From contig JAAFKI010000154.1 of the NCBI GenBank assembly GCA_021399345.1, positions 1 to 64,000 of the forward strand: a DNA stretch of 64,000 bases, written 5' to 3'. This DNA is from Candidatus Heimdallarchaeota archaeon (GTDB taxonomy: Archaea; Asgardarchaeota; Heimdallarchaeia; Heimdallarchaeales; Heimdallarchaeaceae). Both the position numbers and the translations under genes were made by a program. Below are positions 1 through 64,000 of this stretch, one piece after another. Numbering within the stretch: the first letter of the stretch is position 1; every line of letters begins with the position of its first letter. The notes under the pieces are model-generated. The model did not search any database. It saw only the letters and a program-made list of their open reading frames with translations, and was not told the DNA's origin.

Positions 1-267
1 ATCTAGCATCATGTAGGTAGAATCAATTTCATTTTGAAGAGTACTAAATCTATCTGAAATTGGAATGCTTATTACCTTTTGTTCTTGTTCATGGGACATA
101 TAAACTAATAATTCAATCTCCCTATTTATTCTGTTATTCCATCTGCTTAAATTTAGCAAACAGCGTGAAAGAACATCTAGTCTTTCTTGTCCCCCTACGA
201 CTGATTTTATCGTTTTTTTAGTTGTGCTTCTTATGGTTGAAGAAGGAATCAAAAAGATTAATTTCAA
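1..267 (-). CDS. TrmY-like SPOUT methyltransferase, N-terminal part (runs off the window; not in the ORF track)
   Basis: Open frame from TTG at 267: MKLIFLIPSS...GGQERLDVLSRCLLNL...REIELLVY; resembles the TrmY GRxDxxxRC motif. Confidence 0.55.
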   Translation of the reverse strand, partial: MKLIFLIPSSTIRSTTKKTIKSVVGGQERLDVLSRCLLNLSRWNNRINREIELLVYMSHEQEQKVISIPISDRFSTLQNEIDSTYMMLD

Positions 268-319
268 ATGTTGTTCCCCCAGCTTAAGAAAAGAATAAAA
301 GAAGAAGATTGAAGAGCTA

Positions 320-592
320 TCAGCCTCTTCTATCACTTTTAGATCTTATGTTTGTCCTCCCTCTATGAATAGAGCAAGAAATACAATAATATGCAATCTT
401 CTTTTGACGAGGAATATAAGCTCCTTCATCTCTAAGTTCTTTAGCTAACCGGTAATCTACTGCACTGGAATAGACGCTGAATTTTTTAGCTTTATCAGTT
501 GGAACTAATTTTCCGCAAGAATGACATTGAACTGATGTGGCTCTACCTCGTTTTCCTCCAGACCTTCCTCCCGATTTTCTCTTTTTAGGCAT
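320..592 (-). CDS. rps26e: 30S ribosomal protein eS26
   Basis: MPKKRKSGGR, CxxC...VPxDKAKK, YYCISCSIH zinc motif. Confidence 0.97.
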   Translation of the reverse strand: MPKKRKSGGRSGGKRGRATSVQCHSCGKLVPTDKAKKFSVYSSAVDYRLAKELRDEGAYIPRQKKIAYYCISCSIHRGRTNIRSKSDRRG

Positions 593-678
593 GTTAAATA
601 TTCACCTTCATTATACTGTACCTAAAACAGAAACAAAGTTTGAACATTTAAATTTGTTGAAAAATGAGCGAGAAATGT

Positions 679-1065
679 CTATAAATCAATTTCTTTTGAA
701 AATAGCTTCTTATAGATATGTTTGAGATATAGTTCTGCTTCATCCATCACTTCCTCACCAAATTTAGTGATTACATAGTATTTTCTGTCGATTCTTTCAT
801 CACTATTTCGCATTTCTGTTTTTTCAACCAAACCTTCTCCTTTAAGGAGATATAGTATTGTATAATTTGTTACAGTAGCCGGACTGAAACCGAATTTTTC
901 TTGGATTTCTTGTTTCAACTGATAAGCATATTTCGGTTCCTCTCTTAGCAGTTTCAAAACCCATATCCAAAGTAAATCAATGGTTAAATTCTTTACTAGA
1001 CGCTGAAAAGCATTAGAAGCTTTAGAATCTTTGGAATTTTCGATTGAATTATCAGAACTCATCAT
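679..1065 (-). CDS. PadR-family transcriptional regulator
   Basis: LKLL..EPKYAYQL, Y..L..L..EGLV, RKYYxIT..G pattern. Confidence 0.9.
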   Translation of the reverse strand: MMSSDNSIENSKDSKASNAFQRLVKNLTIDLLWIWVLKLLREEPKYAYQLKQEIQEKFGFSPATVTNYTILYLLKGEGLVEKTEMRNSDERIDRKYYVITKFGEEVMDEAELYLKHIYKKLFSKEIDL

Positions 1066-1114
1066 TAAATGACATAGTATGCTTACTTAAAAAATTTCAG
1101 TAGAAAAGAAAAAA

Positions 1115-1537
1115 TTATTTTAATGGAACATACAGTGAGGATCTTGTTGCACCAATACCTGGGGCTCCATGACGAACTACTTTTGTACTTGGTGAGAATT
1201 CACCTAAGAGGTGCCCAATCATTTGAGGTTGAATTTCAATTTCTAAAAATTCACGACCATTGTAGACAGCTACTGTTGCACCCACCATTTCTGGAAGAAT
1301 AGGCATATCTCTAACATGAGTACGGACTATAAGTTTTTCTCCTCTATCTCCAGGTTCCATAGCCTTTCTAATATCCTCTAATAATTTCTTTCTACGTGGT
1401 GTCCAAAATTCTTGACGAGATAAGCTCCTTCTTCTTCTTGAAGGTAATAAGTTTAATATTTCATCCATGGACATTTGTTTTAATTCTTCCAATGTATATC
1501 CTCTATACCTGAATTTACGAGAAGACACCTTATTCAA
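1115..1537 (-). CDS. rps19p: 30S ribosomal protein uS19 (archaeal type; eukaryotic S15)
   Basis: [50 protein letters not shown]. Confidence 0.97.
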
Positions 1538-1616
1538 CCGAGTTAATTGCCTTGAGAGTCATTTTAAACCTTTTGATTTTTGTTCGTATTCTATTCATGT
1601 TTTAGATAGTTACAAC

Positions 1617-2495
1617 TTAAAAAAGATATGTTGAAAATAACCACCCAATCAGAACTAGGATAAGAGAAAGAAAAACAGGTATTGGTAATCCTGGAAATTT
1701 ACCATATCTAAAAAGCATATTTTCTGTAATTTTAATTCCAACTAGAATACCAATTATAGAAACAAAACCAAGAATTGGGTCTAATTCTTTTGTTATGAAA
1801 GTGACCAAGGAAGAATAAAAGATAAAATCACCAATACCAATTGCAACTGATTGACTGACTTCGTGTTGAGTATTTGATGAAACAGATAAATTTGTTTTCT
1901 TGAATATCTTACTAATAGGTCCCTTAAAGACAGAATATATATCGAACAATGAAATCAGAACTATAAGAGTTATGAATGTAATAAAGGAAAACATCATGCC
2001 AAATATGGTCCCCATAGCAATCCCTAGAAGAAAAACTACTGTATTTTTTACTTTAACACCTCCTTTTCCTAGAATGAAGGACCAAATAGCGAAAAACCCT
2101 ATAATTCCACCTAGTACTGCTGTGACAATCTCAACCCAGAAAACATTCTCAAGGAATGTGACTTCAAAGAGATAGCCATGGATCCATAACATACACACAG
2201 AGGATGTAAAAAACGATAAAGCAAAGAATAACTTCAAAACTAAGATTAGATGTTTTTTTAAAGCAAAAACAATCAGAAAGCCAGAAGCAATAGCCACAGA
2301 TACCAGAATTAAGCCCTCTAAAATTTGAAACGAGTACTCTCCTTCACCAGAAGGAAACAAAACGAGAAGAGTTTCCAAATTTGAATAGAGAACGCCGATT
2401 AAATAACTTATCAGAATAACCGGTAAAACAACAAGAGAAATTGGTTGTTGTGCTTGGTAAGCAATTAATAAAAACCGACCTTTGAATTCTGACAT
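1617..2495 (-). CDS. Presenilin-family GxGD intramembrane aspartyl protease
   Basis: About 9 TM segments; FDIYSVFKGPI, GIGDFIFYSSL and PGLPIP (PAL-like) motifs. Confidence 0.9.
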   Translation of the reverse strand: MSEFKGRFLLIAYQAQQPISLVVLPVILISYLIGVLYSNLETLLVLFPSGEGEYSFQILEGLILVSVAIASGFLIVFALKKHLILVLKLFFALSFFTSSVCMLWIHGYLFEVTFLENVFWVEIVTAVLGGIIGFFAIWSFILGKGGVKVKNTVVFLLGIAMGTIFGMMFSFITFITLIVLISLFDIYSVFKGPISKIFKKTNLSVSSNTQHEVSQSVAIGIGDFIFYSSLVTFITKELDPILGFVSIIGILVGIKITENMLFRYGKFPGLPIPVFLSLILVLIGWLFSTYLF

Positions 2496-2527
2496 ATCTC
2501 ATTCACTTCATTAACTATTTCAATTTT

Positions 2528-2950
2528 CTATCCTGTGTACTGCAGTTTGATTCTATCATCTTCCTCTAAATAATAGTTGCTAATTCCATAAGGAGAATAT
2601 TGCCAATCATCTATTAGATAATCATAATAATAAAATGCCCAATAATCAGGGAGTACTTCGGTATACCCATTTACACCCTTTACATATGATCCAAATGAGA
2701 AATTTGTTAATTCTAAATCTGCAATTAAGGAAAATGCAACAAGAGAAGAAGTACCCCCTTTAATAGTGACATTATATTCTTCATGGTTGTTTGTGGTTTT
2801 CAACGAACCGTAGTTAATAATTACTAAAACTGTAATATCATCCCCATTCTCATTAGGTTTTGTATTTTTGATATAGAATGAAAGAGCTACTGATATAATT
2901 GTCAGAATTATGATGGCTATTGTAAGAAAAATTATCTTTGATTGTTTCAA
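2528..2950 (-). CDS. DUF4430 (transcobalamin C-terminal-like) membrane-anchored protein
   Basis: N-terminal TM; FGSYVKGVNG, YWAFY, YGISNYYLEEDDRI pattern. Confidence 0.75.
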   Translation of the reverse strand: MKQSKIIFLTIAIIILTIISVALSFYIKNTKPNENGDDITVLVIINYGSLKTTNNHEEYNVTIKGGTSSLVAFSLIADLELTNFSFGSYVKGVNGYTEVLPDYWAFYYYDYLIDDWQYSPYGISNYYLEEDDRIKLQYTG

Positions 2951-3609
2951 GTTTTACCACCTTCAGATACAACAGATGTAATAGTTTCCTCATCATAGAT
3001 AGAAGGAATCATTAGCTGTTTGATTCCTCTTGCCTTGAAGGCTGAATATATCCAGTTTATCATAGTCTTTGTGAAACTAAACAAAACAAAATTACTGACT
3101 ACATGGGCTATGGTAAAAATAATGCCACTACCAAGAAGTACTAACAAATATTGGAAAACAAAATCACTTCTAATGACTACAATTTGATATCCGATTGTAG
3201 TTGTTATATCATAGATAATTGCAAAGAAACTTCCAAAGACACCTAATTCCCAATAAGAAAGCCTTAGAAATATTTTTCTCATTAAACCTGTAACCACAGC
3301 TAAACTAACATAGCATATTAATTTAAAGAAAATTAAATAACCAGCTGACCCTATTATTGCTATTATAATAAACTCATAAACGACAGATACTGAAACAGCT
3401 ACCATCAAACCATAGTAAACCCCAAACAATATCGAAACGAGAAAAATAGTTACAGAAATGAACTCCATATTTGGGACAAAAACAACAATAGTGGAAAGAA
3501 CAATTCCTAGGCTAGCTAACGATGCAGAAATAGACATCTTAAGGATAATGTTAATTCTATTTTTAGGATTTTTTAGATGATTTTTCACTCTGTTTATCAT
3601 TCTTAACAT
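2947..3609 (-). CDS. ECF transporter S component, CbrT-like (probably cobalamin)
   Basis: About 6 TM; PNMEFISV, YD..T and H..SN motifs; overlaps the DUF4430 gene. Confidence 0.7.
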   Translation of the reverse strand: MLRMINRVKNHLKNPKNRINIILKMSISASLASLGIVLSTIVVFVPNMEFISVTIFLVSILFGVYYGLMVAVSVSVVYEFIIIAIIGSAGYLIFFKLICYVSLAVVTGLMRKIFLRLSYWELGVFGSFFAIIYDITTTIGYQIVVIRSDFVFQYLLVLLGSGIIFTIAHVVSNFVLFSFTKTMINWIYSAFKARGIKQLMIPSIYDEETITSVVSEGGKT

Positions 3610-3767
3610 CCAATGTTAGTGCTTTGCTAAAAACCAATTAGCAGATTGATATCGTTTAAAGGTAAAAGTATTAGTGCTTTTCCTTCCATAATAATATCCA
3701 CCTTAGTTGAAAAAACTACGATGGAGACTAACCTAACATTTTTCAATATACTATAAGCAGTATTCTC

Positions 3768-4253
3768 ATGGAAAATAGTTCCTTTTCAGAAGATACAAAA
3801 CTGCTTAAAGTGATCAATATAGATGTGCTTACAGCTAGTCCAGATGTTTTTACAGCTGAAAAGGATTTAAATGGGATTGAACATGCTGAAATTCCATTAT
3901 TGAATTTTGAACTTGAAAATGGTGAAAATTTCCTAATGGCAAGTATCCCTATTTCAATAGCTATTGATATTTCAAGGATTATTAGTGGAGTTAATGGTAA
4001 TGATTCACGACTTACACTAGCAGAACTTATCCCAGAGATTTGCGTAGTTGACAAAATCATAATTGATTCCATAATTCCTTATTCAAATGCTTATCAAGCA
4101 ACTGTTGAAATTAGATTGGAAGGATTTTCAGATGTCCAACATTTTCAGATGATTCCAAGTCACGCTACACTGTTAGCCCTGATAGCTAATGCCGACATTT
4201 ATGTATCTGACAATATTATTAGAACAATTGATAATTTAGAGGATGAAGACTAA
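3768..4253 (+). CDS. Bifunctional nuclease domain (DUF151)-like protein
   Basis: IAIDI...R.TL.EL, YQATV, PSHA.LLAL...ADIYVS pattern. Confidence 0.7.
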   Translation: MENSSFSEDTKLLKVINIDVLTASPDVFTAEKDLNGIEHAEIPLLNFELENGENFLMASIPISIAIDISRIISGVNGNDSRLTLAELIPEICVVDKIIIDSIIPYSNAYQATVEIRLEGFSDVQHFQMIPSHATLLALIANADIYVSDNIIRTIDNLEDED

Positions 4254-4354
4254 ACATCAATCTGTAAAACTTATAAAATTGACATACTATAAAATATATA
4301 AGTGAATTACAAAAACTACTATCACCATTTAAATCCGATAAGAGAAGTGAACCA

Positions 4355-4525
4355 ATGACAGAAAAAAAGAAAACCAAAGTAGCTGAAGAGGAGAAGAGTG
4401 AAATTGACACTGAAATCGAAGAAGAAGAGCATGGAAATCGTGATTGGAAGAAGGTTCTTATTGGCATACTATTTGTTTTGATTGTAGTTGTATTCTGGTA
4501 TGTTATTGAATATGCGGCTAGATAA
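4355..4525 (+). CDS. 56-aa acidic protein with a single C-terminal TM helix (not in the ORF track)
   Basis: MTEKKKTKVAEEEKSEIDTEIEEEEHGNRDWKKVLIGILFVLIVVVFWYVIEYAAR; fills the gap before the ABC operon. Confidence 0.7.
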   Translation: MTEKKKTKVAEEEKSEIDTEIEEEEHGNRDWKKVLIGILFVLIVVVFWYVIEYAAR

Positions 4526-4584
4526 TTAGTGTGTTGAGAAAAGAAAAATGATTTAAGTGTTTAGAATATCACTTCTTTAGTCTC

Positions 4585-5340
4585 ATGGTCGATAATCAGA
4601 TAATTGTTAGTAATTTGCTCAAATCTTATTCATCTAAAGCTGAAGAGTTAACAGTATTACGGGGGATAAGTTTTGAAGTAGCTAAAGGGGACGTAATCTG
4701 CTTACTTGGTGCTTCAGGTTCGGGAAAAACAACAACATTAAATCTTCTAGCTGGTATCGATAAACCAACAGCTGGAAAAATATATTATGGTGGTAAAGAC
4801 ATCAATGAATGGTCTACTGATCAATTATTTGAATATAGACTAAAAGAGATTGGCTTTATTTTTCAGGAATTTTATCTTCTTGAGCACCTTAATGCTTTAG
4901 AAAATGTAATTGTCCCCATAATTTTGCAAGGGGAATCAGAGGAAATTGCTCAGGATATCGCTCTCCAATTGCTAAACAAAGTTGATTTAGGGAGAAAAGC
5001 TCTAAATTTGCCTCAAGAATTAAGCTCAGGTGAGAAACAAAGAGTTTGTGTTGCTAGAGCAATAGCAAATAATCCATCAGTTCTAATTGCCGATGAACCT
5101 ACAGGTACTTTAGACAGTAAGACAGGAGATAGTATAATGTCACTTCTTTTGAGCTTAGCAAAGAAAAATAAAATGGCTATGATTTATACTTCACATGACC
5201 CTTATTTTACTAAAATGGCTTCAAGAATTTTTGTACTTCAAAAAGGGATGATTGTTGAACATAATCCTGAAGATTTTGCAGACATAGGTTATGATAAATC
5301 GAAATTTGAATTTCTATTCAAGGGTGACAACAATGAATGA
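4585..5340 (+). CDS. ABC transporter ATP-binding protein, LolD/MacB family
   Basis: GASGSGKT, LSSGEKQRV, IADEPTGTLD, H-loop. Confidence 0.95.
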   Translation: MVDNQIIVSNLLKSYSSKAEELTVLRGISFEVAKGDVICLLGASGSGKTTTLNLLAGIDKPTAGKIYYGGKDINEWSTDQLFEYRLKEIGFIFQEFYLLEHLNALENVIVPIILQGESEEIAQDIALQLLNKVDLGRKALNLPQELSSGEKQRVCVARAIANNPSVLIADEPTGTLDSKTGDSIMSLLLSLAKKNKMAMIYTSHDPYFTKMASRIFVLQKGMIVEHNPEDFADIGYDKSKFEFLFKGDNNE

Positions 5341-8239
5341 ACTAGATGACTATATTGGTACAGAAAAAAAACAAACCTTTCTTGAGAAACTTTTAGCTGG
5401 ATTTTCATTTAACTTGAGATTAATTTGGAAGAACATTAGTAACAGAAAAAAAAGCATGATGATAATAACAATAGGGTTAGTTTTTTCACTATCTATTCTT
5501 TTTACTTCATCTATTTGGACTCAAACATCCCAACTAATAATCGCAGACGATTATATAGAAACTTTAGATTATGAAATGTATGTTTCAACATACCTCACAA
5601 ATGCTATGGATTCGGTGTATGCTTATACAGTAAATGATTATCTTGTGAGGCAGGTTGACTGGTATTATCCTACTGTTGCTCTGTTTAACTTCGAAGATAA
5701 AGGACCATATTATAGGTGGTATCCGGAAGATCAACAAGAGAATATGAGTAACCCAGTATCATTAACATCTGCTCATCTTATTTCATCAAGAGCTATTGAT
5801 AGAATCAAACTGAATTTAGAAATTGATGGAAACGCTTCTCTGAATTCTGGAGAAATCTTAATGAGTTATACACAAGCAAAACAACTGGAAGTAATTTATA
5901 ACAAGACCATTTCTCCTGGTGATGAAATCAATATTGCTATATCAAGAAGAATCCCCAACACAGATATTGGGGAACATCAAATGCGATTTTACGATATTAA
6001 TGAAACGATTTTTACTAACTATACGATAACGGGTATTTACAAATATGTAGGATATAACACTGCTATAGCTAAACTACTAGGAGGGCTTGAAAACACAGGG
6101 GGAATGCTTCTAGATTCTATTTTCTTCCCTTTGGAAGACCTATCGGGCATTGATCGGTTCATTATAGATTCGAATGGGCTTTTACCAAGATTACTTGTTA
6201 AAACTAATGCCCAACAGCTAAGAATAAATGGGATATCTCAAATGCCTGACACCCTTCATGCACTCAGTGAAAGAATAAAAATCAGATTCTTTCACGCTTA
6301 TTGTTATATTCTTTCTCAAGAAATTCAAACAATGGCCAACGAATATGCAAGAACTTTCAGCTCAACAGCATTATTTACACCCGCAATCGTTGCTACAATT
6401 TTTCTAACCATTCTAGCATCACAAATGACTGTTAAGAAAAGAAAGGAGGAAATAACCTTTCTACGATCAAAGGGAGCTGTTAGTAGCCAGATTATAGCAA
6501 TATTTTTTGGTGAATTTATACTAGTTAGTACGTTGTCCCTGATTCTGAGTATTGGAACGGGAATTCTAATGGCAGCTCTCATCCCTTCTCTTGGTCATGA
6601 GGGATTCTTTAGTAAATCACTTTTTACGAGATATTTTGAATATCTAACTATATCTCCATATGATATCGAAATTTATTCTGTTTTAGTTTTAGGGATATAT
6701 CTAGGAATGACGTTGATCAATGTTGTTTCCTTTGTTAGGAAGGATATTCATGAATCTATGATCATAACAGTAAGAGGACAACGTCTTATAGGAATGTGGA
6801 TAAAACTCGCTGCCTTCGCATTAACACTCGCAGGTTTTATTTTTCTGATAGTAGACTATACTAGAGTAGCCAGGAGCAGTTACAGTTTTGGATATGGCTC
6901 AATAGGAGCTAGTTCGAATGCACTTTTAGCTTTTATAGCAGTACTGTTCTTTCTAAGTTATTTTGTTTCGATTGGAATCAATTATGTTCTTAGAACAATT
7001 AAAAAGGCTTACAAATTTGTTTTTAAGCAAAATTCATTTCTAATTTATAAAAACATTAAACGACAAACTAAGAGCTTACAAGATTTAACATTCTTCTTAA
7101 TTCTTATAATCTGTCTACTTACTACATTTGTAACCATTCGATCAACAACGATGTACAATAATACTATCGAAGATGCATACAGAAGGGGTTCTGATATTAG
7201 AATTCAATCTCTTGTCGCCGTAAACATTACCGAATTTGAAGAGAAGTTGGGAGGAATTGAGGGTATAGATGAAATTATGGGTTTTCAAACAATTGAAGCA
7301 ATTGTTGGATCACTAAATGTAGATGTATTTGGAGTTGACCCTTCTAAATTCTTGAGAATTGGGAGATGGACGGATAACAGTTTTGCTGAAATAGACCCAG
7401 AATCGGCTCTTACAACGCTTGAAGAGTCTCCTTCTAGTATAATTCTCAGTGATTACATTGTTGATAGGCTTGAGTTTACTATTGGTGAAAATATGTCTGT
7501 AACAGACTTCAGAGGAGGACCATTTACCAAGGAGTTTAATGTTTCTGCAATGATAAAATCAGCTCCAGGATTAGGAATAGCTCATGGATTTGATCCAAAA
7601 ATGAACAGAGAAAATTATGAATGGGTACTTCTCAAAGAGGATATTCTTATCAATGATTTGGGGGTTCATAATGGAACTTTATTCTTAGCTACAGCTAAAG
7701 AAGGAGCAGATTTAAACCTCATTAAAGAAGAAATAGAGGCATTATACCCATTAATGACTGTCAATCCTCAACAGATCAATCCTGATTATATTGGGTATTT
7801 TATTGTAAAATATATTCCTCACGTATCAATTACATTGCTGATGGGGGCAATAGTTCTGAATGTTATTGGTGTTGTTTATATTTTAATATCAACTGACTTT
7901 ATATTAGGACAAAGACGACGAGAAAACGCAGTTATACTAGCACTTGGAGGAAATCAAGGTAAAATACGGAAAATGTTAGTGGGTGAAATATCGGTTTTCT
8001 TGATATCAACACTGTTGATTGGAATTCCTCTAGGATTCTTGAGTTCATTATTAGCTTTGACATTCTTGAAACCACTTTTGATACCACATGAAGTAATTAC
8101 ACTGACTATGCATATTGATTTTGGTCTTTTAGCGATCATGATAGTGACATTGTGTGTTGCTGCATTACTGGGTGCAATACCAATAATAAGAAAGCAGATG
8201 AAATATGAAATAGTTCAAGAATTACGAGCAATTGTTTGA
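5333..8239 (+). CDS. FtsX/MacB-type ABC permease with two FtsX modules
   Basis: RKEEITFLRSKGA and RRRENAVILALGG motifs, large extracellular loops; ATG at 5333 overlaps the ATPase end (ORF track starts 5291). Confidence 0.9.
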   Translation: MNELDDYIGTEKKQTFLEKLLAGFSFNLRLIWKNISNRKKSMMIITIGLVFSLSILFTSSIWTQTSQLIIADDYIETLDYEMYVSTYLTNAMDSVYAYTVNDYLVRQVDWYYPTVALFNFEDKGPYYRWYPEDQQENMSNPVSLTSAHLISSRAIDRIKLNLEIDGNASLNSGEILMSYTQAKQLEVIYNKTISPGDEINIAISRRIPNTDIGEHQMRFYDINETIFTNYTITGIYKYVGYNTAIAKLLGGLENTGGMLLDSIFFPLEDLSGIDRFIIDSNGLLPRLLVKTNAQQLRINGISQMPDTLHALSERIKIRFFHAYCYILSQEIQTMANEYARTFSSTALFTPAIVATIFLTILASQMTVKKRKEEITFLRSKGAVSSQIIAIFFGEFILVSTLSLILSIGTGILMAALIPSLGHEGFFSKSLFTRYFEYLTISPYDIEIYSVLVLGIYLGMTLINVVSFVRKDIHESMIITVRGQRLIGMWIKLAAFALTLAGFIFLIVDYTRVARSSYSFGYGSIGASSNALLAFIAVLFFLSYFVSIGINYVLRTIKKAYKFVFKQNSFLIYKNIKRQTKSLQDLTFFLILIICLLTTFVTIRSTTMYNNTIEDAYRRGSDIRIQSLVAVNITEFEEKLGGIEGIDEIMGFQTIEAIVGSLNVDVFGVDPSKFLRIGRWTDNSFAEIDPESALTTLEESPSSIILSDYIVDRLEFTIGENMSVTDFRGGPFTKEFNVSAMIKSAPGLGIAHGFDPKMNRENYEWVLLKEDILINDLGVHNGTLFLATAKEGADLNLIKEEIEALYPLMTVNPQQINPDYIGYFIVKYIPHVSITLLMGAIVLNVIGVVYILISTDFILGQRRRENAVILALGGNQGKIRKMLVGEISVFLISTLLIGIPLGFLSSLLALTFLKPLLIPHEVITLTMHIDFGLLAIMIVTLCVAALLGAIPIIRKQMKYEIVQELRAIV

Positions 8240-8257
8240 TATCTACATAAAATTGCT

Positions 8258-9382
8258 TTAAGCAAGGAGCAATTCTCTTCTTGCTTTTTCAAGAACTTGT
8301 GATATCATAAATTCTTCAGAATCTTTCCAAGACTGCTCTATAAAGGAGTAATTATCCGGATTAAATTCTTTTGTAACAGTTGTGTGAGGATCTAACATCA
8401 TAATTTTAAGATCAGGGAACAATGACCATAAAATGTTGAATAACTCTAATTTCTCCTTTGGAGGTAATAATATCTTCCACAAGAAACCTCTTACTGTTTC
8501 ACGAAAATCGGATTCAAATGGTAGAGTCAATTCACGAAGTAGATAAACTATCTTTGACATTGCTCTTTGACTGCATATAGCTTTGAAAACTAACTCATCT
8601 TCTAATCCAAAAAATGATCTATCAAATTCTACCAAATAATTACGTATAACATTTTTACTCAGGAATTTTTTTCGTCGAGATAAAGTATATTGTGGCACAT
8701 CTAGCTGCTTTGAAACATCAGCATACTTTTGAGTGGAATCATGTGCTAACTCTTTTAAAATTTGAAAATCAAGATATTTTAGCTGATTGAGAACATTTCT
8801 TGGTTTTTCTCTCGATATCTTTTGATAATAATCAAATTTTGAAACATAATCAACTACATCAATATTTTTCTTCCACATATCCCATTTAAAGAACCATTTA
8901 CTATTAGTGGGGTCCCAGTATGAAAGGTCAATTCTTGTTTTAATTCCTTGACCAATAGTTGAGGAAAGGACTATTTCTTCTACCAAATCACTGTCAACCA
9001 AATAATTAAGGAAATTATTGAAATTATTCAAAGAGCCTATAGGAATATGAATTTTTAGGAAAATACCAGTAATTCCTCCATAGCACCTTTGTCGAACTAC
9101 CAAATATGGATGGAAATCTAGAATTTTTTCAACGATCAAATACTTGTCTATGGAATTGATCTTTAAAAGATAGATATGGCTTTCCAAGCCTAATGATTCA
9201 GGGTGATATTCTGCATGAAAACTACTAATTACATTTTCTCCTAGAAGTGAGTCTATACGTTTTTTTATGGTAGGTGAGGACAATTTGATTTTTTCCGCCA
9301 ATCTACTGTAGGATATAATTGGATCTTTTAAGATGTGTTTAAGTATAAGATATTCATCGTTTCTGAGACTCAATGTACTCAA
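8258..9382 (-). CDS. Tandem Lrp/AsnC-type winged-helix transcriptional regulator
   Basis: Two HTH units (ISYSRLAEKIKLSSPTIKKRI; QKYADVSKQLDVPQYTLSRRK). Confidence 0.85.
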   Translation of the reverse strand: MSTLSLRNDEYLILKHILKDPIISYSRLAEKIKLSSPTIKKRIDSLLGENVISSFHAEYHPESLGLESHIYLLKINSIDKYLIVEKILDFHPYLVVRQRCYGGITGIFLKIHIPIGSLNNFNNFLNYLVDSDLVEEIVLSSTIGQGIKTRIDLSYWDPTNSKWFFKWDMWKKNIDVVDYVSKFDYYQKISREKPRNVLNQLKYLDFQILKELAHDSTQKYADVSKQLDVPQYTLSRRKKFLSKNVIRNYLVEFDRSFFGLEDELVFKAICSQRAMSKIVYLLRELTLPFESDFRETVRGFLWKILLPPKEKLELFNILWSLFPDLKIMMLDPHTTVTKEFNPDNYSFIEQSWKDSEEFMISQVLEKARRELLLA

Positions 9383-9441
9383 TAGAACTTAATGTAATGT
9401 AGTTAAAAAATATTCGTTTAAAAAAAAGAAAGATTGAGCGG

Positions 9442-10320
9442 TTATTTTTTCTTTCTTCTAAGAACTAAACCGCTAGATATTAACGAAACTGCCGCAATTG
9501 GAACCAACCACGGAAAGTTTGTTGGGGTTGGGGTAGGCGTTGGAGTTGGTGTATATGGTGGAGGTGGTATGTAAAGACCATATTTGATATCCACATCAAA
9601 ATTATCCACATATCCATACTGTTCAGCCATCGAACGAATTGTTATTTTGAAATAATCAAACAATCCTGATGTTGCATTGTAAGCTATTGTAGCATTGAAT
9701 TTGAAGTCACTTATATTTGTAGGAATTGTAATTGGTAGATCTCCAGAATCAAATCCTGCCATCAAACCAGTTAGAGTTGTTTCATTTAAAACTGTAGCAA
9801 ACAAGTCTAACTTACCATACAAATAGTCTTCATTATAGATAGAATATACATCCATATAGGTAATGTTACCAAAATCTGTCATGTTAAACAAGAGATCTCC
9901 AAGCATCATACTAGGATCTGTCCCATTGATAAATTGACCAAAAGCATCCAAATAATCAGGTATCGAACCGTATGATAATGGTAAAGCTATTGGCAATCCT
10001 TGAGGCATAACAAACGTAACACCTTCAGCTACTTCAACTGGTAGAAAAACGGTTGAATTCGGAGTAATTGTACCTTCAAAATCAATCGCATTATAACTAT
10101 ATCCAGTATCGTTGGAATCTGTAAATACAATTTTCATAGTTGTATTTTGTTTCAACATTAGGGAATAATCTGTACTATACATGTTTAGTTGTTTCAACTC
10201 GAATGCATAAGTCTTATCAGTCTCAAACCCCCAGGTTGCGTTGGCTTTCACAGGAGATATTAGAGCCATTGAGAAGATAAGCAAAAGAACCCCGCTTGAG
10301 AATATCAAATTTCTTTTCAT
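9442..10320 (-). CDS. Secreted or cell-surface protein with a PT linker and C-terminal TM/basic anchor
   Basis: Signal peptide, many NxS/T sequons, PTPTPTPTPT, terminal hydrophobic helix plus RRKKK. Confidence 0.8.
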   Translation of the reverse strand: MKRNLIFSSGVLLLIFSMALISPVKANATWGFETDKTYAFELKQLNMYSTDYSLMLKQNTTMKIVFTDSNDTGYSYNAIDFEGTITPNSTVFLPVEVAEGVTFVMPQGLPIALPLSYGSIPDYLDAFGQFINGTDPSMMLGDLLFNMTDFGNITYMDVYSIYNEDYLYGKLDLFATVLNETTLTGLMAGFDSGDLPITIPTNISDFKFNATIAYNATSGLFDYFKITIRSMAEQYGYVDNFDVDIKYGLYIPPPPYTPTPTPTPTPTNFPWLVPIAAVSLISSGLVLRRKKK

Positions 10321-10330
10321 TTTATCACCG

Positions 10331-10349
10331 GTTAAGCATTCCGCTTAAC
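10331..10349 (-). promoter_or_regulatory. 7-bp hairpin in the probable 5' leader of the surface-protein gene
   Basis: GTTAAGC-5nt-GCTTAAC directly upstream of a GGTGA SD-like site and ATG. Confidence 0.35.
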
Positions 10350-10469
10350 TACGTAAAATACGATATTTTCATTTATATACTATTCCTTAATACTAATTCT
10401 CTTACTACTTCGAAAAAAACCGAACTAGGTCTTTTTTGTAATTCTTAATCTACCAAAAGTGAGTAACTT

Positions 10470-12281
10470 TCAGTCATCGTACGGAGATTTAAGTAAAGAT
10501 TTTTGAGCTAATGATAAAATCTGGTTTACAATCTCTTCGTTTACTGATAATAGTTTCTTTAAATCTTCAACTTCTGCTTTAGCAATTTTTTCAATAGTAC
10601 CATACTCCAACATTAGTTTTTGCACCTTAGTTTTACCTATACCTTTTATTTTTTCAAAAATGGAATCTTGAATACTTCTTAATCTTAGGATTTTATGATA
10701 GTTTATAGCAAATCTGTGAGCTTCATCTCTGACATTCTGAACCAGTTTCAAAACTGGCGAATTTCGTTTAAATTCAATTGATTCATCTGACCACTCAACA
10801 AAAATTTCTTCATTTTTCTTGGCAATACTAACAATAGGAACGGATATTTTCAGTTTCTTTAGCACTTTTAATGCAATGTTTAACTGTCCTTTTCCACCAT
10901 CAATTATTAGAAGATCAGGTTTAGGGTCTGATTTCAATGTTTCAGAACTATATCTTCGACCAATTACTTCCTCCATCATTGCATAATCATTTGGTTCTGT
11001 ATACGTTTTTCTAATTCTAAACCGTCTATACAATTTCTTCTGAGGAACACCATTTTCAAAAACCACACAAGACCCTACAGAATGCTCTCCTTTAAGTGTA
11101 GAAATATCAAAACCATGTATTATAATTGGTATCTTTGTTAATTGAAGATCATTTTTCATTTCGTCTAATATCTTCTCGAAGTCCTTTTGATATTGGATAT
11201 CTCTTTTGAATTTTTGTAACTCGTTTCGAGCGTTTTTTTCTGCAATTTCAATTAATTGTTTCGCAATGGTTGTTTTGAATGTTCTAATGTTGAAATCCTT
11301 TGTTTCGAGAAAACGTTCGGTGAATGCTAGACCCACTAGAATACTGTATTTGGGTTTTTCTTCACCATAGATGAAGGTAATAACTTCTCCGGTGGTTCTA
11401 AGAGGATGGCCTTCCTCTTTTGAATAAAGGTAGTTAGTGATATTGTGTATACGATGATTTCGCATCTCCAATTTACTTAATGCTATGTCGCCTTCATATT
11501 CTTTAAACGCCAATACATCAATATTCTTTTGCTTAGAGTGCAAATCATCCTGAATATTCAAAATAGTTCGAACAGCGTGAGTTAGATCACGTAAATTAGC
11601 AGCTTTCTCAAAATTAGATCCCTGAGAGGCTAACCACATTTCTTCCTCAATGCTATCTAGTAAATCAGCTACATTTCCTTTCAGAAAGGATATAACATTT
11701 TTCACGATTTTTCCATATTCCTCGGGAGATATGTTGTTCTTACATGGTGATAAACACCTTCCCAACCTTTCTCTCATACATCTCGCAGATGAACCTTTTT
11801 TAGCTAAACGTTCCATTGTTTTTCCACAATTACATATAGGAAATAATCTTGCAACTAATTTAGCAGTTTGTTTTACCATCGTATCTTTGGGAAAAGGCCC
11901 AAAGTAAACACTCTTGCTGACTCGTTGGTCTGTTTCTCTTGCAAACAAAAGCTGAGGATATTCCTCTTCCATGGTTATTCTGATTAGCAAATGCGATTTA
12001 TCGTCTTTCAGCATACTGTTCAGTTTCGGAGACAGTTGTTTAACCAATTTTTTCTCCAAAATCAAAGCTTCAGATTCATTTCTAGTTATAATCCAATCTA
12101 CACGATGTGCTAGTTCCTGTAATTTATCTTCTTTAAGATTAATAGTTGTTTGAAAATGTTGCTTTACTCGATTCCTGAGATTCTTAGCTTTGCCGACATA
12201 AATTACCTTCTCTTCTTTATCTTTTATCAGATAAACGCCTGGTTCAGTAGGGATTTCTTCAAGATCGGAAAAAAGACTCAT
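10470..12281 (-). CDS. uvrC: Excinuclease ABC subunit C
   Basis: GIY-YIG (PGVY...YVGKAKNL), FDIS, IDGGKGQL, RDEAHRFA, HhH. Confidence 0.97.
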   Translation of the reverse strand: MSLFSDLEEIPTEPGVYLIKDKEEKVIYVGKAKNLRNRVKQHFQTTINLKEDKLQELAHRVDWIITRNESEALILEKKLVKQLSPKLNSMLKDDKSHLLIRITMEEEYPQLLFARETDQRVSKSVYFGPFPKDTMVKQTAKLVARLFPICNCGKTMERLAKKGSSARCMRERLGRCLSPCKNNISPEEYGKIVKNVISFLKGNVADLLDSIEEEMWLASQGSNFEKAANLRDLTHAVRTILNIQDDLHSKQKNIDVLAFKEYEGDIALSKLEMRNHRIHNITNYLYSKEEGHPLRTTGEVITFIYGEEKPKYSILVGLAFTERFLETKDFNIRTFKTTIAKQLIEIAEKNARNELQKFKRDIQYQKDFEKILDEMKNDLQLTKIPIIIHGFDISTLKGEHSVGSCVVFENGVPQKKLYRRFRIRKTYTEPNDYAMMEEVIGRRYSSETLKSDPKPDLLIIDGGKGQLNIALKVLKKLKISVPIVSIAKKNEEIFVEWSDESIEFKRNSPVLKLVQNVRDEAHRFAINYHKILRLRSIQDSIFEKIKGIGKTKVQKLMLEYGTIEKIAKAEVEDLKKLLSVNEEIVNQILSLAQKSLLKSPYDD

Positions 12282-14254
12282 CTAGTTTCCACCATTTTCT
12301 CAAGTTCTTTAATTTTATCACGATAAAGTGCAGCTTTTTCAAAATCTAAAGCTCCAGCAGCTTCAGCCATTTTTTCCTTCAAATCATCAATTACATAAAG
12401 AATATCTTGACTAGTCAAATCATCAGGAACTTCTATTTTCTCTTCCTCTTTAGGTTCAATTTGCATCAATGTTTCAACAATGGATCTTATTTCTTTACGA
12501 ATAGTTGTAGGTTTGATACCATGTTTTTCATTATATTCTTGTTGAATTCTTCTTCTTCTATTATTCTCTGTTATAGCTTCTTTCATAGAACCTGTAAGAT
12601 TATCGGCATACAAAATAACGCTACCATGAACGTTTCTGCTAGCTCGACCCATAAGTTGAATTAGCGAACCTTTAGAACGCAAAAATCCTTCTTTATCTGC
12701 ATCAAGTATTGCAATAAGAGCTACTTCAGGAAGATCCAATCCTTCTCTTAGAAGGTTAATTCCAACTACCACATCATATTTGCCTAATCTAAGTTCTCTT
12801 AATATCTCAATTCGGTCCAAAGTGTCTACCTCATGATGTAAATAAACTGACTTAATATTCATTTCCAGAAGATAATCAGATAGCATCTCTGCACTCTTTT
12901 TAGTGATAGTTGTAACCAAGACTCTTTCTCCCTTACTTACTCTTTGGTTTATCTCGCTTACAAGATCAGTTATTTGTCCATCAGTTCCTCTTACATCTAT
13001 CTTTGGATCTAAAAGACCAGTTGGACGAATGATTTGTTCTACAATTTGCTCAGATATATCATATTCATAATTTCGAGGAGTGGCACTTGTGAAAATAACG
13101 TTGTGCATATATTTCTCCGTTTCTTCGAATCTGAAAGGACGATTATCAAATGCAGAAGGAAGTCTGAAACCATGTTCAATTAGATTCTTCTTTCTTGAGT
13201 AATCTCCACCATACATTCCACGAAGTTGAGGGATAGTTAAATGTGATTCATCAATGATAAACAAGAAATCTTCGGGGAAGTGGTCAAGCAAAGCAAAGGG
13301 TTTTTCACCAGGTTTTCTTCTATCAAAATGACGAGAGTAGTTTTCTATTCCAGAGCAGCCACCTGTTTCTCTTAATAATTCCAAATCATATAGTGTCTTT
13401 TGCCTCAATCGATGTCTTTCCACTACCTTGTTATCCTTTTCAAATTCAGCTAAACGCATATCTAGTTCTATCTTTATATCTTCAAGAGCTGATTCAAAGA
13501 AAGCATCATTTGCAAGATATTGGGTTCCTGGATAAATAGACATTGCTTCATATTCTTTCATCATTTCTCCTGTAACTGAATGTCGAGAAGTTAAACGTTC
13601 TATCTCGTCTCCAAAGAACTCAATACGATAAACGCAATCACTATATAATGGAAAAATATCAATGGAATCACCTCTAACTCTGAAGGTTTTACGATCCAGA
13701 TTCACATCGTTCCTTTCGTATTGGTTTTTGACTAACTCTAACATTAAATCCTGCCTATCTAAAGAATCACCTACTTTCAAAGCTATTCTTCTAGAACGAT
13801 ATACATCAGGAGGACCAGTACCATAAATACAAGAGACAGTTGCACAAACAATTACATCGTCACGAGTAGCTAAAGCTTCAAGAGCTGTATGACGTAAACG
13901 CTCAATTTCTCGATTTATGTCAACATCCTTCTCAATGTAAAGATCTTTAGAAGGAAGATAGGCTTCTGGCTGATAGTAATCATAAAAACTGACATAATAG
14001 CACACTGCTGCAGAAGGAAACAAGGTTTTAAATTCACCAAAAAGCTGTGCAACAAGAGTTTTATTAGGACCCATAATCAAAGTAGGTTTCTTGATTTCAT
14101 CAATAACAGAAGCCATGGTAAAAGTTTTTCCAGAGCCAGTAACACCTAGAAGTGTTTGATGTTTATGCCCTTTGTTTATTCCTTCAATCAATTGAGCTAT
14201 TGCTTTAGGTTGATCTCCCTTTGGAGTAAAAGGCGTTTCTAAATCTAATGGCAT
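12278..14254 (-). CDS. uvrB: Excinuclease ABC subunit B
   Basis: GVTGSGKT, YYQPEAY, DESH, GINLLREGLD, C-terminal UVR domain. Confidence 0.98.
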   Translation of the reverse strand: MPLDLETPFTPKGDQPKAIAQLIEGINKGHKHQTLLGVTGSGKTFTMASVIDEIKKPTLIMGPNKTLVAQLFGEFKTLFPSAAVCYYVSFYDYYQPEAYLPSKDLYIEKDVDINREIERLRHTALEALATRDDVIVCATVSCIYGTGPPDVYRSRRIALKVGDSLDRQDLMLELVKNQYERNDVNLDRKTFRVRGDSIDIFPLYSDCVYRIEFFGDEIERLTSRHSVTGEMMKEYEAMSIYPGTQYLANDAFFESALEDIKIELDMRLAEFEKDNKVVERHRLRQKTLYDLELLRETGGCSGIENYSRHFDRRKPGEKPFALLDHFPEDFLFIIDESHLTIPQLRGMYGGDYSRKKNLIEHGFRLPSAFDNRPFRFEETEKYMHNVIFTSATPRNYEYDISEQIVEQIIRPTGLLDPKIDVRGTDGQITDLVSEINQRVSKGERVLVTTITKKSAEMLSDYLLEMNIKSVYLHHEVDTLDRIEILRELRLGKYDVVVGINLLREGLDLPEVALIAILDADKEGFLRSKGSLIQLMGRASRNVHGSVILYADNLTGSMKEAITENNRRRRIQQEYNEKHGIKPTTIRKEIRSIVETLMQIEPKEEEKIEVPDDLTSQDILYVIDDLKEKMAEAAGALDFEKAALYRDKIKELEKMVETR

Positions 14255-14346
14255 TCTTGTTTCTCCTATCTTTTAATTGTTAAAAAGTATGCTTATTAGT
14301 CAGAAAGATTTCCTTTTAAAAACTAGGAAAAAAGAGAAACTAAATT

Positions 14347-14670
14347 TTGATCCAGAATCCTTACCTTGACCAGTTATGTAAGTTTTTTTCTAACAAGCAG
14401 TACAAACGTATTAGTGATGTATTACAACACCTAAAGAAGCAATTCCACGGTTCTAGGTATATGGAATTCAGAAACTATTTTGATGTTCCACGTGAAGAAA
14501 TCGATGAAAAAGGTGTTATGAATTACCTTGAGGGACTTTACAGGAAAATTGGAGCTCCAAAGGGAAGGATAAGGGCATGGTACTCTTTACCTCATGAAGA
14601 CAAGGAGATAAAAAGAATTTGCGTTTTTTATTCTGTTGATGAAATTCAAGAGAAGCAAGCAGTTAGATAA
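14347..14670 (+). CDS. Hypothetical protein
   Basis: 107-aa ORF divergent from uvrB with normal composition. Confidence 0.65.
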   Translation: MIQNPYLDQLCKFFSNKQYKRISDVLQHLKKQFHGSRYMEFRNYFDVPREEIDEKGVMNYLEGLYRKIGAPKGRIRAWYSLPHEDKEIKRICVFYSVDEIQEKQAVR

Positions 14671-14755
14671 TATCAGTTCTATCTTACAATAAGCAAAGAG
14701 GGCTAACAGCAATTTTGTCGGTCTTAAATACTGAAATGTTTATTTTAAAGCAAGT

Positions 14756-15016
14756 ATGGTTTCAACTATTAGTACAAAACAACTCGTTTTTGATGAGTTA
14801 AAATTTATACTACCTCATCAAAAAAGAGCTCTTCTTCTTTTAAAATCGGACATCATTAGGGAAAGAATGAAGGGATACGCATTACTAACTACATGTTTTC
14901 GGATGAGTTCTCCTGATATTCAAAATTATATTCGCAATAAGTGGAAAGAGGAAAAAGATTTGAAAGACTTAAAAAAAGCATTTATCGTGTATTGTGAACA
15001 AACATTTCTAGGATAG
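14756..15016 (+). CDS. Hypothetical small helical protein
   Basis: 86-aa ATG ORF with a TATA-like sequence about 30 nt upstream. Confidence 0.6.
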   Translation: MVSTISTKQLVFDELKFILPHQKRALLLLKSDIIRERMKGYALLTTCFRMSSPDIQNYIRNKWKEEKDLKDLKKAFIVYCEQTFLG

Positions 15017-15021
15017 ATACA

Positions 15022-15795
15022 TCAGTTGTTTTCTTCCTGCAGGGGAAAGTAAACAGGGAATATAAGACGCGCAAAATTTTGGTATATTTCAACACTATAA
15101 TCCTTCTGTTCGATTAAGCCTTCCAGTTTTACAATTTCAGATTCAGTATAACCTTTCATATCTGGAAATTCACTTTGATTACCATAATCCATAACTTTGC
15201 AAATTATTTCACCGACTTGCTCTAATTCTAGATATGATTCAATCAGGATATGGATATGAGGAGTTAGTTTTTGTGATTGCTCTTCCTCTTTAACTGAATC
15301 AGCTATTCTTATTACAGAAAGGATTGCAGCTCTTCTTGTAATATAGTCCTTTGCATAAACTACATTTTTCAATGGATAAAGAACGTCTGCATCATCTAAG
15401 TAACCTATTGCCCTAATAGCTGCATACTGAAGATCATAATCACTTTCTTCTAGTATTTTTACTAAATAAGGTTTGGACGCATAATCCTTTAAATGACCTA
15501 AAACTTCCAAAGTAGATAGTTTAATAGCCAACGAACTTCGTTCTATAAGATCATGAAGATAGCTTAAGATTTTTTCTTTAAGCTCTGGAAATTCTGAAGC
15601 ATATTCAACTATGGTTGAAGCTGCAGCATTTCTTACATTCCAGTCAGAATCTTCTATTAGTGGATAAATTTTGTTGATACTCTTTGCTTTACCATTCTTC
15701 TGTAAGAATAAAGCAAAACTAGCTCGATCTAGGGGATCGTCGCTTTTTTGTTTTCTACCTATGAATAATCCTCTAAAGAAATCTACTAAACTCAT
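15022..15795 (-). CDS. HEAT-repeat protein
   Basis: Repeats DSDWNVRNAAA, ESDYDLQYAAIRAIG, KDYITRRAAI. Confidence 0.85.
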   Translation of the reverse strand: MSLVDFFRGLFIGRKQKSDDPLDRASFALFLQKNGKAKSINKIYPLIEDSDWNVRNAAASTIVEYASEFPELKEKILSYLHDLIERSSLAIKLSTLEVLGHLKDYASKPYLVKILEESDYDLQYAAIRAIGYLDDADVLYPLKNVVYAKDYITRRAAILSVIRIADSVKEEEQSQKLTPHIHILIESYLELEQVGEIICKVMDYGNQSEFPDMKGYTESEIVKLEGLIEQKDYSVEIYQNFARLIFPVYFPLQEENN

Positions 15796-17366
15796 AATTC
15801 AAACAACCCCTCTTTAATGAGATAGCTTATAGCACCTCTTTGTGGTTGAGTTAGTTTTCTAAGAAATGTATAATCTATTTTTCTAACTTCAAACCTTTCT
15901 TCCTTTTCCTCATCTAAATCAAACTTGTAAGCGTCCTTCCTTTTTGTAACTTGAACAGCTCTTGTAACTACAGGAAGGTTATATGGCGACAAAGATTTGT
16001 ACTTTGCTTTATGAACTGCAAATAAGGTTGCAACATGAATTCCCCCTATTTTCTTGAAAACGATAATATCTGCAAAAGCTGGGAGAATTGTTTTAAAATC
16101 ATCTCTATACAATGCCATATGATTATGTAAAATGACTAACTGATCAATTCCTACACCGTACTCGTTAGCTTCAAACACATATACCTTCTTATCATCCACT
16201 TTTACATATCCTTTTGAGGAAATTCTAGAATTATCATCAAGTAGTTGCCCAAAGGTGGAATATTTTCTTCTAAACACCTTACTTACGTATTCTTCAATTT
16301 GTCTCCAGCCATATGCATAAACAGACCATATATCTGTCCATCTACTTCTGGAAGAGTGCCAATGTTCAACCACAAACTCAGAATGAGCGTTTTTGTTAAC
16401 AGCTTGTAAATCCTTAATATCATTCCATGAAAACTCTTCAAGGAATTCTAAATCAGACTTAAATGAGAAAAGCTTCTGAAATACTGTTTTCTCATCAGAG
16501 TACTTCGCAACAAGTTTATTCATCGCAGCAAGACTAAATTTACCTATAGGGGGTGCAAGGAAAGCTTTTAATTCTTTTGGATACATAATTGATTTATCGT
16601 CGTGTCTTTTTGGAAGCTTATACTCGTCCTTCTCCAGTAAATAATCAATTGCTTTTTTCTGAATGTAATGTGCAAAACCCTCACCTATAAGTTCATGGAG
16701 ATTCTTCTTTCTTACAACCTTAGCCCTTTCATTTATCAGATTAATTGCTTCTATTGAAAAATTATTGAAAAGAGTATATTTCCTAGCATCTTCTGGAGGA
16801 GTATAGAAATCTTCTACTCCTGCTTCTGTAAATAGTCGAATTACGCCTATCAAATCTTGGAAGTATTGCCAAGCCCAAACATGTTTATTTTGTGAAGTTT
16901 GGTTCAATTGAAATACATTGTTTGTCATTAGTTCTTTAAGAACTAAGTCTAATTGGTATAATTGAGCTAAAATTCTTGGTGAATTAGACTCAGTTTTTTC
17001 ATTCAAATAAGCATGAGCAAATGCATGTATAAGCATAACTCTTAGAGTTAATTCTTGTTCCTTAGTAAGTTCTTCTGGAGGAACAGAAAGATAAACAAGA
17101 GTTGGTAAAGAGTTATAGACAGTCTCCTTTCCAGTTGGAAGGAAATCGCTAATCCTAGCTGACCGAAGGTTTGTAATTTGTTCAGAAGTGAGTATAGCTT
17201 GTGGAGTCCCTGTTACCTCTACAACTCTATTAACAGAGATATGCATCTCAGGATTAATGAAAATTAATATTCTATAATTCTCAGGTGTTTCTCCAACTAG
17301 AGTTTTAAAGTCCTCCCTAGCACTGTTGTAAACTTCGATTACGTCACTAAGTTCCTCTTTAAGCAT
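15792..17366 (-). CDS. Hypothetical protein with a degenerate zincin-like motif
   Basis: MLIHAFAHAY (HExxH-like, E to A) and a downstream EGFA; ATG at 17366 overlaps the vWA stop (ORF track starts 17396). Confidence 0.6.
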   Translation of the reverse strand: MLKEELSDVIEVYNSAREDFKTLVGETPENYRILIFINPEMHISVNRVVEVTGTPQAILTSEQITNLRSARISDFLPTGKETVYNSLPTLVYLSVPPEELTKEQELTLRVMLIHAFAHAYLNEKTESNSPRILAQLYQLDLVLKELMTNNVFQLNQTSQNKHVWAWQYFQDLIGVIRLFTEAGVEDFYTPPEDARKYTLFNNFSIEAINLINERAKVVRKKNLHELIGEGFAHYIQKKAIDYLLEKDEYKLPKRHDDKSIMYPKELKAFLAPPIGKFSLAAMNKLVAKYSDEKTVFQKLFSFKSDLEFLEEFSWNDIKDLQAVNKNAHSEFVVEHWHSSRSRWTDIWSVYAYGWRQIEEYVSKVFRRKYSTFGQLLDDNSRISSKGYVKVDDKKVYVFEANEYGVGIDQLVILHNHMALYRDDFKTILPAFADIIVFKKIGGIHVATLFAVHKAKYKSLSPYNLPVVTRAVQVTKRKDAYKFDLDEEKEERFEVRKIDYTFLRKLTQPQRGAISYLIKEGLFEL

Positions 17367-18744
17367 GAAGTATACTCTCCCGTAGTATTTGCTCACCCAA
17401 ATTCTTTATTTGAGCAGGATCTATTAAGATGGGTTTGGTAATCCCTTTGAGCATTCTTTTTGTATGGATAAAAATCTCTTTGTTCCTTAGAGCTTCAGTT
17501 CCCATTAAAAAGTAAGAAATATTCCAATTCCTGGAACGATCAGCCTTTAAAGAGCTGAATATTGCGTTCAATTGTTGCAAACATTCTCTTGTATCTGCAT
17601 TTGTTTTTGTTTCAACTTCATCGAAGTATTTCTTAAGTTCTTTACTCTTTTTGAAACTAAAAGGATAGACAGGAACGTTAGGCATACCATCTGTTACTAT
17701 AGTTAATTGAACATCAATGTCTTTGTCTGTATGCTGTTTCTTTGCATGTTCAATAGCTTTCAGGATGCTCTGAACCATGTGTGTCTTTCCTCGCGCTTCA
17801 GCAGTGAGAAGAAGTTGTTCCATTTTCTTATCATCATCAACCACAAAGGGATTCTTAATTATAGGAACAACTGCTAGCTTAAACATATCAAATCGCTTTC
17901 TTTTTCGTCTATTAATCATTTTGAAATAATAATAGAGACTAAGACTTGTTAAAAGAGCTCCATCCAATCTAGACATTTTTCCTTCAAACACATTTTTTTT
18001 CATGGATTGACTCATATCAACTATCAGATAAACTAAGGAACGACGATCCTTCTTTATCCTCATAATATCTTCTTGTTTGACTTCTGTTGGAGGAATAGTT
18101 TGAGAACTAAGAACAGCACTCTTGTAGGTCTCTTTCAAACGAATTGTACCATGTAATCTTTTTTGAACTTCATCAATAGGTGCTACAGAAATCTGCTTCA
18201 TTAGATATCTACCTAAAATCTTTCCAAGAAGATCCATAACACTTTCCCGAGAAATTCTTTTCTTCCTACCAAATGCGTCAGTTATTTCTATATCCACAAT
18301 TTCTGTTAATTGACTTAATTTCTCTGCTAATTGTTGAAGATCTACAGTTCCTTCTTGTTTAAGTTCTTTTAAAAGATCTTGAATATATTTGAGAATATCC
18401 TCAACAGTCTGTAACTCGTTTCTGTTAACTCTCTCCAGGACATCAGGTAAAATTCGTTCTCCAATGAACCGAAGGAGTTTCATTTCATTAACTAAACGTT
18501 CTTCTTCTTCAGCTATTAGAAAAGTGTTCATGATTTTCTGAACAATATTGTCTACGGCAACAGCATTTTTCGCTGCAATAGATAAGACTGCACCTTCACG
18601 AGAACTTCTTCCAAGATGCGGATTCCTCCATAAGCGTAGCACTTGTGCTGCATCCTCGAATTCTAATACAAATTCTTGATTAGAATAATGCTGCAAGGGA
18701 TCAACAAATTCTGCTTCTGTTACGAAATATATACGATGGGGCAT
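17359..18744 (-). CDS. vWA-domain protein
   Basis: MIDAS DMSQS, GKT, VTDGMPN. Confidence 0.85.
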   Translation of the reverse strand: MPHRIYFVTEAEFVDPLQHYSNQEFVLEFEDAAQVLRLWRNPHLGRSSREGAVLSIAAKNAVAVDNIVQKIMNTFLIAEEEERLVNEMKLLRFIGERILPDVLERVNRNELQTVEDILKYIQDLLKELKQEGTVDLQQLAEKLSQLTEIVDIEITDAFGRKKRISRESVMDLLGKILGRYLMKQISVAPIDEVQKRLHGTIRLKETYKSAVLSSQTIPPTEVKQEDIMRIKKDRRSLVYLIVDMSQSMKKNVFEGKMSRLDGALLTSLSLYYYFKMINRRKRKRFDMFKLAVVPIIKNPFVVDDDKKMEQLLLTAEARGKTHMVQSILKAIEHAKKQHTDKDIDVQLTIVTDGMPNVPVYPFSFKKSKELKKYFDEVETKTNADTRECLQQLNAIFSSLKADRSRNWNISYFLMGTEALRNKEIFIHTKRMLKGITKPILIDPAQIKNLGEQILRESILHA

Positions 18745-18781
18745 TTTATCATCTCTAAAAGTTACTAGAAGAGTTTTAGGA

Positions 18782-20332
18782 TTAGATATAATCTACTCTG
18801 AGTAACAGTTCATACGATGGTTTTAGTTTTTCCACAACTTGCTTTCGAATGTTTTCTTTGTATTTGTCTAAACCTTCAAATTTCACAACAAGTTCAGCTA
18901 ATTCGGCATCGCTTAATGCTTTCATTTTAGATATGTCTTCGGATATATCTTGAACACTAATTGATACGTCTGATTCTTTGATAGATGTACGTAAAACAAT
19001 CTTAAGTTGCTGCAGTGCATCGTTAATCATTGAAACTGGAACATCATAAGCATTCATTGTATTTCTTATTCTTTCTAATGTAATGACGTTAATATCGGTT
19101 ATTTCATCTTCTCTTGCTTGAAGTAATACTGTTTCCCCAATGATGTTATTCATTGTACGAAGATCAATATGTGGGTTTCTTTGAGGGTCGTGAATTTCAT
19201 CTAAACCAGTATAGAAATCTGCTCTAGCCATTCTACTCTCAGAACGAACACCTTTTGCTTTGAGATTGCCAGGTAGGGAATTGTCACCTAAGAAAGCTAG
19301 AAAATCAACAGCTAATCGACTTACGAAATCAGTTGTTTCTTTTTCTAATTCATGGAGTTGAATAATGGAGGGGTTAGCAGTAATTTTTCTTCGAGAAAGA
19401 ACAATTTGTTCATCAAACATATCTTTAATGATTTGTTCTCTGCTTTCCACAGAACGAGCGGGCCAGAGAACTTCAGGAATACGATTAATGATTGGTTGAC
19501 TTTCTTCTCCAAATACTGTCAAAGGAGCATTCGATGTGAAAAGAACTGCACCATCAATATAAACTGGCTCTCCTTGAATATTGTATTTGATAACCATTGG
19601 TTCTTCAAGAAAACCCATCAAAGATTCTAGCAGGCTTAATGGAAGTCTTTGTATTTCATTAACTACAATGAAACCATGTGATAATATTCCTACTTTGTGT
19701 GAAGTTGCTGCATATGTAGTTGAAGTTTCTTTTCCAAATAATTCTTCTAAATTCTCAACACCAGCAAGAAGCATGGATAAGCTCTCAGGGTCGGTTCTAG
19801 GATCTAGTTGAGATCTTCTAACTATAGTTTTAGAAGCTTCAAGTTTTCCTAAACGACTAACAACTTCCTTTGGAGGAATGGATAACATACTATTTGTATT
19901 ATCCAAATCGACAGAGTTGTCATCTGTTGAAAGTATGGCTTCAATATTTTTTCTACAATATGGACAGAGAGATTGCATCACACGAATTCCAGCAAAGGGA
20001 TTAGCTGGGAAATTGTTCATTACATCTACTATATATCCAGCATCCTCTAAAAAGGGACATCCTTCAATATGGTATTTGGAATTATTAATTTCTCTAACAA
20101 TATGATCTAGCAAAATTCTAGCAAACAATGATTTAGCTTCTCCTGTTGGACCAGTAAGTAGAACCTTTCCACCTACGGCTAGTTTATCCATTACCAGATT
20201 TTTACCAACATCATTTCCTCTAACGCTGACGTCTTTTGAAACTCTTTCACGGAATTCAGGATTCATAAGGATTGATCTAACAGAAAATCCATCATAACCA
20301 TCCTTCATTAATTTCTGTATTGTGAGTGTCAT
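18782..20332 (-). CDS. AAA+ ATPase, MoxR/chelatase-I-like
   Basis: Walker A-like GPTGEAKS, Walker B-like IVVNEIQR, FTSN sensor-1, GCPF...CPYC. Confidence 0.8.
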   Translation of the reverse strand: MTLTIQKLMKDGYDGFSVRSILMNPEFRERVSKDVSVRGNDVGKNLVMDKLAVGGKVLLTGPTGEAKSLFARILLDHIVREINNSKYHIEGCPFLEDAGYIVDVMNNFPANPFAGIRVMQSLCPYCRKNIEAILSTDDNSVDLDNTNSMLSIPPKEVVSRLGKLEASKTIVRRSQLDPRTDPESLSMLLAGVENLEELFGKETSTTYAATSHKVGILSHGFIVVNEIQRLPLSLLESLMGFLEEPMVIKYNIQGEPVYIDGAVLFTSNAPLTVFGEESQPIINRIPEVLWPARSVESREQIIKDMFDEQIVLSRRKITANPSIIQLHELEKETTDFVSRLAVDFLAFLGDNSLPGNLKAKGVRSESRMARADFYTGLDEIHDPQRNPHIDLRTMNNIIGETVLLQAREDEITDINVITLERIRNTMNAYDVPVSMINDALQQLKIVLRTSIKESDVSISVQDISEDISKMKALSDAELAELVVKFEGLDKYKENIRKQVVEKLKPSYELLLRVDYI

Positions 20333-20349
20333 GAGCTTTACCTTTTTTA

Positions 20350-20952
20350 TTATATATTTTGATTATTTTCTTCTTCTGTAGCAAATTGCACTTGCACAGG
20401 TTTGATTTTTTCTAATAGTTTTTCTTTTTCTTCCCAAGACTTAATGTGTCCAATATGGATTACTCTCTTCAACCATTTTAGAGCTTCAAGTTGAGAAGAG
20501 ATATCGGGTATGTCAAAAAGATTCCATAGTCTATCAGTAAGACGAATGAGAGAGAGATTCTCAATTAACTCTCCACGAGACAAAGCACCTTGGAGATTTG
20601 AGTTATATGCACAGATCGCAATTGGAAGATTTTTTGTTTCAGAATCCCAAGCTATCTTTTCCCAGAAATAGTTTCTTTCATGTTTTATCATTTCTTCTTT
20701 GGTTGCATCAATAAGATATAACAACCCTTCAAATGGAACAAATTGTTTATGTTTGAATTTGAACCCTAAAGAATATGGTAATTCAGTTAGAGAACTATCT
20801 ATTATGAATTCTGAGAGAGATGTATTAGACCTCATCAGTAGAGTTCTGTTTCTAGTTGCAGGAGTATTATCTCCCAAAACTAGTATAGATACTTCTGGGG
20901 AACCTAGCTTTCTTCTAAGAGAACTTTTCAGATTCTGAATAAAGTTAGTCAT
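20350..20952 (-). CDS. Arf-family-like protein with degenerate GTP-binding motifs
   Basis: N-terminal amphipathic helix, then ILVLG, GLLYLIDA, LPIAICA, LQGALS..EL...L.L..L.DR.W, EALKWL, matching the Arf C-terminal half by eye. Confidence 0.7.
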   Translation of the reverse strand: MTNFIQNLKSSLRRKLGSPEVSILVLGDNTPATRNRTLLMRSNTSLSEFIIDSSLTELPYSLGFKFKHKQFVPFEGLLYLIDATKEEMIKHERNYFWEKIAWDSETKNLPIAICAYNSNLQGALSRGELIENLSLIRLTDRLWNLFDIPDISSQLEALKWLKRVIHIGHIKSWEEKEKLLEKIKPVQVQFATEEENNQNI

Positions 20953-21058
20953 TGGGTTTCGTTAAAAAGCAACCTATGTGCATCTTTATCAATTTTTTGA
21001 ATAAGAAGTTTTTAGAATAAGAGTAAAAGTTTAGAACTTCAATAAAAATGAAATAGTA

Positions 21059-21553
21059 ATGAGTCAAAAAATTCTAAGCATAGTTGTCGCTGGTATTGAG
21101 TATAATAACAAGTGGTTGTTTATCAAACGTGAAAGAGGAGATTATCAAAAGAAATGGGCTTTAGTTGGGGGGAAAATGCATTTTGATGAAACAATAAAAG
21201 AATCAATTTTAAGAGAAATAAAAGAAGAAACGGGTTTAGAAGTTGAGTGGGTTGGAATCAAATCTATCCTAAATGAAAAACTCAAAGAGAAAAATTCTGG
21301 AGAAACAACACAACATTTCATTATTATTTTATGTTTAACAAAAGCAAATAGTGACGAGGTCAAAGAAACAGAAGAAGGAGAATTATGCTGGTTCACTAAA
21401 CAAAAAATCAGAAATAATGAAAATGAGATCATTCCCTCTGATTATCATATGATGACAAATTTGATTATGAAAGAATCATTAAACCAGATTGTTGAAGTGG
21501 AACTATTAGAAAAAGAAGATGAATTATCTCTTGGTTTATTTGAAGAATATTAA
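21059..21553 (+). CDS. NUDIX hydrolase
   Basis: GGKMHFDETIKESILREIKEETGL Nudix box. Confidence 0.93.
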   Translation: MSQKILSIVVAGIEYNNKWLFIKRERGDYQKKWALVGGKMHFDETIKESILREIKEETGLEVEWVGIKSILNEKLKEKNSGETTQHFIIILCLTKANSDEVKETEEGELCWFTKQKIRNNENEIIPSDYHMMTNLIMKESLNQIVEVELLEKEDELSLGLFEEY

Positions 21554-22503
21554 TTAATTATTTTCTCAAATTCTTCTGTATTTATTTTAGAACCACTAAT
21601 AACAAGAACAACTTCACTCCCTTGGAATTTCTTAATCTTTTGAATAAATGATGCAACAGACAATACCGCAGCACCCTCAACTATCAGTTTGTGTTCTTTG
21701 AAAAGCAACCTTAAAGCGTTTTTAATTTCTTCTTCTGAAACCATAATGTATTCATCTACATATTTTTTGCAATAATCGAAAGTAATAGAATCGGGTTCTA
21801 TCCCTCCAGCAGTTCCATCAGATAATGTGGGTTTTGATTCGTAATCTATTATTCTTCCTGCCTTAATTGATTCATACATTACTGGAGAATTAATTGGTTG
21901 GCACCCAATGATTTCAATTTCCCCAAATTTATTCTTCAAATAGCTTGCAACACCTGAAATCAAACCTCCTCCTCCTATGGGAACTAAAACAAAATCGGGT
22001 TTCCTTAATTGTTTCTCTAATTCTATTCCTATAGTTCCTTGTCCCGCTATGATCTTCAAATTGTTATAGGGAGAGATAAAGTCTATCATGTTTTTCTGAG
22101 CATATTCACGTGCAAATGTTTCAGTTTCAACACAATCATTTCCGTAAAATTCTATCTTAACATTCTGCTCTTCTAATGCCTTAATCTTAGTTTGGGATGC
22201 GTTTTTAGGTAGGAATATAGTTCCTTTCAACCCTAAAATATCGGTTCCATGAGCGAAAGCTGCTCCATGGTTTCCAGATGAAGCGGTTATGAATTTATCC
22301 TTGTTTTTTGTAGTACTAAGGAAAATCAGACTATTCATTGCTCCTCTAATCTTAAAAGATCCAGTAACCTGTTGATTCTCTAATTTGAGATATACTTTGC
22401 AATTTCCCATTTTACTTAGAACTGAAGAATACTCTAAGGAAGTCTCTCTAATATATGGTCTAATTCTCTCTTGAGCTTCTTGAATTTCTCTAAGTATATC
22501 CAT
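21550..22503 (-). CDS. PLP-dependent threonine/serine dehydratase
   Basis: GSFKIRGA, SSGNHG, PIGGGGL. Confidence 0.93.
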   Translation of the reverse strand: MDILREIQEAQERIRPYIRETSLEYSSVLSKMGNCKVYLKLENQQVTGSFKIRGAMNSLIFLSTTKNKDKFITASSGNHGAAFAHGTDILGLKGTIFLPKNASQTKIKALEEQNVKIEFYGNDCVETETFAREYAQKNMIDFISPYNNLKIIAGQGTIGIELEKQLRKPDFVLVPIGGGGLISGVASYLKNKFGEIEIIGCQPINSPVMYESIKAGRIIDYESKPTLSDGTAGGIEPDSITFDYCKKYVDEYIMVSEEEIKNALRLLFKEHKLIVEGAAVLSVASFIQKIKKFQGSEVVLVISGSKINTEEFEKIIN

Positions 22504-22711
22504 TTGTTTCTAAGGAATATTCTCCAATTTCTATATAAACTTTAAACCCAATCTTCTGATTCTTTATCATCAATTTTTTTGGAAAAAATCTGAAGAAGAA
22601 TTAGTAAGGAAATTAAATCCGAATGTTTTAGAAATATCATTTCAGGAAAGATTTAGACACTTTCTAAACTTTTCGAGAAAAGGTTTTTACTGAAAACAGA
22701 AATGATATACT

Positions 22712-23782
22712 ATGGCAACTAGTTCTTCCAATGTTGTAAATGAAGATATAATATCAACTAGAAAAGAAAAAGAAGTGGTACAAAACAAAGCATCCAGATA
22801 TCTTTCCATTGATGTTTTCAGAGGTCTAGCAATAGTTGCAATGATTTTTGTTAACGTGATAGCTCCTTTCGATAAAGTTCCGGCATGGTCAAAACACGCC
22901 CTTGATTATGGTTTAACCTATGTTGATCTAGTTACACCTTTCTTCATCTTTGCAATCGGCTTAACTTACACAATGTCTTTTAATCGTTATTTCGAAAAAA
23001 ATGGTTGGTTTCAAACATTCCTAAGATTCTTACGAAGGTATGCAGCATTTTATGGCATGGGAATGATAGGAGCTATGTACCTCTTCACAGACAAAGGAAT
23101 AGTTTTTTCTTGGGGAGTCTTACAAGCTATAGGCTTAGCAGGTATTTTCACCTTATTCTTTCTAAAGTTTCCAAGAATTGTGAGATTTGCAGTTGGTATC
23201 GGTTTATTAGTTGCATATCAATATATTCTGACTATACCTGTAGAAGTAGGTATAGATACTATATCCTTAGCAGATCTAAATTTAGATGATGTTCATGGTG
23301 GAATAATTGGAGGTATTGGTTTTTGCATTCTATTGCTTTTGTGTACAGCAATAATTGATGACTTCCGTAAAACAAACAAATGGTGGATTCTGGGCTGTGG
23401 GGGAATTTTTACTATAGCTGGAATTATTTTGCATTTTGTTTGGAAATCAACAGGTTGGCCTTTATACGGGGGAATCTCCAAAGAGAGGGTCACCGCATCA
23501 TATATCCTCCTCACTGTTGGATTAGGTGCAATTCTTTTCTGGTTATTATGGTTCATCTATGATAAAAAACAGATTACGAAAAACAGAAGTATTTTACAAC
23601 CAATTGGGAGAAATTCATTTTTTATCTATATAATTCATCCCATAATGATCCTATTAACACAGTTAATCTTACCAATTGACACCCACTTTGCACTTGTACT
23701 GTTTCTAGGAATAGTTAGTGTAGCTATTTTGTGGTCTGTATCGTTCTTTCTTGATAAGAAGAAGTTCTACATAGTAATATAA
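22712..23782 (+). CDS. HGSNAT-like (heparan-alpha-glucosaminide N-acetyltransferase family) membrane protein
   Basis: SIDVFRGLAI..MIFVN, H...GLT.VDLV.P.F.F, GVLQ.I. Confidence 0.85.
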   Translation: MATSSSNVVNEDIISTRKEKEVVQNKASRYLSIDVFRGLAIVAMIFVNVIAPFDKVPAWSKHALDYGLTYVDLVTPFFIFAIGLTYTMSFNRYFEKNGWFQTFLRFLRRYAAFYGMGMIGAMYLFTDKGIVFSWGVLQAIGLAGIFTLFFLKFPRIVRFAVGIGLLVAYQYILTIPVEVGIDTISLADLNLDDVHGGIIGGIGFCILLLLCTAIIDDFRKTNKWWILGCGGIFTIAGIILHFVWKSTGWPLYGGISKERVTASYILLTVGLGAILFWLLWFIYDKKQITKNRSILQPIGRNSFFIYIIHPIMILLTQLILPIDTHFALVLFLGIVSVAILWSVSFFLDKKKFYIVI

Positions 23783-23795
23783 CAAATGAGGTTTA

Positions 23796-24713
23796 GTGAT
23801 GAAAGTAGTAGAAGATATTACACAACTCATTGGAAAAACTCCTTTAGTAAAACTAGGAAGACTCTTTCCAAACTCCGAAATTTATGGCAAATGTGAATTC
23901 ATGAACCCTTTAAGTGTAAAGGATCGTCCAGTTCTGCAAATCTTTAACGATGCTGAAGAACAAGGTTTGATTAAACCAGGAGATACTGTGATTGAATGTA
24001 CAAGTGGGAATACAGGAATGGCAGTTTCTTTAATTGCGGCAATAAAAGAATACAAAGCAATACTAGTCATGTCAGAAATACAAAGTATTGAACGACGCCA
24101 AATTCTCAATGCTTTGGGAGCTGAATTGATTTTGACACCTGCGGAATTAGGAACTGAAGGATCCCGACAGAAATTAAAGGAACTATTAGAAGAGAACCCT
24201 GATTACTTCTATATAGGACAACATGTTAATTCTTCAAACCCCAAAGCGCATTATCTATCAACTGGTCCTGAACTATGGAAACAAACAGAAGGAGAAATAG
24301 ATATTCTAATTGCAGGATTAGGTACAGGAGGAACAATATGTGGCGCAGGTAAATACTTGAAGGAAAAAAATTCAAATGTACAATTGGTCGCGGTTGAGCC
24401 TGTTGAATCACCTTACATCTCCAAAGGAATATTCAAACCTCACAAAATGATGGGGACAGCTCCAGGATTTGTACCTGAAACACTTGACAAGGATATAATT
24501 GATGAGATATTTCTGGTTAAACAAGCTGATGCTTTTGAGATGTGTAGAAAAATGGCATTAATAGAAGGTATTCTAATTGGAATAAGCTCAGGAGCAGTAT
24601 GTGAGGCAGCAAAACAAATTTCGAAAAGAGTAGAGAATAAGAAAAAGAAAATTGTTGTTGTTTTAGCGGATACAGGACAAAGATACTTGAGTGTGGAAGG
24701 ATTATTTGTTTGA
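23796..24713 (+). CDS. cysK: Cysteine synthase (O-acetylserine sulfhydrylase)
   Basis: NPLSVKDR, TSGNTG, GLGTGGT, GISSGA, DTGQRYLS. Confidence 0.92.
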   Translation: MMKVVEDITQLIGKTPLVKLGRLFPNSEIYGKCEFMNPLSVKDRPVLQIFNDAEEQGLIKPGDTVIECTSGNTGMAVSLIAAIKEYKAILVMSEIQSIERRQILNALGAELILTPAELGTEGSRQKLKELLEENPDYFYIGQHVNSSNPKAHYLSTGPELWKQTEGEIDILIAGLGTGGTICGAGKYLKEKNSNVQLVAVEPVESPYISKGIFKPHKMMGTAPGFVPETLDKDIIDEIFLVKQADAFEMCRKMALIEGILIGISSGAVCEAAKQISKRVENKKKKIVVVLADTGQRYLSVEGLFV

Positions 24714-24726
24714 TTTAAAAGAGGAG

Positions 24727-24804
24727 TGGTGGGGCAGGGCGGATTCGAACCGCCGACTTCCTCCACGTCAAGGAGGTATCATAGCCAGGCTAGATCACTG
24801 CCCC
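24727..24804 (-). tRNA. tRNA-Val(GAC), CCA encoded
   Basis: GGGGCAG acceptor, CCTCC-TTGACGT-GGAGG anticodon arm, GGTTCGAATCC T arm. Confidence 0.96.
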
Positions 24805-25153
24805 CTTTTATTGATAGGTCTTTCTTCGTTCTCTTCTTTCTTGTTTTCTTTAAATATTTTTTGTTACAAATCTTTGTTTCACCAATATTTGATATTTTTT
24901 TCTTTTTGGTTCATTAAAATCTTCTTTTTTTTCATTCTAATTATTAATTTGATTTCTTCAAATTTGCTTGTTTTCTTTAATATTTTCTCCTTAAGATACC
25001 ATTTTGTCAAACTTTCGTTTTTTTCCGACTCAAAATCATATTCCAATCCTTGTTTCTTTTTTAAATATCACTAGGTAACATTTATAAAAACTTCAACAGA
25101 CAATCTATCAAAGGAACAGTGATAAACTATTCTGTTCACTCGAGTGATTTATT

Positions 25154-27769
25154 ATGGATAAAAGTGTAGCAATGTCTCTAAAAATTGTTGGTTTTCTCCT
25201 TATTCTTACTTCTGCCTGGGCACCTATATATACAATTACATTTGATGCAACAACAACTGAACCTGAACCAATTATTCTTGTTGGTTCTCAGAGCATTACT
25301 GGAGTCCTTAATAATGTATATTACGAAAATAATCTAGCATTTGTAGTAGATTCAGATACAGGGTTAAGTATTGTAAATGTAACTGATGCAACAACACCTG
25401 AGATTATTGGGACATACAATATTGCAAATGGGGCCAATGGTATATTCGTGAAGGATAACTATGCTTACATTGCAGATACGGTCACAGGATTACAGATTGT
25501 TAATATTACTGACCCTACTTCACCAACACAAGTTGGTACATATAGTATTACAGGAGGGGCCACTGATGTATTTGTATCAGGAAATTATACTTACATTGTA
25601 GATTCAACAATAGGGTTTCAAATACTAAATATTAGTGACCCAACAACACCAACACAAGAGGGTGTATTTAGTATTTCAGGGGAAATAAACGGTTTAATTG
25701 TAAAAGATGAATTCGCATATATTGTAGATTCAGTAACTGGTTTACGTATTCTAAATGTTACTGACGCAACTTTACCAAGCTTGGTTGCAACCTTCGATGT
25801 AAACGAACCAGTATATGATGTAGCTGTTTTAGGAAGTTATGCTTACATTGTTGGTGAAAATATTGGCATACAAGTAGTAAATATAAGTAATCCTCAATCT
25901 CCCGTTCTCACTAGTTCTTATTATATTGAAGGAAATGTCAATGGAATACATATTGAAAATGAACATGCATATATTGTTGATTCGACTGTTGGAATACAAA
26001 TTGTTTCAATTATAAATCCAGAAGAACTAACTATTGTAGGCTCACAGGAAATTACAGGAGAGATATATGGAATATTCGTAAAAGACGGATATGCATATGT
26101 TGTAGGATCAGATCTAGAAATCTTTAGAGTAAGACCCAGATCTCAGTATGATTCATCAGGTACACTAGTACGAATCTTCGGTTTCAAAATCGATTATAAA
26201 ATGTTAACTTACAGTAGTGCAAACAACATCGCTCAAGAACGATTCCTGGAAGCTGAAATACCTAGTAGTGTTGTTATTCTTGCTGCAGCTTTGTGGTTTA
26301 TACTAATCTTTGCCGTAGTTGCTGTTGTTCTAGGTCAGGTTTTCCAAAGTGGTGGCTTTAAATCGAGGGGTACATTTGCAGATATTGCTGCAGGTATTCT
26401 TTTACTTATGGCCCTGGTAATCGCTATTCTATCAATGAGCCGGACAATGGCTATAGCAGCTGAAAGATATCAAGCTTTAGTAACGGGACAAACTGCAGCC
26501 TCAACGGCGCCTGTTACGTTTAACCCGAATGATACTTCACCATCTTACTTTGACATTGGTTTAACAGGTTTAATTGGACCTGGATTCTACATATTCACTA
26601 TTGGAATATTAATGATGGTAACTGGTATTTTTCTACCAGTCAATTGGCAACAAACAACCAGCTCCAAAATGTCAAGAAGAATTGGTGATACTGGTGTTCT
26701 TAGATGGGTAAAAAACATAGCATCATTAAGATTAACTACTTACGTTACCCGTAGATTATTAACTCTTATTCCTCTCTTCATTGCAATATGTGTGATGACG
26801 TTTGTAATGGTAAACGGAATGGGTGATCCAGTAGCCTTGTTACTACTTGGAAAACAAAGAGTAACGGAACAAGATAGGATAAATCTTACTAAAAAACTTG
26901 GTTTAGATCAGCCCGTTTATGTTCAATTCGTGTCCTGGTTTTACAACCTCATACGTGGTGATATGGGTATAAGTTTCCAATCAGGTCAATCAATTAATAA
27001 TATGATTGGTGGATTAATTTGGGAAACTCTAAAGCTTCAATTAGCATCATTTGCACTAGCTTTGATTATTTCGATACCTTTGGGTGTTTTGGCAGCAAAG
27101 AATCAAAACACATGGATTGATTCAGCCGCTAGTTCTTTCGCACTCTTAGGTCTCTCAATGCCAATTTTTGTGTTTGGTTTATTATTGATTTATATATTCA
27201 GCGGATATGGTTTAGGATGGTTCCCAGCTGCAAAAGCTCACCGAATACCGACGCCGACGCCTGTATTTAGTCAAACGAACTGGCAATTATTCTGGTCAGG
27301 GCAGTGGGGCGGTGTTGGTGGATTTTGGAATAATGTAGGTGTAAGATTAGGGGATTCACTCCTTCATATGGCTTTACCAACTATTACTTTGACATTCGCT
27401 TTCTTAGCCCTATATACTAGATTAGTTAGGTCAACAATGCTTGAAGTTCTTAGACAAGATTATGTCTTATCTGCAAGAGCAAATGGATTATCTGAAAGAA
27501 CCATTACATGGAAACATGCATTCAGAAATGTTTTGATCCCTGTAGTAACCTATATTGGGTTGTTTATGGCTACAGCTTTAGCTGGGGCCCCAATTACTGA
27601 AACACTCTTCACATGGCCTGGCTTAGGATTCAAGTATGTAGGTGCGGTGCTTCTTTTGGACTTCCCAATGGTCTTGGGTACGACGGCAGTCCTAACGTTA
27701 CTTATCTTACTAGGTAATTTGATAACAGATGTTGCTTACGTTGCGGTAGATCCTCGTATAGAACTATGA
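25154..27769 (+). CDS. Dpp/Opp ABC permease (DppB-like) fused to an N-terminal LVIVD-repeat domain
   Basis: Seven about 42-aa YAYxxD..GL.IxNxxxP repeats; C-terminal GDP, LGLDQP, DYVLSARANG, DPRI. Confidence 0.92.
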   Translation: MDKSVAMSLKIVGFLLILTSAWAPIYTITFDATTTEPEPIILVGSQSITGVLNNVYYENNLAFVVDSDTGLSIVNVTDATTPEIIGTYNIANGANGIFVKDNYAYIADTVTGLQIVNITDPTSPTQVGTYSITGGATDVFVSGNYTYIVDSTIGFQILNISDPTTPTQEGVFSISGEINGLIVKDEFAYIVDSVTGLRILNVTDATLPSLVATFDVNEPVYDVAVLGSYAYIVGENIGIQVVNISNPQSPVLTSSYYIEGNVNGIHIENEHAYIVDSTVGIQIVSIINPEELTIVGSQEITGEIYGIFVKDGYAYVVGSDLEIFRVRPRSQYDSSGTLVRIFGFKIDYKMLTYSSANNIAQERFLEAEIPSSVVILAAALWFILIFAVVAVVLGQVFQSGGFKSRGTFADIAAGILLLMALVIAILSMSRTMAIAAERYQALVTGQTAASTAPVTFNPNDTSPSYFDIGLTGLIGPGFYIFTIGILMMVTGIFLPVNWQQTTSSKMSRRIGDTGVLRWVKNIASLRLTTYVTRRLLTLIPLFIAICVMTFVMVNGMGDPVALLLLGKQRVTEQDRINLTKKLGLDQPVYVQFVSWFYNLIRGDMGISFQSGQSINNMIGGLIWETLKLQLASFALALIISIPLGVLAAKNQNTWIDSAASSFALLGLSMPIFVFGLLLIYIFSGYGLGWFPAAKAHRIPTPTPVFSQTNWQLFWSGQWGGVGGFWNNVGVRLGDSLLHMALPTITLTFAFLALYTRLVRSTMLEVLRQDYVLSARANGLSERTITWKHAFRNVLIPVVTYIGLFMATALAGAPITETLFTWPGLGFKYVGAVLLLDFPMVLGTTAVLTLLILLGNLITDVAYVAVDPRIEL
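25265..26140 (+). repeat. Seven LVIVD-type protein repeats (predicted beta-propeller)
   Basis: About 126-nt period repeats visible in the translation; boundaries approximate. Confidence 0.8.
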
Positions 27770-27786
27770 TAAACAGGTGATATGAG

Positions 27787-29064
27787 TTGCAAAAAACTAA
27801 GAAAACACAAAAAGGGTCTTTTTCTAAAAGACTTAATAATTACTTAGTAGAAAAAAGATTACCAAGATCTATGTCTTGGGCCGGAGCGCTAGCTGTGCTC
27901 TGGCAGCACTACTACCTTAACTATATCGTACAATTCTTAGGTATTTTCTTAATATTTGGAATTGGATTACCATATGGTCTTATGGCATTCGGAGTTTCCA
28001 TGAGTGTAGACGGTGTTCGACTAGGACCAATTGGATCTCCATACGCGTATTTCATCTATGTAATAATTGTTGCATTAGTATGGGTTGGTGTAAAGGTAGG
28101 TTGGAGGTATTACAAGAAGGTAACTGGTAAGAAGGAGATGATTATTGCAAAAGATGGAACTCTTCGAGAAAGAAGTCCTTCTCAATGGACACTTGTTTGG
28201 AGAAGATATAGGAAAAACAAAGTTGCAGTCTTATCAGCTACTCTCGTAGTTGGAATTACACTTTTAGCAATTATTTATCCAATCTTGATGCCTTTTAGTC
28301 CTGTAGGAACTACCCCCCTGTTTGATGCATGGAATGGCGGTGGTTCTTTAGCTAATCCAAATCTAAAGTATCCTGGAGGAACAGATATTCTTGGAAGAGA
28401 TGAATTCTCAAGGTTACTCGCTGGTAGTGAAGTATCCTTAACTGTAGGACTATTCTCAACTGTCATGTCTGTTTTAATAGGGGTGACATTAGGTGCCCTT
28501 GCTGGATACTATAGAGGATGGACTGAAGAAGTAATTATGAGAATTACAGACATGTTTCTTGCTCTACCATTTCTTGTAATAGCAATTCTAGCAGTTTCAT
28601 TCATCAGAAGAGGAAGATTAGTATTTTTGAGACGGATACCACAATCAATAGTTATTATAATTGTACTGGGAATATTTGGTTGGGCAGGATTATGTAGGTT
28701 AGTTACGGCTAACACGAAGCAGATATACAACTTAGATTATGTAAATGCTGCAAGAGTATTAGGAGCAAGTAATCGGAGAATCATTTTGGTTCATATACTA
28801 CCTAACATTTTAGCCCCCATCATCGTTATTGCAACAATATCTATTGCTGGAGGAATTCTCTCAGAAGCAGGATTGACCTTTTTAGGTTTAGGGAGTCCAA
28901 CGACGATCTCTTGGGGACAGATGGTTAATGAAGCACAAACGGTTCTGAAAACGAACCCAGAATTAGCGCTTCTACCAGGATTCGCAATATTCTTTGTTGT
29001 ACTGGCATTTAACTTGCTAGGAGACGCATTAAGAGATGCGCTAGATCCAAGGTTAAGAGAGTGA
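27787..29064 (+). CDS. Dpp/Opp ABC permease DppC-like
   Basis: GTDILGRD, HILPN, LGDALRDALDPR. Confidence 0.93.
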   Translation: MQKTKKTQKGSFSKRLNNYLVEKRLPRSMSWAGALAVLWQHYYLNYIVQFLGIFLIFGIGLPYGLMAFGVSMSVDGVRLGPIGSPYAYFIYVIIVALVWVGVKVGWRYYKKVTGKKEMIIAKDGTLRERSPSQWTLVWRRYRKNKVAVLSATLVVGITLLAIIYPILMPFSPVGTTPLFDAWNGGGSLANPNLKYPGGTDILGRDEFSRLLAGSEVSLTVGLFSTVMSVLIGVTLGALAGYYRGWTEEVIMRITDMFLALPFLVIAILAVSFIRRGRLVFLRRIPQSIVIIIVLGIFGWAGLCRLVTANTKQIYNLDYVNAARVLGASNRRIILVHILPNILAPIIVIATISIAGGILSEAGLTFLGLGSPTTISWGQMVNEAQTVLKTNPELALLPGFAIFFVVLAFNLLGDALRDALDPRLRE

Positions 29065-29068
29065 TACA

Positions 29069-30106
29069 ATGGCACAAAATAAAAAAATACTAGACTTACG
29101 AAATATTTACACCTATTTTTACACTGAATCAGGTGTCGTTGAAGCCTTAGATGGTGTTTCCTTCGATGTTAATTATGGTGAACCAGTTGGTATTGTTGGT
29201 GAATCAGGCTGTGGTAAAACTGTCACTGCCCACTCCACTTTGCGTATCTTACCTAAAAATGGTAAAACTGTTGCTGGTGAAATAATTTACAAGGGTGTAA
29301 ACCTTCTTGATTTACCTGATCTTCAAATGAGAAGGATACGTGGTAAAGAAATAGCTATGATTTTCCAAGATCCTATGACAAGCTTGAATCCAATCTTCAA
29401 AGTATCTGATCAGATGACTGAAGTCATTGCTTTGCATAGAAGATGTGATAAGAAAGAAGCTCTAGAGATTGCTATTGAAACTCTGGATCTAGTAGGAATT
29501 TCTGAAGCTGAAAAACGTATTACTGATTATCCTCACCAATTTAGTGGAGGAATGCGTCAGAGAATCCTTATAGCCAGAGCACTTGCTCTTCAACCCAGTC
29601 TTTTGATTGCTGACGAACCTACAACTGCTTTAGATGTTACAATTCAAGCACAGGTTCTTGAAATCATCAAAGAGATGCAACAAAAGCTAGGGTTAGCTAT
29701 GATGCTCATTACTCATAATCTTGGAGTTGTTGCAGAAACTACAAAACGAGTTCATATTTTCTATGGTGGTCGTGTGGTTGAATCTGGGCCAACAGATGAT
29801 ATATTCCTTGATCCCAAACATCCATACACATATGCACTCTTTGAGAGTATTCCATCTCTGGAAAAAGACAAGACACGTCTTGAAACAATTCCTGGTAATG
29901 TACCAAGATTGATTAATCCCCCAAAGGGATGTCGTTTCCATCCAAGATGTAAATATGCAACTGAAATTTGTTCTCGTGTTCGACCTCCTGAATTTAAGTT
30001 CGGCAAGGGTCGTCGTGTTGCTTGTCATCATTTCGAGGAACTAGATTTGCATATAGATATGGAATCTATACGTGAAAGTAGAAAAGCTGTAAAGGAGGAA
30101 GCATAA
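29069..30106 (+). CDS. Oligopeptide ABC ATPase DppD-like
   Basis: GESGCGKT, FSGGMRQR, DEPTTALD, C-terminal GCRFHPRC. Confidence 0.95.
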   Translation: MAQNKKILDLRNIYTYFYTESGVVEALDGVSFDVNYGEPVGIVGESGCGKTVTAHSTLRILPKNGKTVAGEIIYKGVNLLDLPDLQMRRIRGKEIAMIFQDPMTSLNPIFKVSDQMTEVIALHRRCDKKEALEIAIETLDLVGISEAEKRITDYPHQFSGGMRQRILIARALALQPSLLIADEPTTALDVTIQAQVLEIIKEMQQKLGLAMMLITHNLGVVAETTKRVHIFYGGRVVESGPTDDIFLDPKHPYTYALFESIPSLEKDKTRLETIPGNVPRLINPPKGCRFHPRCKYATEICSRVRPPEFKFGKGRRVACHHFEELDLHIDMESIRESRKAVKEEA

Positions 30107-31144
30107 ATGACTTCACTTGAAGAATATGAAACAATTGATCTCTTCTCCAATTGGGACCAAAAAACACAATCTATATTAACACTTGATAACCTAAAGAAAT
30201 GGTTTCCTGTAAGTCAACAGTCAATCCTTTTCTCTCGAGTGGTTGCAAATATTAAGGCTGTTGATGGTGTAAACCTATTTCTTAACAAGGGTGAAACTCT
30301 GGGTCTAGTTGGTGAATCAGGCTGTGGCAAAAGTACAACAGCCAGAGTTGCTGTCAAGTTAGAAGAACCTACCGAGGGTTCTGTTTATTTCAAAGGAATA
30401 GACATCTTCCAACCTATGTCTCGTGAAGAAGAACTAGCTGTTAAACGTCAATTACAGATGGTTTTCCAAGATCCTTATTCCAGTTTGAATCCAAGGAGAA
30501 TGGTTCTTGATCTAATCAAAGAGCCTTTTGATATACATTATCCAGATATGCTCTATGAAGAAAAAGAATCAAGAGTCCTTGAAATTCTTGCAAAGGTAGG
30601 ATTAGAAGATTACCATGCTTTAAGATATCCTCACGAGTTCAGTGGTGGTCAAAGACAAAGATTAGGTATTGCAAGGTCTTTAGCAATTCATCCTGAAGTA
30701 ATTTTATTAGATGAACCAGTTTCAGCTCTTGATGTCTCAGTACAGGCACAAATCTTGAATCTTCTACATGATTTGCAAAAGGATTTCGATCTAACTTTCA
30801 TGTTTATTGCACATGATCTCAGTGTTATCAAACATGTTTCAGATAGAGTAGCCGTAATGTACCTAGGAAAAATCATGGAAATGTGTCCAACAGGAGAATT
30901 GTTCCGTAAGACAGCTCATCCCTATTCAGTATCTTTGCTATCAGCTATTCCTCGTCCAGATCCTCGTATAAAGATGGATCGTATAATTCTTGAGGGCGAT
31001 GTTCCAAGTGCAATTAATCCTCCTACAGGATGCCCATTTCACCCAAGATGTTACAAGGCTCAAGAGATATGCTCGAAAGTTACTCCTGAATTAGAGGAAA
31101 TAGAACCACATCACTACGTTTCATGTCATTTTCCAGAAATTTAA
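30107..31144 (+). CDS. Oligopeptide ABC ATPase DppF-like
   Basis: [33 protein letters not shown]. Confidence 0.95.
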
Positions 31145-31235
31145 TTTATTACTTTTTTCTTTTCTTTTCTTTTTATTTTTGAATTAACTCTGAACAATAG
31201 AGAGTCTTTTAACTTTATTCGATAAAAACACCCTA

Positions 31236-31814
31236 ATGCATGGGTCACAATATTTCAAGAAACGAATTTATACTTTCAAAGCATTCAGGCGAGATGCTTC
31301 CAAAATATTCAGAAATAGATCTCAGATTAAAGAATCTAGGAAATCAGAGAGACTGTCTCCACAGTTCAGAGAGCGAATTATGTTAGCTGTAACAGCTGTT
31401 TATGGTTGTAGATATTGTGAATGGGGTCATACAAAATCAGCATTAAATCTTGGGTGTACAGAAGAAGAGATAGAACAGATTATGAGGTACGATTTCGGCT
31501 CTTGTGACCCTGATGAAGTTATAGGTCTTGCTTATGCCCAACACTATGCTGAATCAGGTGGATCACCAGCAGAAGACGCAAAACAGAAATTATTGGAATT
31601 TTATGGTGAACAAAAGGCTCGAGACATTCAACTATACATAGATATGGTTACAATAGGGAACTTACTTGGAAATACAGTAGATGCTTTTGAAAGTAGACTA
31701 AAGGGTTTACCACCAGAGAATGGATCGTTTCTATTTGAGTTGTTACTCTATTCCTTAGGTTTTCCTTTTGTTATTATCTTCAATAGAAAAGAGAAAAAGA
31801 AACGTAAAAATTAG
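31236..31814 (+). CDS. Carboxymuconolactone decarboxylase/AhpD-like protein
   Basis: RERIMLAVT...GCRYC...H motif. Confidence 0.85.
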   Translation: MHGSQYFKKRIYTFKAFRRDASKIFRNRSQIKESRKSERLSPQFRERIMLAVTAVYGCRYCEWGHTKSALNLGCTEEEIEQIMRYDFGSCDPDEVIGLAYAQHYAESGGSPAEDAKQKLLEFYGEQKARDIQLYIDMVTIGNLLGNTVDAFESRLKGLPPENGSFLFELLLYSLGFPFVIIFNRKEKKKRKN

Positions 31815-32845
31815 TAGCCTTCTTCAAGATTTACCTCATTCAAGAATTTCTTTTTACCTTTTGCAAATCTACGTATATTTTCTATTTGTTCATCCCATCT
31901 TTTTAGATCACCCATAGGTGATGCACCTCTATGAGGGGACAAAATGACATTGTCTAGTTCATGAAAAGGATATGAGGAAGGATATTTTTTCCCTTTGTCA
32001 TCTTCTTCTGGTTGATAATTATACCAAACATCGATAGCAGCACCAGTTATTTTGCCTTCCTTCAAGGCTTCAAATAAGCTCTTCTCATCAATGATTGACC
32101 CTCTACCTACATTAACAAGTAAACTATCTTCCCCTAGTAATTCAAGTTCTTTTTCTTGGATTAAACCTTCGGTTACAGATGTTAAAGGTAAGGCAACAAC
32201 TAGAATATCAATTTCTCTCAGGAATTTCGGAAGGTCCTCAAAAGAATACTGCTCTGCAGGAGTGACTAAAGGTTTTATTTGTTTGCTCCAATTATTTCTT
32301 AGAATGGAAAAATCGATATCGAATCCAGACAGAAAAGTGTGTACTAATCTATTAACTGCTCCATATCCTAGTAAACCTACTTTTCTTCCACGTAGAGGTA
32401 TAGAAGTAGCAAATGAATCACCTCTTCTCCAATGACCCTCAACCATCCAATTATGGTGAAGAATCACCTTGTTCATTAGAGCCAATAAGATTGCTACAAC
32501 ATGTTGTGCAGTAAAGTAGGCATTACCATGTCCATTGACTAAAGTTATCTTTCTATTTGTTGTTACTTCTCTGAAAAGAGGAACAAGATGTTGTACTCCT
32601 GCTCCTGGATTAATGAAAAGTTGAAGCTTGGTAGCTGCATTAAGTAATTCTTTAGAGGGACGCCACCCCATTATTATATCAGCTTCTGGAACAAGTTCTA
32701 GCAAATTTTGTTCAGAAAGATCTTCAGGAAAAACTAGATTGACATTGGGATATACTTTTAGTCCTTCTTCCAGATAATTTCTTAAAATATCGTTTGGTTT
32801 CCAGATACAAAGAACACTTACTTCTTTTTCACTCATTATTGACAT
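31811..32845 (-). CDS. D-isomer-specific 2-hydroxyacid dehydrogenase
   Basis: GLLGYGAV, LVNVGRG, AIDVW, SPHRG. Confidence 0.92.
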   Translation of the reverse strand: MSIMSEKEVSVLCIWKPNDILRNYLEEGLKVYPNVNLVFPEDLSEQNLLELVPEADIIMGWRPSKELLNAATKLQLFINPGAGVQHLVPLFREVTTNRKITLVNGHGNAYFTAQHVVAILLALMNKVILHHNWMVEGHWRRGDSFATSIPLRGRKVGLLGYGAVNRLVHTFLSGFDIDFSILRNNWSKQIKPLVTPAEQYSFEDLPKFLREIDILVVALPLTSVTEGLIQEKELELLGEDSLLVNVGRGSIIDEKSLFEALKEGKITGAAIDVWYNYQPEEDDKGKKYPSSYPFHELDNVILSPHRGASPMGDLKRWDEQIENIRRFAKGKKKFLNEVNLEEGY

Positions 32846-32866
32846 GAAAAGATTACTTGATTTTAA

Positions 32867-32904
32867 CCTTTAGTTTATAACTGCCTTTTAGTTTATAACT
32901 GCCT
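32867..32904. repeat. Tandem duplication of a 17/18-bp unit containing AGTT-TAT-AACT in a divergent promoter region
   Basis: cctttagtttataactg + ccttttagtttataactg + cct. Confidence 0.8.
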
Positions 32905-32983
32905 ATGTATCTTACTAATTGATAACTAGAAGAGTGTATGAAAATGTCAAGGGTAAAGATATCTGTTATTAAAAATAGTTCAG

Positions 32984-33841
32984 GTGATTAAAATGAAATT
33001 TGGTTATACATTAGAAAACTTTGACATGAATTTAGAAAGAGATTTATTAATTGAAACTGCTAAAATTGCAGAAAAAGCAGGTTTTGAATCTCTTTGGACT
33101 GTTGATCATATCATGCAATCTGATGAAAAAGGTTTGACAATCTATGGAAATACTACTACTGCACTCTACAATAATATTGCTGAACCCTTAACAACGATAG
33201 CTTTTCTCGCAGGACATACAAATAAAATTAAATTTGGAGTTTCTACTCTAGTTCTTCCTATAAGGAATCCCATTATTGTTGCTAAACAGTTAGCTACTTT
33301 AGATTATTTAACTAATGGAAGAATTGTAATGACATTCGGTGCGGGATGGAATGAATCTGAATTTGGCTTTCTTGGAGAAAATTACAAGAAACGAGGAAGC
33401 AAACTTCGAGAATGTCTTCAGATTATAAGAGCCTTATGGAATGGTGAAACTTCATTTGAAGGAAATTATTATCAATTCCAAAACGTATGTTTCCAGCCTT
33501 TAAGACCTGAACTTTCCAAATTACCCTTAATTGTCGCAGGAACATCTGACTATATGATAGAAACAGCAATAGTATATGGTGATGGGTTACATCCAGCTGG
33601 TGCAAGTGGGCAGGAAATCAAACAGATAATTGCACCTTATCAAGATAGATTAAATGGTAGAGATTTCTATTTATCAGTTCATGTTGACATTTACAGAGAT
33701 ACGAATCTGGAAAAATTAGTTAACGATTATGAAGAAAATGGAATTCATAGAGTCATTTTTGATCTATCCAGAGGAGATATCAAGCCAGAAGAAAGAATAG
33801 AGTTTCTAGAACGATTAAGTGATTATGTAAGAAACTTTTAA
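32984..33841 (+). CDS. LLM-class (probably F420-dependent) oxidoreductase
   Basis: AEKAGFESLWTVDH, RNP..VAKQLATLD.L..GR, GAGWNESEF. Confidence 0.9.
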   Translation: MIKMKFGYTLENFDMNLERDLLIETAKIAEKAGFESLWTVDHIMQSDEKGLTIYGNTTTALYNNIAEPLTTIAFLAGHTNKIKFGVSTLVLPIRNPIIVAKQLATLDYLTNGRIVMTFGAGWNESEFGFLGENYKKRGSKLRECLQIIRALWNGETSFEGNYYQFQNVCFQPLRPELSKLPLIVAGTSDYMIETAIVYGDGLHPAGASGQEIKQIIAPYQDRLNGRDFYLSVHVDIYRDTNLEKLVNDYEENGIHRVIFDLSRGDIKPEERIEFLERLSDYVRNF

Positions 33842-33868
33842 ACTATTTGTGAATCAAATGTCATTTAG

Positions 33869-35164
33869 ATGATGTTTGATAAAGAATTAATTGAGCAAAT
33901 TAGAACAGCCTTTCCTAGAGCAGTTTCTGATTTCAATGGACGGAAGCGTGCTTTCTTTGATAATGGTACAGCAACACTTGTTGTTGATAAAGCAGCAAAA
34001 GCTGAAACTGAAGCTCGAATCAATTGGAGTGCTAATGTAGGTGGTATTTTTGACGAGTCCAGAAAAGCAAGTGAAATTATCCTTGCGGGGAGACAATCGG
34101 TAGCAGATTTCTTAAACACTCCCGACCCATCAACTATCATCTCTGGAGAATCTGCGACTTCATTGCTCTTTAACTTAAGCTACGCTCTTGGCAAAGAACT
34201 TACTGGTAATGAAAATGTTGTTACAACAGATTATGAGCATTATACTAACGTAGACCCTTGGGTAGAACTGAATAAACGTGGAAAAATCAAGAAGGTTCGA
34301 TTTGCCAAGCTGAACATGGAAGAAGGTACACTCAATATGGATCACTTACAAGAATTGATAGATTCTAACACAAAAATTGTTACCATTACAGCTGCTTCGA
34401 ACATGCTGGGAACAAAAAGTCCTTTAGAAAAGATTGGAAAATTGGCACGAGAAGTTGGTGCACACTTTATAGTGGATGCAGTACATCACATTCCTCATGG
34501 CCCAACTGATGTTCAAGCTTTAGACTGTGACTTTCTTGTTTTTTCAGGATACAAACTCTTTACTTCTCATGGTAGTTTTCTCTATGGTAAAAAAGAGCAT
34601 CTTGAAAATCTTCAACCTTTCAAGGTAAGAACAGCTCCCAAAACTTCTCCTGGCAAATTCGAGTGGGGAACTAGGAATCAAACAACATTCGCAGCTTTTA
34701 GTGGTGTTATTGATCATTTTCTTTGGTTATCAAAAGAAGTTCAATCCAAGTACGAAAATGAATTCTCGAATTTTGATGAAAATAAGCGTGCATTGAAGAT
34801 TGCAATGGATGCAATAGAACAGTACGAAACAGAATTTTCCAAAGCCATCCTTACTGGATTTGATGACATCCCAGGTTTGCTAGACATGCCAAAAGTAACA
34901 GTATACGGATTGACTGACCTAAACCGATTAGACGAAAGAGACCCAACCTTTTCCTTTGAAGTAGAAAACATTCCTGAAGAAGAAGTAGTTAAACGCCTTT
35001 GGAAGGAAGGAGGGATAGCTGCTCGCGCAGGTCACTATTATTCATATGCTCAAGATATCTATAATAAGCAGAAGATTATCAGAATTAGTTTAGTTCACTA
35101 CAATACAATAGAAGAAATCAGGCTATTCTTGAAAACCTTGGATTCAATATGCAAATCAAGATAA
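33869..35164 (+). CDS. Class V aminotransferase, cysteine-desulfurase-like
   Basis: FDNG, EH..N..PW, VDAVH, FSGYK, RISLVHYNT. Confidence 0.88.
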   Translation: MMFDKELIEQIRTAFPRAVSDFNGRKRAFFDNGTATLVVDKAAKAETEARINWSANVGGIFDESRKASEIILAGRQSVADFLNTPDPSTIISGESATSLLFNLSYALGKELTGNENVVTTDYEHYTNVDPWVELNKRGKIKKVRFAKLNMEEGTLNMDHLQELIDSNTKIVTITAASNMLGTKSPLEKIGKLAREVGAHFIVDAVHHIPHGPTDVQALDCDFLVFSGYKLFTSHGSFLYGKKEHLENLQPFKVRTAPKTSPGKFEWGTRNQTTFAAFSGVIDHFLWLSKEVQSKYENEFSNFDENKRALKIAMDAIEQYETEFSKAILTGFDDIPGLLDMPKVTVYGLTDLNRLDERDPTFSFEVENIPEEEVVKRLWKEGGIAARAGHYYSYAQDIYNKQKIIRISLVHYNTIEEIRLFLKTLDSICKSR

Positions 35165-35201
35165 CACTCAACTCTAACAGAAATAAGTTAGATGGAAAAA
35201 G

Positions 35202-35283
35202 GAAGCTAGCGCTACTAAGCTTGCCATATCATTAATAAGAATGCAACGTCTGAACCACCAAGCAGAGTAGGCAAGCTAACTTC
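35202..35283 (-). ncRNA. Putative small RNA copy A (GAAGCUAGC-stem family)
   Basis: 5' GAAGTTAGC pairs with 3' GCTAGCTTC (one G.U); TATA at 35305-35313; homologous loci at 56429 and 62097. Confidence 0.55.
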
Positions 35284-35354
35284 AGAAGGATATGAAGAAA
35301 AGAGTATAAAAACACAAAAAAATTGAAACAATAATTGTAATTAAGAAGGAAGGA

Positions 35355-35431
35355 TGGCGCCGCTGGTAGGATTTGAACCTACGACCGATCGGTTAACAGC
35401 CGATTGCTCCACCAGACTGAGCTACAACGGC
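35355..35431 (-). tRNA. tRNA-Asn(GTT), CCA encoded
   Basis: ATCGG-CTGTTAA-CCGAT anticodon arm, GGTTCAAATCC. Confidence 0.96.
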
Positions 35432-35503
35432 ATCCTTTTGGTTACATTCGTTCTACTTCCTTTTTCTTTTTAAACCTTTTTTTCTGTTCTCTAATTTTAT
35501 TAA

Positions 35504-36772
35504 CTAAGTTTTTTCTAGAGCATTGTAAACTAAATCAGTAATTCTGAAAGTTTCAATTGGAAGTATCCAATTATTGTCAACTGGGCAGTATTGTGTCATA
35601 ACAACCGTAACCAACTGATTTGTTGGATCTATTCTGAAAAGGACATTTAAAGCTCCAGCCCAACCATATTCACCAATAGCGCATTTATGCATATTTTCAG
35701 CTGTTTTAACTACTACACCTAGACCAAAACCAAATCCTTCATTTCGCTTAATTATCTCAGAATCTTCAGGTTGAAAGAATTGCATTTCTAGATAACTCTT
35801 ACCATCAGGTAATTGGTTTGATGACATCAGGTCAATTGTTTTCTTTGAGATGACTTTATTACCATTATACTGTCCGCCATTTAACATCATTATACAAAAT
35901 TTAAGATAATCTTCTAAAGTTGAAACCAAACCTGCTCCTCCAGACAAGAATATTGGTTTGTGGTTATAACCCTCTGCTATAGAATCAGTTATTTCAATTA
36001 AGTTGCTTTCCTGATCTTTTGTATATACTTCCACAAATCTATCTTGTTTTTCAAGAGGAACGTAAAAATCTGTATCCTTCATACCAATCTTATCAAAAAT
36101 ACGTTCTTTAAGAAATACGTCAAATGCCTTTCCAGAAAACTTTTCGATTAATAAACCCAAGACATCATGGCCAAAAGCATACCAGAAACGTGATCCTGGT
36201 TCTGAAATTAAAGGAAGACTCGCTAAACGTTTGCCAAAATTCTCTAAAGTTCCAATTCTTTGATGTTCTTCTAATACAGACTTTATTCTATTCTCGCCAG
36301 TAAAACCAAACTTCTCCCCATATAGTTTGTCAGCGGGTATACTAGGATAAAAACCATAGCTAAGTCCAGATGTATGTGTGAAAAGCTGTTTTATAGTTAT
36401 GGGATTCTTAATATCTTCTAATTCAATTTCACCCGTTTCATGGTTATATGATTTTAGTATTTTCATATTCTTGAACTCAGGAAGATATTTTTCTAATGGA
36501 TCATTTAACTCATATTTTCCCTCTTCGTGTAGTATTAATGCTGCTAAACATGTAATTGGCTTAGTCATAGAATGTATTCGGAAGATATCATCGAAGGCAA
36601 TAGAAATTTTATCTCCTTTGTCTTTCCAACCAAATTTGTTACAATAAACCAGATCTCCCTTCTTGTAAACGGCACATAAAATTCCTCCAGTATCATCATC
36701 ATCTATGTATTTTTGAAATTCAGATGTTAAATCTGTGAATGATTCTGGATTTCTTACTTCTATTTTCATCAA
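35504..36772 (-). CDS. Beta-lactamase-family serine hydrolase
   Basis: SMTK (SxxK), FTHTSG, PGSRFWY, GWAG. Confidence 0.92.
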   Translation of the reverse strand: MMKIEVRNPESFTDLTSEFQKYIDDDDTGGILCAVYKKGDLVYCNKFGWKDKGDKISIAFDDIFRIHSMTKPITCLAALILHEEGKYELNDPLEKYLPEFKNMKILKSYNHETGEIELEDIKNPITIKQLFTHTSGLSYGFYPSIPADKLYGEKFGFTGENRIKSVLEEHQRIGTLENFGKRLASLPLISEPGSRFWYAFGHDVLGLLIEKFSGKAFDVFLKERIFDKIGMKDTDFYVPLEKQDRFVEVYTKDQESNLIEITDSIAEGYNHKPIFLSGGAGLVSTLEDYLKFCIMMLNGGQYNGNKVISKKTIDLMSSNQLPDGKSYLEMQFFQPEDSEIIKRNEGFGFGLGVVVKTAENMHKCAIGEYGWAGALNVLFRIDPTNQLVTVVMTQYCPVDNNWILPIETFRITDLVYNALEKT

Positions 36773-36874
36773 AAATAATGTTATTTCTTCTTTTTTATAT
36801 CCTTTTGCCTAATTTTTTAGAATTTCTCATAGGAAGAATTATCAGCAAGGAACCGTCAGTTTACTAGAGTAAAT

Positions 36875-37549
36875 ATGGATATTAGTGCTCAGGAAGAGTT
36901 GTTTGAGAAGAATTGGGAGCATTATAGTAAAATTCTGTTAGAAGATAGAGTACCTCTTTTTGATGATAGTGTAATCTACTCTGGAAAAAAACTCTATGAT
37001 AAAAACAATCCTCCTTTTCTAGCCTCTATTGTTAAGGTTCCTCATTCCCTTTGTGAAAACCTCCAACAAATTCAAGCTGCTTTCGATAGGATTGATCACA
37101 GACATACTTATTTTCATCCCATATATTTTCACATTACTCTAAAAGAATTTGGCTGGGAGGACCAAGTAGAAATCAAGGAAATCAGTGAAAAAATGACAAG
37201 GGTTGCAAATAATTTTTCACCTTTTGAATTAGAAATCAAAGGAATTAATTGCTTTGAAAGAATCATTTTTGCACAAGTGTTCGATAAGAATCAGGTTCTA
37301 GAATCTATCTTTAATAAGATTTTTGAAGAGTTTCCACATTTGGAAAAATACTTCCCATTTTATATTCCCCACATATCTTTAGCTAGAATAGAAACAACTG
37401 AAGCCAGAAATTTAATTCATGTGATAAATGAAAAATATAGAAATATGGAAATTGGATTTATGCGAGTAGAAGATATTCAGATTGTAGCGGCTAGACCTTA
37501 TCTAACGGTTGGAAGGATAGATATCCGTGAGAAAATCAGTCTTGGATAA
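36875..37549 (+). CDS. 2H phosphoesterase (2'-5' RNA ligase family)
   Basis: FHITL and PHISL motifs. Confidence 0.88.
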   Translation: MDISAQEELFEKNWEHYSKILLEDRVPLFDDSVIYSGKKLYDKNNPPFLASIVKVPHSLCENLQQIQAAFDRIDHRHTYFHPIYFHITLKEFGWEDQVEIKEISEKMTRVANNFSPFELEIKGINCFERIIFAQVFDKNQVLESIFNKIFEEFPHLEKYFPFYIPHISLARIETTEARNLIHVINEKYRNMEIGFMRVEDIQIVAARPYLTVGRIDIREKISLG

Positions 37550-37610
37550 AAGATAGTAACAATCAAAATATTTTTTATACGAATATCATCAAAACTCCTT
37601 GCAAAGTATT

Positions 37611-37685
37611 GCCTCGGTAACTCAGTGGTAGAGTGATTGACTTGTAATCAATTAGTCGAGGGTTCAATTCCCTTCCGAGGCTCCA
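37611..37685 (+). tRNA. tRNA-Thr(TGT), CCA encoded
   Basis: GCCTCGG acceptor, ATTGA-CTTGTAA-TCAAT anticodon arm. Confidence 0.95.
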
Positions 37686-37706
37686 TCTTTTTCTTCTATT
37701 ACTTCA

Positions 37707-38240
37707 TTACAGTTTACTCTTTGCTTTTTCAATTATGTTTTGTATGAAATCTGATTTGCCTTCTGTATATTTTTCTCTATCATTTCCATATTTAAGAACT
37801 AATTTCTGTTTAAGTTCAGAATATTGTTCTACTTCTTTTGGATGTTTTCTCAAAAAATCTCTAAACAGAATATGTTTATCCCATTCATAATGACCTTTTA
37901 GCATAACATGAAGATGATGGGTTCTATAATTCTCTCCCCCTTTCACAAACATATGTCTATCTGGGATTCCCTGCTCTCCCCTATAGATAAAACCAACATT
38001 TTTTAGAGGAATAATGATTTTCTCAATATTATCAAGTGAATCAATAGCAACAGCGATATCTATTATTGGTTTAGCTACAGAGTTTGGAATGGCAGTGCTT
38101 CCAATGTGTTGGATATCAACTAGAAAATCAGCTATCACTGCTGACATTAACTCTTTTTCCTGTTTGAAAAAATCTTTCCACTGTAGATTATATGGTTTTA
38201 ACAGAACTGTACCACGTTTTAAACCAATCATCAAACCCAT
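37707..38240 (-). CDS. GrpB-family (UPF0157) nucleotidyltransferase-like protein
   Basis: HIGSTAIP...AKPIIDI, HHLHV, FRDFLR, YTEGK. Confidence 0.92.
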   Translation of the reverse strand: MGLMIGLKRGTVLLKPYNLQWKDFFKQEKELMSAVIADFLVDIQHIGSTAIPNSVAKPIIDIAVAIDSLDNIEKIIIPLKNVGFIYRGEQGIPDRHMFVKGGENYRTHHLHVMLKGHYEWDKHILFRDFLRKHPKEVEQYSELKQKLVLKYGNDREKYTEGKSDFIQNIIEKAKSKL

Positions 38241-38333
38241 TTTAAAAACAGTTTATTTAGATTTTTTCATCGCTCATAATAGCAAAATGATGATGACTCC
38301 CTCCCTTCGACAGAGACCTTACTTTGTTTGTTC

Positions 38334-38654
38334 TTATGAACTATCAGCTGTTACTATTTCCATTAATCCTAATATTTCGAGTAACTTTCTTTCTAAATCG
38401 ATTCCTACTACGCCTGCTAATGCTAAAGTACTGAGAAGACTCTCAATTAATTCATCCTCAATAGTTGGATCACATTCTAAACCTTCACAGTCATCTAATA
38501 TTTGGCTAGCAAAAGCATTCAACATTTTTTCTCCCATTATTCTGCTTGGAGTTTTTGGAATATTCATTACATCTAATTGTTTTACACTGTTTCTACTGTT
38601 AATGAGTTCAAGCAGTTTCTTTTGTGCCTCGCTAATTGTTACCATCATCATCAC
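38334..38654 (-). CDS. MazG-like helical protein (degenerate)
   Basis: TISEAQK...EDELIESL...LALAGVVGIDLE, resembling the MazG C-terminal pattern. Confidence 0.5.
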   Translation of the reverse strand: MMMMVTISEAQKKLLELINSRNSVKQLDVMNIPKTPSRIMGEKMLNAFASQILDDCEGLECDPTIEDELIESLLSTLALAGVVGIDLERKLLEILGLMEIVTADSS

Positions 38655-38824
38655 CTATTCTTCGGAGTTTTTCCTATTTATACAGAGATAATATTTACTT
38701 TTAAAATCATCTAATATATTTACTTAATGATTCATTGTTCCACAAGAAATCTAATAGAAAAAATTATTTTTTCCTTAGATGTGGATTCGTTAAGAAGAGG
38801 GGCTGAATCTCCGAAGAACCACCA

Positions 38825-38845
38825 TTTCCATTGGAAACTATGGGG
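38825..38845 (+). promoter_or_regulatory. Origin recognition box (ORB)-like motif
   Basis: TTTCCATTGGAAACTATGGGG matches the archaeal ORB pattern TCCAnnGGAAACnnnGGGG. Confidence 0.6.
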
Positions 38846-38888
38846 CGGGGCTTTAAACGGCTGAAAGACAACTAATCATTAAATTTAG

Positions 38889-38925
38889 GATTTTTGTCGG
38901 GAGTCTGTAAACTGATTTTTGTCGG
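38889..38925 (+). repeat. 12-bp direct repeat GATTTTTGTCGG, two copies at 25-bp period
   Basis: Copies at 38889-38900 and 38914-38925. Confidence 0.8.
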
Positions 38926-39051
38926 TAAGTGTAATACCAGCCTATTATCAAAAAAAGTAGTTTTCACTTAAATTTTCAAAGGTTTATACTAAAACAAATC
39001 TTTTCGATATCGAAATGTTAAAAAAAGGAGGAAGGGAAGACAATCCAACAT

Positions 39052-39127
39052 GGGCCAGTAGATCAGTTGGGAGATCGCATCGCTTGCACCGATGAGGCCT
39101 CGGGTTCAAGTCCCGACTGGTCCACCA
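39052..39127 (+). tRNA. tRNA-Ala(TGC), CCA encoded
   Basis: G3.U70 pair; CATCG-CTTGCAC-CGATG anticodon arm. Confidence 0.96.
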
Positions 39128-39193
39128 CCTTTACCTTTCAGAGTTAATGATTAAAGAAAGGTTTTTGTTTTCAAATAGAATAAGGATTTTGAA

Positions 39194-39919
39194 ATGATGG
39201 TTTCTGCAATTATTCCAGTCCATAATGAAGAAGGTAACGTTATACCTGTATACCGTGAACTAAAAGAGATATTGCAGAAGGTAACAACTGATTTTGAGAT
39301 AATCTTTGTAGACGATGGGTCGAAGGACACTACCTTGGATAAGCTTCTTTCACTTAAATCTAAGGAAGAAAAACTGCGTATTATTCAATTTAAAAAAAAC
39401 TATGGTAAAAGTGCAGCTCTTTCAGCTGGATTTGACAATGCAGAAGGAGATTCCATCATCACACTTGATGGAGATGGCCAAGATGACCCAAATAACATTC
39501 CTAATCTAATCAGTGCCTTAACAGAAGAATATGACTTTGTTTGTGGTTGGAGAGTTAAACGTAATGATAAATTTCTTAAAAAAACTAGCTCGAAAATTTA
39601 CAATTTTCTAAATAGGGTAATTAATCGAAGTAAAATCCATGATAATAATTGTATGCTGAGAATTTACAGAAAAGAAGCTGTTTCGGATTTAAAATTAACA
39701 AAAGGTGCACATAGATACATCCCAACAATTCTTACCAGTAAAGGTTTCAGAATTGCAGAAATAGAAGTCAATCATAGACCAAGATTAACAGGAAAATCAA
39801 GTTACGGTTTCAAACGGCTTTTTGTTGGATTCTTTCATTTATTCAGATTTCGTTCTTTTACTAGAATTAAGCAAAAGTCAGTATATGTAATAGAAAAGAA
39901 ATATGGTTTTGAGGAATGA
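39194..39919 (+). CDS. GT2 glycosyltransferase (DPM1/ArnC-like)
   Basis: IIPVHNEE, VDDGSKD, LDGDGQDDP. Confidence 0.92.
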   Translation: MMVSAIIPVHNEEGNVIPVYRELKEILQKVTTDFEIIFVDDGSKDTTLDKLLSLKSKEEKLRIIQFKKNYGKSAALSAGFDNAEGDSIITLDGDGQDDPNNIPNLISALTEEYDFVCGWRVKRNDKFLKKTSSKIYNFLNRVINRSKIHDNNCMLRIYRKEAVSDLKLTKGAHRYIPTILTSKGFRIAEIEVNHRPRLTGKSSYGFKRLFVGFFHLFRFRSFTRIKQKSVYVIEKKYGFEE

Positions 39920-39930
39920 TATCAAATAAT

Positions 39931-40920
39931 TCATACTAGCTTCTGATCTTTCATCCAGTTAAAGGCATCTTGAAAAGAATCTTTAATAGAATATTCAGGT
40001 TCAAAACCCACTATCTGGTTAATTTTTTCTAAGCTATATACTCTTGTCCTACTGAATTGATTTACTCTTCTACGGGATATTTTTGGAGTTGATTTCTTTA
40101 TTTTAGCCATTGTTTCACTAAAAACAGCTGCAGTTATCGCTAGTGGGAAACTTATTTCTTCAAATACAGGTTCTTTTCCAGTAATTTCTCCTGCCATTTC
40201 AAATAACTCCCGAGCAGTACAAGTTGAACCAATAACATGAAAAGCTTCACCATTAGCTTTTTCTGTAGCTCCACACATAACTAAAGCTCTAGCTACATCC
40301 TTATGATGAACAAAAGAAACAACAGCTTTACCAGTTCCAACAAGAGGTATCTTTCTTTCCTTCAGGAGGTAATTAAAAATTTTAGGTGCTACTTGTCTAT
40401 CCTTGGGGCCAACAATGTAAGGTGGTCTAACTGCTGAAGCAAAAAAACCATGCTCTCGTGCATACTTGAAAACTAATTTCTCGGCTATCCATTTAGTTTC
40501 ATGATAAGGGTGATCAGATTTTTTTGGATGATCCTCTTTTATTGGTTGATTTTTTACCTTGTAACCATAAATGCCAACTGTACTTATATGTAAGAATTTT
40601 TTCCCATTGTTCTCAATAAATGCTTCAAGCAAATTTTTTGTACCTGTCACATTAACATCGTAATATAATCTTGAGGGAATATTATCTCTAGCTTCTCCAG
40701 CAGCATTATAGACATCATCTATTCCACTTAATGCTTTTAGTAGAGATTCTTTGTCCGTTAAATCTCCTTTAACGAAACTGATACCTAACTCTTCTAAAGC
40801 AGGATATTTTTTGTCTGACCGAGTTAATGCTTTGATTTCTGTTTTTGGATATTCTTCTCTTAATTTCTTAGCAATAAAATATCCCACTGCACTAGTAGCT
40901 CCAGTTACCAATATAGTCAT
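39931..40920 (-). CDS. NAD-dependent epimerase/dehydratase (extended SDR)
   Basis: ILVTGAT, NVTGT.NLL, YHETK. Confidence 0.9.
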   Translation of the reverse strand: MTILVTGATSAVGYFIAKKLREEYPKTEIKALTRSDKKYPALEELGISFVKGDLTDKESLLKALSGIDDVYNAAGEARDNIPSRLYYDVNVTGTKNLLEAFIENNGKKFLHISTVGIYGYKVKNQPIKEDHPKKSDHPYHETKWIAEKLVFKYAREHGFFASAVRPPYIVGPKDRQVAPKIFNYLLKERKIPLVGTGKAVVSFVHHKDVARALVMCGATEKANGEAFHVIGSTCTARELFEMAGEITGKEPVFEEISFPLAITAAVFSETMAKIKKSTPKISRRRVNQFSRTRVYSLEKINQIVGFEPEYSIKDSFQDAFNWMKDQKLV

Positions 40921-41044
40921 TTTCTTCTATCTAAAATAAAACGGGTTCTATATATTTTTTTAGAGTGAAAAAGGACTAGAAGCTAAATTATTTTAACTTC
41001 TGTTAAAGCGAAACGCTTTTTTAAGCCGATTTTGTAACTAATTT

Positions 41045-42478
41045 ATGATAAAAATTTATAGCACTCTTACACGTCTACTTGAAGAGTTCAAGACTATTAA
41101 ACCTGGTGTTGTGAAGTGGTATAACTGTGGACCAACAGTTAATGGTCTCATGCATTTAGGCCATGCTAGATCTGCTATAGCCTTTGATACTATTCGAAGA
41201 TATCTTGAGTATAAAAAATACAAGGTGGTATATGTAATGAACTTCACAGATATCGAAGATAGAATGATCGAAGTAGCAAATAAAGAAAAACGAGCAGTAT
41301 TAGAGGTTGCTGAAGAATATTTAAACTATTTCCGACGAGATATGGCTAATTTAAATCTCAAAACTGCCACAGTACATCCTAGAGCTATGCTCCACATTAA
41401 CCAAATGATTGAGTTCATTGAGGGGTTAATAGAAAAAGGATATGCGTATGAGAGTAATGGGGATGTCTATTTTGATGTCAGAAAGTTCGAAGAATATGGA
41501 AAACTATCAAATCAGAAGTTAGAAAATGTTCTTCAAGAGGGAACAGAAGATACCAAAAATCCCAATAAAAGGTTTCCTGCAGATTTTGCACTATGGAAGA
41601 ATGAAAAACCAGGTGAACCAAGTTGGTCATCACCTTGGGGTAAAGGAAGGCCAGGCTGGAATCTAGAATGCTCTTGCATGTCCAGAATCTATCTTGGTGA
41701 CACTTTAGATATCCACAGTGGTGGTCAAGATCTCATCTTTCCTCATCATGAGAATGAAATTGCTCAATCTGAATCACTTACAGGAAAACCATTTGCCAAT
41801 TATTGGCTCCATAATGGTTACATCAATATCGATAAGGAAAAAATGAGTAAATCTCTAGGCAATTTTGTTAATATTGTGGATTTACTCCAACATTATTCTA
41901 CAGATGCTGTGCGTTTGTTTGTCCTTCAAACCCATTACCGTAGTCCAATCATTTTTACTGAGGATGCAATAGATCAAGCTCAAATAACATCGGACAGGTT
42001 GTTTGATGTTATTTTACTAACCAAGAATTATGCAACCGAAACAACAGTGAATAAAAGTGCTCTATCGGATTTAGATAAAGAGTTACTAGAAAAAATCACC
42101 AAAGCTAGAGAGGATTTTGTCAAAGCGATGGATGAAGATTTCAACACATCTAATGGTTTTGCTGTAGTCTTTGATTATTCTAGGGAAGTTAATGATTATC
42201 TTCGAAAAGCAGACCAAATTAATGGAGCTGTTATTAACAAAGCTGATGAACTATTCAATGAATTCAGATCAGTTTTCGGCTTATATGAAGATTTTAACAG
42301 TTACCTATCAATGGATTTAGTTGAAAAACTAGTTAAACTTCTTGTTGAAATCCGTGGTGAATATAGGAAAGAGAAGAACTGGGAAATGAGTGACAAAATA
42401 AGAGATGAGCTAAAGCATGCTGGTGTCACCTTAGAAGACAATCCAAAAAGAATTCTCTGGAAACTTAGTGAAAACTAG
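41045..42478 (+). CDS. cysS: Cysteine--tRNA ligase
   Basis: CGPTV, HLGH, GG.DL.FPHHENE, KMSKS. Confidence 0.97.
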   Translation: MIKIYSTLTRLLEEFKTIKPGVVKWYNCGPTVNGLMHLGHARSAIAFDTIRRYLEYKKYKVVYVMNFTDIEDRMIEVANKEKRAVLEVAEEYLNYFRRDMANLNLKTATVHPRAMLHINQMIEFIEGLIEKGYAYESNGDVYFDVRKFEEYGKLSNQKLENVLQEGTEDTKNPNKRFPADFALWKNEKPGEPSWSSPWGKGRPGWNLECSCMSRIYLGDTLDIHSGGQDLIFPHHENEIAQSESLTGKPFANYWLHNGYINIDKEKMSKSLGNFVNIVDLLQHYSTDAVRLFVLQTHYRSPIIFTEDAIDQAQITSDRLFDVILLTKNYATETTVNKSALSDLDKELLEKITKAREDFVKAMDEDFNTSNGFAVVFDYSREVNDYLRKADQINGAVINKADELFNEFRSVFGLYEDFNSYLSMDLVEKLVKLLVEIRGEYRKEKNWEMSDKIRDELKHAGVTLEDNPKRILWKLSEN

Positions 42479-42557
42479 GTACTTCCTCCTTTTTATTTTT
42501 AATTTCAGACAAAATAATCTAAAATGATTTATAGTCCATACTTAATTAACAAAGTTA

Positions 42558-42977
42558 ATGACTAGGATGTTTGGAACACCTGAAGATTACAAAGTATACA
42601 TGTACACTGCAGTAGGTATGGTACTTGCTGGTGTTGTAGCTTTTGTTGTTTTTCTGATAATTGGAATTGCAGCTTTGATTTCAGCAAGTATAATTACTAT
42701 CGGATGTGGTTTCACTATAGCTGCAGCAATGGGTTTTGGCTTTCTTAGAAAGAAGAAGAAGGACACTAACGCTGACTTCAAAATTACAATACTAATTAGA
42801 ATTCTGTTACTTCTAGCTTTTGCTGTGAGTACCTATTTAATCGTATTCGCAGGTTATTATGTAGAAACTGACCCATTCTCTACTAATATGCTTATCACTC
42901 TGACAATTGCACTTCCAATAGTTATTATATCACTAATTACTTGTGACCTATTTCTAAATCGAAAGAGGAATAATTAA
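42558..42977 (+). CDS. 4-TM membrane protein
   Basis: Four hydrophobic helices with a basic loop. Confidence 0.75.
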   Translation: MTRMFGTPEDYKVYMYTAVGMVLAGVVAFVVFLIIGIAALISASIITIGCGFTIAAAMGFGFLRKKKKDTNADFKITILIRILLLLAFAVSTYLIVFAGYYVETDPFSTNMLITLTIALPIVIISLITCDLFLNRKRNN

Positions 42978-44570
42978 TCATCTGGCCATAAAAATTAGTT
43001 TTTTTCTTCTGAGACTTATAGCAGATACTACAAATAGTGGTATCACTAAATATAATGGCTGAAATCTTGATTTATTTACAGTTTCTGGAGGATTCTCTGA
43101 TATTTGTACGTTGATTTGTTCAGTGTTTTGATGCCCACTCTCATCTTTAATAACTATAGTTAGATTGTAATTACCATCTTCTAAGTAGCCTAGATCTACA
43201 CTCAATGAAGTTGGTTGCCAATACTTCTTGAAATCAAGTTCAGATTGTTCTATTAATTCCTCCTCGAAATATAGTTTATAGCTGCCATTCATTGGATATT
43301 TATTTCTAAAGTTGTAGAAAGCTTCCCAGTTTATGATTGTTTTTTCACCAGATTTTATCCAATACAATGGATCTATTTGTATTATTGGTGAAAGTGATAC
43401 TCTTTCCATTCTGTAAACTCCTCCTGCAATATCTCCTTCTTTTGGAAAATACATCTCCCAAACAATTTCTGATTCGCTATTTACTTCGACCAATCTTGCC
43501 CCAATTGTAGTTTCTCCTTCATGCCCGTGTGTCCCGAATGTTCCTAATTTATTACCATTGGGTAACAGGTCTGCGTCACCCCACCAAGCAGTATGATAAT
43601 TCTTAGGAGATGAAAATTCATAAGTTGTATTAGCAGTCATTGTATTTTCATCAATAATAATCTCAATAATCCTCGAATGATGATTCAAATTGTCTGTCTG
43701 ATTGTGTTCATCATTATCAAAATAGATGAAGGAATTTTCAGATGTTATCTCTAGTGCATGACCATGATAGAAGAGGATGTCTTTTATGTTTCCATAAATA
43801 TCTCTCATTGTAAAGTCTCCATGCTCTCCTAGAGACCAGAGTAGAGAACCTGTTTTATGATCTATCTTGTAAAAAGTGTTAGTATTTCTACAACTGACAT
43901 AAATTACATCTTGATCTTGATCGTAGCTTATTGAATTTGCATGTGTGACATCAGCAACCCCTCCAATTTCTAAGTCCTCATAAGGACACCAATGACTAAA
44001 GGGTATAAAATCGCCCATATTCACACTCCAGACCAAAGTTCCATTAGGAGTATATTCTGCTATTTGATCATACAAATATTCTGTTCCTTGGTTTTCAATT
44101 ATATAAGGATGCAGAGTAAAATAAGTGTCATTTGCTTCATTTCTTTCATATTCATGGTGCCCTTTGAATCCTAATTGTTCGGTCTCATCAGTTTCAATAT
44201 TCCACAAGAAAGCTCCAAAATAATTACCATATAGAAGAGTTGTTGAATTGAGAAATTCAACGCTCATGAAACCATCAAGTCCTATATCTTTTTCTATGAT
44301 GATATTGCCTCCCATATCTGTTAAATAAAGAGTTTTATCCACAGATGTATAGTCAACCATACTCCTTCTTTCAATAATAAAAAGATTATATGCATCAAAA
44401 TAATCACCATTAGAAATTATTACAGGATTTCCACGAATACTAGTTGTATCTGTTAATTCTTCTATGCTTCCCTGGCTAATCATTACGTTTGAAGTAAGGA
44501 AAAGCAAGATTAGTACTGATGGATATATTTTGGAGGTTATTGAAGTATTGAGCATAGATAGTATCTCCAT
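42978..44570 (-). CDS. Arylsulfate sulfotransferase (ASST)-like secreted protein with C-terminal anchor
   Basis: HHE, THANS, SCRN, HGH, FDN, YR motifs; terminal TM plus RRKK. Confidence 0.85.
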   Translation of the reverse strand: MEILSMLNTSITSKIYPSVLILLFLTSNVMISQGSIEELTDTTSIRGNPVIISNGDYFDAYNLFIIERRSMVDYTSVDKTLYLTDMGGNIIIEKDIGLDGFMSVEFLNSTTLLYGNYFGAFLWNIETDETEQLGFKGHHEYERNEANDTYFTLHPYIIENQGTEYLYDQIAEYTPNGTLVWSVNMGDFIPFSHWCPYEDLEIGGVADVTHANSISYDQDQDVIYVSCRNTNTFYKIDHKTGSLLWSLGEHGDFTMRDIYGNIKDILFYHGHALEITSENSFIYFDNDEHNQTDNLNHHSRIIEIIIDENTMTANTTYEFSSPKNYHTAWWGDADLLPNGNKLGTFGTHGHEGETTIGARLVEVNSESEIVWEMYFPKEGDIAGGVYRMERVSLSPIIQIDPLYWIKSGEKTIINWEAFYNFRNKYPMNGSYKLYFEEELIEQSELDFKKYWQPTSLSVDLGYLEDGNYNLTIVIKDESGHQNTEQINVQISENPPETVNKSRFQPLYLVIPLFVVSAISLRRKKLIFMAR

Positions 44571-44645
44571 ATATTGTTCTCTTCAATAAATCTATCTTTA
44601 TTTCTTAATCGTTAAAACTTATATTAACTTGTGAAGATAAATGGT

Positions 44646-45383
44646 TTAGATTTCTCTTGCCAAAATCATATTCACTAGATAATATGGGACTTTGGTCTTT
44701 CTTCCCTCTTTGTTTCCCAAAGTCATATCTAAATCATAAGAAAGTGACCAGTTCTCTACAATAGCTTCCTCTCTGATTTCAGTAGATATAATCTTCCACT
44801 GTGTCCCAGGTTTCAACCCTTTTTCCTCTAATTCAATATAAACTTCTTGTAGAGTTGCTTCATGAGGAAAATGTCTAGCAATAGCTCGCTCAATTATTTC
44901 TACAATTTCTATATTTCTTCCTGAACTAAAAAGAGCTAGTGGTTTATTCGTTTCTGTTTTAGTTTCAGTGCCTTTCTTTTGGGGTATTGTTGCCCCATAT
45001 GGTGTTTTCTCTGGTTTCAATTTTTGTTCGATCATTTCTGCTATTTCATCAGTTAGAACATGTTCCCATTTACATGCTTCTTCATGTATCTTTGACCATG
45101 GAACACCTAACCATTCAAGAAAACTTTCAGATAGCCTATGCTTTCTCACAACTTTTCTAGCAGTTTCCTCTCCCTCAGAGGTTAACTTGGCACCATAATA
45201 TGGTTTATACTCAATAAATCCCTTTTTTGATAATTTCTTAAACATTGAAGTAACTGTACTCGGATCTACATTCATCATTTCAGCTATTTGGTTGGTTTTA
45301 ACGTTTTTAGTACCATATTCAAAAAACCAGAAGAAAGTTTCTAGATACTCCTCTTCTGCAGCTGTTACTTCTGTTTGATTCAT
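44646..45383 (-). CDS. DtxR/MntR-family metal-dependent regulator
   Basis: EEYLE, RKHRLSE.FL, EACKWEH, FeoA-like tail. Confidence 0.93.
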   Translation of the reverse strand: MNQTEVTAAEEEYLETFFWFFEYGTKNVKTNQIAEMMNVDPSTVTSMFKKLSKKGFIEYKPYYGAKLTSEGEETARKVVRKHRLSESFLEWLGVPWSKIHEEACKWEHVLTDEIAEMIEQKLKPEKTPYGATIPQKKGTETKTETNKPLALFSSGRNIEIVEIIERAIARHFPHEATLQEVYIELEEKGLKPGTQWKIISTEIREEAIVENWSLSYDLDMTLGNKEGRKTKVPYYLVNMILAREI

Positions 45384-45410
45384 GGGAAACCCTATAGGTT
45401 GTTATAGATA

Positions 45411-46202
45411 TCATTCACCTTTGAATTCAGGCTTTCTCTTTTCAAATACAGCTTTTATTCCTTCTCTTATATCTTTAGTCCTAAAACAAGTTCGTGCTCC
45501 CTTCCTTTCAGCACTATAGCCACTGTCTAGAGAAGAGTACAATCCTTTCTTGATTGCTTTCTTAGCTTCTCTTAATCCTATTGGTGCATTTTTAACAATT
45601 ACTTCTGCCTTCTCTATGGCTTTTGCTTTTAATTCTTCTAGAGGAACCTTTTCAATAATCAATCCCATCTCAAGGGCTTCATCAGCTGAGAATTTTCTTC
45701 CAGTCAGAATGAGATCTTTTGCAATACTTAACCCAACAACTTTAGGAAGATGATAAGTACCACCCCAACCTGGATTCAAACCAATCGTTGTTTCAGTTAA
45801 TCCAAATAAAGCATTATCTGAAGCTATACGTATATCACAAGAGAGAGCTAATTCCATTCCTCCTCCAATAGCATATCCATTAATAGCTGCAATCACAGGT
45901 GTGGGATGATTTGCAATTTGGGAAAAAACCTTTTGACCTTTCCTAATTACAGTCATAACTCTCCAACCAAGAGACGCAGTCCATTTGAGATCCACACCAG
46001 CTGACCAGCTTTTGCCTTCAGCATAGAGGATTATCGCTCGAACAGTTTTATTTTCTTTTAATGATTTGAGTAAAGAAGACAATCCATCTAGCATCTTGTC
46101 ATTGAAAGCATTCAAAGCTTTTTGACGATTAAATGTAATTAATGCAATGTTGCTTTTTTCACCCACATAATCTAGTAGAAGTATAGAGTTGTTCTCAGCC
46201 AT
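45411..46202 (-). CDS. Enoyl-CoA hydratase/isomerase
   Basis: SAGVDL, AINGYAIGGG.ELAL.CDIR, PGWGG. Confidence 0.93.
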   Translation of the reverse strand: MAENNSILLLDYVGEKSNIALITFNRQKALNAFNDKMLDGLSSLLKSLKENKTVRAIILYAEGKSWSAGVDLKWTASLGWRVMTVIRKGQKVFSQIANHPTPVIAAINGYAIGGGMELALSCDIRIASDNALFGLTETTIGLNPGWGGTYHLPKVVGLSIAKDLILTGRKFSADEALEMGLIIEKVPLEELKAKAIEKAEVIVKNAPIGLREAKKAIKKGLYSSLDSGYSAERKGARTCFRTKDIREGIKAVFEKRKPEFKGE

Positions 46203-46432
46203 GAACTAACTATCCCTAAGTCATATCTAAATTTTATGCAGTGTATTGTTAATATATTTAGTGAAAGTAGAAAAATGCAGTGGAAAATAACTTAGGAGCT
46301 TTAGACTGTACAATTCAAAAGTGAATAATACTAAAATAATACGATAAACATATATTTATCCGGCAAAAAAGGCAGCACTTCAGCTGATGATGGAGAGAAG
46401 TTTCGTGTAGAAATTGTTATGTCACCAAATGG

Positions 46433-48013
46433 TTAATCCACTTCATACCCACCGCCACCTGGAGTCTCAATAATTACTATATCACCCTTCTTAATTTCCT
46501 TGGTGATTTTAGATGGAAGACAAATTGATTCACCATCTTGTCTCAAGATATTGCGACCTTTAGAACCAGTTCCTCCACCCAGTAATCCAAAAGGAGAATG
46601 CTCTCTTCTTTCACTTTGTATTGATAGTACAGCTTTTTCTGCTAACAACTCAACTGAACGACGGACACCATTACTCCCTTGCCATTTTCCTGAGCCACCA
46701 GTATTAGGTATAATTGAGTATTCATGTATTCGCAAAGGATAATATCGTTCTAGAACTTCCACTGAAGTATTCCTAGTGTTTGTCATATGGCTGTGTTTAG
46801 CATTTGGAGGGACGTAATCCTTTCCTGCACCAATCCCTCCTGCAATGGTTTCATAGTAAGTAAATTGCACACCTTTAGGATTAATTCCACCAATAATTAT
46901 GTTATTCATCGTTCCACTACTTGCAGCAGGTACTTCTTCTGGGAACAATTGTGCAAATGATCCAATCATAACATCTGTTATTCTCTGACTTGTTTCTACA
47001 TTCCCAGCAGCTACTCCAGCAGGTGGCAAGGGATCCACTAAGGTACCTTTTTTGGTGATTACCTCTAAAGTTTCATAGAGCCCATAGTTTGTTGCATAGT
47101 CTCTAGAAACTAAACAACGAAGAATGTAATATGTTGCAGAGAGCGTTACTGCATAAGGAGCATTGATGTTTCCATCTACTTGAGGGTCAGTTTTACTATA
47201 ATCAACAATAAGTTTGTCACCCTTTCTTTGCACTTCAGCTGTAATTGCAATTGGTTCTTCCGTCACTCCATCATTATCCATATAATCAGTATAGGTTACA
47301 ATTTCATTCTCAGGAATGGTTTTCACAAGATCCAAAGAAGCACTTCTTGATCTTTTATTCAAGAAATCTATTATTTTCTGAACCCTATCAAGAGAGTATT
47401 TTTTCAAAAGAGCATGGAATTTTTTCTCACCAATCTTTGTAGAAGCTAATTGAGCTTGTATGTCTCCCTTCCGTTCATTTGGAACGCGAATATTGTCAAG
47501 AAAATAATCAAACCATTCTTGATTTAAAACACCATCTCTTTCCAGTATGGTTGGATCTATGACAAATCCCTCTTCCTCTAAAGTGTACTTTCCACTGGGC
47601 ATAGAGCCGGGGACTACACCTCCAACGTCCGCATGATGGCACCTATTTGCAATATAACCTACCAATGTTCTTTCAAAGAAAATAGGTTTAACCACAGATA
47701 TGTCTGGAAGATGTGTTCCACCCAAATAAGGATTATTTGCAATGTAAATATCCCCATCCTTGATGTTATCCTCACCAAAATGTTTGATTAAAGCTTTAAC
47801 TCCCTCTGGCATTGCACCAAGATGAACTGGAATGTGCTCTGCTTGAGCAATTAATCTGCCTTTGTGATCCATTATAGCACTTGAAAAGTCTAATCTATCT
47901 CTGATATTGGGGGAAAAGGCTGACCGTTGAAGAACGATACCTGTTTCTAAAGCTACGTTCTTCAATGACTGATTAATGACTTGTGCCTCAATGAGACTAA
48001 ATTTAGAACTCAT
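46433..48013 (-). CDS. Hydantoinase B/oxoprolinase subunit
   Basis: SPNIRDRLDFS, HIPVHLG, GGTHLPD, HHADVGG, TPGGGG. Confidence 0.95.
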   Translation of the reverse strand: MSSKFSLIEAQVINQSLKNVALETGIVLQRSAFSPNIRDRLDFSSAIMDHKGRLIAQAEHIPVHLGAMPEGVKALIKHFGEDNIKDGDIYIANNPYLGGTHLPDISVVKPIFFERTLVGYIANRCHHADVGGVVPGSMPSGKYTLEEEGFVIDPTILERDGVLNQEWFDYFLDNIRVPNERKGDIQAQLASTKIGEKKFHALLKKYSLDRVQKIIDFLNKRSRSASLDLVKTIPENEIVTYTDYMDNDGVTEEPIAITAEVQRKGDKLIVDYSKTDPQVDGNINAPYAVTLSATYYILRCLVSRDYATNYGLYETLEVITKKGTLVDPLPPAGVAAGNVETSQRITDVMIGSFAQLFPEEVPAASSGTMNNIIIGGINPKGVQFTYYETIAGGIGAGKDYVPPNAKHSHMTNTRNTSVEVLERYYPLRIHEYSIIPNTGGSGKWQGSNGVRRSVELLAEKAVLSIQSERREHSPFGLLGGGTGSKGRNILRQDGESICLPSKITKEIKKGDIVIIETPGGGGYEVD

Positions 48014-50085
48014 TTTCTCTCCTCCATTATTATGTATCCTAAACTGTTTATCCGCCCAAGTACTGAAGGTGGAATTACAGTAGTGGTATCAAGTTGATCA
48101 ATAATACAAGGTCCGCCTAGAACATTACCTGATAGCAATTTTTGCTTATCATAAACTGGAATATCTATCCATTCTCCATCAAAATTAACCCTTCGGTTTG
48201 TTTTAATCGCATCTTCAGGTGGATTTTCAGAACCCTTAGCTAACTTTGTGAATTCTATTCTTGGTACTTTGCCAACTCCCCTTACAGATAAGTTTACTAT
48301 CTCAACTATGAGTTCTTTATCAAACCAAGAATAATTCTGATTATGTAACAACTGAAATTTTTCAGTTACAGATTCTAGTTGTTTTTTATCAATTGGGAAT
48401 GTAACAGATAAGGTTAGAAAGTCAGATTGACCTACATATCTCATATCTAAGGAATAATCAAAGAATTGATCTTCGCTTCCAACCTCTTCACTTGTAAGAA
48501 CTTTTTTCAGATCTTCCTCGATTTCCTTAAGTTTTTCATTCATCTCAGTAAAATCTACTTCATCTTTAGTTTGAAGATAGGATTGTGTATGTTCGTGTTT
48601 AATGTCTGAACAGACAAGTCCAAAAGCTGACCAAACACCAGGGAAGGGTGGAATAATAACCCCGTCCATTTCAAGCTCTTGAGCTATTTCCCAAGCTTGT
48701 AGAGGACCAGCTCCACCAAACCCTAGCAGAGCAAAATCTCTTGGGTCTAATCCTCTTTGTATTGTCACAACCCTGATTGCATTAGCAATGTTATTGTTTA
48801 GTATCTTCCTGACAGATAATGCTAGTTCATCTATGGTCACTATTTCAAGAGGGAATGGTGATGACTTGATTTCATTTAATAGATTATTGAGTTGTAGAGT
48901 TGCTTTATCTTTATCTATATTCAAACTCCCTGCAAAATTATCTTGATGAACATAACCCAGATACAGATTTGCATCAGTTAAGGTTACCTTATCTCCTCCT
49001 AGAGAGTAGCACGCTGGACCAGGATTTGCCCCCTGAGACTCTGGTCCAACAGATAATAAACCATCTTTAAAGTCTGCAATTGATCCACCACCACTACCTA
49101 TTGTTTCTACATCCACCATACTTGCAACTAGTGGGAAACCTCTAAATTCTCTTGATCTTAAAACAATTGGACCATTTATTAGAGCTGCAACATCAGTAGA
49201 TGTTCCCCCTATATCAAGAGAAACTAAGTGCGTTCTGTTTAAGTGTTTAAGACTATCAGCTGCAGCTAAGACTCCACCCGCAAGCCCAGAATAAAGAGTT
49301 TGTATACCCAATTTACCTATCGAAACAACATCTGCCATTCCAGTATTGGATTGCATAATAAGTAGAGGAGATTCCACTCCTAGATTTATTAGCTTACTTT
49401 TCAATCTCGATAAGTATGAATTGACCACTGGGCTAACTTTAGCATTAACGATTGTTGTAACAGCCCTTTCATACTCCTTGATTTGAGGACTTATCTCATG
49501 AGATGTAAAAACATTGTAACCCTTCTCCGAAAAATATTCAGCAACCCTCTTCTCATGTTCTATATTGAGAAAAGAAAAAAGAAAGGAGATGGCTAAGTTC
49601 TTAACTGACTTTGACTCAAACATCTGTAAAGAATTTTCCAACGAACGAAGATCAAGAGATTTGACAATCTTTCCATTACTGTCAACTCTTTCTTCAACCT
49701 CGTAAAGAACATCTTTTTGAAAATTAACTGGATATTTCTGATTGAATTTAAGATTATAGAGTTCTGACCTTTGTTGTCTTCCAATTTCAACTATGTCTTT
49801 GAATCCTTTTGTAGTTAGGAAAGCAATAGGGGGACATTTGTCCTCTAGAAATGCATTTGTTCCTATTGTTGTCCCATGAACAATCACTTCCACATCATTT
49901 TTTTGAAAGTGATGCTTTTCCATAATTTCGTTGAAACCAAAGATTATACCCTCACTTGGATCAGTAGGAGTAGTAGGAGTCTTCCATGCAGAAATATGTC
50001 CGTTAGTTACAATAACATAATCTGTGAAAGTCCCGCCCGTATCAATTCCAATTCTAACTTGTGATGACAGATTGTCCCCGTTCAA
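48010..50085 (-). CDS. Hydantoinase A/oxoprolinase subunit
   Basis: GIDTGGTFTD, HGTT, DIGGTSTD, GSGGGS, FGGAG. Confidence 0.95.
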   Translation of the reverse strand: MNGDNLSSQVRIGIDTGGTFTDYVIVTNGHISAWKTPTTPTDPSEGIIFGFNEIMEKHHFQKNDVEVIVHGTTIGTNAFLEDKCPPIAFLTTKGFKDIVEIGRQQRSELYNLKFNQKYPVNFQKDVLYEVEERVDSNGKIVKSLDLRSLENSLQMFESKSVKNLAISFLFSFLNIEHEKRVAEYFSEKGYNVFTSHEISPQIKEYERAVTTIVNAKVSPVVNSYLSRLKSKLINLGVESPLLIMQSNTGMADVVSIGKLGIQTLYSGLAGGVLAAADSLKHLNRTHLVSLDIGGTSTDVAALINGPIVLRSREFRGFPLVASMVDVETIGSGGGSIADFKDGLLSVGPESQGANPGPACYSLGGDKVTLTDANLYLGYVHQDNFAGSLNIDKDKATLQLNNLLNEIKSSPFPLEIVTIDELALSVRKILNNNIANAIRVVTIQRGLDPRDFALLGFGGAGPLQAWEIAQELEMDGVIIPPFPGVWSAFGLVCSDIKHEHTQSYLQTKDEVDFTEMNEKLKEIEEDLKKVLTSEEVGSEDQFFDYSLDMRYVGQSDFLTLSVTFPIDKKQLESVTEKFQLLHNQNYSWFDKELIVEIVNLSVRGVGKVPRIEFTKLAKGSENPPEDAIKTNRRVNFDGEWIDIPVYDKQKLLSGNVLGGPCIIDQLDTTTVIPPSVLGRINSLGYIIMEERK

Positions 50086-50090
50086 AGTTA

Positions 50091-50112
50091 TTCAGATTAC
50101 AGAGAATCTGAA
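50091..50112. promoter_or_regulatory. 8-bp inverted repeat, putative operator of the hydantoinase operon
   Basis: TTCAGATT-6nt-AATCTGAA between a TATA-like TTTAAA and the start codon. Confidence 0.45.
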
Positions 50113-50200
50113 CCAATTTAAAGTTTAGCGGAAAACCATTTGACCGTTAGTAACTAAGGAGTGAAAAGTTAGCCAATCTTACCAGAGCACCAGAAAAAGA

Positions 50201-50347
50201 ACGTTTGAGACCAAACTCCTCCCTATCAACCAAGTAGAGCAGCAGTTGGGTGGAAGACAATTGGTGGTAGATATGATTGCCCTCGTTACTTCTTTCGCAG
50301 GAAGGCTACATAGACAACGAAGAGGGAAAGCTCCGATGACGGGATGA
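50201..50347 (+). pseudogene. tnpA: C-terminal remnant of an IS607 serine-recombinase transposase
   Basis: ...QLVVDMIALVTSFAGRLHRQRR resembles the IS607 TnpA helix ELVEDLxxxxTSFxxRLYG.R; no start codon, HTH or catalytic domain. Confidence 0.75.
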
Positions 50348-50393
50348 GTTCTTGCCTTTAAATATCATTTTGCGGATTAGATAGTGAGACAAA

Positions 50394-52322
50394 ATGGTCA
50401 CACACACAGCAACCAACCTACAAGCTCTCCTTCCCAACACGTCAAAAGGAGTGATGAGAAGTTATCAGGTGGTGCTCAGATGTGCGGACCAAACCCAACG
50501 AGAAGAGATTAACCAGAGGATAAGAACACTAGAAAACCAGCAAGAACACTTACTCACCCCTCAAATTATCAAGCAAGCTGTGAATCTTTACCGAACTAAT
50601 CCGAAAGAAGAATTCTTCACTCGACAACTCTGTAAAACAGTGGGAAAAAGTCCGAATATAGCAGAAAGTGCCTTTCATTGGTTGTACATTGCCATCAAAG
50701 GTAAGATCAACAAGGAGAAGAAAGCACAAGGATTACTCAATTTCTTGTTGAAGAATCCCCAACAGTTAGTAGAATGGGTGATTTTTGGTCGGTCACCTTA
50801 TACTGAACGAAGCTTAGAAAATTATTGGAGATTGAAAAGGAGATATATCATTAACCTTCTTACCAGTACGAGAACTCAAACCGATTCTTATTGGAGAAAG
50901 AAGCATAAAACTAATTTTCATGCCCAGATCTTACAACTTAATACTCACCTTCCACACTGTACTCAATGTGAAGTACTTCAAGCTCTAGATGATGCCTTGT
51001 TCTATCATCAGCACGAATTCTCTCTCATCCCACAACTGACCAAGAATCAGCAAGCGTTTCTGAAGAAACTGCAACTTTTGAAAAAGGAACAGCACGTAGT
51101 TGTTCCTTTTCTCACCTCATGGATCAATAGTCCTCAAAATTCTCGATGGAAAAGTCTCAAAGAACTCTCAGAACAACTCACCATAATTATAGGTAAACCT
51201 TCCCGAAAACTCTTTTCTGTTGTTAGGCAGATAGTCGTTTTCACACTCTTTGATCATTACATGCAGAGTGTCCCTCAGTTAGTTCAGGTACTCCCTATAT
51301 CCAATGTTGTTCCCCCACCATTTAAACGAAAAAAGAAAGGAAGATTGCCAATAAAATTGTTAATGAAGAAAAATTATGTTATCACCCGCCAAGGGAATGC
51401 CCAAGAAGTAACAGATCAGATCAAGAAGCAAGGCTGGACCGAACTCGGTTTTCCGCAAAAAGGAAAACAAAAGTTAACTGCGCAAGTTCACTTTCCACCA
51501 AAAGTAGTAGAATATATTAAAAGTGGAGCACACATCAAAGTCCTTCAAGTAAGTAGTGGAAAAGCACCTAGGTTCAAACCTCGGGTGGATGTGGTTCTTG
51601 AAGGAGCACATGCTTGTTTCCATTCCTCTACACTTCTTCATCGTTATCTTAAAAAGATTTCAGCAAAGAAAACCTCTATCCTTGGACTAGATATTAACCG
51701 CCTAGGCCAATATATGATTGTGTTTAATGTCCCTGTATCACTCCCTCAAGATTTACTCAACTTGACAAAACAATATGAACATCTCAGTACAAAAGTTATC
51801 GACGAGCTGAACAGAGGGTTTCTCCGAAAACGAAAGGAGTATGATGCTCATGGAAGTTGTAAACTTAAAGGCGAACTCAATCGCGTCTATACTCGTCGTC
51901 ATAGACTCCTTAGAGAAATTGTCAGTCTTCTCCCTCACTTTCTCGCAGCAGTGCTGGTGAAAAAGAAATGCACAGTACTCAAGATTGAGCACCTCTCTAC
52001 AGACGCTACTGGCACCAAAGGCGCCTTAGCTAAAGCTATTTACACCATGCCCGATAGTTTGCTCATTTACAAGAAAGCGGTTTGGTTAGCTTCCCTAGAA
52101 TTAGGCTATGATATTCTCTTAAAAACTGTTCCTCCCTATCACACTAGTACTCGTCACTACAAGTGTGGAGGTACTGTTGTTCGTCAACCAGGACAATATG
52201 ACATAGCTCTATGTAAGAAGTGTAACCAACAGATTAATACACATAGTAATGCTGCTCACAATATCGCTTCCCTTCCAGGTACTCTCCTTCCTAATGATTC
52301 CTTCCCCTCACCGCACGTGTAG
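50394..52322 (+). CDS. tnpB: Large TnpB/Cas12-like RuvC plus zinc-finger protein
   Basis: RuvC-I GLDIN (D433), RuvC-II KIEHL (E532), HxxC...CxxC, RuvC-III NTHSNAAHNI. Confidence 0.85.
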   Translation: MVTHTATNLQALLPNTSKGVMRSYQVVLRCADQTQREEINQRIRTLENQQEHLLTPQIIKQAVNLYRTNPKEEFFTRQLCKTVGKSPNIAESAFHWLYIAIKGKINKEKKAQGLLNFLLKNPQQLVEWVIFGRSPYTERSLENYWRLKRRYIINLLTSTRTQTDSYWRKKHKTNFHAQILQLNTHLPHCTQCEVLQALDDALFYHQHEFSLIPQLTKNQQAFLKKLQLLKKEQHVVVPFLTSWINSPQNSRWKSLKELSEQLTIIIGKPSRKLFSVVRQIVVFTLFDHYMQSVPQLVQVLPISNVVPPPFKRKKKGRLPIKLLMKKNYVITRQGNAQEVTDQIKKQGWTELGFPQKGKQKLTAQVHFPPKVVEYIKSGAHIKVLQVSSGKAPRFKPRVDVVLEGAHACFHSSTLLHRYLKKISAKKTSILGLDINRLGQYMIVFNVPVSLPQDLLNLTKQYEHLSTKVIDELNRGFLRKRKEYDAHGSCKLKGELNRVYTRRHRLLREIVSLLPHFLAAVLVKKKCTVLKIEHLSTDATGTKGALAKAIYTMPDSLLIYKKAVWLASLELGYDILLKTVPPYHTSTRHYKCGGTVVRQPGQYDIALCKKCNQQINTHSNAAHNIASLPGTLLPNDSFPSPHV

Positions 52323-52342
52323 GGGACCCACACAAACGACGG

Positions 52343-52486
52343 TTAAACGCCCCCTGGCAAGTTTAACCAAGTTTCATAACGTGCGTTATAAAATTCAAAT
52401 TTCTTCTGCTCTGCTTTATTCTCTAAGGTATACTTCCAATCCTTCTCAACTTTCTCCATTCTTGCTTTAGTCTTATTTTCATTCAT
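52343..52486 (-). CDS. 47-aa protein abutting the IS right end (not in the ORF track)
   Basis: MNENKTKARMEKVEKDWKYTLENKAEQKKFEFYNARYETWLNLPGGV; AGGTGAT SD; TATA at 52586-52594. Confidence 0.55.
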   Translation of the reverse strand: MNENKTKARMEKVEKDWKYTLENKAEQKKFEFYNARYETWLNLPGGV

Positions 52487-52727
52487 TATCTATCACCTAT
52501 ACTACTCACTAATTCATCTAATTTCAGATGCTAGGCTCATGTCACCAGCAGTGACTTTCTCCCTGTATCCTACAAGTAAGCTAGATATAAAAACACCAAA
52601 AACAAATTGCGAAGAACTGTTGAAAGTTATACTAGTATTTTCTTAATTCTAGAAATTGTCAAAGAACAAGCATTAAAAATCAAATGTTCCCATTTTTACC
52701 ATCAAAAATAATTCTGAGCTGAAATCG

Positions 52728-53723
52728 ATGCCATACTTTTTACGAAAAATCTGGAATGACTCAATCTTTCAAGGTAAGAACAAAAAACGGAATTACTTTG
52801 AAGGATGGTATTTCAAAATAATAAATTCTACAAAAGATGAGATTTATGCAATTATTCCTGGGATTTCCTATGATAATAATGGAAATGGAATAGCTTTTGT
52901 TCAATTCTTTGATGGAATAAATGCAGAAACTACTTTCTTTGAATTCGATATCTCTGCGTTCAAGTTCTCAAAGAAGGAATTCGCTGTTGAAATCGGAGAA
53001 AACTATTTTAGCTCTGAAAAGATTAAACTCAGTCTATCTTCAGAGGGAAAAAAAGTGGAAGGAGAGATTGGAATAGGAGAATTAGTACCTTGGTCTAAGA
53101 AGAAGTTATCTTTAGGTGTAATGGGTTGGTATAAGCTAGTTCCATTTATGGAATGCTATCACGGCGTTCTAGGTTTTGATCATTCTATTGAAGGAGAACT
53201 TTCAGTAGATGGAAAGAAAATCGATTTCACAAATGGCAAGGGGTATATGGAAAAAGATTATGGTAAAAGCTTTCCTCACTATTATATCTGGATGCAATCA
53301 AATACTTTCGATAAAGAAGGTGTTTCTCTCATGGCTTCATATGCAAAAATACCTTGGTTAGGTAATTCTTTTGATGGCTATCTAGTAGGTTTTAGACACA
53401 ATAAAGAACTATACAGATTTACAAATTATACTGGAGCAGAAGTTACCAAACTTCAACTAAAAGAAAAGGAGATTATACTTCATGTCACTGATAAGAAGTA
53501 TAGGGTTGAAATAACGGCTTTTAAATCCAAAGCAGTTAATCTTCATTCTCCAATTGATGGTTCTATGGTCGGAAGAATTTTGGAAAGCAATACTTCTGAA
53601 CTTAAAGTTCGTTTAATCAAGCTCAGTAAAAAAGAGGGAGAAAGTATACTTTTTGAGGGAACTGGCAAAAATGCAGGTCTAGACATAGGTGGAAGGGTTG
53701 AAGAAATAAAGGAAATTTATTGA
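52728..53723 (+). CDS. Tocopherol cyclase-family protein
   Basis: YFEGWYFK, MGW...PFMECYHG, GY.EKDYG.SFP..YIWMQSN. Confidence 0.9.
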   Translation: MPYFLRKIWNDSIFQGKNKKRNYFEGWYFKIINSTKDEIYAIIPGISYDNNGNGIAFVQFFDGINAETTFFEFDISAFKFSKKEFAVEIGENYFSSEKIKLSLSSEGKKVEGEIGIGELVPWSKKKLSLGVMGWYKLVPFMECYHGVLGFDHSIEGELSVDGKKIDFTNGKGYMEKDYGKSFPHYYIWMQSNTFDKEGVSLMASYAKIPWLGNSFDGYLVGFRHNKELYRFTNYTGAEVTKLQLKEKEIILHVTDKKYRVEITAFKSKAVNLHSPIDGSMVGRILESNTSELKVRLIKLSKKEGESILFEGTGKNAGLDIGGRVEEIKEIY

Positions 53724-53747
53724 AAACCTATCTTTTACCATAGAAAT

Positions 53748-54539
53748 TTAAATAGTTTTTATTGTATAGATAGCAGATAATGCTGCTAGCCAACTCGTTT
53801 TTGGGTTGGTTGGTGAAGGGTTGTTCTCGAAAAGGAAATTATATTTTCCAACTTCAGATTCAATTTCGATTGCATGAATGTTTTTTGAAATCGATGGATC
53901 AGCGATTATTTCAACTAATGTTTTTTCAGGACCTAATGTTGAGAGAGCTAAGCGTGCAGCAACATTAATACTCCTTGGAAAATATGTAGCGGCTAGTTTA
54001 GCATTTCCTTTGAATATGACCACTGGTGAATGTTCGTTTAATTTGATGTTGTTTGATTCAATATAGCTGTTGTTCCTAAAGGCTCTGTTTGGTTTTCTAG
54101 TTTGGAGCTTAGCAGATTTTATGCCTACTAAGTTAATTGTTTCTACACTATCAAATCCACCAATAGCACCAGAGGGAAGAATAATGTTCTTTTTCTTTAT
54201 TTCAGTTAATTTTTGGTATTTAGAAAATAAACCAGGGAAAGATACGAAAGCACCAATACTCATAGGAACGAAATATTTGCCACTTCTTATTATTTCATCA
54301 AATACTTCAGCTACTACTTGTTGAACTGCACATTCTACAACAATATCACAATCTTGGAAATCAGTTACATGTTGCATTAGTCTGATTGAAGGATGTTTTT
54401 CAGCAACATCTTTCATTTTTACATCGTCAATATCATATACAGCTTGGATGGTCAGATTTTCATTTGCTTCTTCACTTACAGCATTCAGAATAGTAGTTCC
54501 TATGTATCCCAGTCCTATTAATCCTATCTTTTTTGTCAA
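53748..54539 (-). CDS. nadX: L-aspartate dehydrogenase
   Basis: GLGYIG, VVECA, SGAIGG.D, FP.SINVA, NPKTS.LAALS. Confidence 0.9.
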   Translation of the reverse strand: MTKKIGLIGLGYIGTTILNAVSEEANENLTIQAVYDIDDVKMKDVAEKHPSIRLMQHVTDFQDCDIVVECAVQQVVAEVFDEIIRSGKYFVPMSIGAFVSFPGLFSKYQKLTEIKKKNIILPSGAIGGFDSVETINLVGIKSAKLQTRKPNRAFRNNSYIESNNIKLNEHSPVVIFKGNAKLAATYFPRSINVAARLALSTLGPEKTLVEIIADPSISKNIHAIEIESEVGKYNFLFENNPSPTNPKTSWLAALSAIYTIKTI

Positions 54540-54558
54540 TGAATCATGCTCCTGAACA

Positions 54559-55542
54559 TTATCTAATACTCTCGTAATCAGCTACCCAGTCAGATGCTTC
54601 GTTTAATCTCTTTATTTCGTCTTCATCTAGTTTAACTTCTAAAGAAGCAACATTTTCTTCTAATTGCTCAACTGAATTAGCACCGATAATTGGGGCTGTT
54701 ATGAAGTCCTTTGCTAGTATCCAAGCAATTGCAACTTGTGTCATCTTAACTTCCTTGCTCTTAGCAATTTCCTTTACTGTGTCATGTATTTTCCATCTCT
54801 TTTCAGTAAAGTATCTCTTCTGTGCCCCTTCACTTCTTGGAGTATCTGGAAGAGGACCATCAGAAGAATACCTGTCTGTTAGGAAACCACCAGCTAGAGG
54901 ACTATAAGGAATGACACCAAGGCCAAATTTCTTGATTACATGTTCCATTTGATGTTCAACAAGCATTCTTCTGACAATACTGTAGGGTGGTTGAACTGTT
55001 TCAAAACGAGCATATCCATTCTTTTCGCTTACCCAGAAGGATTCTACCAACATCCAAGGATGTATATTTGATGCCCCTATGTAGTTTACTATTCCTTTTT
55101 CTACAAGTAGATTCATTGCATGTAATGTTTCTTCAATAGGTGTATCATTATCAAAACTATGAATCTGATAAAGGTCAATCCAATCAGTTTGCAATCTCTT
55201 AAGACTATTAGTAATTGCTTGATGTACGTGTCTTCGTGATAATCCTCGATCATTAATATCGTCAGACATGGCACCTCGAAGTTTAGTTGCAAGAATTAAA
55301 TCATCTCTTGTACTCCTATCATTTAACCATCTTCCAATTATTTCTTCAGTTTTACCTGCATGGCTGTTTTCAGCCCAGTAACTGTAAACATCTGCAGTAT
55401 CAAAACAATTGATACCTAATTCTAGAGCCCTATCCATTATCTTAAATGACTCTTCTTCGTCTACTCTCCATCCCATTTGCATAGTGCCTAGAACAATAGG
55501 TGATACTTTTATCCCTGTTGTTCCCAATCTTCTGTATTCCAT
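54559..55542 (-). CDS. Aldo/keto reductase
   Basis: DTADVY, ATK, IDLYQIH, PYSPLAGG. Confidence 0.95.
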   Translation of the reverse strand: MEYRRLGTTGIKVSPIVLGTMQMGWRVDEEESFKIMDRALELGINCFDTADVYSYWAENSHAGKTEEIIGRWLNDRSTRDDLILATKLRGAMSDDINDRGLSRRHVHQAITNSLKRLQTDWIDLYQIHSFDNDTPIEETLHAMNLLVEKGIVNYIGASNIHPWMLVESFWVSEKNGYARFETVQPPYSIVRRMLVEHQMEHVIKKFGLGVIPYSPLAGGFLTDRYSSDGPLPDTPRSEGAQKRYFTEKRWKIHDTVKEIAKSKEVKMTQVAIAWILAKDFITAPIIGANSVEQLEENVASLEVKLDEDEIKRLNEASDWVADYESIR

Positions 55543-55586
55543 AATGAAAGTTAATACAAGTTAGTTAAAAGAATTGTTTTTCTCTC

Positions 55587-55859
55587 TTAAATAGAGAATA
55601 TTTTTTTAATTGTAACTAGAATCTTTGTTAGAAGAGTTTCTTGCTTTTCTCCTTTTACTGCTTCTTTTGCCCAGTAATCTTGTCTATCGTGAACTAATCT
55701 GTGTTCACCTTTACAATGTGGGTGTAATGGCATTTTACATTTATTACAGATCGCCCAAGTTGCACCACAGGTCTTCTTTCCAGAATCTAAAGATTTTCCA
55801 CAATGCCCACATTTTCCCATTAACGGCATAGGTGGATATGCACAACAAACACTTATCAA
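55587..55859 (-). CDS. Small Cys/His-rich zinc-finger-like protein
   Basis: CGHC, C, CNKC..LHPHC...H...H. Confidence 0.55.
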   Translation of the reverse strand: MISVCCAYPPMPLMGKCGHCGKSLDSGKKTCGATWAICNKCKMPLHPHCKGEHRLVHDRQDYWAKEAVKGEKQETLLTKILVTIKKIFSI

Positions 55860-55872
55860 TATAGCGCAGATA

Positions 55873-56364
55873 TTAGAGGTTTATTATCACATCTTTTGCT
55901 CTCTTTCCGCTCATGTATTCAATATCGATTTTTCCTACAGCAACTCTAGAAATAGATTTCTCAGTTAATTGTGCCTTTTCAACTTCTTCTGGTTTATTAT
56001 CTAGTTTCCTTATCATGGCTTGTAAAGCAGTTTTCTTCTCCTCAAAATCTTCAATGAAAGTAACTTTTCCTTTGAATTGAGTTGTAGCATAAAGATGATC
56101 ACAAGAACCTTGAACGTAGCCTTCATCCATAAGTGCTTGGCCCCAAATATTGTTGTTGTTCTTAAGAATATCAATTTTCTTCCCCTCACTGGCACAATGG
56201 AAGTAAATACGATGTTGCTCAGGGTCATATCCATGACTTAAGGTCACTAAATAGGGAACATTGTCTTCACACATAGCAATAGTTATGTGTTTAACTGTTT
56301 GGAGAATGTATTTCATCTCTTCAATACTCTCTATTGCTTTTTCTTTACGTCTCATACCTCTCAT
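55873..56364 (-). CDS. Pyridoxamine 5'-phosphate oxidase-like (NimA) flavin-binding protein
   Basis: MRRKEK, PY.V, YFHCA.EG.K, MSGK. Confidence 0.9.
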   Translation of the reverse strand: MRGMRRKEKAIESIEEMKYILQTVKHITIAMCEDNVPYLVTLSHGYDPEQHRIYFHCASEGKKIDILKNNNNIWGQALMDEGYVQGSCDHLYATTQFKGKVTFIEDFEEKKTALQAMIRKLDNKPEEVEKAQLTEKSISRVAVGKIDIEYMSGKRAKDVIINL

Positions 56365-56428
56365 TTGAGTATCACTTGAAGAAAAAAATCTTCATACGTT
56401 ATATCTTTTTGGTAAAGGAGAAGAAAGT

Positions 56429-56504
56429 GAAGCTAGCAAGAGAAATGAAGGGGTGGAAGCAATGCGGAGGTGAAAATCACCAGGCAGATATATTAGCTAG
56501 CTTC
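56429..56504 (-). ncRNA. Putative small RNA copy B (GAAGCUAGC-stem family)
   Basis: Perfect GAAGCTAGC/GCTAGCTTC stem; TATA-like at 56526-56534, same spacing as copy A. Confidence 0.55.
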
Positions 56505-56588
56505 AGAATAAATACTGGTTTTATGCTTAAAAACCTAAAAAGAAGAATTGCTAATTAAAGGCAATGAATAATTTGAAGAAAGAAAAAT

Positions 56589-56677
56589 TGGAGCCCAGAG
56601 CGTGACTTGAACACGCGACAACAGGATTTCTGAGAATTCTCTTCAGTCCTGCGCTCTCCCAGCTAAGCTATCTGGGC
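56589..56677 (-). tRNA. tRNA-Phe(GAA) with a 13-nt intron (56628-56640), CCA encoded
   Basis: CAGGA-CTGAAG[AGAATTCTCAGAA]A-TCCTG; CTGA/TCAG central helix with 3-nt bulges (BHB-type) at position 37/38. Confidence 0.93.
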
Positions 56678-56797
56678 ATCCTTGTTATATCCTTTTTGTT
56701 CTTCTTCCCAATAAAAGTTTTTTGTTTCGTTTCTTTGTTTTTTTGTGAATGCTAACATATAATAATACCCAAGATTGACTTGATTTGATGATATATT

Positions 56798-57361
56798 ATG
56801 TCACAAGATCGTTATTATTCAAAAAAAGACTATAAAGGAGATTATTCTGCTTTTGGTACTGCTTTGGTTTTTACAATTGTTGGTATTGTGTCACTTGTTC
56901 TGAAGTACGCTGCCCCTGCCCATGATTTTTGGGGAATATCTAACTGGGGGTATTGGATGTTTATACCTGCCTTCTTCATTTTTATTGGAGCAATTAGTCA
57001 TGTTGATGCTGATCGAAGGATGAGAAACAACGTTCTTGCATCTGTTCAGAATCGTAGTGGTGCAGTAAAAATAGAAAACTTGGCCTCTGAAGCAGGAGTC
57101 AAACCACAACAAATTCTACGAATTCTAGTTGATTTACGTGTAAGAAATAACATTAAGTATAGTTATGATGCTAATACAGGAGAGATTCTGTTAGGAGAAA
57201 CAGTTTCATACGATAAAGCTCTTGAATTTGTTGCTCCCTTACCTAAGAAACAAGCTGAAGTTATCTTTCCCTCTGAAAAGGGAAGTTACTGTCCTTACTG
57301 TGGTCACAAACCTCCTGAAGGGTCTAAGTTCTGCGAAAGCTGCGGCTCTAACCTTGCTTAA
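56798..57361 (+). CDS. 2-TM protein with a winged-helix-like domain and C-terminal zinc ribbon
   Basis: Two TM helices; VKIENLASEAG helix; CPYCG...FCESCG. Confidence 0.8.
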   Translation: MSQDRYYSKKDYKGDYSAFGTALVFTIVGIVSLVLKYAAPAHDFWGISNWGYWMFIPAFFIFIGAISHVDADRRMRNNVLASVQNRSGAVKIENLASEAGVKPQQILRILVDLRVRNNIKYSYDANTGEILLGETVSYDKALEFVAPLPKKQAEVIFPSEKGSYCPYCGHKPPEGSKFCESCGSNLA

Positions 57362-57383
57362 AACTCCTTTTTCTTCATTTTTT

Positions 57384-58316
57384 TTATTTGTGGAAAGTTA
57401 AATGAACAACATCGTTATCATGTAGTTCGTAAGTTATTCCAACCCTTTTTTTTCTTCCAGTTGGACCACCTTCAAGGATTACAGCATCTTTGAATATGTC
57501 TATTTTGCTTTTACTTATTTTGTTTACAACATCTTCAACTATCACTGTATCGTTGAAAAACACTACAGGTTGATCTTGAATTTCATTAAATGAGTTCATA
57601 GTGAATATCCTTATTGGTTTGCTAATTTCAAACATGGTTTTCTTTATTTCATCAAGATTATTAACAAACACATTCTTCAAATTGTTATAGGATATAAGGC
57701 CTAAATTTTCCTTTTTTACCAAAAAAGTTGGAATTCTTCTTGGACTGGTTTGAGCAAAACCATCACCCAACCTTTTCTCGATTAATTCAATATTCTGCTC
57801 CTCTAACTCAGATAACACTATTGTAAAATCTTCAAAAGATTTACCTAGAATTAATAGGCAATCTGTAGAGTGTACTAACGCTAGAGTCGATTTGTCGTAA
57901 ATCCAACCTCCTTCGCTTATTGCAGGAAGCTCTACAAGTTGGAATTTTATTCCTTCATATTCTAAGGCACCATATTGTGGTTCTGTTGTAGTGTATTCAT
58001 AGTCTCCTACAGGGATTTCAGTGCCGCATAGATTGTTAATCAAAGTACTTTTACCACTATTTGTTGTACCTATTACAAGGATTTGCGGTGTTTCTTTTTT
58101 GGTTTTAGTGCTTTTTCGGGAAGCTTTTTTTGCTTGTTCTACTATCTCGATTTCATTTAATTCGCGTCTTAGTTTATCCTTTATTTTCCTATAGTCTCCT
58201 ACATCCCATTGTATTTCCTTTAGTATTTTTCTGATTTCTTTTGCTCTTTCTTCCCCTACTTTTCCTTTTAGAGCATCGTTTATTTCTTCATTAATTACGC
58301 TATAGGGTTTAGGCAT
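57384..58316 (-). CDS. DRG/OBG-family GTPase-like protein with TGS domain
   Basis: GTTNSGKST, YEYTT, C-terminal VG..YELHDNDVV; ATG at 58316 preferred (ORF track starts 58379). Confidence 0.85.
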   Translation of the reverse strand: MPKPYSVINEEINDALKGKVGEERAKEIRKILKEIQWDVGDYRKIKDKLRRELNEIEIVEQAKKASRKSTKTKKETPQILVIGTTNSGKSTLINNLCGTEIPVGDYEYTTTEPQYGALEYEGIKFQLVELPAISEGGWIYDKSTLALVHSTDCLLILGKSFEDFTIVLSELEEQNIELIEKRLGDGFAQTSPRRIPTFLVKKENLGLISYNNLKNVFVNNLDEIKKTMFEISKPIRIFTMNSFNEIQDQPVVFFNDTVIVEDVVNKISKSKIDIFKDAVILEGGPTGRKKRVGITYELHDNDVVHLTFHK

Positions 58317-58362
58317 TGTCCACGACCTGTTTTCATTTTGATATGTCTTGTTTGAGTGCTTA

Positions 58363-59235
58363 TTAACTTTCTTTCTCAATAGCTTTTGATACTAATCTTC
58401 CACTCAATTCCCAGAGATAATCTTGATTTTCTATAACTTTAGTCATTTTTGCAGTTTTTGTTTCCTTGCAGTCAGTAAGATATTTTCCAGTTACACCTTC
58501 TAAATCATTTGAAGCAGCTGCATAAACTGAAGTCTCTGCACCTTGTTCAGGAGTTCGACGATTAGGTATTAGATTCGACATTGTATTCATCCATTTTGGA
58601 AGTCCTTCTGTTGTCAATTGTGTCTTAATATGTCCCGGATTTACTGTAAATGCTGATACTCCCGTTCCTTCTAATTCTCTTACTAACTTATTGGTAAAAA
58701 GAACCATAGCTGTTTTAGAATTACTATAGGCTTGTTGTCCACTATATCTTTTTTCCAGTAATGGATCTTTCAATTTTATTTTGAAGAATTTGTGTATATC
58801 AGAAGAGAGATTTACAATCCTAGAGGGAGAACTCTTCCTCAACAACGGAAGCAAAAGCTTGGTTAGATAGAAGTGAGCTAAATAATTTACTGCAAAAGTG
58901 AGTTCAAATCCATCCTCAGTTACAGTTCTCTTCATTCGGAAAACTCCCGCATTATTTATCAGAACATGTAAACTTGAGTATTTCTTTAGAAACTCATCAG
59001 TAAACTGTTTTACTTCATTTAATGATGATAAATCACAGATTAGAAGATCAACATTCTGATTATTAGTTTTTTGAATAATTTCCTTACGAGCTGCTTCTCC
59101 TTTTTCTAGATTACGACAAACCATTACTAAATGAGCTCCTAGAGCAGCTATCTTTCTTGCTGTTTCTTTTCCAATACCTGTATTTGCTCCAGTTATCATG
59201 CAAGTTTTCCCATTTATCCAAGAGTTATTCGGCAC
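58363..59235 (-). CDS. SDR, retinol-dehydrogenase-like
   Basis: TGANTGIG, NNAG, YSNSK. Confidence 0.93.
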   Translation of the reverse strand: MPNNSWINGKTCMITGANTGIGKETARKIAALGAHLVMVCRNLEKGEAARKEIIQKTNNQNVDLLICDLSSLNEVKQFTDEFLKKYSSLHVLINNAGVFRMKRTVTEDGFELTFAVNYLAHFYLTKLLLPLLRKSSPSRIVNLSSDIHKFFKIKLKDPLLEKRYSGQQAYSNSKTAMVLFTNKLVRELEGTGVSAFTVNPGHIKTQLTTEGLPKWMNTMSNLIPNRRTPEQGAETSVYAAASNDLEGVTGKYLTDCKETKTAKMTKVIENQDYLWELSGRLVSKAIEKES

Positions 59236-59319
59236 AATATCACATCATAAAATGTTTCTGTACATTTATACCTATACGTTCAAGTAAAAACTTTATCCGA
59301 ATCTTTTATTAATAACTCA

Positions 59320-60540
59320 ATGTCTACTCTTTTCATGAGTTCAGAAAAATCAAAAGTCTATTTCGGTTCTGTTCAACATGGAAGAAATTCCGCTTTTGCT
59401 TCTTTTGCTGCAAAGGTTGACAAAATCACAGAACTTTTACTTGAAGAAACACCCATTGAGAAGAAGGATAAGGTTGCTGTTAAAATGCACCTTGGTTTCA
59501 ACGATGGTTATCAAACTGTTCCTGTTTTTTTTGTTCGTAAAATAGTAGAAGCTGTTAAAAAACGAGGGGGATATCCCTTTGTTACAGATAATCCCACTTC
59601 TGTTTATAATGCGGTCAACAGAGGGTACACTCAAGAGACATGTGGTTGTCCTATTATTCCAATAGCAGGTGTAAAAGATGGTTATACTACTCCTGTAGAA
59701 GTTAATTACAAAGGAATAGATACACTAGATCTTGCTGGAGCTTTGAAAGACGCAGATGTTTTAGTTGATTTGTCCCATGCTAAAGGTCATGGAGCTTGTG
59801 GTTATGGTGGTGCAATCAAAAATCTAGCCCTTGGTGGTTATTCAGGTCCAACCCGTTGGAGGAAAATCCATGGGGCATCCCACGTTGATGAATATTGGGA
59901 CAAAGCTAAAGGCAATCCAGAACTAGCAAAGAAGCTTGTTGAATCATGTCCTTACGGTGCCCTTCGATATGATGAAGAAAAGGATGACCTCAAAAGAAAT
60001 TATCACGACTGTCGCCAATGTATGACCTGTTTACAAGTTGATGGAGGTCTAGGAGCCGTTAAACTTCCACGTGAAAGCTATACTGCATTTAATGAAATGA
60101 TGGCAATCGCAACAAATGAAGTATTGAAAACCTTTGATCCTGCCAAAGTAATGTATATCAATTTCTTGACACAAATAACCATTTATTGCGATTGTATGGG
60201 TTTAGGCCAACCACCATTTATTAATGATATTGGTGTTGTTGGCAGCAAGGATATTGTTGCAGTTGAAACAGCCACACTTGATTTAATCAAAAAGGAAGAA
60301 ATAATAGAGAAAAACATTCCTCCTTACTTCAAACATGTCAACCTTAATCCCGATGAAGATCTTCACCCATTCACAAGAGTTCATGGACCATACAAAGATC
60401 CTTACGAAACAGTTGTTTTCGCAGAAAAACTGGGCTTGGGTACTTCCAAGTATGAATTAATTGAAATCTTATCTGCTGAAGAAACGATAAAGATGAAACC
60501 TCCAGACAAAGTGTTTGAAGGCGAACCCACCTTCTTTTAA
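59320..60540 (+). CDS. DUF362 Fe-S protein
   Basis: VAVKMH.G, SHAKGH...GGAIKN, CRQCMTC, CDC, DIG...SKD.VA. Confidence 0.88.
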   Translation: MSTLFMSSEKSKVYFGSVQHGRNSAFASFAAKVDKITELLLEETPIEKKDKVAVKMHLGFNDGYQTVPVFFVRKIVEAVKKRGGYPFVTDNPTSVYNAVNRGYTQETCGCPIIPIAGVKDGYTTPVEVNYKGIDTLDLAGALKDADVLVDLSHAKGHGACGYGGAIKNLALGGYSGPTRWRKIHGASHVDEYWDKAKGNPELAKKLVESCPYGALRYDEEKDDLKRNYHDCRQCMTCLQVDGGLGAVKLPRESYTAFNEMMAIATNEVLKTFDPAKVMYINFLTQITIYCDCMGLGQPPFINDIGVVGSKDIVAVETATLDLIKKEEIIEKNIPPYFKHVNLNPDEDLHPFTRVHGPYKDPYETVVFAEKLGLGTSKYELIEILSAEETIKMKPPDKVFEGEPTFF

Positions 60541-60553
60541 TTTTAATCTTTCT

Positions 60554-60937
60554 TTATTTTTCCTTTTTCTTTCCAAGCCATGTTGCAATTAAATCAGTTA
60601 TAGGACCATAAGCTATACCTGCCACAAAGGTTGTAAAGCTGAGATGAGGATCCATTAGCAGAACAGCTGCAGAAGTAATTAAACCAAAAATTGTTCCTCT
60701 AATTCCAGCATTTAACCATTTTTGCCATTGTTCTCCTTTGATAATTGTTATTCCATCAGCTAATCCAATGAGCATTCCTAAAACAACTCTCATTGCCCAA
60801 ATACCCATAAGGTAAACAATATTTTCAGCATAAGTTCCAGGAATACGTTGTCCCACACCAATTATACAAGCTACTCCTAATATGGCGCCAGTAAGTGTAG
60901 ATATCCAAAGACGTTTGTAATTAACCATTTTTCTCAA
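60554..60937 (-). CDS. 4-TM membrane protein
   Basis: Four hydrophobic segments. Confidence 0.75.
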   Translation of the reverse strand: MRKMVNYKRLWISTLTGAILGVACIIGVGQRIPGTYAENIVYLMGIWAMRVVLGMLIGLADGITIIKGEQWQKWLNAGIRGTIFGLITSAAVLLMDPHLSFTTFVAGIAYGPITDLIATWLGKKKEK

Positions 60938-61047
60938 CTTTACTTTATTGAAAGTAGCATAAAAATTCTACGTATAGACAAGAGTTTACAAAAGAGCTTG
61001 CAAGTCACATCGAATATTTTTTAAATCTTCATTACACTTTTGACCAA

Positions 61048-61986
61048 GTGAGCAAAATGGATTTGAAAGGTAGATCACTTCTATCATTAGAGGATTTCAC
61101 AGCAGATGAAATCCGTTTTCTTCTAGATGAATCTAAACGTTTGAAAGCTGATTTTAAGGCTTATAAAAGAACTAAACCACTTTCTGGTTTAACTTTGGGG
61201 ATGATTTTCCAGAAACGTTCAACTCGTACTAGAGTTTCAACAGAGGTTGCAATGTATAACCTAGGAGGGCATGCAATTTTCCTGAGTTCAGCAGATATTC
61301 AACTAGGCGCCGGTGAATCTATTAAGGACACATCCCGTGTTCTTGCAAGAATGGTTAACGGCATACTTGCGCGAGTTTATGCACATGAAGATGTTGCAGA
61401 GTTAGCTAAACATTCTACTGTTCCAGTTATCAATGCACTCTCAGATAAATACCATCCTCTCCAGATTCTTGCTGATCTTCTTACTATTGAAGAACATAAA
61501 GGCAAACTAGCTGGTTTAAAACTTGCATGGGTTGGTGATGGAAATAATGTTTGTAATTCATTATTAATTGGATGTGCAAAGATGGGTTTAAACATGTCAG
61601 TAGCTACACCAAAAGGTTACGAACCACCTAGTGATATTGTGGGAAATGCTGAACATTATGCAGAGGAAACTGGTGCCGAAATCACAATAACCAATGATGC
61701 TATTGCAGCAGTAACAAATGCAGATGTTGTTGTAACAGATACATTCATCTCTATGGGAGAAGAAAAGGAAGCAGCAGCTAAGCTCAAGGCTTTTGAGAAC
61801 TATGTTATCACCGAGGAACTTTGTGCTAACGCTAAATCTGATTATCTCTTTATGCACTGTTTACCCTACAAACATAAAGAAGCAACAGAAGAAGTTTTTG
61901 AAAGTGGAAATAGTGTAGTTTTTGATGAAGCTGAAAATAGATTACATACAGTTATGGCTGTTCTAAACGCTTTAATGGGAAGTTAA
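61048..61986 (+). CDS. argF: Ornithine carbamoyltransferase
   Basis: STRTR, HPLQ, GDGNNV, SMG, HCLP, EAENR. Confidence 0.95.
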   Translation: MSKMDLKGRSLLSLEDFTADEIRFLLDESKRLKADFKAYKRTKPLSGLTLGMIFQKRSTRTRVSTEVAMYNLGGHAIFLSSADIQLGAGESIKDTSRVLARMVNGILARVYAHEDVAELAKHSTVPVINALSDKYHPLQILADLLTIEEHKGKLAGLKLAWVGDGNNVCNSLLIGCAKMGLNMSVATPKGYEPPSDIVGNAEHYAEETGAEITITNDAIAAVTNADVVVTDTFISMGEEKEAAAKLKAFENYVITEELCANAKSDYLFMHCLPYKHKEATEEVFESGNSVVFDEAENRLHTVMAVLNALMGS

Positions 61987-62096
61987 AATTCCTCCTTTTT
62001 TTCATATTTTTAAACCATTTTCATAAACCATAATTAACTCAACTACATTGTTTTATACTGTCAACTTCTCAAAACAGAATATAGGTTGAGATGGAG

Positions 62097-62152
62097 GAAG
62101 CTAGCAAAAAGTGCCTTTATGAGAATTATGTTAACGTTGTCTTGCTAGCCTC
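62097..62152 (-). ncRNA. Putative small RNA copy C (GAAGCUAGC-stem family)
   Basis: 5' GAGGCTAGCAAG pairs with 3' TTTGCTAGCTTC (G.U pairs); TATA-like at 62175-62183. Confidence 0.55.
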
Positions 62153-62205
62153 AAATATATAATATCGATAATTGTTTAAAAACACAAAAAAAAGTGACAT
62201 ATAAA

Positions 62206-62388
62206 TCATCCAAAGAGGTTTTCAAAAGAAACTTGAGTCCAGTCTATTAAACTCATTATAATACCAAAAATAATTGCAAAAATGAGTATAGCTATGCCAA
62301 TTAGCAAGATCTCCTCTAAGATAGGGCCACCTTTTTTGTTCTTCAATCTTAAACTTTTCAACATTCGAAAGAGTAACATTTTAGTCAA
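62206..62388 (-). CDS. Small Flp/type IV pilin-like protein with a class III signal peptide
   Basis: KNKKG|GPILEEILLIGIAILIF: basic leader, Gly at -1, Glu at +5, hydrophobic helix. Confidence 0.7.
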   Translation of the reverse strand: MTKMLLFRMLKSLRLKNKKGGPILEEILLIGIAILIFAIIFGIIMSLIDWTQVSFENLFG

Positions 62389-62464
62389 AGGTAGTACTCA
62401 AGGTTAATATTTAAACTCAACAAAATATTGAAAGAAAGAAATGAATCTTATAAAGCAACCTTTG

Positions 62465-63349
62465 TCATGAAGTAACAATCTGTAATTCTGTTTCAACAAC
62501 TTCTTTTTCTGATGTAAGTTCTCTATCTGTTACATGTTTCCCCGCAATTATCTGTGATGCAATACCTGAAACAACCTTCTTTTTGATTTTCTTAGAACGT
62601 TTTGTTATCCAGATTAATGGTCTAAACATCTTTGGTCGTATGAGGTTTTCTTTTGGTTTTAGTATAAGTTTAACAATTTCTTGAGCCAATTTTGCAACTT
62701 TATATCCTTTGAACGATGTTTTTCCAATATTCGCTACTTGGTTAAATTCAGTATTATAAGGTCCTGGTAAAACAGTTGAAACCAATATTCCATGTCCTAG
62801 CATTTCTTCTCTTATACAATCATCAAATATTTTTACAGCTGATTTGGTGGCAGAGTAAACAGCGAATGGATATGTTGGAAGCATTGCCAAGGTAGAAGAT
62901 AAATTGATAATGTGCCCATGCCCTTGTTCTTTCATCACTTTTGCAGCTTTTTGAGTTAGTTTGATTAAAGAAACAATGTTTGTATCTATTAGTTCATTAA
63001 TTTCTTCCTCAGGTTGTTCTAGAAACAGATTTACTTTTCCTAATCCCGCATTATTAATGAAAACATCAATCGAACCAAAGGCTGTTATTGAAAAATCTAT
63101 AATTCTATTTCTATCATCACTGTCTCTAACATCAGCTGTTATTGGTAATACTTTCAGACCTAGTCTTCTCAGATCCTTTGCTGTCTGCATTAATTTTTTC
63201 TTTCTTCTTGCAACAATCACTATTTTTGGTTTATGTTCTGCCAAAGCAAGTGATACTGCTTTTCCTATTCCAGAAGAAGCTCCTGTAATAACTACCACTT
63301 TATCTCGAATAGGAGAATCCTTTACCTCTTTTACCCTAACATTATGCAT
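62465..63349 (-). CDS. Short-chain dehydrogenase/reductase
   Basis: TGASSGIG, NNAG, YSATK. Confidence 0.93.
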   Translation of the reverse strand: MHNVRVKEVKDSPIRDKVVVITGASSGIGKAVSLALAEHKPKIVIVARRKKKLMQTAKDLRRLGLKVLPITADVRDSDDRNRIIDFSITAFGSIDVFINNAGLGKVNLFLEQPEEEINELIDTNIVSLIKLTQKAAKVMKEQGHGHIINLSSTLAMLPTYPFAVYSATKSAVKIFDDCIREEMLGHGILVSTVLPGPYNTEFNQVANIGKTSFKGYKVAKLAQEIVKLILKPKENLIRPKMFRPLIWITKRSKKIKKKVVSGIASQIIAGKHVTDRELTSEKEVVETELQIVTS

Positions 63350-63442
63350 AATATCAGTAATGTTTCTAAAAAATTCTATAAAAACCCAAAAAATACGCTT
63401 AAGGGGTCAATGGTACAGAAATCGATCTTTGCTTTCAAAAAT

Positions 63443-64000
63443 TTAAATGAGTACGTGCTCTTTTCCTAAATCTTCCAACATTTCAATTGTATTCTTTCTT
63501 TGTTCTGATCTTGCTCCTTTCTTATCTATCAATGCTCCCACAGGTGATTCAATTGTTTTTTCAAACGCCTGTTTTAGAACATCTTTTGTCAAATCATCCA
63601 AAGAATGTTTAGCTGCTATGTGACTAATAAAGACATCTGGATTTTCCATCAGATATTTGTGAAAGCGGTAAGCATAGTGATTTCCCCCAATTCCAATGTA
63701 ACTTCGATTATCAAAATTTCCTCGCTGTATAAAACCTTGAGCTGTTTCAACTATAGCTTCAGCTACAGCCGTGGCACCTGTTTCATGCACCCAATATTCT
63801 TCACTACTGCCGAGTTCCATGAAAATAAGAGGGGTTGTTAATTTTGTAGGACCATGATGAGTTACTTCTAGGTCTACCTTAAATTCATCTAGTTTGAATT
63901 CTTCTTGTTTCTCTTTTAATTTCCTCAACCCGTAGTTCAAAGCCCAGCTTGAAGTGTAGGAAAGCTCAGATTCTCTACCTGCTAAAGTGATTTTTGACCA
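63443..64000 (-). CDS. dtdA: D-aminoacyl-tRNA deacylase (archaeal Dtd2 type), 5' end beyond the window
   Basis: EVTHHGP, FMELGS, GIGGNHY; frame stays open to 64000. Confidence 0.9.
   Translation of the reverse strand, partial: WSKITLAGRESELSYTSSWALNYGLRKLKEKQEEFKLDEFKVDLEVTHHGPTKLTTPLIFMELGSSEEYWVHETGATAVAEAIVETAQGFIQRGNFDNRSYIGIGGNHYAYRFHKYLMENPDVFISHIAAKHSLDDLTKDVLKQAFEKTIESPVGALIDKKGARSEQRKNTIEMLEDLGKEHVLI

Follow-up and report, generated by a model that had tools for sequence, protein, structure and literature searches.

A conserved five-gene operon of Heimdallarchaeia encoding an Arf-derived pseudo-GTPase, a divergent AAA+ ATPase and a vWA protein

The five genes and their products

The analysed window is a stretch of 64,000 nt from Candidatus Heimdallarchaeota archaeon (GCA_021399345.1, JAAFKI010000154.1:1-64000) in which the operon occupies positions 15,022-20,952. 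All five ORFs are tightly packed on the minus strand, and all five proteins carry the annotation "hypothetical" (Table 1). The spacing given in the first-pass annotation is confirmed when gene 4 begins at ATG 17366: genes 1 to 3 are separated by 17 and then 37 nt, genes 3 and 4 share 8 nt, and genes 4 and 5 share 4 nt; the longest ORF of this gene starts at GTG 17396, and the alignment of the orthologues sets the start at the ATG. The divergent intergenic region upstream of gene 1 is the presumed promoter of the operon. Housekeeping genes flank the operon in the window.

Table 1. Features of the five-gene operon and its upstream region (positions counted from the first nucleotide of the window)
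Feature	Position	Strand	Basis
Arf-family pseudo-GTPase, 200 aa, gene 1 of operon	20350-20952	minus	Pfam and PDB profile matches
Divergent AAA+ ATPase, 516 aa, gene 2	18782-20332	minus	motifs and fold
vWA protein with complete MIDAS motif, 461 aa, gene 3	17359-18744	minus	motif and VWA_2 matches
Gluzincin-fold pseudo-peptidase, 524 aa, gene 4	15792-17366	minus	fold level only
HEAT-repeat protein, 257 aa, last gene of operon	15022-15795	minus	HEAT_2, HEAT
A+T-rich divergent intergenic region, 106 bp, between operon and NUDIX gene	20953-21058	.	sequence reading

The first protein matches the Pfam Arf model PF00025 with 24 bits (cut-off 22.3) over residues 71-163 only. When a profile of its orthologues was compared with the PDB, all 76 matches were Arf, Arl or Asgard Arf proteins, the best being Arl3 (E 3.3e-5). 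The C-terminal half from beta4 onward thus resembles the Arf/Arl GTPases (Arl3, Arl1 and the Asgard Arfs 8ouk/8oul), and in Heimdallarchaeaceae, the window's own family, its N-terminus is an amphipathic helix. Unlike these GTPases, it is devoid of the G1 (GxxxxGK[ST]), G3 (DxxGQ), G4 (NKxD) and G5 motifs: the P-loop reads GDNTPATRNRT, the NKxD position reads YNSN and DxxGQ is absent. Orthologues from two other families of the class (f3 and f6) are just as degenerate. Since the G motifs are lost throughout the family, we regard the protein as an Arf-derived pseudo-GTPase, in agreement with its original label. This pseudo-Arf and its gene neighbourhood do not appear in papers on Asgard Arfs. The N-terminal helix of the Heimdallarchaeaceae proteins is basic and strongly amphipathic (muH 0.55-0.76, the top 1-3% of muH windows); in f3 the helix is weak (muH 0.30-0.52), and the f6 proteins have a short, basic N-terminus that forms no helix.

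The second protein is an AAA+ ATPase by its intact catalytic residues and its fold, as had been proposed. Among solved structures its model is matched best by RavA and BchI/ChlI, and the fold match to solved MoxR/chelatase/MCM-type members extends over both subdomains. K67 (Walker A), E226 (Walker B), N268 (sensor-1) and R284 (Arg finger) are invariant in 16 sequences, including a member that is only 19% identical; the Walker B Asp is changed to Asn in all of these sequences except this distant one. A Cys-bearing insert of ~150 aa separates Walker A from Walker B, and the C-terminal part is helical. The Pfam model AAA_5 stays below its cut-off and covers Walker A only, and AAA_3 does not match.

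In the protein of gene 3 the MIDAS motif (DxSxS...T...TDG) is complete and its residues D243-x-S245-x-S247, T321 and D352-G353 are invariant. VWA_2 matches eight of nine orthologues, in every case below the cut-off (best E 5e-5). Together the motif and these matches uphold the vWA assignment. The N-terminal ~230 aa are conserved as well. A vWA profile run against the PDB (E up to 10) gave six sequence matches, none of them a Sec23/24 chain; the best were TRAP vWA domains (E 0.07-0.2), and the match at E 0.07 covers the GxT...TDG stretch.

For gene 4 the earlier suggestion of a zincin-like protein is borne out at the level of fold only, by a gluzincin fold match, and not by its HAFAH string. 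This string occupies the HExxH position in the window protein and is replaced by QLLAM, YALAK or HTLAK in orthologues, so that the catalytic Glu is never present. The C-terminal part is beta-rich. An inactive M1-aminopeptidase-like gluzincin scaffold is also known from TAF2 of TFIID; it has no sequence kinship with the gene 4 protein and a different context, and the match to the TAF2 domain is no better than those to active M1 and M32 peptidases.

The last protein is a short HEAT-repeat protein of the PBS-lyase type (HEAT_2 E 1.9e-15, HEAT E 2.4e-6), and the first of these matches secures the HEAT label. It shows weak NblB/CpcE-type similarity in NCBIfam and a weak, sub-threshold match to Adaptin_N.

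Conservation in Heimdallarchaeia

The archaeal class to which the window belongs is generally regarded as the closest to eukaryotes. Within the family, the five genes recur with order, orientation and tight spacing unchanged in a second genus and in a complete genome; three loci from another order show the same arrangement, which is therefore not due to chance. The operon is conserved, and synteny in relatives, a check that the first-pass annotation had proposed, holds across two orders. At the position of the HEAT gene an ORF of 249-272 aa was present in all 12 loci examined from other genomes.

The AAA+ gene is present as one full-length copy in 54 of 58 genomes from five families and two orders of the class (Heimdallarchaeaceae, f1, 29/30; f2, 1/1; f3, 12/12; f4, 3/3; f6, 9/12). 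The phyletic pattern of the Arf-like gene is the same, and in ~45 genomes, including all nine f6 genomes with an AAA+ match, it immediately precedes the AAA+ gene. Between the two orders the AAA+ proteins are 50-58% identical. At unsaturated dS the Arf-like gene has dN/dS values of 0.05-0.16 and the AAA+ gene values of 0.06-0.15, which indicates purifying selection. Outside these families, a search of ~340 other Asgard genomes gave no credible match to the operon AAA+; five of them yielded AAA+ matches of Walker A length only (E 7e-5 to 1e-3). In one further family of the window's class the operon was found in none of 22 genomes. The operon is inherited vertically and is confined to a subclade of Heimdallarchaeia; in this part of the class it is near-universal, single-copy and strongly constrained. 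Being found neither in most Asgard lineages nor in this family of the same class, it does not represent a general Asgard trafficking module.

This distribution bears on the proposal of the first-pass annotation that the operon encodes a membrane-associated, coat-like complex, in which the Arf-fold protein would recruit the HEAT solenoid and the vWA protein as a prokaryotic forerunner or parallel of the Arf/Sar1 coats. Gene 1 is truly Arf-derived, it is tightly linked to the HEAT and vWA genes across two orders, and the helix in the window's family would suit such a role. However, the f3 proteins have only a weak helix and those of f6 none, and with no GTP-binding or switch motifs left a nucleotide-controlled membrane cycle is impossible. 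None of the five proteins matches a membrane-protein family, and no hydrophobic segment was seen by eye. The lack of Sec23/24 among the PDB matches of the vWA profile, the shortness and PBS-lyase type of the HEAT protein, and the failure to find the operon in most Asgard lineages argue in the same direction. We therefore consider a coat-like complex very improbable.

Relationship to MoxR-type chaperones and to the PrkA triad

The first-pass annotation had also seen in the AAA+ and vWA proteins a prokaryotic module of the RavA-ViaA kind. This stands for the fold of the AAA+ protein, which is nearest to RavA and BchI, but not for its sequence, whose similarity to MoxR is limited to Walker A. An AAA+ gene adjoins a vWA/MIDAS gene also in RavA-ViaA, CbbQ-CbbO, NorQ-NorD, CoxD-CoxE and BchI-BchD. 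It is conceivable, if rather unlikely, that the operon encodes a MoxR-vWA maturation chaperone like these pairs and the chelatases, which would insert a metal or cofactor into one client enzyme or remodel it, with the zincin-fold and HEAT proteins as client-holding scaffolds and no kinship to PrkA. Against such a chaperone, the genomes that have the operon possess 3-6 canonical MoxR (AAA_3) genes in addition to the operon AAA+, and hhalign aligned the operon protein to eight canonical Heimdall MoxR proteins (77%, 44 columns) over Walker A only. The long insert with its cysteines is unlike MoxR, Walker B reads NE instead of DE, and the operon has three more conserved subunits. Furthermore, no conserved client gene was seen beside the operon, the neighbours of which vary from family to family.

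A closer analogue than either RavA-ViaA or the coats, and one that is only partly supported, is the PrkA-YeaH-SpoVR triad of bacteria, which also occurs in haloarchaea and some phages. There the order AAA+, vWA-type protein, third protein is the same as in the operon. In canonical prkA-yhbH-spoVR operons the last two genes overlap by 4-8 nt, and the vWA gene and gene 4, which encodes the third protein of the Heimdall core, overlap as well. In both systems a long insert separates Walker A from Walker B in the AAA+ protein, and the second protein bears a MIDAS-type DxSxS. The triad works as a single pathway, which is tied to ATP-dependent proteolysis during starvation and sporulation. The bacterial genes yeaG, yeaH and ycgB show cofitness (10.1101/072470), PrkA is an ATP-dependent protease (PMC9512850) and starvation-induced proteolysis requires YeaG/SpdA (PMC13684143).

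For the AAA+ protein, hhalign against a PrkA profile gave 96.3% (E 1.7e-9) over 213 columns, from Walker A through the insert and Walker B to sensor 1, with moderate specificity. In the Walker A region an unrelated Heimdall AAA+ protein scored as high (94.0%, over 75 columns) as the operon protein (94.2%), so that the match to PrkA reflects in part a similarity common to AAA+ proteins. A distant member of the family, P0014, matches the Pfam model AAA_PrkA with E 0.0015. In five genomes PF08298 did not match the operon AAA+ gene at E up to 1 and gave weak matches to other AAA+ genes. The C-terminal domain of PrkA (PF06798), which was detected in phage and bacterial controls, is missing from the window protein and from 16 family members. 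As to the second protein of the core, PF04285 (DUF444) gave no match in five genomes at E up to 1, and hhalign of the vWA protein with the DUF444/YeaH profile gave a weak 23.6% (E 8.6e-4) over 111 columns of the vWA core, compared with 0.4% for ViaA.

Between the third protein of the core, the gluzincin-fold product of gene 4, and SpoVR no sequence relationship was seen: hhalign gave a probability of 0.1-0.2%, and a profile search of 5.8 billion proteins brought up no bridging sequences. PF04293 (SpoVR) matched in none of 251 Asgard genomes, so canonical SpoVR was not found there, and no SpoVR structure was found in the PDB. Against BFVD, its sole significant fold match was an unnamed protein of 617 aa (E 1e-4, probability 1.0), with a low global TM-score of 0.28. 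The SpoVR protein of the Thermus phage phiLo, encoded between the DUF444 and PrkA genes, is likewise 617 aa long (PF04293, 125 bits), and judged by this equal length the BFVD match is probably a phage SpoVR.

The most likely, if only partly supported, relationship is that the AAA+, vWA and gluzincin-fold proteins form a three-gene core that is a very distant cousin of the PrkA/YeaG-YeaH/YhbH-SpoVR/YcgB triad, lacking the PrkA C-terminal domain. The operon differs from the triad in that the pseudo-Arf and HEAT genes are added and conserved and in that PF08298, PF04285 and PF04293 leave its proteins unmatched.

A putative protein-remodelling machine

We favour, as the somewhat more probable reading, that the operon encodes a cytoplasmic ATP-driven protein-remodelling complex, possibly tied to protein turnover, whose core is most likely the distant cousin of the PrkA triad described above. 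Complex formation, the roles of the subunits and the link to proteolysis are what we infer from the domains and their arrangement. The AAA+ protein, which is presumed to be hexameric and retains its ATPase residues, would be the motor. The vWA protein would act as its adaptor and use the metal site of the MIDAS to grip a client or partner by an acidic residue. Having lost the catalytic residues, the gluzincin-fold protein could serve as a scaffold that binds a peptide or client. The HEAT protein and the Arf-derived protein, the latter neither binding GTP nor switching, may be accessory subunits particular to this lineage, with a part in regulating or targeting the machine.

We did not find a published description of the five-gene module; the first-pass annotation likewise knew of none. 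In such a machine a fold of the Arf family would have been retained for a GTP-independent role, hard-wired to an AAA+/vWA engine. If the link to PrkA is true, a poorly understood bacterial system for starvation and protein turnover would extend to the Asgard archaea, there pared down and fitted with new subunits, and the five proteins would be a tractable set for reconstitution.

A more far-reaching idea, which we hold to be unlikely and offer as speculation, is that pseudo-Arf and HEAT protein join as an Arf-solenoid pair that works independently of nucleotide and directs an AAA+/vWA engine for unfolding or turnover to some place in the cell. In this archaeal case the Arf fold would grip a helical solenoid outside, and perhaps before, the eukaryotic coats and adaptors, and the pair would be attached to a third, hitherto undescribed branch of the PrkA-type starvation proteolysis machinery.

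The make-up of the core, with AAA+, vWA and a third protein that stays constant, could also suggest an anti-virus or conflict system of the ternary vWA-MoxR type (VMAP or iSTAND), in which the third protein would be the sensor; HEAT and TPR scaffolds as well as GTPase domains are recurrent components there (PMC7159879). We consider a conflict system extremely improbable here: PADLOC gave no match to a defence core and only weak generic ones (TRIP13 for the AAA+ protein, two models of HEAT/ARM type for the HEAT protein), and the operon is single-copy, vertically inherited and constant in architecture, with no variable effector domains, with low dN/dS and with housekeeping genes on its flanks.

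Gene order and phyletic distribution

The five co-directional genes of the first-pass annotation, with gaps of 17 and 37 nt and overlaps of 8 and 4 nt, were matched by open reading frames on the minus strand. For the fourth gene the longest frame begins at GTG 17396, and the alignment with eight orthologues places the conserved start at ATG 17366. With this start the frames lie head to tail with spacings of +17, +37, −8 and −4 nt.

Genes of the operon and neighbouring features in the window
Feature	Positions	Strand	Remarks
Arf-like gene	20350-20952	minus	ORF, 200 aa
AAA+ gene	18782-20332	minus	ORF, 516 aa
vWA gene	17359-18744	minus	ORF, 461 aa
Fourth (gluzincin-fold) gene	15792-17366	minus	ORF, 524 aa, ATG start from orthologue alignment
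HEAT gene	15022-15795	minus	ORF, 257 aa
Small ORF	14756-15016	plus	86 aa, between operon and uvrB
Small ORF	14347-14670	plus	107 aa, between operon and uvrB
uvrB and uvrC	10470-14254	minus	
tRNA	56589-56677	minus	ARAGORN; identity not called, four-base anticodon (aaga)

Eight loci, drawn from five families of the order, were compared, and in every one the AAA+, vWA and fourth genes and the gene in the HEAT position sit side by side on one strand with little space between them. All five genes stand in identical order in three loci of f6, a family of another order of the same class, and in one complete Heimdallarchaeaceae genome. Of 41 close relatives, 40 carry a single full-length AAA+ gene. 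When 400 genomes of the phylum were searched with a profile, the gene was detected in 29/30 genomes of the window's own family f1 (Heimdallarchaeaceae), in 1/1 of f2, 12/12 of f3 and 3/3 of f4, which belong to the window's order, and in 9/12 of f6; f5 (0/22) and f28 (0/2), likewise of this class, gave no match. In the remaining Asgard genomes, about 315, no match was credible, five of them giving only matches of Walker A length (E 7e-5 to 1e-3). The Arf-like profile followed the phyletic pattern of the AAA+ gene (f1 29/30, f2 1/1, f3 12/12, f6 11/12; weak or no matches in f4 and f5). When its coordinates were compared with those of the AAA+ matches, the Arf-like gene lay directly upstream of the AAA+ gene in about 45 genomes; in genus g3, in f2 and in one genome of genus g7 it stands apart from that gene or in inverted orientation. 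From the shared order and the common phyletic pattern we therefore conclude that the five-gene arrangement is ancestral to the clade. The conserved neighbourhood on which the earlier proposal depended is thus found in relatives as far as f6.

In g3 and f2, whose Arf-like gene does not occupy this position, the neighbours on the upstream side of the AAA+ gene are FKBP-type isomerase genes (loci L013, 7058-7789, and L014, 9444-10193), joined in g3 by a ParB-N-like gene as the immediate upstream neighbour.

Beyond the phylum set, 1.84 billion cluster representatives yielded 19 matches to the AAA+ profile; four span the full length, and identity goes down to 19-20%. A search of 5.8 billion proteins gave 28 clusters for the fourth protein, whether a single sequence or a profile served as the query. 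Its homologues are all annotated as "hypothetical protein", and the named ones are nearly all labelled Candidatus Heimdallarchaeaceae or Heimdallarchaeota, one cluster being labelled Thorarchaeota; identity to the Ca. Heimdallarchaeum endolithica homologue is 62%. A search for related loci in genome, metagenome and viral contigs found none. Two AAA+ family members of 44% identity, P0002 and P0050, carry the NCBI labels Promethearchaeota or Hermodarchaeota archaeon; either the family extends past Heimdallarchaeia or the labels of these MAGs are loose. A further member, P0014 (19-20% identity, canonical Walker A), comes only from Logan assemblies.

The encoded proteins

The Arf-like protein matches Pfam Arf just above the cut-off and only in its C-terminal half. 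With a profile of six sequences we obtained 76 PDB matches, all to Arf, Arl or Asgard Arf proteins (best E 3.3e-5). Every lineage has degenerate G1, G3, G4 and G5 motifs, so that the protein is an Arf-derived pseudo-GTPase, as had been proposed. Decay of an Arf pseudogene was considered and rejected, the frame being intact in 57 genomes and dN/dS being low. Measured at dS 0.04-0.8, the Arf-like gene has a ratio of 0.05-0.16 and the AAA+ gene one of 0.06-0.15; that of uvrB is similar and comes from a more distant pair with dS near saturation.

The N-terminus forms a strong amphipathic basic helix in f1 only; the helix is weak in f3, and f6 lacks it. Judged from these sequences, membrane anchoring would therefore not be a conserved property of the Arf-like protein. 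The earlier suggestion of a membrane-associated coat or trafficking complex is accordingly weak.

In the AAA+ protein an essential zinc ribbon in the insert was rejected because the three cysteines are replaced by serine in g3, and its profile found nothing among PDB sequences. The vWA protein has a complete MIDAS motif and a conserved N-terminal stretch of 230 residues; VWA_2 is matched in 8/9 orthologues, and the profile matches the TRAP vWA domain at E 0.07. The label zincin-like holds for the fourth protein at the level of the fold, but an active zincin is rejected, the HExxH motif being absent. Its profile found nothing among PDB sequences, and Foldseek against the PDB turned up no real match; the ESM Atlas contains no model of it, and the feature matches there are unnamed bacterial clusters. 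The HEAT assignment is confirmed by HEAT_2 (E 1.9e-15).

Relationship to known AAA+/vWA systems

Profiles of the bacterial triad PrkA/YeaG (PF08298), YeaH/YhbH (DUF444, PF04285) and SpoVR/YcgB (PF04293) were built from the triads of E. coli, Thermomicrobium, Pontibacillus and Novosphingobium. The AAA+ protein matched the PrkA profile at 96.3% (E 1.7e-9) over 213 columns, reaching from Walker A across the insert as far as sensor 1, and eight canonical Heimdall MoxR proteins at 77% over 44 columns; P0014 matched Pfam AAA_PrkA at E 0.0015. Canonical triad operons have their gene order in common with the Heimdall operon, and their last two genes overlap by 4-8 nt. Against BFVD the fourth protein has a single significant fold match (E 1e-4), an unnamed protein of 617 aa. 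The SpoVR of Thermus phage phiLo (PF04293, 125 bits), whose gene lies between those for DUF444 and PrkA, likewise has exactly 617 aa; we count this match for the triad, the tie to phiLo being the equal length only. On the other side, none of the models PF08298, PF04285 and PF04293 matches the operon genes, the fourth protein reaches 0.1-0.2% against the SpoVR profile and the vWA protein only 23.6% against that of DUF444. Over the Walker A region an unrelated Heimdall AAA+ protein matches the PrkA profile with a score as high as that of the operon protein, and the C-terminal domain of PrkA was not detected in the latter. With points on both sides we therefore consider a kinship of the operon core with the triad about as likely as not. 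Better founded is the broader interpretation as a remodelling complex of AAA+ and vWA proteins with three accessory subunits.

Solved PrkA structures (9xip, 9xiq and 9xir; 'Serine protein kinase', 692 aa, 30 chains) appeared in no fold-search result. The jumbo phage phiLo carries the full set in the order yeaH, spoVR, prkA (MH673673.1, 35625-40573), and SpoVR-like genes are also present in smaller Thermus phages and in Ralstonia phage RsoM2USA.

For the triad, strong conserved cofitness of yeaG, yeaH and ycgB has been described (10.1101/072470), B. subtilis PrkA has been reported to be an ATP-dependent protease and not a kinase (PMC9512850), and starvation-induced global proteolysis needs E. 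coli YeaG/SpdA (PMC13684143). By analogy with these reports, the operon may be tied to protein turnover.

A maturation chaperone of MoxR type acting on a client is also plausible and is favoured by the fold matches; the insert of the AAA+ protein, however, counts against it, as do the 3-6 canonical MoxR genes already present in the same genomes. The window's genome has six AAA_3 matches outside the window (contigs C41, C55, C199, C190 and C161) and its relatives have 3-6; the AAA+ protein of the operon therefore comes on top of an already large MoxR complement. A ternary vWA-MoxR conflict system (PMC7159879) is at odds with an operon which is single-copy, invariant and vertically inherited. 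PADLOC gave no match to the core of a defence system, only weak generic ones (TRIP13 for the AAA+ protein, two HEAT/ARM-type models for the HEAT protein), and on these grounds a defence function was rejected.

The operon is a new form of the AAA+/vWA type of system. The first-pass annotation knew no description of the combination, and neither did our full-text literature search (Asgard with Arf, vWA and AAA; Asgard with MoxR) find one; two papers on Asgard Arf GTPases are silent on gene neighbourhood and on AAA+, vWA and HEAT.

Flanking regions

The flanks are unrelated to the operon: a divergent NUDIX gene and genes of PLP-dependent enzymes lie upstream, and two small plus-strand frames followed by uvrB and uvrC downstream. 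The adjacency to uvrB and uvrC is kept in Heimdallarchaeaceae (L020, from another genus, and the complete genome L024) and not in other families. Because it is confined to this family, a functional tie was rejected. The two small frames have no Pfam match and are 52-55% identical in L020. Elsewhere in the window, the tRNA with the four-base anticodon may be intron-containing or otherwise odd.

Follow-up and report, generated by a model that had tools for sequence, protein, structure and literature searches.

What becomes of an Arf-family protein once the motifs by which its relatives hold a guanine nucleotide have gone: is its gene a relic on the way out, or does it encode a component with a task of its own? 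This question is raised by a reading frame, here called ArfL, in a 64,000-nucleotide stretch (the window) of contig JAAFKI010000154.1 from a Candidatus Heimdallarchaeota archaeon, a genome that the names of homologous proteins place in Heimdallarchaeaceae (Asgard archaea). Arf GTPases are eukaryote-signature proteins that make the Heimdall-group archaea central to models of endomembrane origin; to our knowledge, their role in the archaea themselves is almost entirely obscure, because informative gene neighbours are rare. PseudoGTPases, for their part, have until now been a topic chiefly of work on eukaryotes. The original prediction, made from the letters of the sequence, took ArfL for an intact, operon-heading pseudo-GTPase scaffold of Arf type that had lost its nucleotide-binding motifs and part of its switch region and had kept its amphipathic helix, and it named structure prediction, phylogeny, dN/dS and the search for orthologues retaining G1-G4 as ways of probing that reading.

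The frame begins with an ATG, an in-frame stop lying only three codons upstream, and it is open in about 50 genomes, so that the claim of an intact ORF holds. The strings that had been quoted from it are likewise all present at the residues given, namely MTNFIQNLKSSL (aa 1-12), GDNTPAT, GLLYLIDA (aa 76-83), YNSN, the LQGAL...TDRLW block (aa 120-143) and LEALKWL (aa 155-161); the features discussed below are located in Table 1. Some NCBI records already call homologues of ArfL 'ADP-ribosylation factor-like protein', and the Arf homology of these proteins is thus annotated there.

Table 1. Positions in the window of ArfL, its parts and the genes clustered with it
Feature	Position	Strand	Basis
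ArfL, 200-aa Arf-fold pseudoGTPase gene (class probable)	20350..20952	(-)	ORF, Pfam Arf, AF2 fold, dN/dS 0.077
ArfL N-terminal basic amphipathic helix, aa 2-15 (predicted)	20908..20949	(-)	AF2 helix pLDDT 63-70; muH 0.73
ArfL G1/P-loop remnant GDNTPAT, aa 27-33	20854..20874	(-)	paralogue alignment: only first Gly common
ArfL-specific Trp pair on alpha3 (W97, W102)	20647..20664	(-)	invariant in 31/31 members
ArfL YNSN at the place of G4 NKxD, aa 116-119	20596..20607	(-)	HMM alignment to HodArfR1
ArfL block of strongest conservation, aa 128-146 (alpha4 to beta6)	20515..20571	(-)	aligns with matching Arf/Arl3 block
AAA+ ATPase, probably ChlI/MoxR-type, 516 aa	18782..20332	(-)	Sigma54_activat; Atlas neighbours; motif columns
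VWA protein, 461 aa, complete MIDAS	17359..18744	(-)	VWA_2, AF2, Foldseek
Unknown protein (U534), about 520-534 aa, start codon uncertain	15792..17396	(-)	always after VWA gene
HEAT-repeat protein, 257 aa, last cluster gene	15022..15795	(-)	Pfam HEAT_2 E 1.9e-15
Intergenic region, 106 nt, AT-rich, shared with divergent Nudix gene (presumed promoter)	20953..21058	.	sequence + ORF map

That ArfL descends from the Arf family can be regarded as settled, since the single sequence, a family profile and the modelled fold agree on it independently and the resemblance far exceeds what chance would give. The Pfam profile Arf (PF00025) recognizes it above the cut-off (E 3e-5, 24.0 bits versus 22.3), with a match that spans only aa 71-163, i.e. 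the C-terminal half of the protein and positions 79-172 of the profile. A phmmer search of the PDB with the single sequence returned 77 matches, and among the 60 listed all are Arf or Arl proteins, headed by the Asgard protein HodArfR1; with a 31-member ArfL profile, the best PDB match spans the full length and is Arl3 (E 1.2e-10), Arf/Arl again accounting for all of the 60 matches listed. The AlphaFold2 (AF2) model, built from the 31-member family alignment without templates, reaches a mean pLDDT of 85 and a pTM of 0.80. Its top Foldseek match is the GDP-bound structure of HodArfR1 (8oul_A, Asgard; E 6e-9), and VIA-align superimposes it on Arf6 with Z 19.2 and an rmsd of 2.0 Å over 140 residues, the best 50 entries being Arf/Arl throughout. 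Structure prediction has therefore returned an Arf-type small-GTPase fold, in line with the Arf-like assignment made by eye. The number of strands in the model is five instead of six. The best conserved part of the family, the alpha4-to-beta6 block, in which S134, L135, R137 and D140 are invariant in 31 ArfL sequences, is itself an inheritance from the Arf family.

What sets ArfL apart is the state of its nucleotide-binding site. None of the patterns GxxxxGK[ST], DxxG and [NT]KxD is present in ArfL, the switch I Thr of G2 is absent, and the paralogue alignment contains no G5 of the SA[KLT] type after beta6; the canonical paralogues encoded in the same genome (L001 and L002) have kept GxxxxGK[ST], DxxGQ and NKxD. 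At the place of G1, the first Gly of GDNTPAT (G27) is the sole column invariant with these paralogues, and at the place of G4 the HMM alignment sets the NKQD of HodArfR1 opposite YNSN, of which Y116 and N117 do not vary among the members of the window's family; other families have PNTS, PDSN or ANFS there. The predicted loss of the nucleotide-binding motifs thus extends to G1 (with the exception of its first Gly), the G2 Thr, DxxGQ, G4 and G5. The switch region has also been shortened, as had been claimed: the stretch from alpha1 to beta4 comprises about 33 aa in ArfL versus about 57 aa in L001/L002, and the region from switch I to switch II is some 20-25 residues shorter. The model accordingly has neither the switch II helix (alpha2) nor one of the strands of the interswitch hairpin, the interswitch being reduced to a single strand (49-56) followed by an ordered coil of 19 residues, and only two non-helical residues are left between beta1 (21-28) and alpha1 (31-42). 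A four-residue deletion in the P-loop was considered and dropped: MAFFT aligns the window protein with the canonical paralogues free of gaps there, and our claim about the P-loop is therefore limited to loss of the motif and a shorter modelled loop. Because the P-loop Lys and Ser/Thr, the switch elements, the hairpin strand, NKxD and G5 are all missing, sequence and model together indicate that the nucleotide-driven 'interswitch toggle' of Arfs cannot operate in ArfL, and they suggest that the protein would not bind nucleotide. On these grounds, ArfL is probably a class I pseudoGTPase, i.e. a protein that has kept the G-domain fold and lost the canonical nucleotide motifs.

Is this state an accident of one genome? 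It is common to all 44 close homologues (51-100% identity), and in a search of 1.8 billion representatives, in which canonical Arfs appear from about E 1e-7 downwards, 12 clusters lie below E 1e-10, those inspected being all without motifs. Searches of whole genomes revealed one ArfL per genome and a bimodal distribution of E-values, with ArfL members at or below 1e-38 and the other Arf-family matches at about 1e-10 to 1e-11. Across the families of the class (f1 to f7), members were found in 27 of the 28 f1 genomes, in the only f2 genome, in 11/11 of f4 and in 10/11 of f6; one f3 genome contains a very divergent copy, 9 kb from the AAA+/VWA genes, none could be shown in two other f3 genomes, and the f5 and f7 genomes yielded no member-level match. 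The AAA+ ATPase encoded next to ArfL, counted over the 83 genomes of the class, occurs in f1 (29/30), f2 (1/1), f3 (3/3), f4 (12/12) and f6 (9/12) and was found in neither f5 (0/22) nor f7 (0/2). The phyletic range of the two genes is hence identical (families f1, f2, f3, f4 and f6 of one class), and the 23 further families sampled from the phylum, all outside this class, yielded neither gene.

The distant members are just as degenerate: syntenic orthologues from f4 and f6, which share 32-40% identity over the C-terminal half, have no G1, G3 or G4 either, and G1-G4 are retained in none of the ArfL orthologues of the five families. A quick maximum-likelihood tree with Rab-like paralogues as the root unites all 14 ArfL rows in a single clade (SH-aLRT 94), which arises from within the canonical Arf-like sequences on a long stem (0.79) and a poorly resolved backbone, a topology that is consistent with a single origin of the family. 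Pairwise Nei-Gojobori estimates, restricted to unsaturated pairs (dS 0.05-1), give a median dN/dS of 0.077 for ArfL (35 pairs) and of 0.071 for the AAA+ gene (34 pairs). ArfL is under strong purifying selection, and with five motif-less families, a single clade and a dN/dS of about 0.08, the loss of the motifs in the common ancestor of these families can be regarded as settled: it is ancient and not a symptom of decay. A recently inactivated Arf gene would, to be sure, also present itself with all of its catalytic motifs missing; however, the low dN/dS, a frame intact in about 50 genomes, a motif-less state spread over five families and a confident, folded AF2 model leave this explanation with practically no standing, and the preference for a pseudo-GTPase over a decaying gene expressed in the original prediction was right. 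A metagenome scan for deeper orthologues did not uncover an operon with a canonical GTPase at its head. A remote clade of the AAA+ family (P0262-P0265), 41-43% identical and stemming from NCBI MAGs labelled Hodarchaeota/Promethearchaeota, has no members among the genomes examined.

With whom, then, does ArfL work? In the window it precedes four co-directional genes, in the order AAA+ ATPase, MIDAS-VWA protein, an unknown protein of ~530 aa (U534) and HEAT-repeat protein. Gaps of only 17 nt (ArfL-AAA+) and 37 nt (AAA+-VWA) and overlaps of 38 nt (VWA-U534) and 4 nt (U534-HEAT), together with an order kept in other genomes, agree with the earlier claim that the gene heads an operon, and the region between ArfL and the divergent Nudix gene presumably holds the promoter. 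Beyond the HEAT gene there is a gap, followed by uvrB/uvrC. The cluster also occurs in Candidatus Heimdallarchaeum (CP084166/CP084167). Among 50 species-level loci retrieved with the AAA+ gene as anchor, about 47 of which have enough upstream sequence for adjacency to be judged, 42 have ArfL as the co-directional gene immediately upstream; one has it on the opposite strand at a distance of 1.8 kb, and from seven loci, at least two of which end at a contig border, it is absent. The order AAA-VWA-U534-HEAT is kept in all 50, as far as the contig reaches. Genus g13 has an ArfL that is either unlinked or oppositely oriented, in family f2 ArfL sits on a contig other than that of the AAA+/VWA cluster, and in f3 its upstream place is occupied by a membrane protein; the AAA+/VWA core can therefore exist without an adjacent ArfL. 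A search for proteins in which ArfL is fused to one of its partners found none, which is weak evidence.

The neighbours themselves suggest a remodelling machine of the MoxR/VWA type. The AAA+ protein exceeds the Pfam cut-off for Sigma54_activat (23.1 bits versus 20.2), with AAA_5 and Mg_chelatase below theirs, and its nearest neighbours by language model (Atlas) are archaeal Mg_chelatase/AAA_5 clusters with a score of 0.97. Its Walker A motif, GPTGEAK[ST] (GPTGEAKS in the window), conforms to the GxxGxAK[ST] that is typical of MoxR-like ATPases; its Walker B motif, VVNEIQR, has an invariant Asn (Asn225) where Asp would be expected, and an insert carries a triad of cysteines (C92, C123 and C126) that in one lineage have all three been replaced together by Ser. 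Database records of this family come from Asgard archaea exclusively, and almost all are labelled hypothetical. The VWA protein combines a helical N-terminal half, modelled at low confidence, with a C-terminal VWA domain (aa 235-457, mostly above pLDDT 80), whose MIDAS residues (D243-x-S245-x-S247, T321 and D352) do not vary across 12 orthologues, and VWA_2 matches six of seven orthologues. Foldseek places the VWA domain of NorD, from the NorQ-NorD complex, first (E 3e-6), followed by Rpn10, TFIIH p44 and the Rea1 MIDAS domain. Sec23 (5kyu_B) appears at rank 34 with E 1e-4 and a TM-score of 0.17 on the target, below many generic VWA domains, and a Sec23/24 identity for this neighbour is thus unsupported by the ranking.

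U534 matches nothing in Pfam, NCBIfam, the PDB or Atlas; a C-terminal tail resembling a helix-turn-helix is possible, and a zincin reading was discarded, since the HAFAH string on which it would rest has no catalytic Glu and is not preserved in the proteins of f4 and f2. The HEAT protein has NblB/CpcE-like repeats, and its Adaptin_N matches fall below the threshold. The suggestion that the cluster might be a defence system, of the vWA-MoxR conflict type, found no support either, because PADLOC assigned no system (its output being limited to weak TRIP13 and HEAT matches) and the cluster is single-copy, syntenic and lineage-wide.

Two parts of ArfL bear on how it might contact its surroundings. 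In the window protein, the helix formed by aa 2-15 has a muH of 0.73 and a net charge of +4, a muH that shuffled sequences equal in 57 of 1000 trials, and its pLDDT is only 63-70; in the other ArfL proteins of the window's family, muH ranges from 0.7 to 0.98, usually above more than 90% of shuffles, with charges of +3 to +5. The N-terminal segment of the f4 proteins is shorter and its helix weaker, and in f6 and f2 the helix is absent, only about 10 residues preceding beta1. The view that ArfL has kept the amphipathic helix of Arfs is consequently correct for the window's family and does not hold for ArfL at large: the basic amphipathic helix is a trait of one branch, not of ArfL as a whole, and as it is not conserved family-wide, membrane tethering cannot be the core function, although ArfL may bind membranes where the helix is present. 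The tryptophans W97 and W102, by contrast, are invariant across the ArfL members and do not occur in the canonical Arf rows of the alignment; because alpha3 borders the deleted switch II, it is plausible that they form a new partner-binding surface.

Taking linkage and distribution together, we consider it likely, at a probability of roughly 0.6, that ArfL serves a MoxR/VWA-type AAA+ remodelling machine as an adaptor or as a subunit without catalysis of its own. That it works with the AAA+/VWA module is indicated by the operon and by the common distribution, and from gene linkage we infer both the scaffold role proposed for it originally and a physical association with its cluster neighbours. 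ArfL would have branched off the Arf family, kept the G-domain fold and lost canonical guanine-nucleotide binding; the nucleotide-free protein could then offer a fixed binding surface to the AAA+/VWA machine, a candidate contact being the invariant Trp pair, which the loss of switch II would leave exposed, and in the window's family only, the basic N-terminal helix may tether the complex to a membrane. The relationship could also be the reverse, with ArfL as a client or switch element that the AAA+/VWA machine remodels at the expense of ATP, for instance by extracting it from, or loading it onto, a membrane or partner, so that an ATPase would have taken over from the lost GTP cycle. The close linkage and the common distribution serve this reading as well as they do that of an adaptor, MoxR/VWA pairs do act on specific client proteins (NorQ-NorD, for example, acts on nitric oxide reductase), and the window's family has kept the amphipathic helix, which is the switched element in Arfs. 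Against this, f6 and f2 do without the helix despite an otherwise identical operon, and the clients of MoxR systems are usually enzymes in need of cofactor insertion; we regard a client role as unlikely.

Could ArfL instead have nothing to do with its neighbours and engage the regulators, effectors or dimer partners of the many canonical Arf-like GTPases in these genomes, whether as a decoy or as a partner? The genome is rich in potential counterparts (40 PF00025 matches), the most conserved block of ArfL is the one inherited from Arfs, and ArfL is unlinked from the operon in g13 and f2. However, the switch regions that most Arf regulators and effectors use have been deleted, ArfL stands next to the AAA+ gene in 42 of about 47 loci, and its range is that of the AAA+ module and not that of canonical Arfs, which occur also in families that have no ArfL; we judge independence of this sort distinctly improbable. 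Less probable again is the idea that the pocket still binds a nucleotide, or some other phosphate ligand, in a non-canonical way, which would make ArfL a class II/III pseudoGTPase or a protein with a re-purposed pocket. The invariant first Gly of the P-loop and GKT- or EKS-like strings found right after beta1 in some orthologues would fit such a pocket, yet no Lys or Ser/Thr is present family-wide at the place of the P-loop, the elements that hold the guanine base (G4 and G5) are gone in all members, and the modelled beta1-alpha1 loop has just two residues. Finally, the products of the five genes might together form a primitive, Arf-nucleated coat or adaptor on membranes, built from ArfL, a HEAT solenoid and a VWA protein, with an AAA+ ATPase driving assembly and release in place of the GTP cycle. 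This is the faintest of these prospects, and the model of the VWA protein lends it no support; were it true, the cluster would represent, in the organisms most closely related to eukaryotes, an archaeal forerunner of the coats that depend on Arf/Sar1, or a side-branch of them.

What follows from all this? Archaea had already put the Arf fold to a new use, as a module that is probably free of nucleotide, and the fixed set of four partner genes makes the binding partners of ArfL directly testable. ArfL is in addition the marker of an AAA+/VWA machine confined to Asgard archaea, of which almost all genomes of the five families have a single copy. What is new here is the pseudoGTPase state of ArfL, its age and its operon, none of which is described in the literature searched: full-text queries combining pseudoGTPases with archaea returned only general reviews, none of them on an archaeal pseudoGTPase, and queries for MoxR/VWA systems in Asgard archaea or Heimdallarchaeia returned nothing relevant.

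Among known systems, those closest to ArfL include HodArfR1 and GerdArfR1 (PDB 8ouk-8oun) and the AArfs (PMC11914678), which come from the same lineage (Heimdallarchaeia) and have the same fold. ArfL has in common with these Asgard Arfs the alpha4-beta6 and alpha5 sequence blocks and, in the window's family, a predicted N-terminal amphipathic helix that is not myristoylated. Unlike them, it has no G1-G5, no switch II and one interswitch strand fewer, and it possesses an extra C-terminal helix, which is a difference from the Asgard Arf-family GTPases, and a fixed operon. The Asgard Arfs have intact G boxes, and their attachment to membranes depends on GTP (PMC11914678; 10.1101/2024.02.28.582541), and neither of these studies mentions degenerate members or AAA+/VWA neighbours. 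Since the survey in PMC11914678 reports G boxes that are well conserved in its set, the ArfL family was probably left out of that set.

Coats nucleated by Arf or Sar1 invite a comparison too, since both Sar1-Sec23/24, where the Sec23/24 trunk is a VWA fold, and Arf1 with its adaptin or COPI HEAT solenoids bring together folds that the cluster also assembles, namely an Arf fold, a VWA fold and HEAT repeats. The cluster departs from them in that its VWA protein keeps a full MIDAS, with no Sec23 accessory domains evident, and in that ArfL lacks the switch regions by which coats are bound. Eukaryotic class I pseudoGTPases, of which CENP-M is one, offer another parallel: the N-terminal domain of AAGAB, RhoBTB1/2 and the pG domains of p190RhoGAP likewise retain a G fold from which the motifs have been lost, and they serve as protein-protein interaction modules. 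These proteins derive from Rab/Rho-like ancestors; ArfL, in contrast, is Arf-derived, archaeal, free-standing and operon-encoded. The classes are used here as defined in PMC12722892, citing Stiegler and Boggon 2020, and AAGAB is an assembly chaperone according to PMC12490416.

Known pairs of a MoxR-type AAA+ ATPase and a VWA protein include RavA-ViaA, CbbQ-CbbO and BchI-BchD, and we know of no small-GTPase-fold partner in any such system. The ArfL cluster resembles NorQ-NorD (PDB 9qh6/9qh8) in placing an AAA+ ATPase, here probably of the ChlI/MoxR kind, beside a VWA protein with a complete MIDAS. It differs from these pairs by three additional conserved genes (ArfL, U534 and the HEAT protein) and by an AAA+ subunit that carries Asn for Asp in Walker B and a Cys-triad insert.

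The AAA+ ATPase of the cluster carries Asn at the position of the Walker B Asp (VVNEIQR), a feature that is invariant in all orthologues, including those of a distantly related clade within this AAA+ family (P0262-P0265, P0268 and P0269; 35-43% identity), the members of which are labelled Hodarchaeota/Promethearchaeota and were not found in the genome set searched. The Cys triad of this ATPase consists of C92, C123 and C126, and all three residues are jointly replaced by Ser in one lineage (locus L038, genus g13). This is also the lineage in which the gene for ArfL, the Arf-fold pseudoGTPase heading the cluster, is no longer adjacent.

Coordinates of the cluster genes discussed here, of their flanking genes and of the family f3 genes
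Feature	Location	Strand	Remarks
uvrB + uvrC	window 10470-14254	-	bacterial-type nucleotide excision repair; uvrB match 2.6e-293
534-aa protein	window 15792-17396	-	annotated start GTG
AAA+ ATPase	window 18782-20332	-	VVNEIQR at Walker B; Cys triad
Nudix hydrolase	window 21059-21553	+	upstream flank
PLP-dependent enzyme	window 21550-22503	-	upstream flank
Multi-pass membrane protein, f3	L073:5366-6361	+	~330 aa
Multi-pass membrane protein, f3	L075:2728-3708	-	~330 aa
ArfL-like gene, f3	L082:1519-1995	-	158 aa; very divergent

The genes for the Nudix hydrolase and the PLP-dependent enzyme occupy the same place in three further genera of the host's family (L033-L035), where uvrB is likewise found near the cluster; in the window, uvrB and uvrC lie just downstream of it. 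In family f3, the slot upstream of the AAA+ gene is occupied by the membrane protein gene, and the ArfL-like gene, which also lacks the G motifs, was encountered in one genome, at a distance of roughly 9 kb within the same contig.

No family was detectable for the 534-aa protein in Pfam, NCBIfam, PDB or Atlas. Its zincin-like HAFAH string was rejected as a candidate motif, as it lacks the catalytic Glu and its conservation fails in families f4 and f2. About 25 residues at the C-terminus (LTQPQR..I.YLI) do show conservation and resemble a helix-turn-helix piece. Counted from its annotated GTG, the gene has a 38-nt overlap with the VWA gene, so that translation may in fact begin at a later ATG.

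The small-GTPase repertoire of genome G000 (3.3 Mb) is very large: a whole-genome search returned 40 matches to the Arf Pfam model. Several of these matches form part of longer reading frames that encode multiple domains and reach 690 aa. In control genomes, this model catches other GTPases as well.

Follow-up and report, generated by a model that had tools for sequence, protein, structure and literature searches.

A Small-RNA Family with a Constant Terminal Clamp and Locus-Specific Loops in Two Sister Genera of Asgard Archaea

Three intergenic loci (A, B, and C) on the minus strand of a 64,000-nt stretch of Candidatus Heimdallarchaeota DNA, hereafter the window, are paralogous genes of a lineage-restricted small non-coding RNA family, found in a single genus of Asgard archaea and in the genus that is its sister (Table 1). 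The traits that make this family recognisable by sequence are (i) a fixed promoter distance, (ii) an 18-nt clamp, and (iii) a G-poor loop, and the family is both multi-copy and positionally stable across a deep genus. Asgard archaea are the closest prokaryotic relatives of eukaryotes, and to our knowledge almost nothing is known of their regulatory RNAs; a literature search for such RNAs in Asgard archaea found no description of this family. The best explanation, which has about an even chance of being correct, is that the members are sibling base-pairing sRNAs with a clamp that is recognised by its sequence.

Table 1. Coordinates and parts of the three loci and of the neighbouring tRNA genes in the window
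Feature	Position	Strand	Description
sRNA A	35202..35283	minus	82 nt; GAAGTTAGC...GCTAGCTTC
sRNA A 5' arm	35283-35275	minus	GAAGUUAGC
sRNA A 3' arm	35210-35202	minus	GCUAGCUUC
sRNA A loop		minus	64 nt; includes UCUGCUUGGUGGUU at 35266-35253
TATA element of A	35305..35313	minus	GTTTTTATA; G at -30
3' flank of A	35190..35201	minus	CUUUUUCCAUCU; pyrimidine-rich, likely termination tract (putative role)
tRNA-Asn(GUU) gene	35355..35431	minus	Upstream of A; neighbour, outside the sRNA
sRNA B	56429..56504	minus	76 nt; GAAGCTAGC...GCTAGCTTC; arms GAAGCUAGC and GCUAGCUUC
sRNA B internal hairpin	56481-56469	minus	GGUGA-UUU-UCACC
sRNA B anti-Shine-Dalgarno-like sequence	56473-56466	minus	UCACCUCC
TATA element of B	56526..56534	minus	GTTTTTAAG; G at -30
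3' flank of B	56417..56428	minus	ACUUUCUUCUCC; pyrimidine-rich
Intron-bearing tRNA gene	56589..56677	minus	Upstream of B; neighbour; Rfam tRNA 54.6 bits
sRNA C	62097..62152	minus	56 nt; GAGGCTAGC...GCTAGCTTC; arms GAGGCUAGC and GCUAGCUUC, G3.U pair
sRNA C loop		minus	38 nt; core ACAUAAUUCU at 62131-62122
TATA element of C	62175..62183	minus	GTTTTTAAA; G at -31
3' flank of C	62085..62096	minus	CUCCAUCUCAAC; pyrimidine-rich

Family Members and Their Genomic Setting

The coordinates and sequences that an earlier note had given for the three loci, together with their TATA spacings (30, 30, and 31 nt) and pyrimidine-rich 12-nt flanks, were all re-verified. Loci A, B, and C score 71.8, 81.8, and 82.9 bits, respectively, with covariance model R1, and the common 3' end GCTAGCTTC occurs four times in the window versus 0.28 expected, a count reached in 0 of 100 shuffles. 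A covariance-model search with filters off returned no further family copy in the window. The source genome harbors five intact copies, namely A, B, C, and two on other contigs, as well as a truncated one. Across the family, the RNAs are 48-88 nt long.

The earlier note had proposed a genome search for copies in relatives, and these occur across the genus and its sister genus. Each of the 24 further genomes in the genus has one to six covariance-model matches; 22 genomes from 12 other genera of the order have none at E ≤ 0.01. The paired arm pattern is found in 18 of the 24, with a reversed-pattern control giving zero in each of the 41 genomes searched. The sister genus carries the same handle as well as a compensated one, and across 400 genomes of the phylum a degenerate pattern stays at control level except in these two genera. 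Orthologues of A are present in at least six genomes, and the order A-B-C is retained within 27-38 kb in three (G013, G009, and G011). A synteny search of other genera saw no C-type counterpart beside the OTCase gene, the gene order not being conserved. The sequencing runs listed as matching positions 55500-62500 of the window are all of DNA, sampled from marine sediment, cold seeps, and vents, with no RNA run among them.

Adjacency to tRNA genes holds for A and B but is not a family trait, as most locus types are convergent to a protein gene or the 23S rRNA gene. The intron-bearing tRNA upstream of B is probably tRNA-Phe(GAA), judging from its anticodon arm, the anticodon of which is miscalled by ARAGORN. 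The downstream gene is convergent in approximately nine locus types and co-directional in two to four; the adjoining genes are ordinary metabolic genes. In the convergent types, the stem mostly ends 10-40 nt from the neighbour's stop codon (maximum ~120 nt, at the C locus), and every copy of the D/F type is 7-36 nt away from the stop codon of a single MoaD/ThiS-like gene. Such an arrangement would suit cis-acting gene-end elements that overlap the neighbour's 3' end in antisense or form a read-through barrier, and the D/F core UUAUCC(A/C)CC is complementary to the GGNGGAUAA end of the MoaD/ThiS-like gene over 9-10 bp in four genomes. Pairing of this core with the Ubl gene's Gly-Gly-stop amounts to no more than a weak lead, and loops from other loci score equally on the same target. 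Cis action is nevertheless very unlikely to explain the family: complementarity to the neighbouring gene, taken over the whole 150-nt flank, is overall not above that of shuffles, types B and G are co-directional with their neighbours, and the conserved clamp sequence would be left without a role.

Terminal Clamp, Promoter, and 3' Flank

The clamp is a continuous 9-bp helix, free of bulges, that pairs both ends of the RNA (GAAGCUAGC/GCUAGCUUC), and a second allele, GGAGCUAGY/RCUAGCUCC, coexists with it in the same genomes. Stem and promoter statistics refer to the 80 copies of alignment A3, in which 99.4% of the stem cells are paired. Compensatory changes occur at three pairs: 2 (AU to GC, six copies), 8 (GC to AU, one copy), and 9 (CG to UA, five copies). 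Among the 41 one-sided stem changes, 37 give G.U or U.G pairs and four give mismatches, which fixes the orientation on the minus strand. Selection on an RNA helix of this orientation, as had been suggested from the three loci, is thus supported by both kinds of change. Only 65 of 1440 clamp bases are off consensus by a tally of pair counts, an invariance that is somewhat overstated because the model with which A3 was gathered rewards the consensus clamp. Among the same genomes, RNase III identity drops to 50%, versus the near-invariant clamp. As judged from this comparison of copies, selection is shown to act on the helix that the clamp forms in the RNA and also on its sequence. We infer from the sequence invariance alone that it may be a protein-binding handle.

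At the DNA level, the clamp arms form an inverted repeat that contains the palindrome GCTAGC, and several copies lie near contig ends, which would befit a MITE whose terminal inverted repeats are 9 bp long or a pair of sites recognised by a DNA-binding protein. This reading has next to no likelihood. The one-sided changes retain pairing as G.U on one strand only, the interiors of paralogues are unrelated, copies occupy the same chromosomal places across species, and the fixed-distance promoter is on one side only. Moreover, the two flanks agree over 3 nt in only 3 of the 80 copies and over 4-6 nt in a single one; there is therefore no target-site duplication, the sign by which the earlier note would have recognised a MITE.

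The TATA hexamer has its first T at -29 in 52 of the 80 copies and between -27 and -31 in 77. The first RNA base is G in all 80, and the base preceding it is T in 63. From the placement of the TATA box, the predicted transcription start coincides with the first stem G or adjoins it, and the fixed distance of the box in 77 of 80 copies supports the proposal that the loci are separate transcription units. The 12-nt tails across the family are 86% pyrimidine and 0.6% G.

Loops, Cores, and Target Searches

The loops are 34-70 nt long, contain 10.7% G, and are mostly open in minimum-energy folds; the fold of A is closed by the 9-bp stem. Loops of different types are not alignable with each other, and the variability of the interiors described from the window extends to paralogues throughout the family. 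Each locus type has its own 9-15-nt core that is invariant within the type, such as ACAUAAUUCU in C, UUAUCC(C/A)CC in D/F, and, in type G, UCCCCU within a hairpin loop. Among 15 distinct orthologues of C, the core shows a single C-to-U change, and the sequences flanking it vary. A and B have TCTGCYTGGTGRTT and GCATT in common. The internal hairpin of B is compensated in one orthologue (GGUGG/CCACC, L032). A candidate family-wide loop motif, UUCUC, was not above the shuffle null.

Some loops carry a C-rich motif that resembles an anti-Shine-Dalgarno (anti-SD) sequence. The SD consensus of the source genome is AGGTGAT, and the loop of B has UCACCUCC. The strict motif occurs in 42% of loops versus 20% of shuffles and is confined to B, D/F, G, and diverged A orthologues, with A, C, E, H, J, and K devoid of it. 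Being present in less than half of the loops, it cannot account for the whole family through masking of ribosome binding sites.

In the favored reading, the clamp would shield both RNA ends from exonucleases and serve as the docking site of a sequence-specific factor, while the pyrimidine tract would terminate transcription. The constant loop cores would be seeds for purine-rich stretches of other RNAs, and the seeds of some members, e.g., UCACCUCC in B, would pair with SD sites. With seeds of this kind, the family would act as a set of sibling antisense regulators, the duplexes of which could be cleaved by the RNase III found throughout the order.

Searches for complements of the seeds showed no enrichment genome-wide (AGAATTATGT, 25 versus 27 expected) or at start codons (1 of 67); a single 12-nt complement of B falls in a 20-codon ORF. 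Complementarity of the interiors to 16S/23S rRNA, tRNAs, and neighbouring genes is at chance level or close to it and does not persist among diverged orthologues. Against 16S and 23S rRNA, perfect complements reach at most 9-10 nt, which is about chance (best RNAduplex z about -3.3), and lie mostly outside the conserved cores or disappear in diverged orthologues. Three candidate pairings were rejected: the A/B motif CUGCYUGGUGR with 16S CCACCAGGCA and the D core with 23S GGGGAUAG, the fit of both being lost in diverged orthologues, and the B loop with tRNA-Asn (z -3.3, via AUUGCUUCCACC), which is not retained in distant B orthologues.

These results bear on whether the family comprises the guide RNAs of a new RNA-guided enzyme, in which the clamp would be the handle and the core would select a site in rRNA, tRNA, or mRNA for modification or cleavage. 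Guide RNA families have just such a layout, in which a constant handle is joined to a short core that varies among several paralogues, and in three genomes the locus of one type is 88 nt away from the 23S 3' end. Given the chance-level rRNA complementarity, the lack of C/D or H/ACA boxes, and a Piwi search that found no gene, such a role is highly doubtful.

Known RNA Classes and Candidate Partners

At gathering thresholds, Rfam (release 15) identifies only tRNAs in the window (n=5). A search of 18 family-bearing loci at E ≤ 5 yields nothing beyond tRNAs, the end of a 23S, and a single chance miRNA match off the elements, such that the family, which the earlier note did not recognise, is without an Rfam match even at this relaxed threshold. 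The box elements and cloverleaf reported as not evident in A, B, and C are likewise missing from the larger set: a C box is found in 0 of 80 copies within the first 20 loop nt, even with one mismatch, CUGA (D box) in 0 of 80 within the last 12 nt, and ACA in 0 of 80 within 8 nt 3' of the stem. Neither ARAGORN nor the Rfam tRNA model calls the elements, and 0 of the 38 genome tRNAs start with GAAG, GGAG, or GAGG, as a shared acceptor would. Archaeal C/D and H/ACA sRNAs are also paralogues with their own TATA promoters, a terminal stem, and short variable antisense elements. The Asgard family differs from them in having no C, D, C', or D' boxes, no ACA, no evident K-turn, and no significant conserved rRNA complementarity.

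Y RNAs (RF00019, bacterial Yrl) resemble the family as paralogues with a variable loop and an end-pairing stem, the sequence of which is conserved across paralogues and species. However, the Asgard clamp pairs perfectly over its 9 bp and lacks the bulged helix to which Ro binds, and the RNAs have no tRNA-like module. TROVE (PF05731) has no match in the source genome, which is 88.6% complete, with positive controls in Deinococcus and Bacteroides. The missing bulge and the lack of a TROVE match weaken the comparison with Y RNAs that had been drawn, and the Piwi result similarly weakens the suggested link to Argonaute. Major vault protein (PF01505) gave no match, but neither did its control in any genome. 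RNase III with a dsRBD is present order-wide and therefore does not track the family, and it was rejected as a partner. In total, the TROVE, Piwi, and RNase III searches gave no candidate for a clamp-binding protein.

A fairly unlikely alternative is that the members are RNP scaffold or decoy RNAs of the Y, vault, or protein-titrating type, in which the clamp binds one protein and the pyrimidine-rich loops bind or sequester others (e.g., KH/Sm-type). The clamp sequence is conserved well beyond the needs of pairing, the target searches found no RNA target, and both loops and tails are rich in C and U, a composition that many single-strand RNA-binding proteins favor in their ligands. In addition to the TROVE result, a distinct 9-15-nt core per locus type speaks against this alternative, as it fits sequence-specific pairing better than one protein ligand. 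It is unlikely that a dedicated RNA-binding effector, specific to this lineage, uses the clamp as its handle and is programmed by the loop cores against different nucleic-acid targets, which would amount to a new Asgard RNA-guided system without kinship to C/D, H/ACA, CRISPR, or Argonaute guides. The two clamp alleles (GAAGC... and GGAGC...) could then address two effector variants.

Relative to most sRNA families, conservation is reversed, with a constant scaffold and a varying presumed business end. A sequence-specific partner is therefore predicted, one that could be retrieved with a short, defined bait. Such a partner would offer a first way into the post-transcriptional control of this lineage, or into one of its RNA-protein machines. 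Should the clamp do no more than stabilise the RNA, the family would be an ordinary set of sibling sRNAs.

Bacterial sibling sRNA families include Qrr1-5, OmrA/B, LhrC1-5, and the csRNAs. Like the favored reading of the Asgard family, they are separately promoted paralogues, several per genome, that have one module in common and are considered to pair with mRNAs via short single-stranded seeds. The module common to the bacterial siblings tends to be the seed or the terminator hairpin, whereas that of the Asgard family is an end-to-end clamp, and its presumed seeds vary from sibling to sibling. The Asgard family is further set apart by being archaeal, by its TATA promoter, and by having no Hfq-type terminator. 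Cuckoo/CcsR/alpha-r14 RNAs of Alphaproteobacteria are multi-copy as well and have a pyrimidine-rich, anti-SD-like sequence in their loops; the loop motif CCUCCUCCC is reported to be kept and the stems to vary (PMC4615179). The Asgard family is their mirror image, as its stem is kept and its loop varies, with the C-rich motif in ~42% of loops.

Distribution of the small-RNA family

The small RNAs A, B, and C of the window belong to a family of genes. On re-reading of the window sequence, the three minus-strand elements described in the earlier note reappear with exactly the same coordinates and sequences. All are intergenic, lying between ORFs, with TATA elements (GTTTTTATA, GTTTTTAAG, and GTTTTTAAA) 30, 30, and 31 nt upstream and a pyrimidine-rich sequence directly 3′, and GCTAGCTTC occurs four times in the window versus 0.28 expected. 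A tRNA-Asn gene lies upstream of A; the tRNA upstream of B is by eye probably tRNA-Phe(GAA), interrupted by a short intron that follows position 37. The order A-B-C is kept within 27-38 kb in three relatives (G013, G009, and G011).

Of the 24 other genomes of the genus, 18 contain a strict sequence pattern that none of 16 genomes from other families contains, and the reversed-pattern control gives 0 in every genome searched. A covariance model (R1) of promoter, tail, and clamp, the last being the 9-bp end-to-end stem that closes each loop, matches 24/24 genus genomes with 1-6 copies each; 22 genomes representing 12 further genera in the order yield no match at E<=0.01. A degenerate pattern run over 400 genomes of the phylum does not rise above the control beyond the genus, except in the sister genus. 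There, one genome (G042) carries one copy with canonical clamp, TATA, and tail, and another (G041) carries two copies of 48 nt each, in which the clamp is compensated to GAAGCGAG/CUCGCUUC.

The genome under study, G000 (199 contigs, 88.6% complete), contains two intact copies outside the window, on contigs C192 and C144. A further copy, on C199, has neither promoter nor 5′ arm and is convergent to a 23S rRNA gene, about 88 nt from its 3′ end; G013 and G024 have intact type E copies at this same site. The TATA region common to orthologues of the C192 copy is gone, with divergence beginning 13 nt upstream of the clamp and 91 nt from the contig end, and its R1 score is 52.9 bits versus 74-79 in the orthologues; the missing region is explained by a rearrangement or by a join made in assembly. 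Types D3 and F stand in tandem in two relatives, each member with a separate TATA box, at a clamp-to-clamp distance of about 58-61 nt and with model matches (clamp and 12-nt tail, then 40 nt of promoter) 7-10 nt apart.

Features of the family and associated genes (G, genome; C + number, contig; L, extracted locus; types D to G are loci outside the window)
Feature	Location	Strand	Details
sRNA A	window 35283-35202	minus	82 nt; starts GAAGUUAGC, ends GCUAGCUUC
sRNA B	window 56504-56429	minus	76 nt; starts GAAGCUAGC, ends GCUAGCUUC
sRNA C	window 62152-62097	minus	56 nt; starts GAGGCUAGC, ends GCUAGCUUC
tRNA with intron, upstream of B	window 56589-56677	minus	ARAGORN: four-base 'aaga' anticodon
C loop core			ACAUAAUUCU
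Type C constant core			A(C/U)AUAAUUCU; 15 distinct sequences
Type D/F constant core			UUAUCC(C/A)CC
Type E constant core			AGAUAACAUUUUAGUCG
Type G constant core			ACGAUYCCCUUCGU hairpin + CCUGAAACCUAUUCUCCA
D-type copy	G000:C192:45105-45168	minus	intact
Diverged upstream region of D-type copy	G000:C192:45169-45259 (L055)
Variant-clamp copy	G000:C144:24422-24493		intact; arms GGAGCUAGU/GCUAGCUCC
Type E copy, 5′-truncated	G000:C199:~33000-33049 (L185)		retains loop end and 3′ arm GCTAGCTTC
Second-allele copies	G001:C1:695359-695424, C1:700809-700874, C2:44392-44457; G008:C88, C91; G000:C144:24422-24493
D3/F tandems	G004:C53:15094-15327 (L002); G007:C190:4443-4678 (L189/L039)
MoaD/ThiS-like ubiquitin-like (Ubl) gene	L008:1593-1895 (G011) and orthologues; in G000 beside C192:45105		approx. 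93-101 aa
Bacterial-type RNase III gene	G000:C180:31524-32246 (L275:1492-2217)	minus	241 aa; ERLEFLGD motif; dsRBD 53 bits
Long 23S genes	G016:C65:1287-5521; G020:C11:2216-6643

Promoter and clamp

Judged from their sequence anatomy, family members are separately promoted genes. Among the 80 copies of alignment A3, the first T of the TATA hexamer lies at -29 in 52 and at -27 to -31 in 77, the +1 base is G in all 80, and the -1 base is T in 63.

The RNA clamp is under selection both for structure and for sequence. In A3, 99.4% of clamp cells are paired, 12 cells at pairs 2, 8, and 9 carry compensatory changes, and one-sided changes give 37 G.U or U.G pairs versus 4 mismatches. Since these wobbles would become C.A mismatches on the opposite strand, the RNA is read from the strand first proposed. 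Bases off consensus number 65 of 1440 by a tally of pair counts made here, in an alignment gathered by a consensus-favouring model; by comparison, RNase III identity falls to 50% across the same genomes. A second clamp allele, GGAGCUAG(C/U)...(G/A)CUAGCUCC, with pair 2 altered from A-U to G-C, occurs side by side with GAAGC... within the same genomes; its three copies in G001 are near-identical, at 66 nt each.

A MITE or DNA palindrome is excluded by (i) strand-specific wobbles, (ii) unrelated interiors, (iii) synteny, and (iv) the one-sided promoter, and these features leave a DNA repeat with hardly any probability. No target-site duplication surrounds the 80 copies. The family matches nothing in Rfam, even at E<=5; the elements receive no tRNA call, and no G000 tRNA has the same stem.

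Loops and proposed mode of action

The loop is G-poor, open, and locus-specific, with a constant core. In the 80 copies, loops of 34-70 nt contain 10.7% G and 23.5% C, and the 12-nt tails contain 0.6% G and 86% pyrimidine. Minimum-energy folds retain the clamp and leave the loop mostly open. Loops of different locus types permit no alignment; within one type, a short core is constant and the remaining loop drifts.

There is roughly an even chance that the family comprises sibling sRNAs that act by base pairing and whose clamp is recognised. The clamp would protect both RNA ends and be recognised by a putative sequence-specific factor, the loop cores would base-pair with purine-rich RNA, and the pyrimidine tract would terminate transcription. 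Termination in archaea relies on U-tracts and aCPSF1 (PMC8716108). The B loop contains UCACCUCC, which is also the core of the 3′ end of 16S rRNA; it is partly enclosed in a GGUGA/UCACC hairpin for which one orthologue shows compensation; the Shine-Dalgarno (SD) consensus of G000 is AGGTGAT. A C-rich anti-SD-like motif occurs in only 42% of loops, and SD masking therefore explains some members at most. Seed complements are not enriched in the G000 genome or at start codons, and loop complementarity to rRNA and tRNA is near chance and not conserved. The lack of an RNA target in the seed, rRNA, tRNA, and neighbouring-gene searches favours RNP scaffold RNAs acting without base pairing, a reading considered unlikely. 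A new guide-RNA system is more doubtful still, given the near-chance rRNA fits, the absence of C/D boxes and ACA from all 80 copies, and the failure to find a Piwi gene in G000 at its 88.6% completeness.

Forms D, D2, D3, and F are all convergent to one Ubl gene ending in Gly-Gly (C-terminus ...IIPF(I/V)(S/A)GG), always with 7-36 nt between gene and D/F-type sRNA. The D/F core UUAUCC(A/C)CC shows complementarity to this gene's GGNGGAUAA end (Gly-Gly-stop). Four genomes have a perfect match of 9-10 bp, and the pairing is weaker elsewhere; it is a weak lead only. It speaks for action in cis at convergent gene ends, but complementarity of the sRNAs to neighbouring genes is not above that of shuffles, and the chance of this reading is slim.

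For the family as sibling base-pairing sRNAs, the nearest functional analogues are the bacterial sibling sRNAs. Cuckoo RNAs (PMC4615179) have a constant loop and variable stems and are thus the mirror image of the present family. Y RNAs share its constant-stem, variable-loop logic, but the family falls outside them by the tests for membership; no TROVE gene was found in G000 (88.6% complete). For vault RNAs, the major vault protein profile PF01505 matched neither G000 nor any control genome. As far as literature searches on such Asgard RNAs show, there is no published description of the family.

Additional genomic observations

Within the order, 36 of 47 genomes, representing 12 of 13 genera, encode RNase III with a dsRBD; the dsRBD family has no match in the archaeal control genomes (0/5). 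G000 also encodes two eukaryote-type actins (434-447 bits); these, the 23S lengths in its relatives, and the habitats in which the DNA occurs are consistent with an Asgard archaeal host. The 23S genes of genus relatives span 3.4-4.4 kb; those of G016 and G020 reach 4.2-4.4 kb versus 3.4-3.6 kb in other members, which suggests large expansion segments or introns. DNA of the window is present in metagenomes from marine sediment, seep, and vent.
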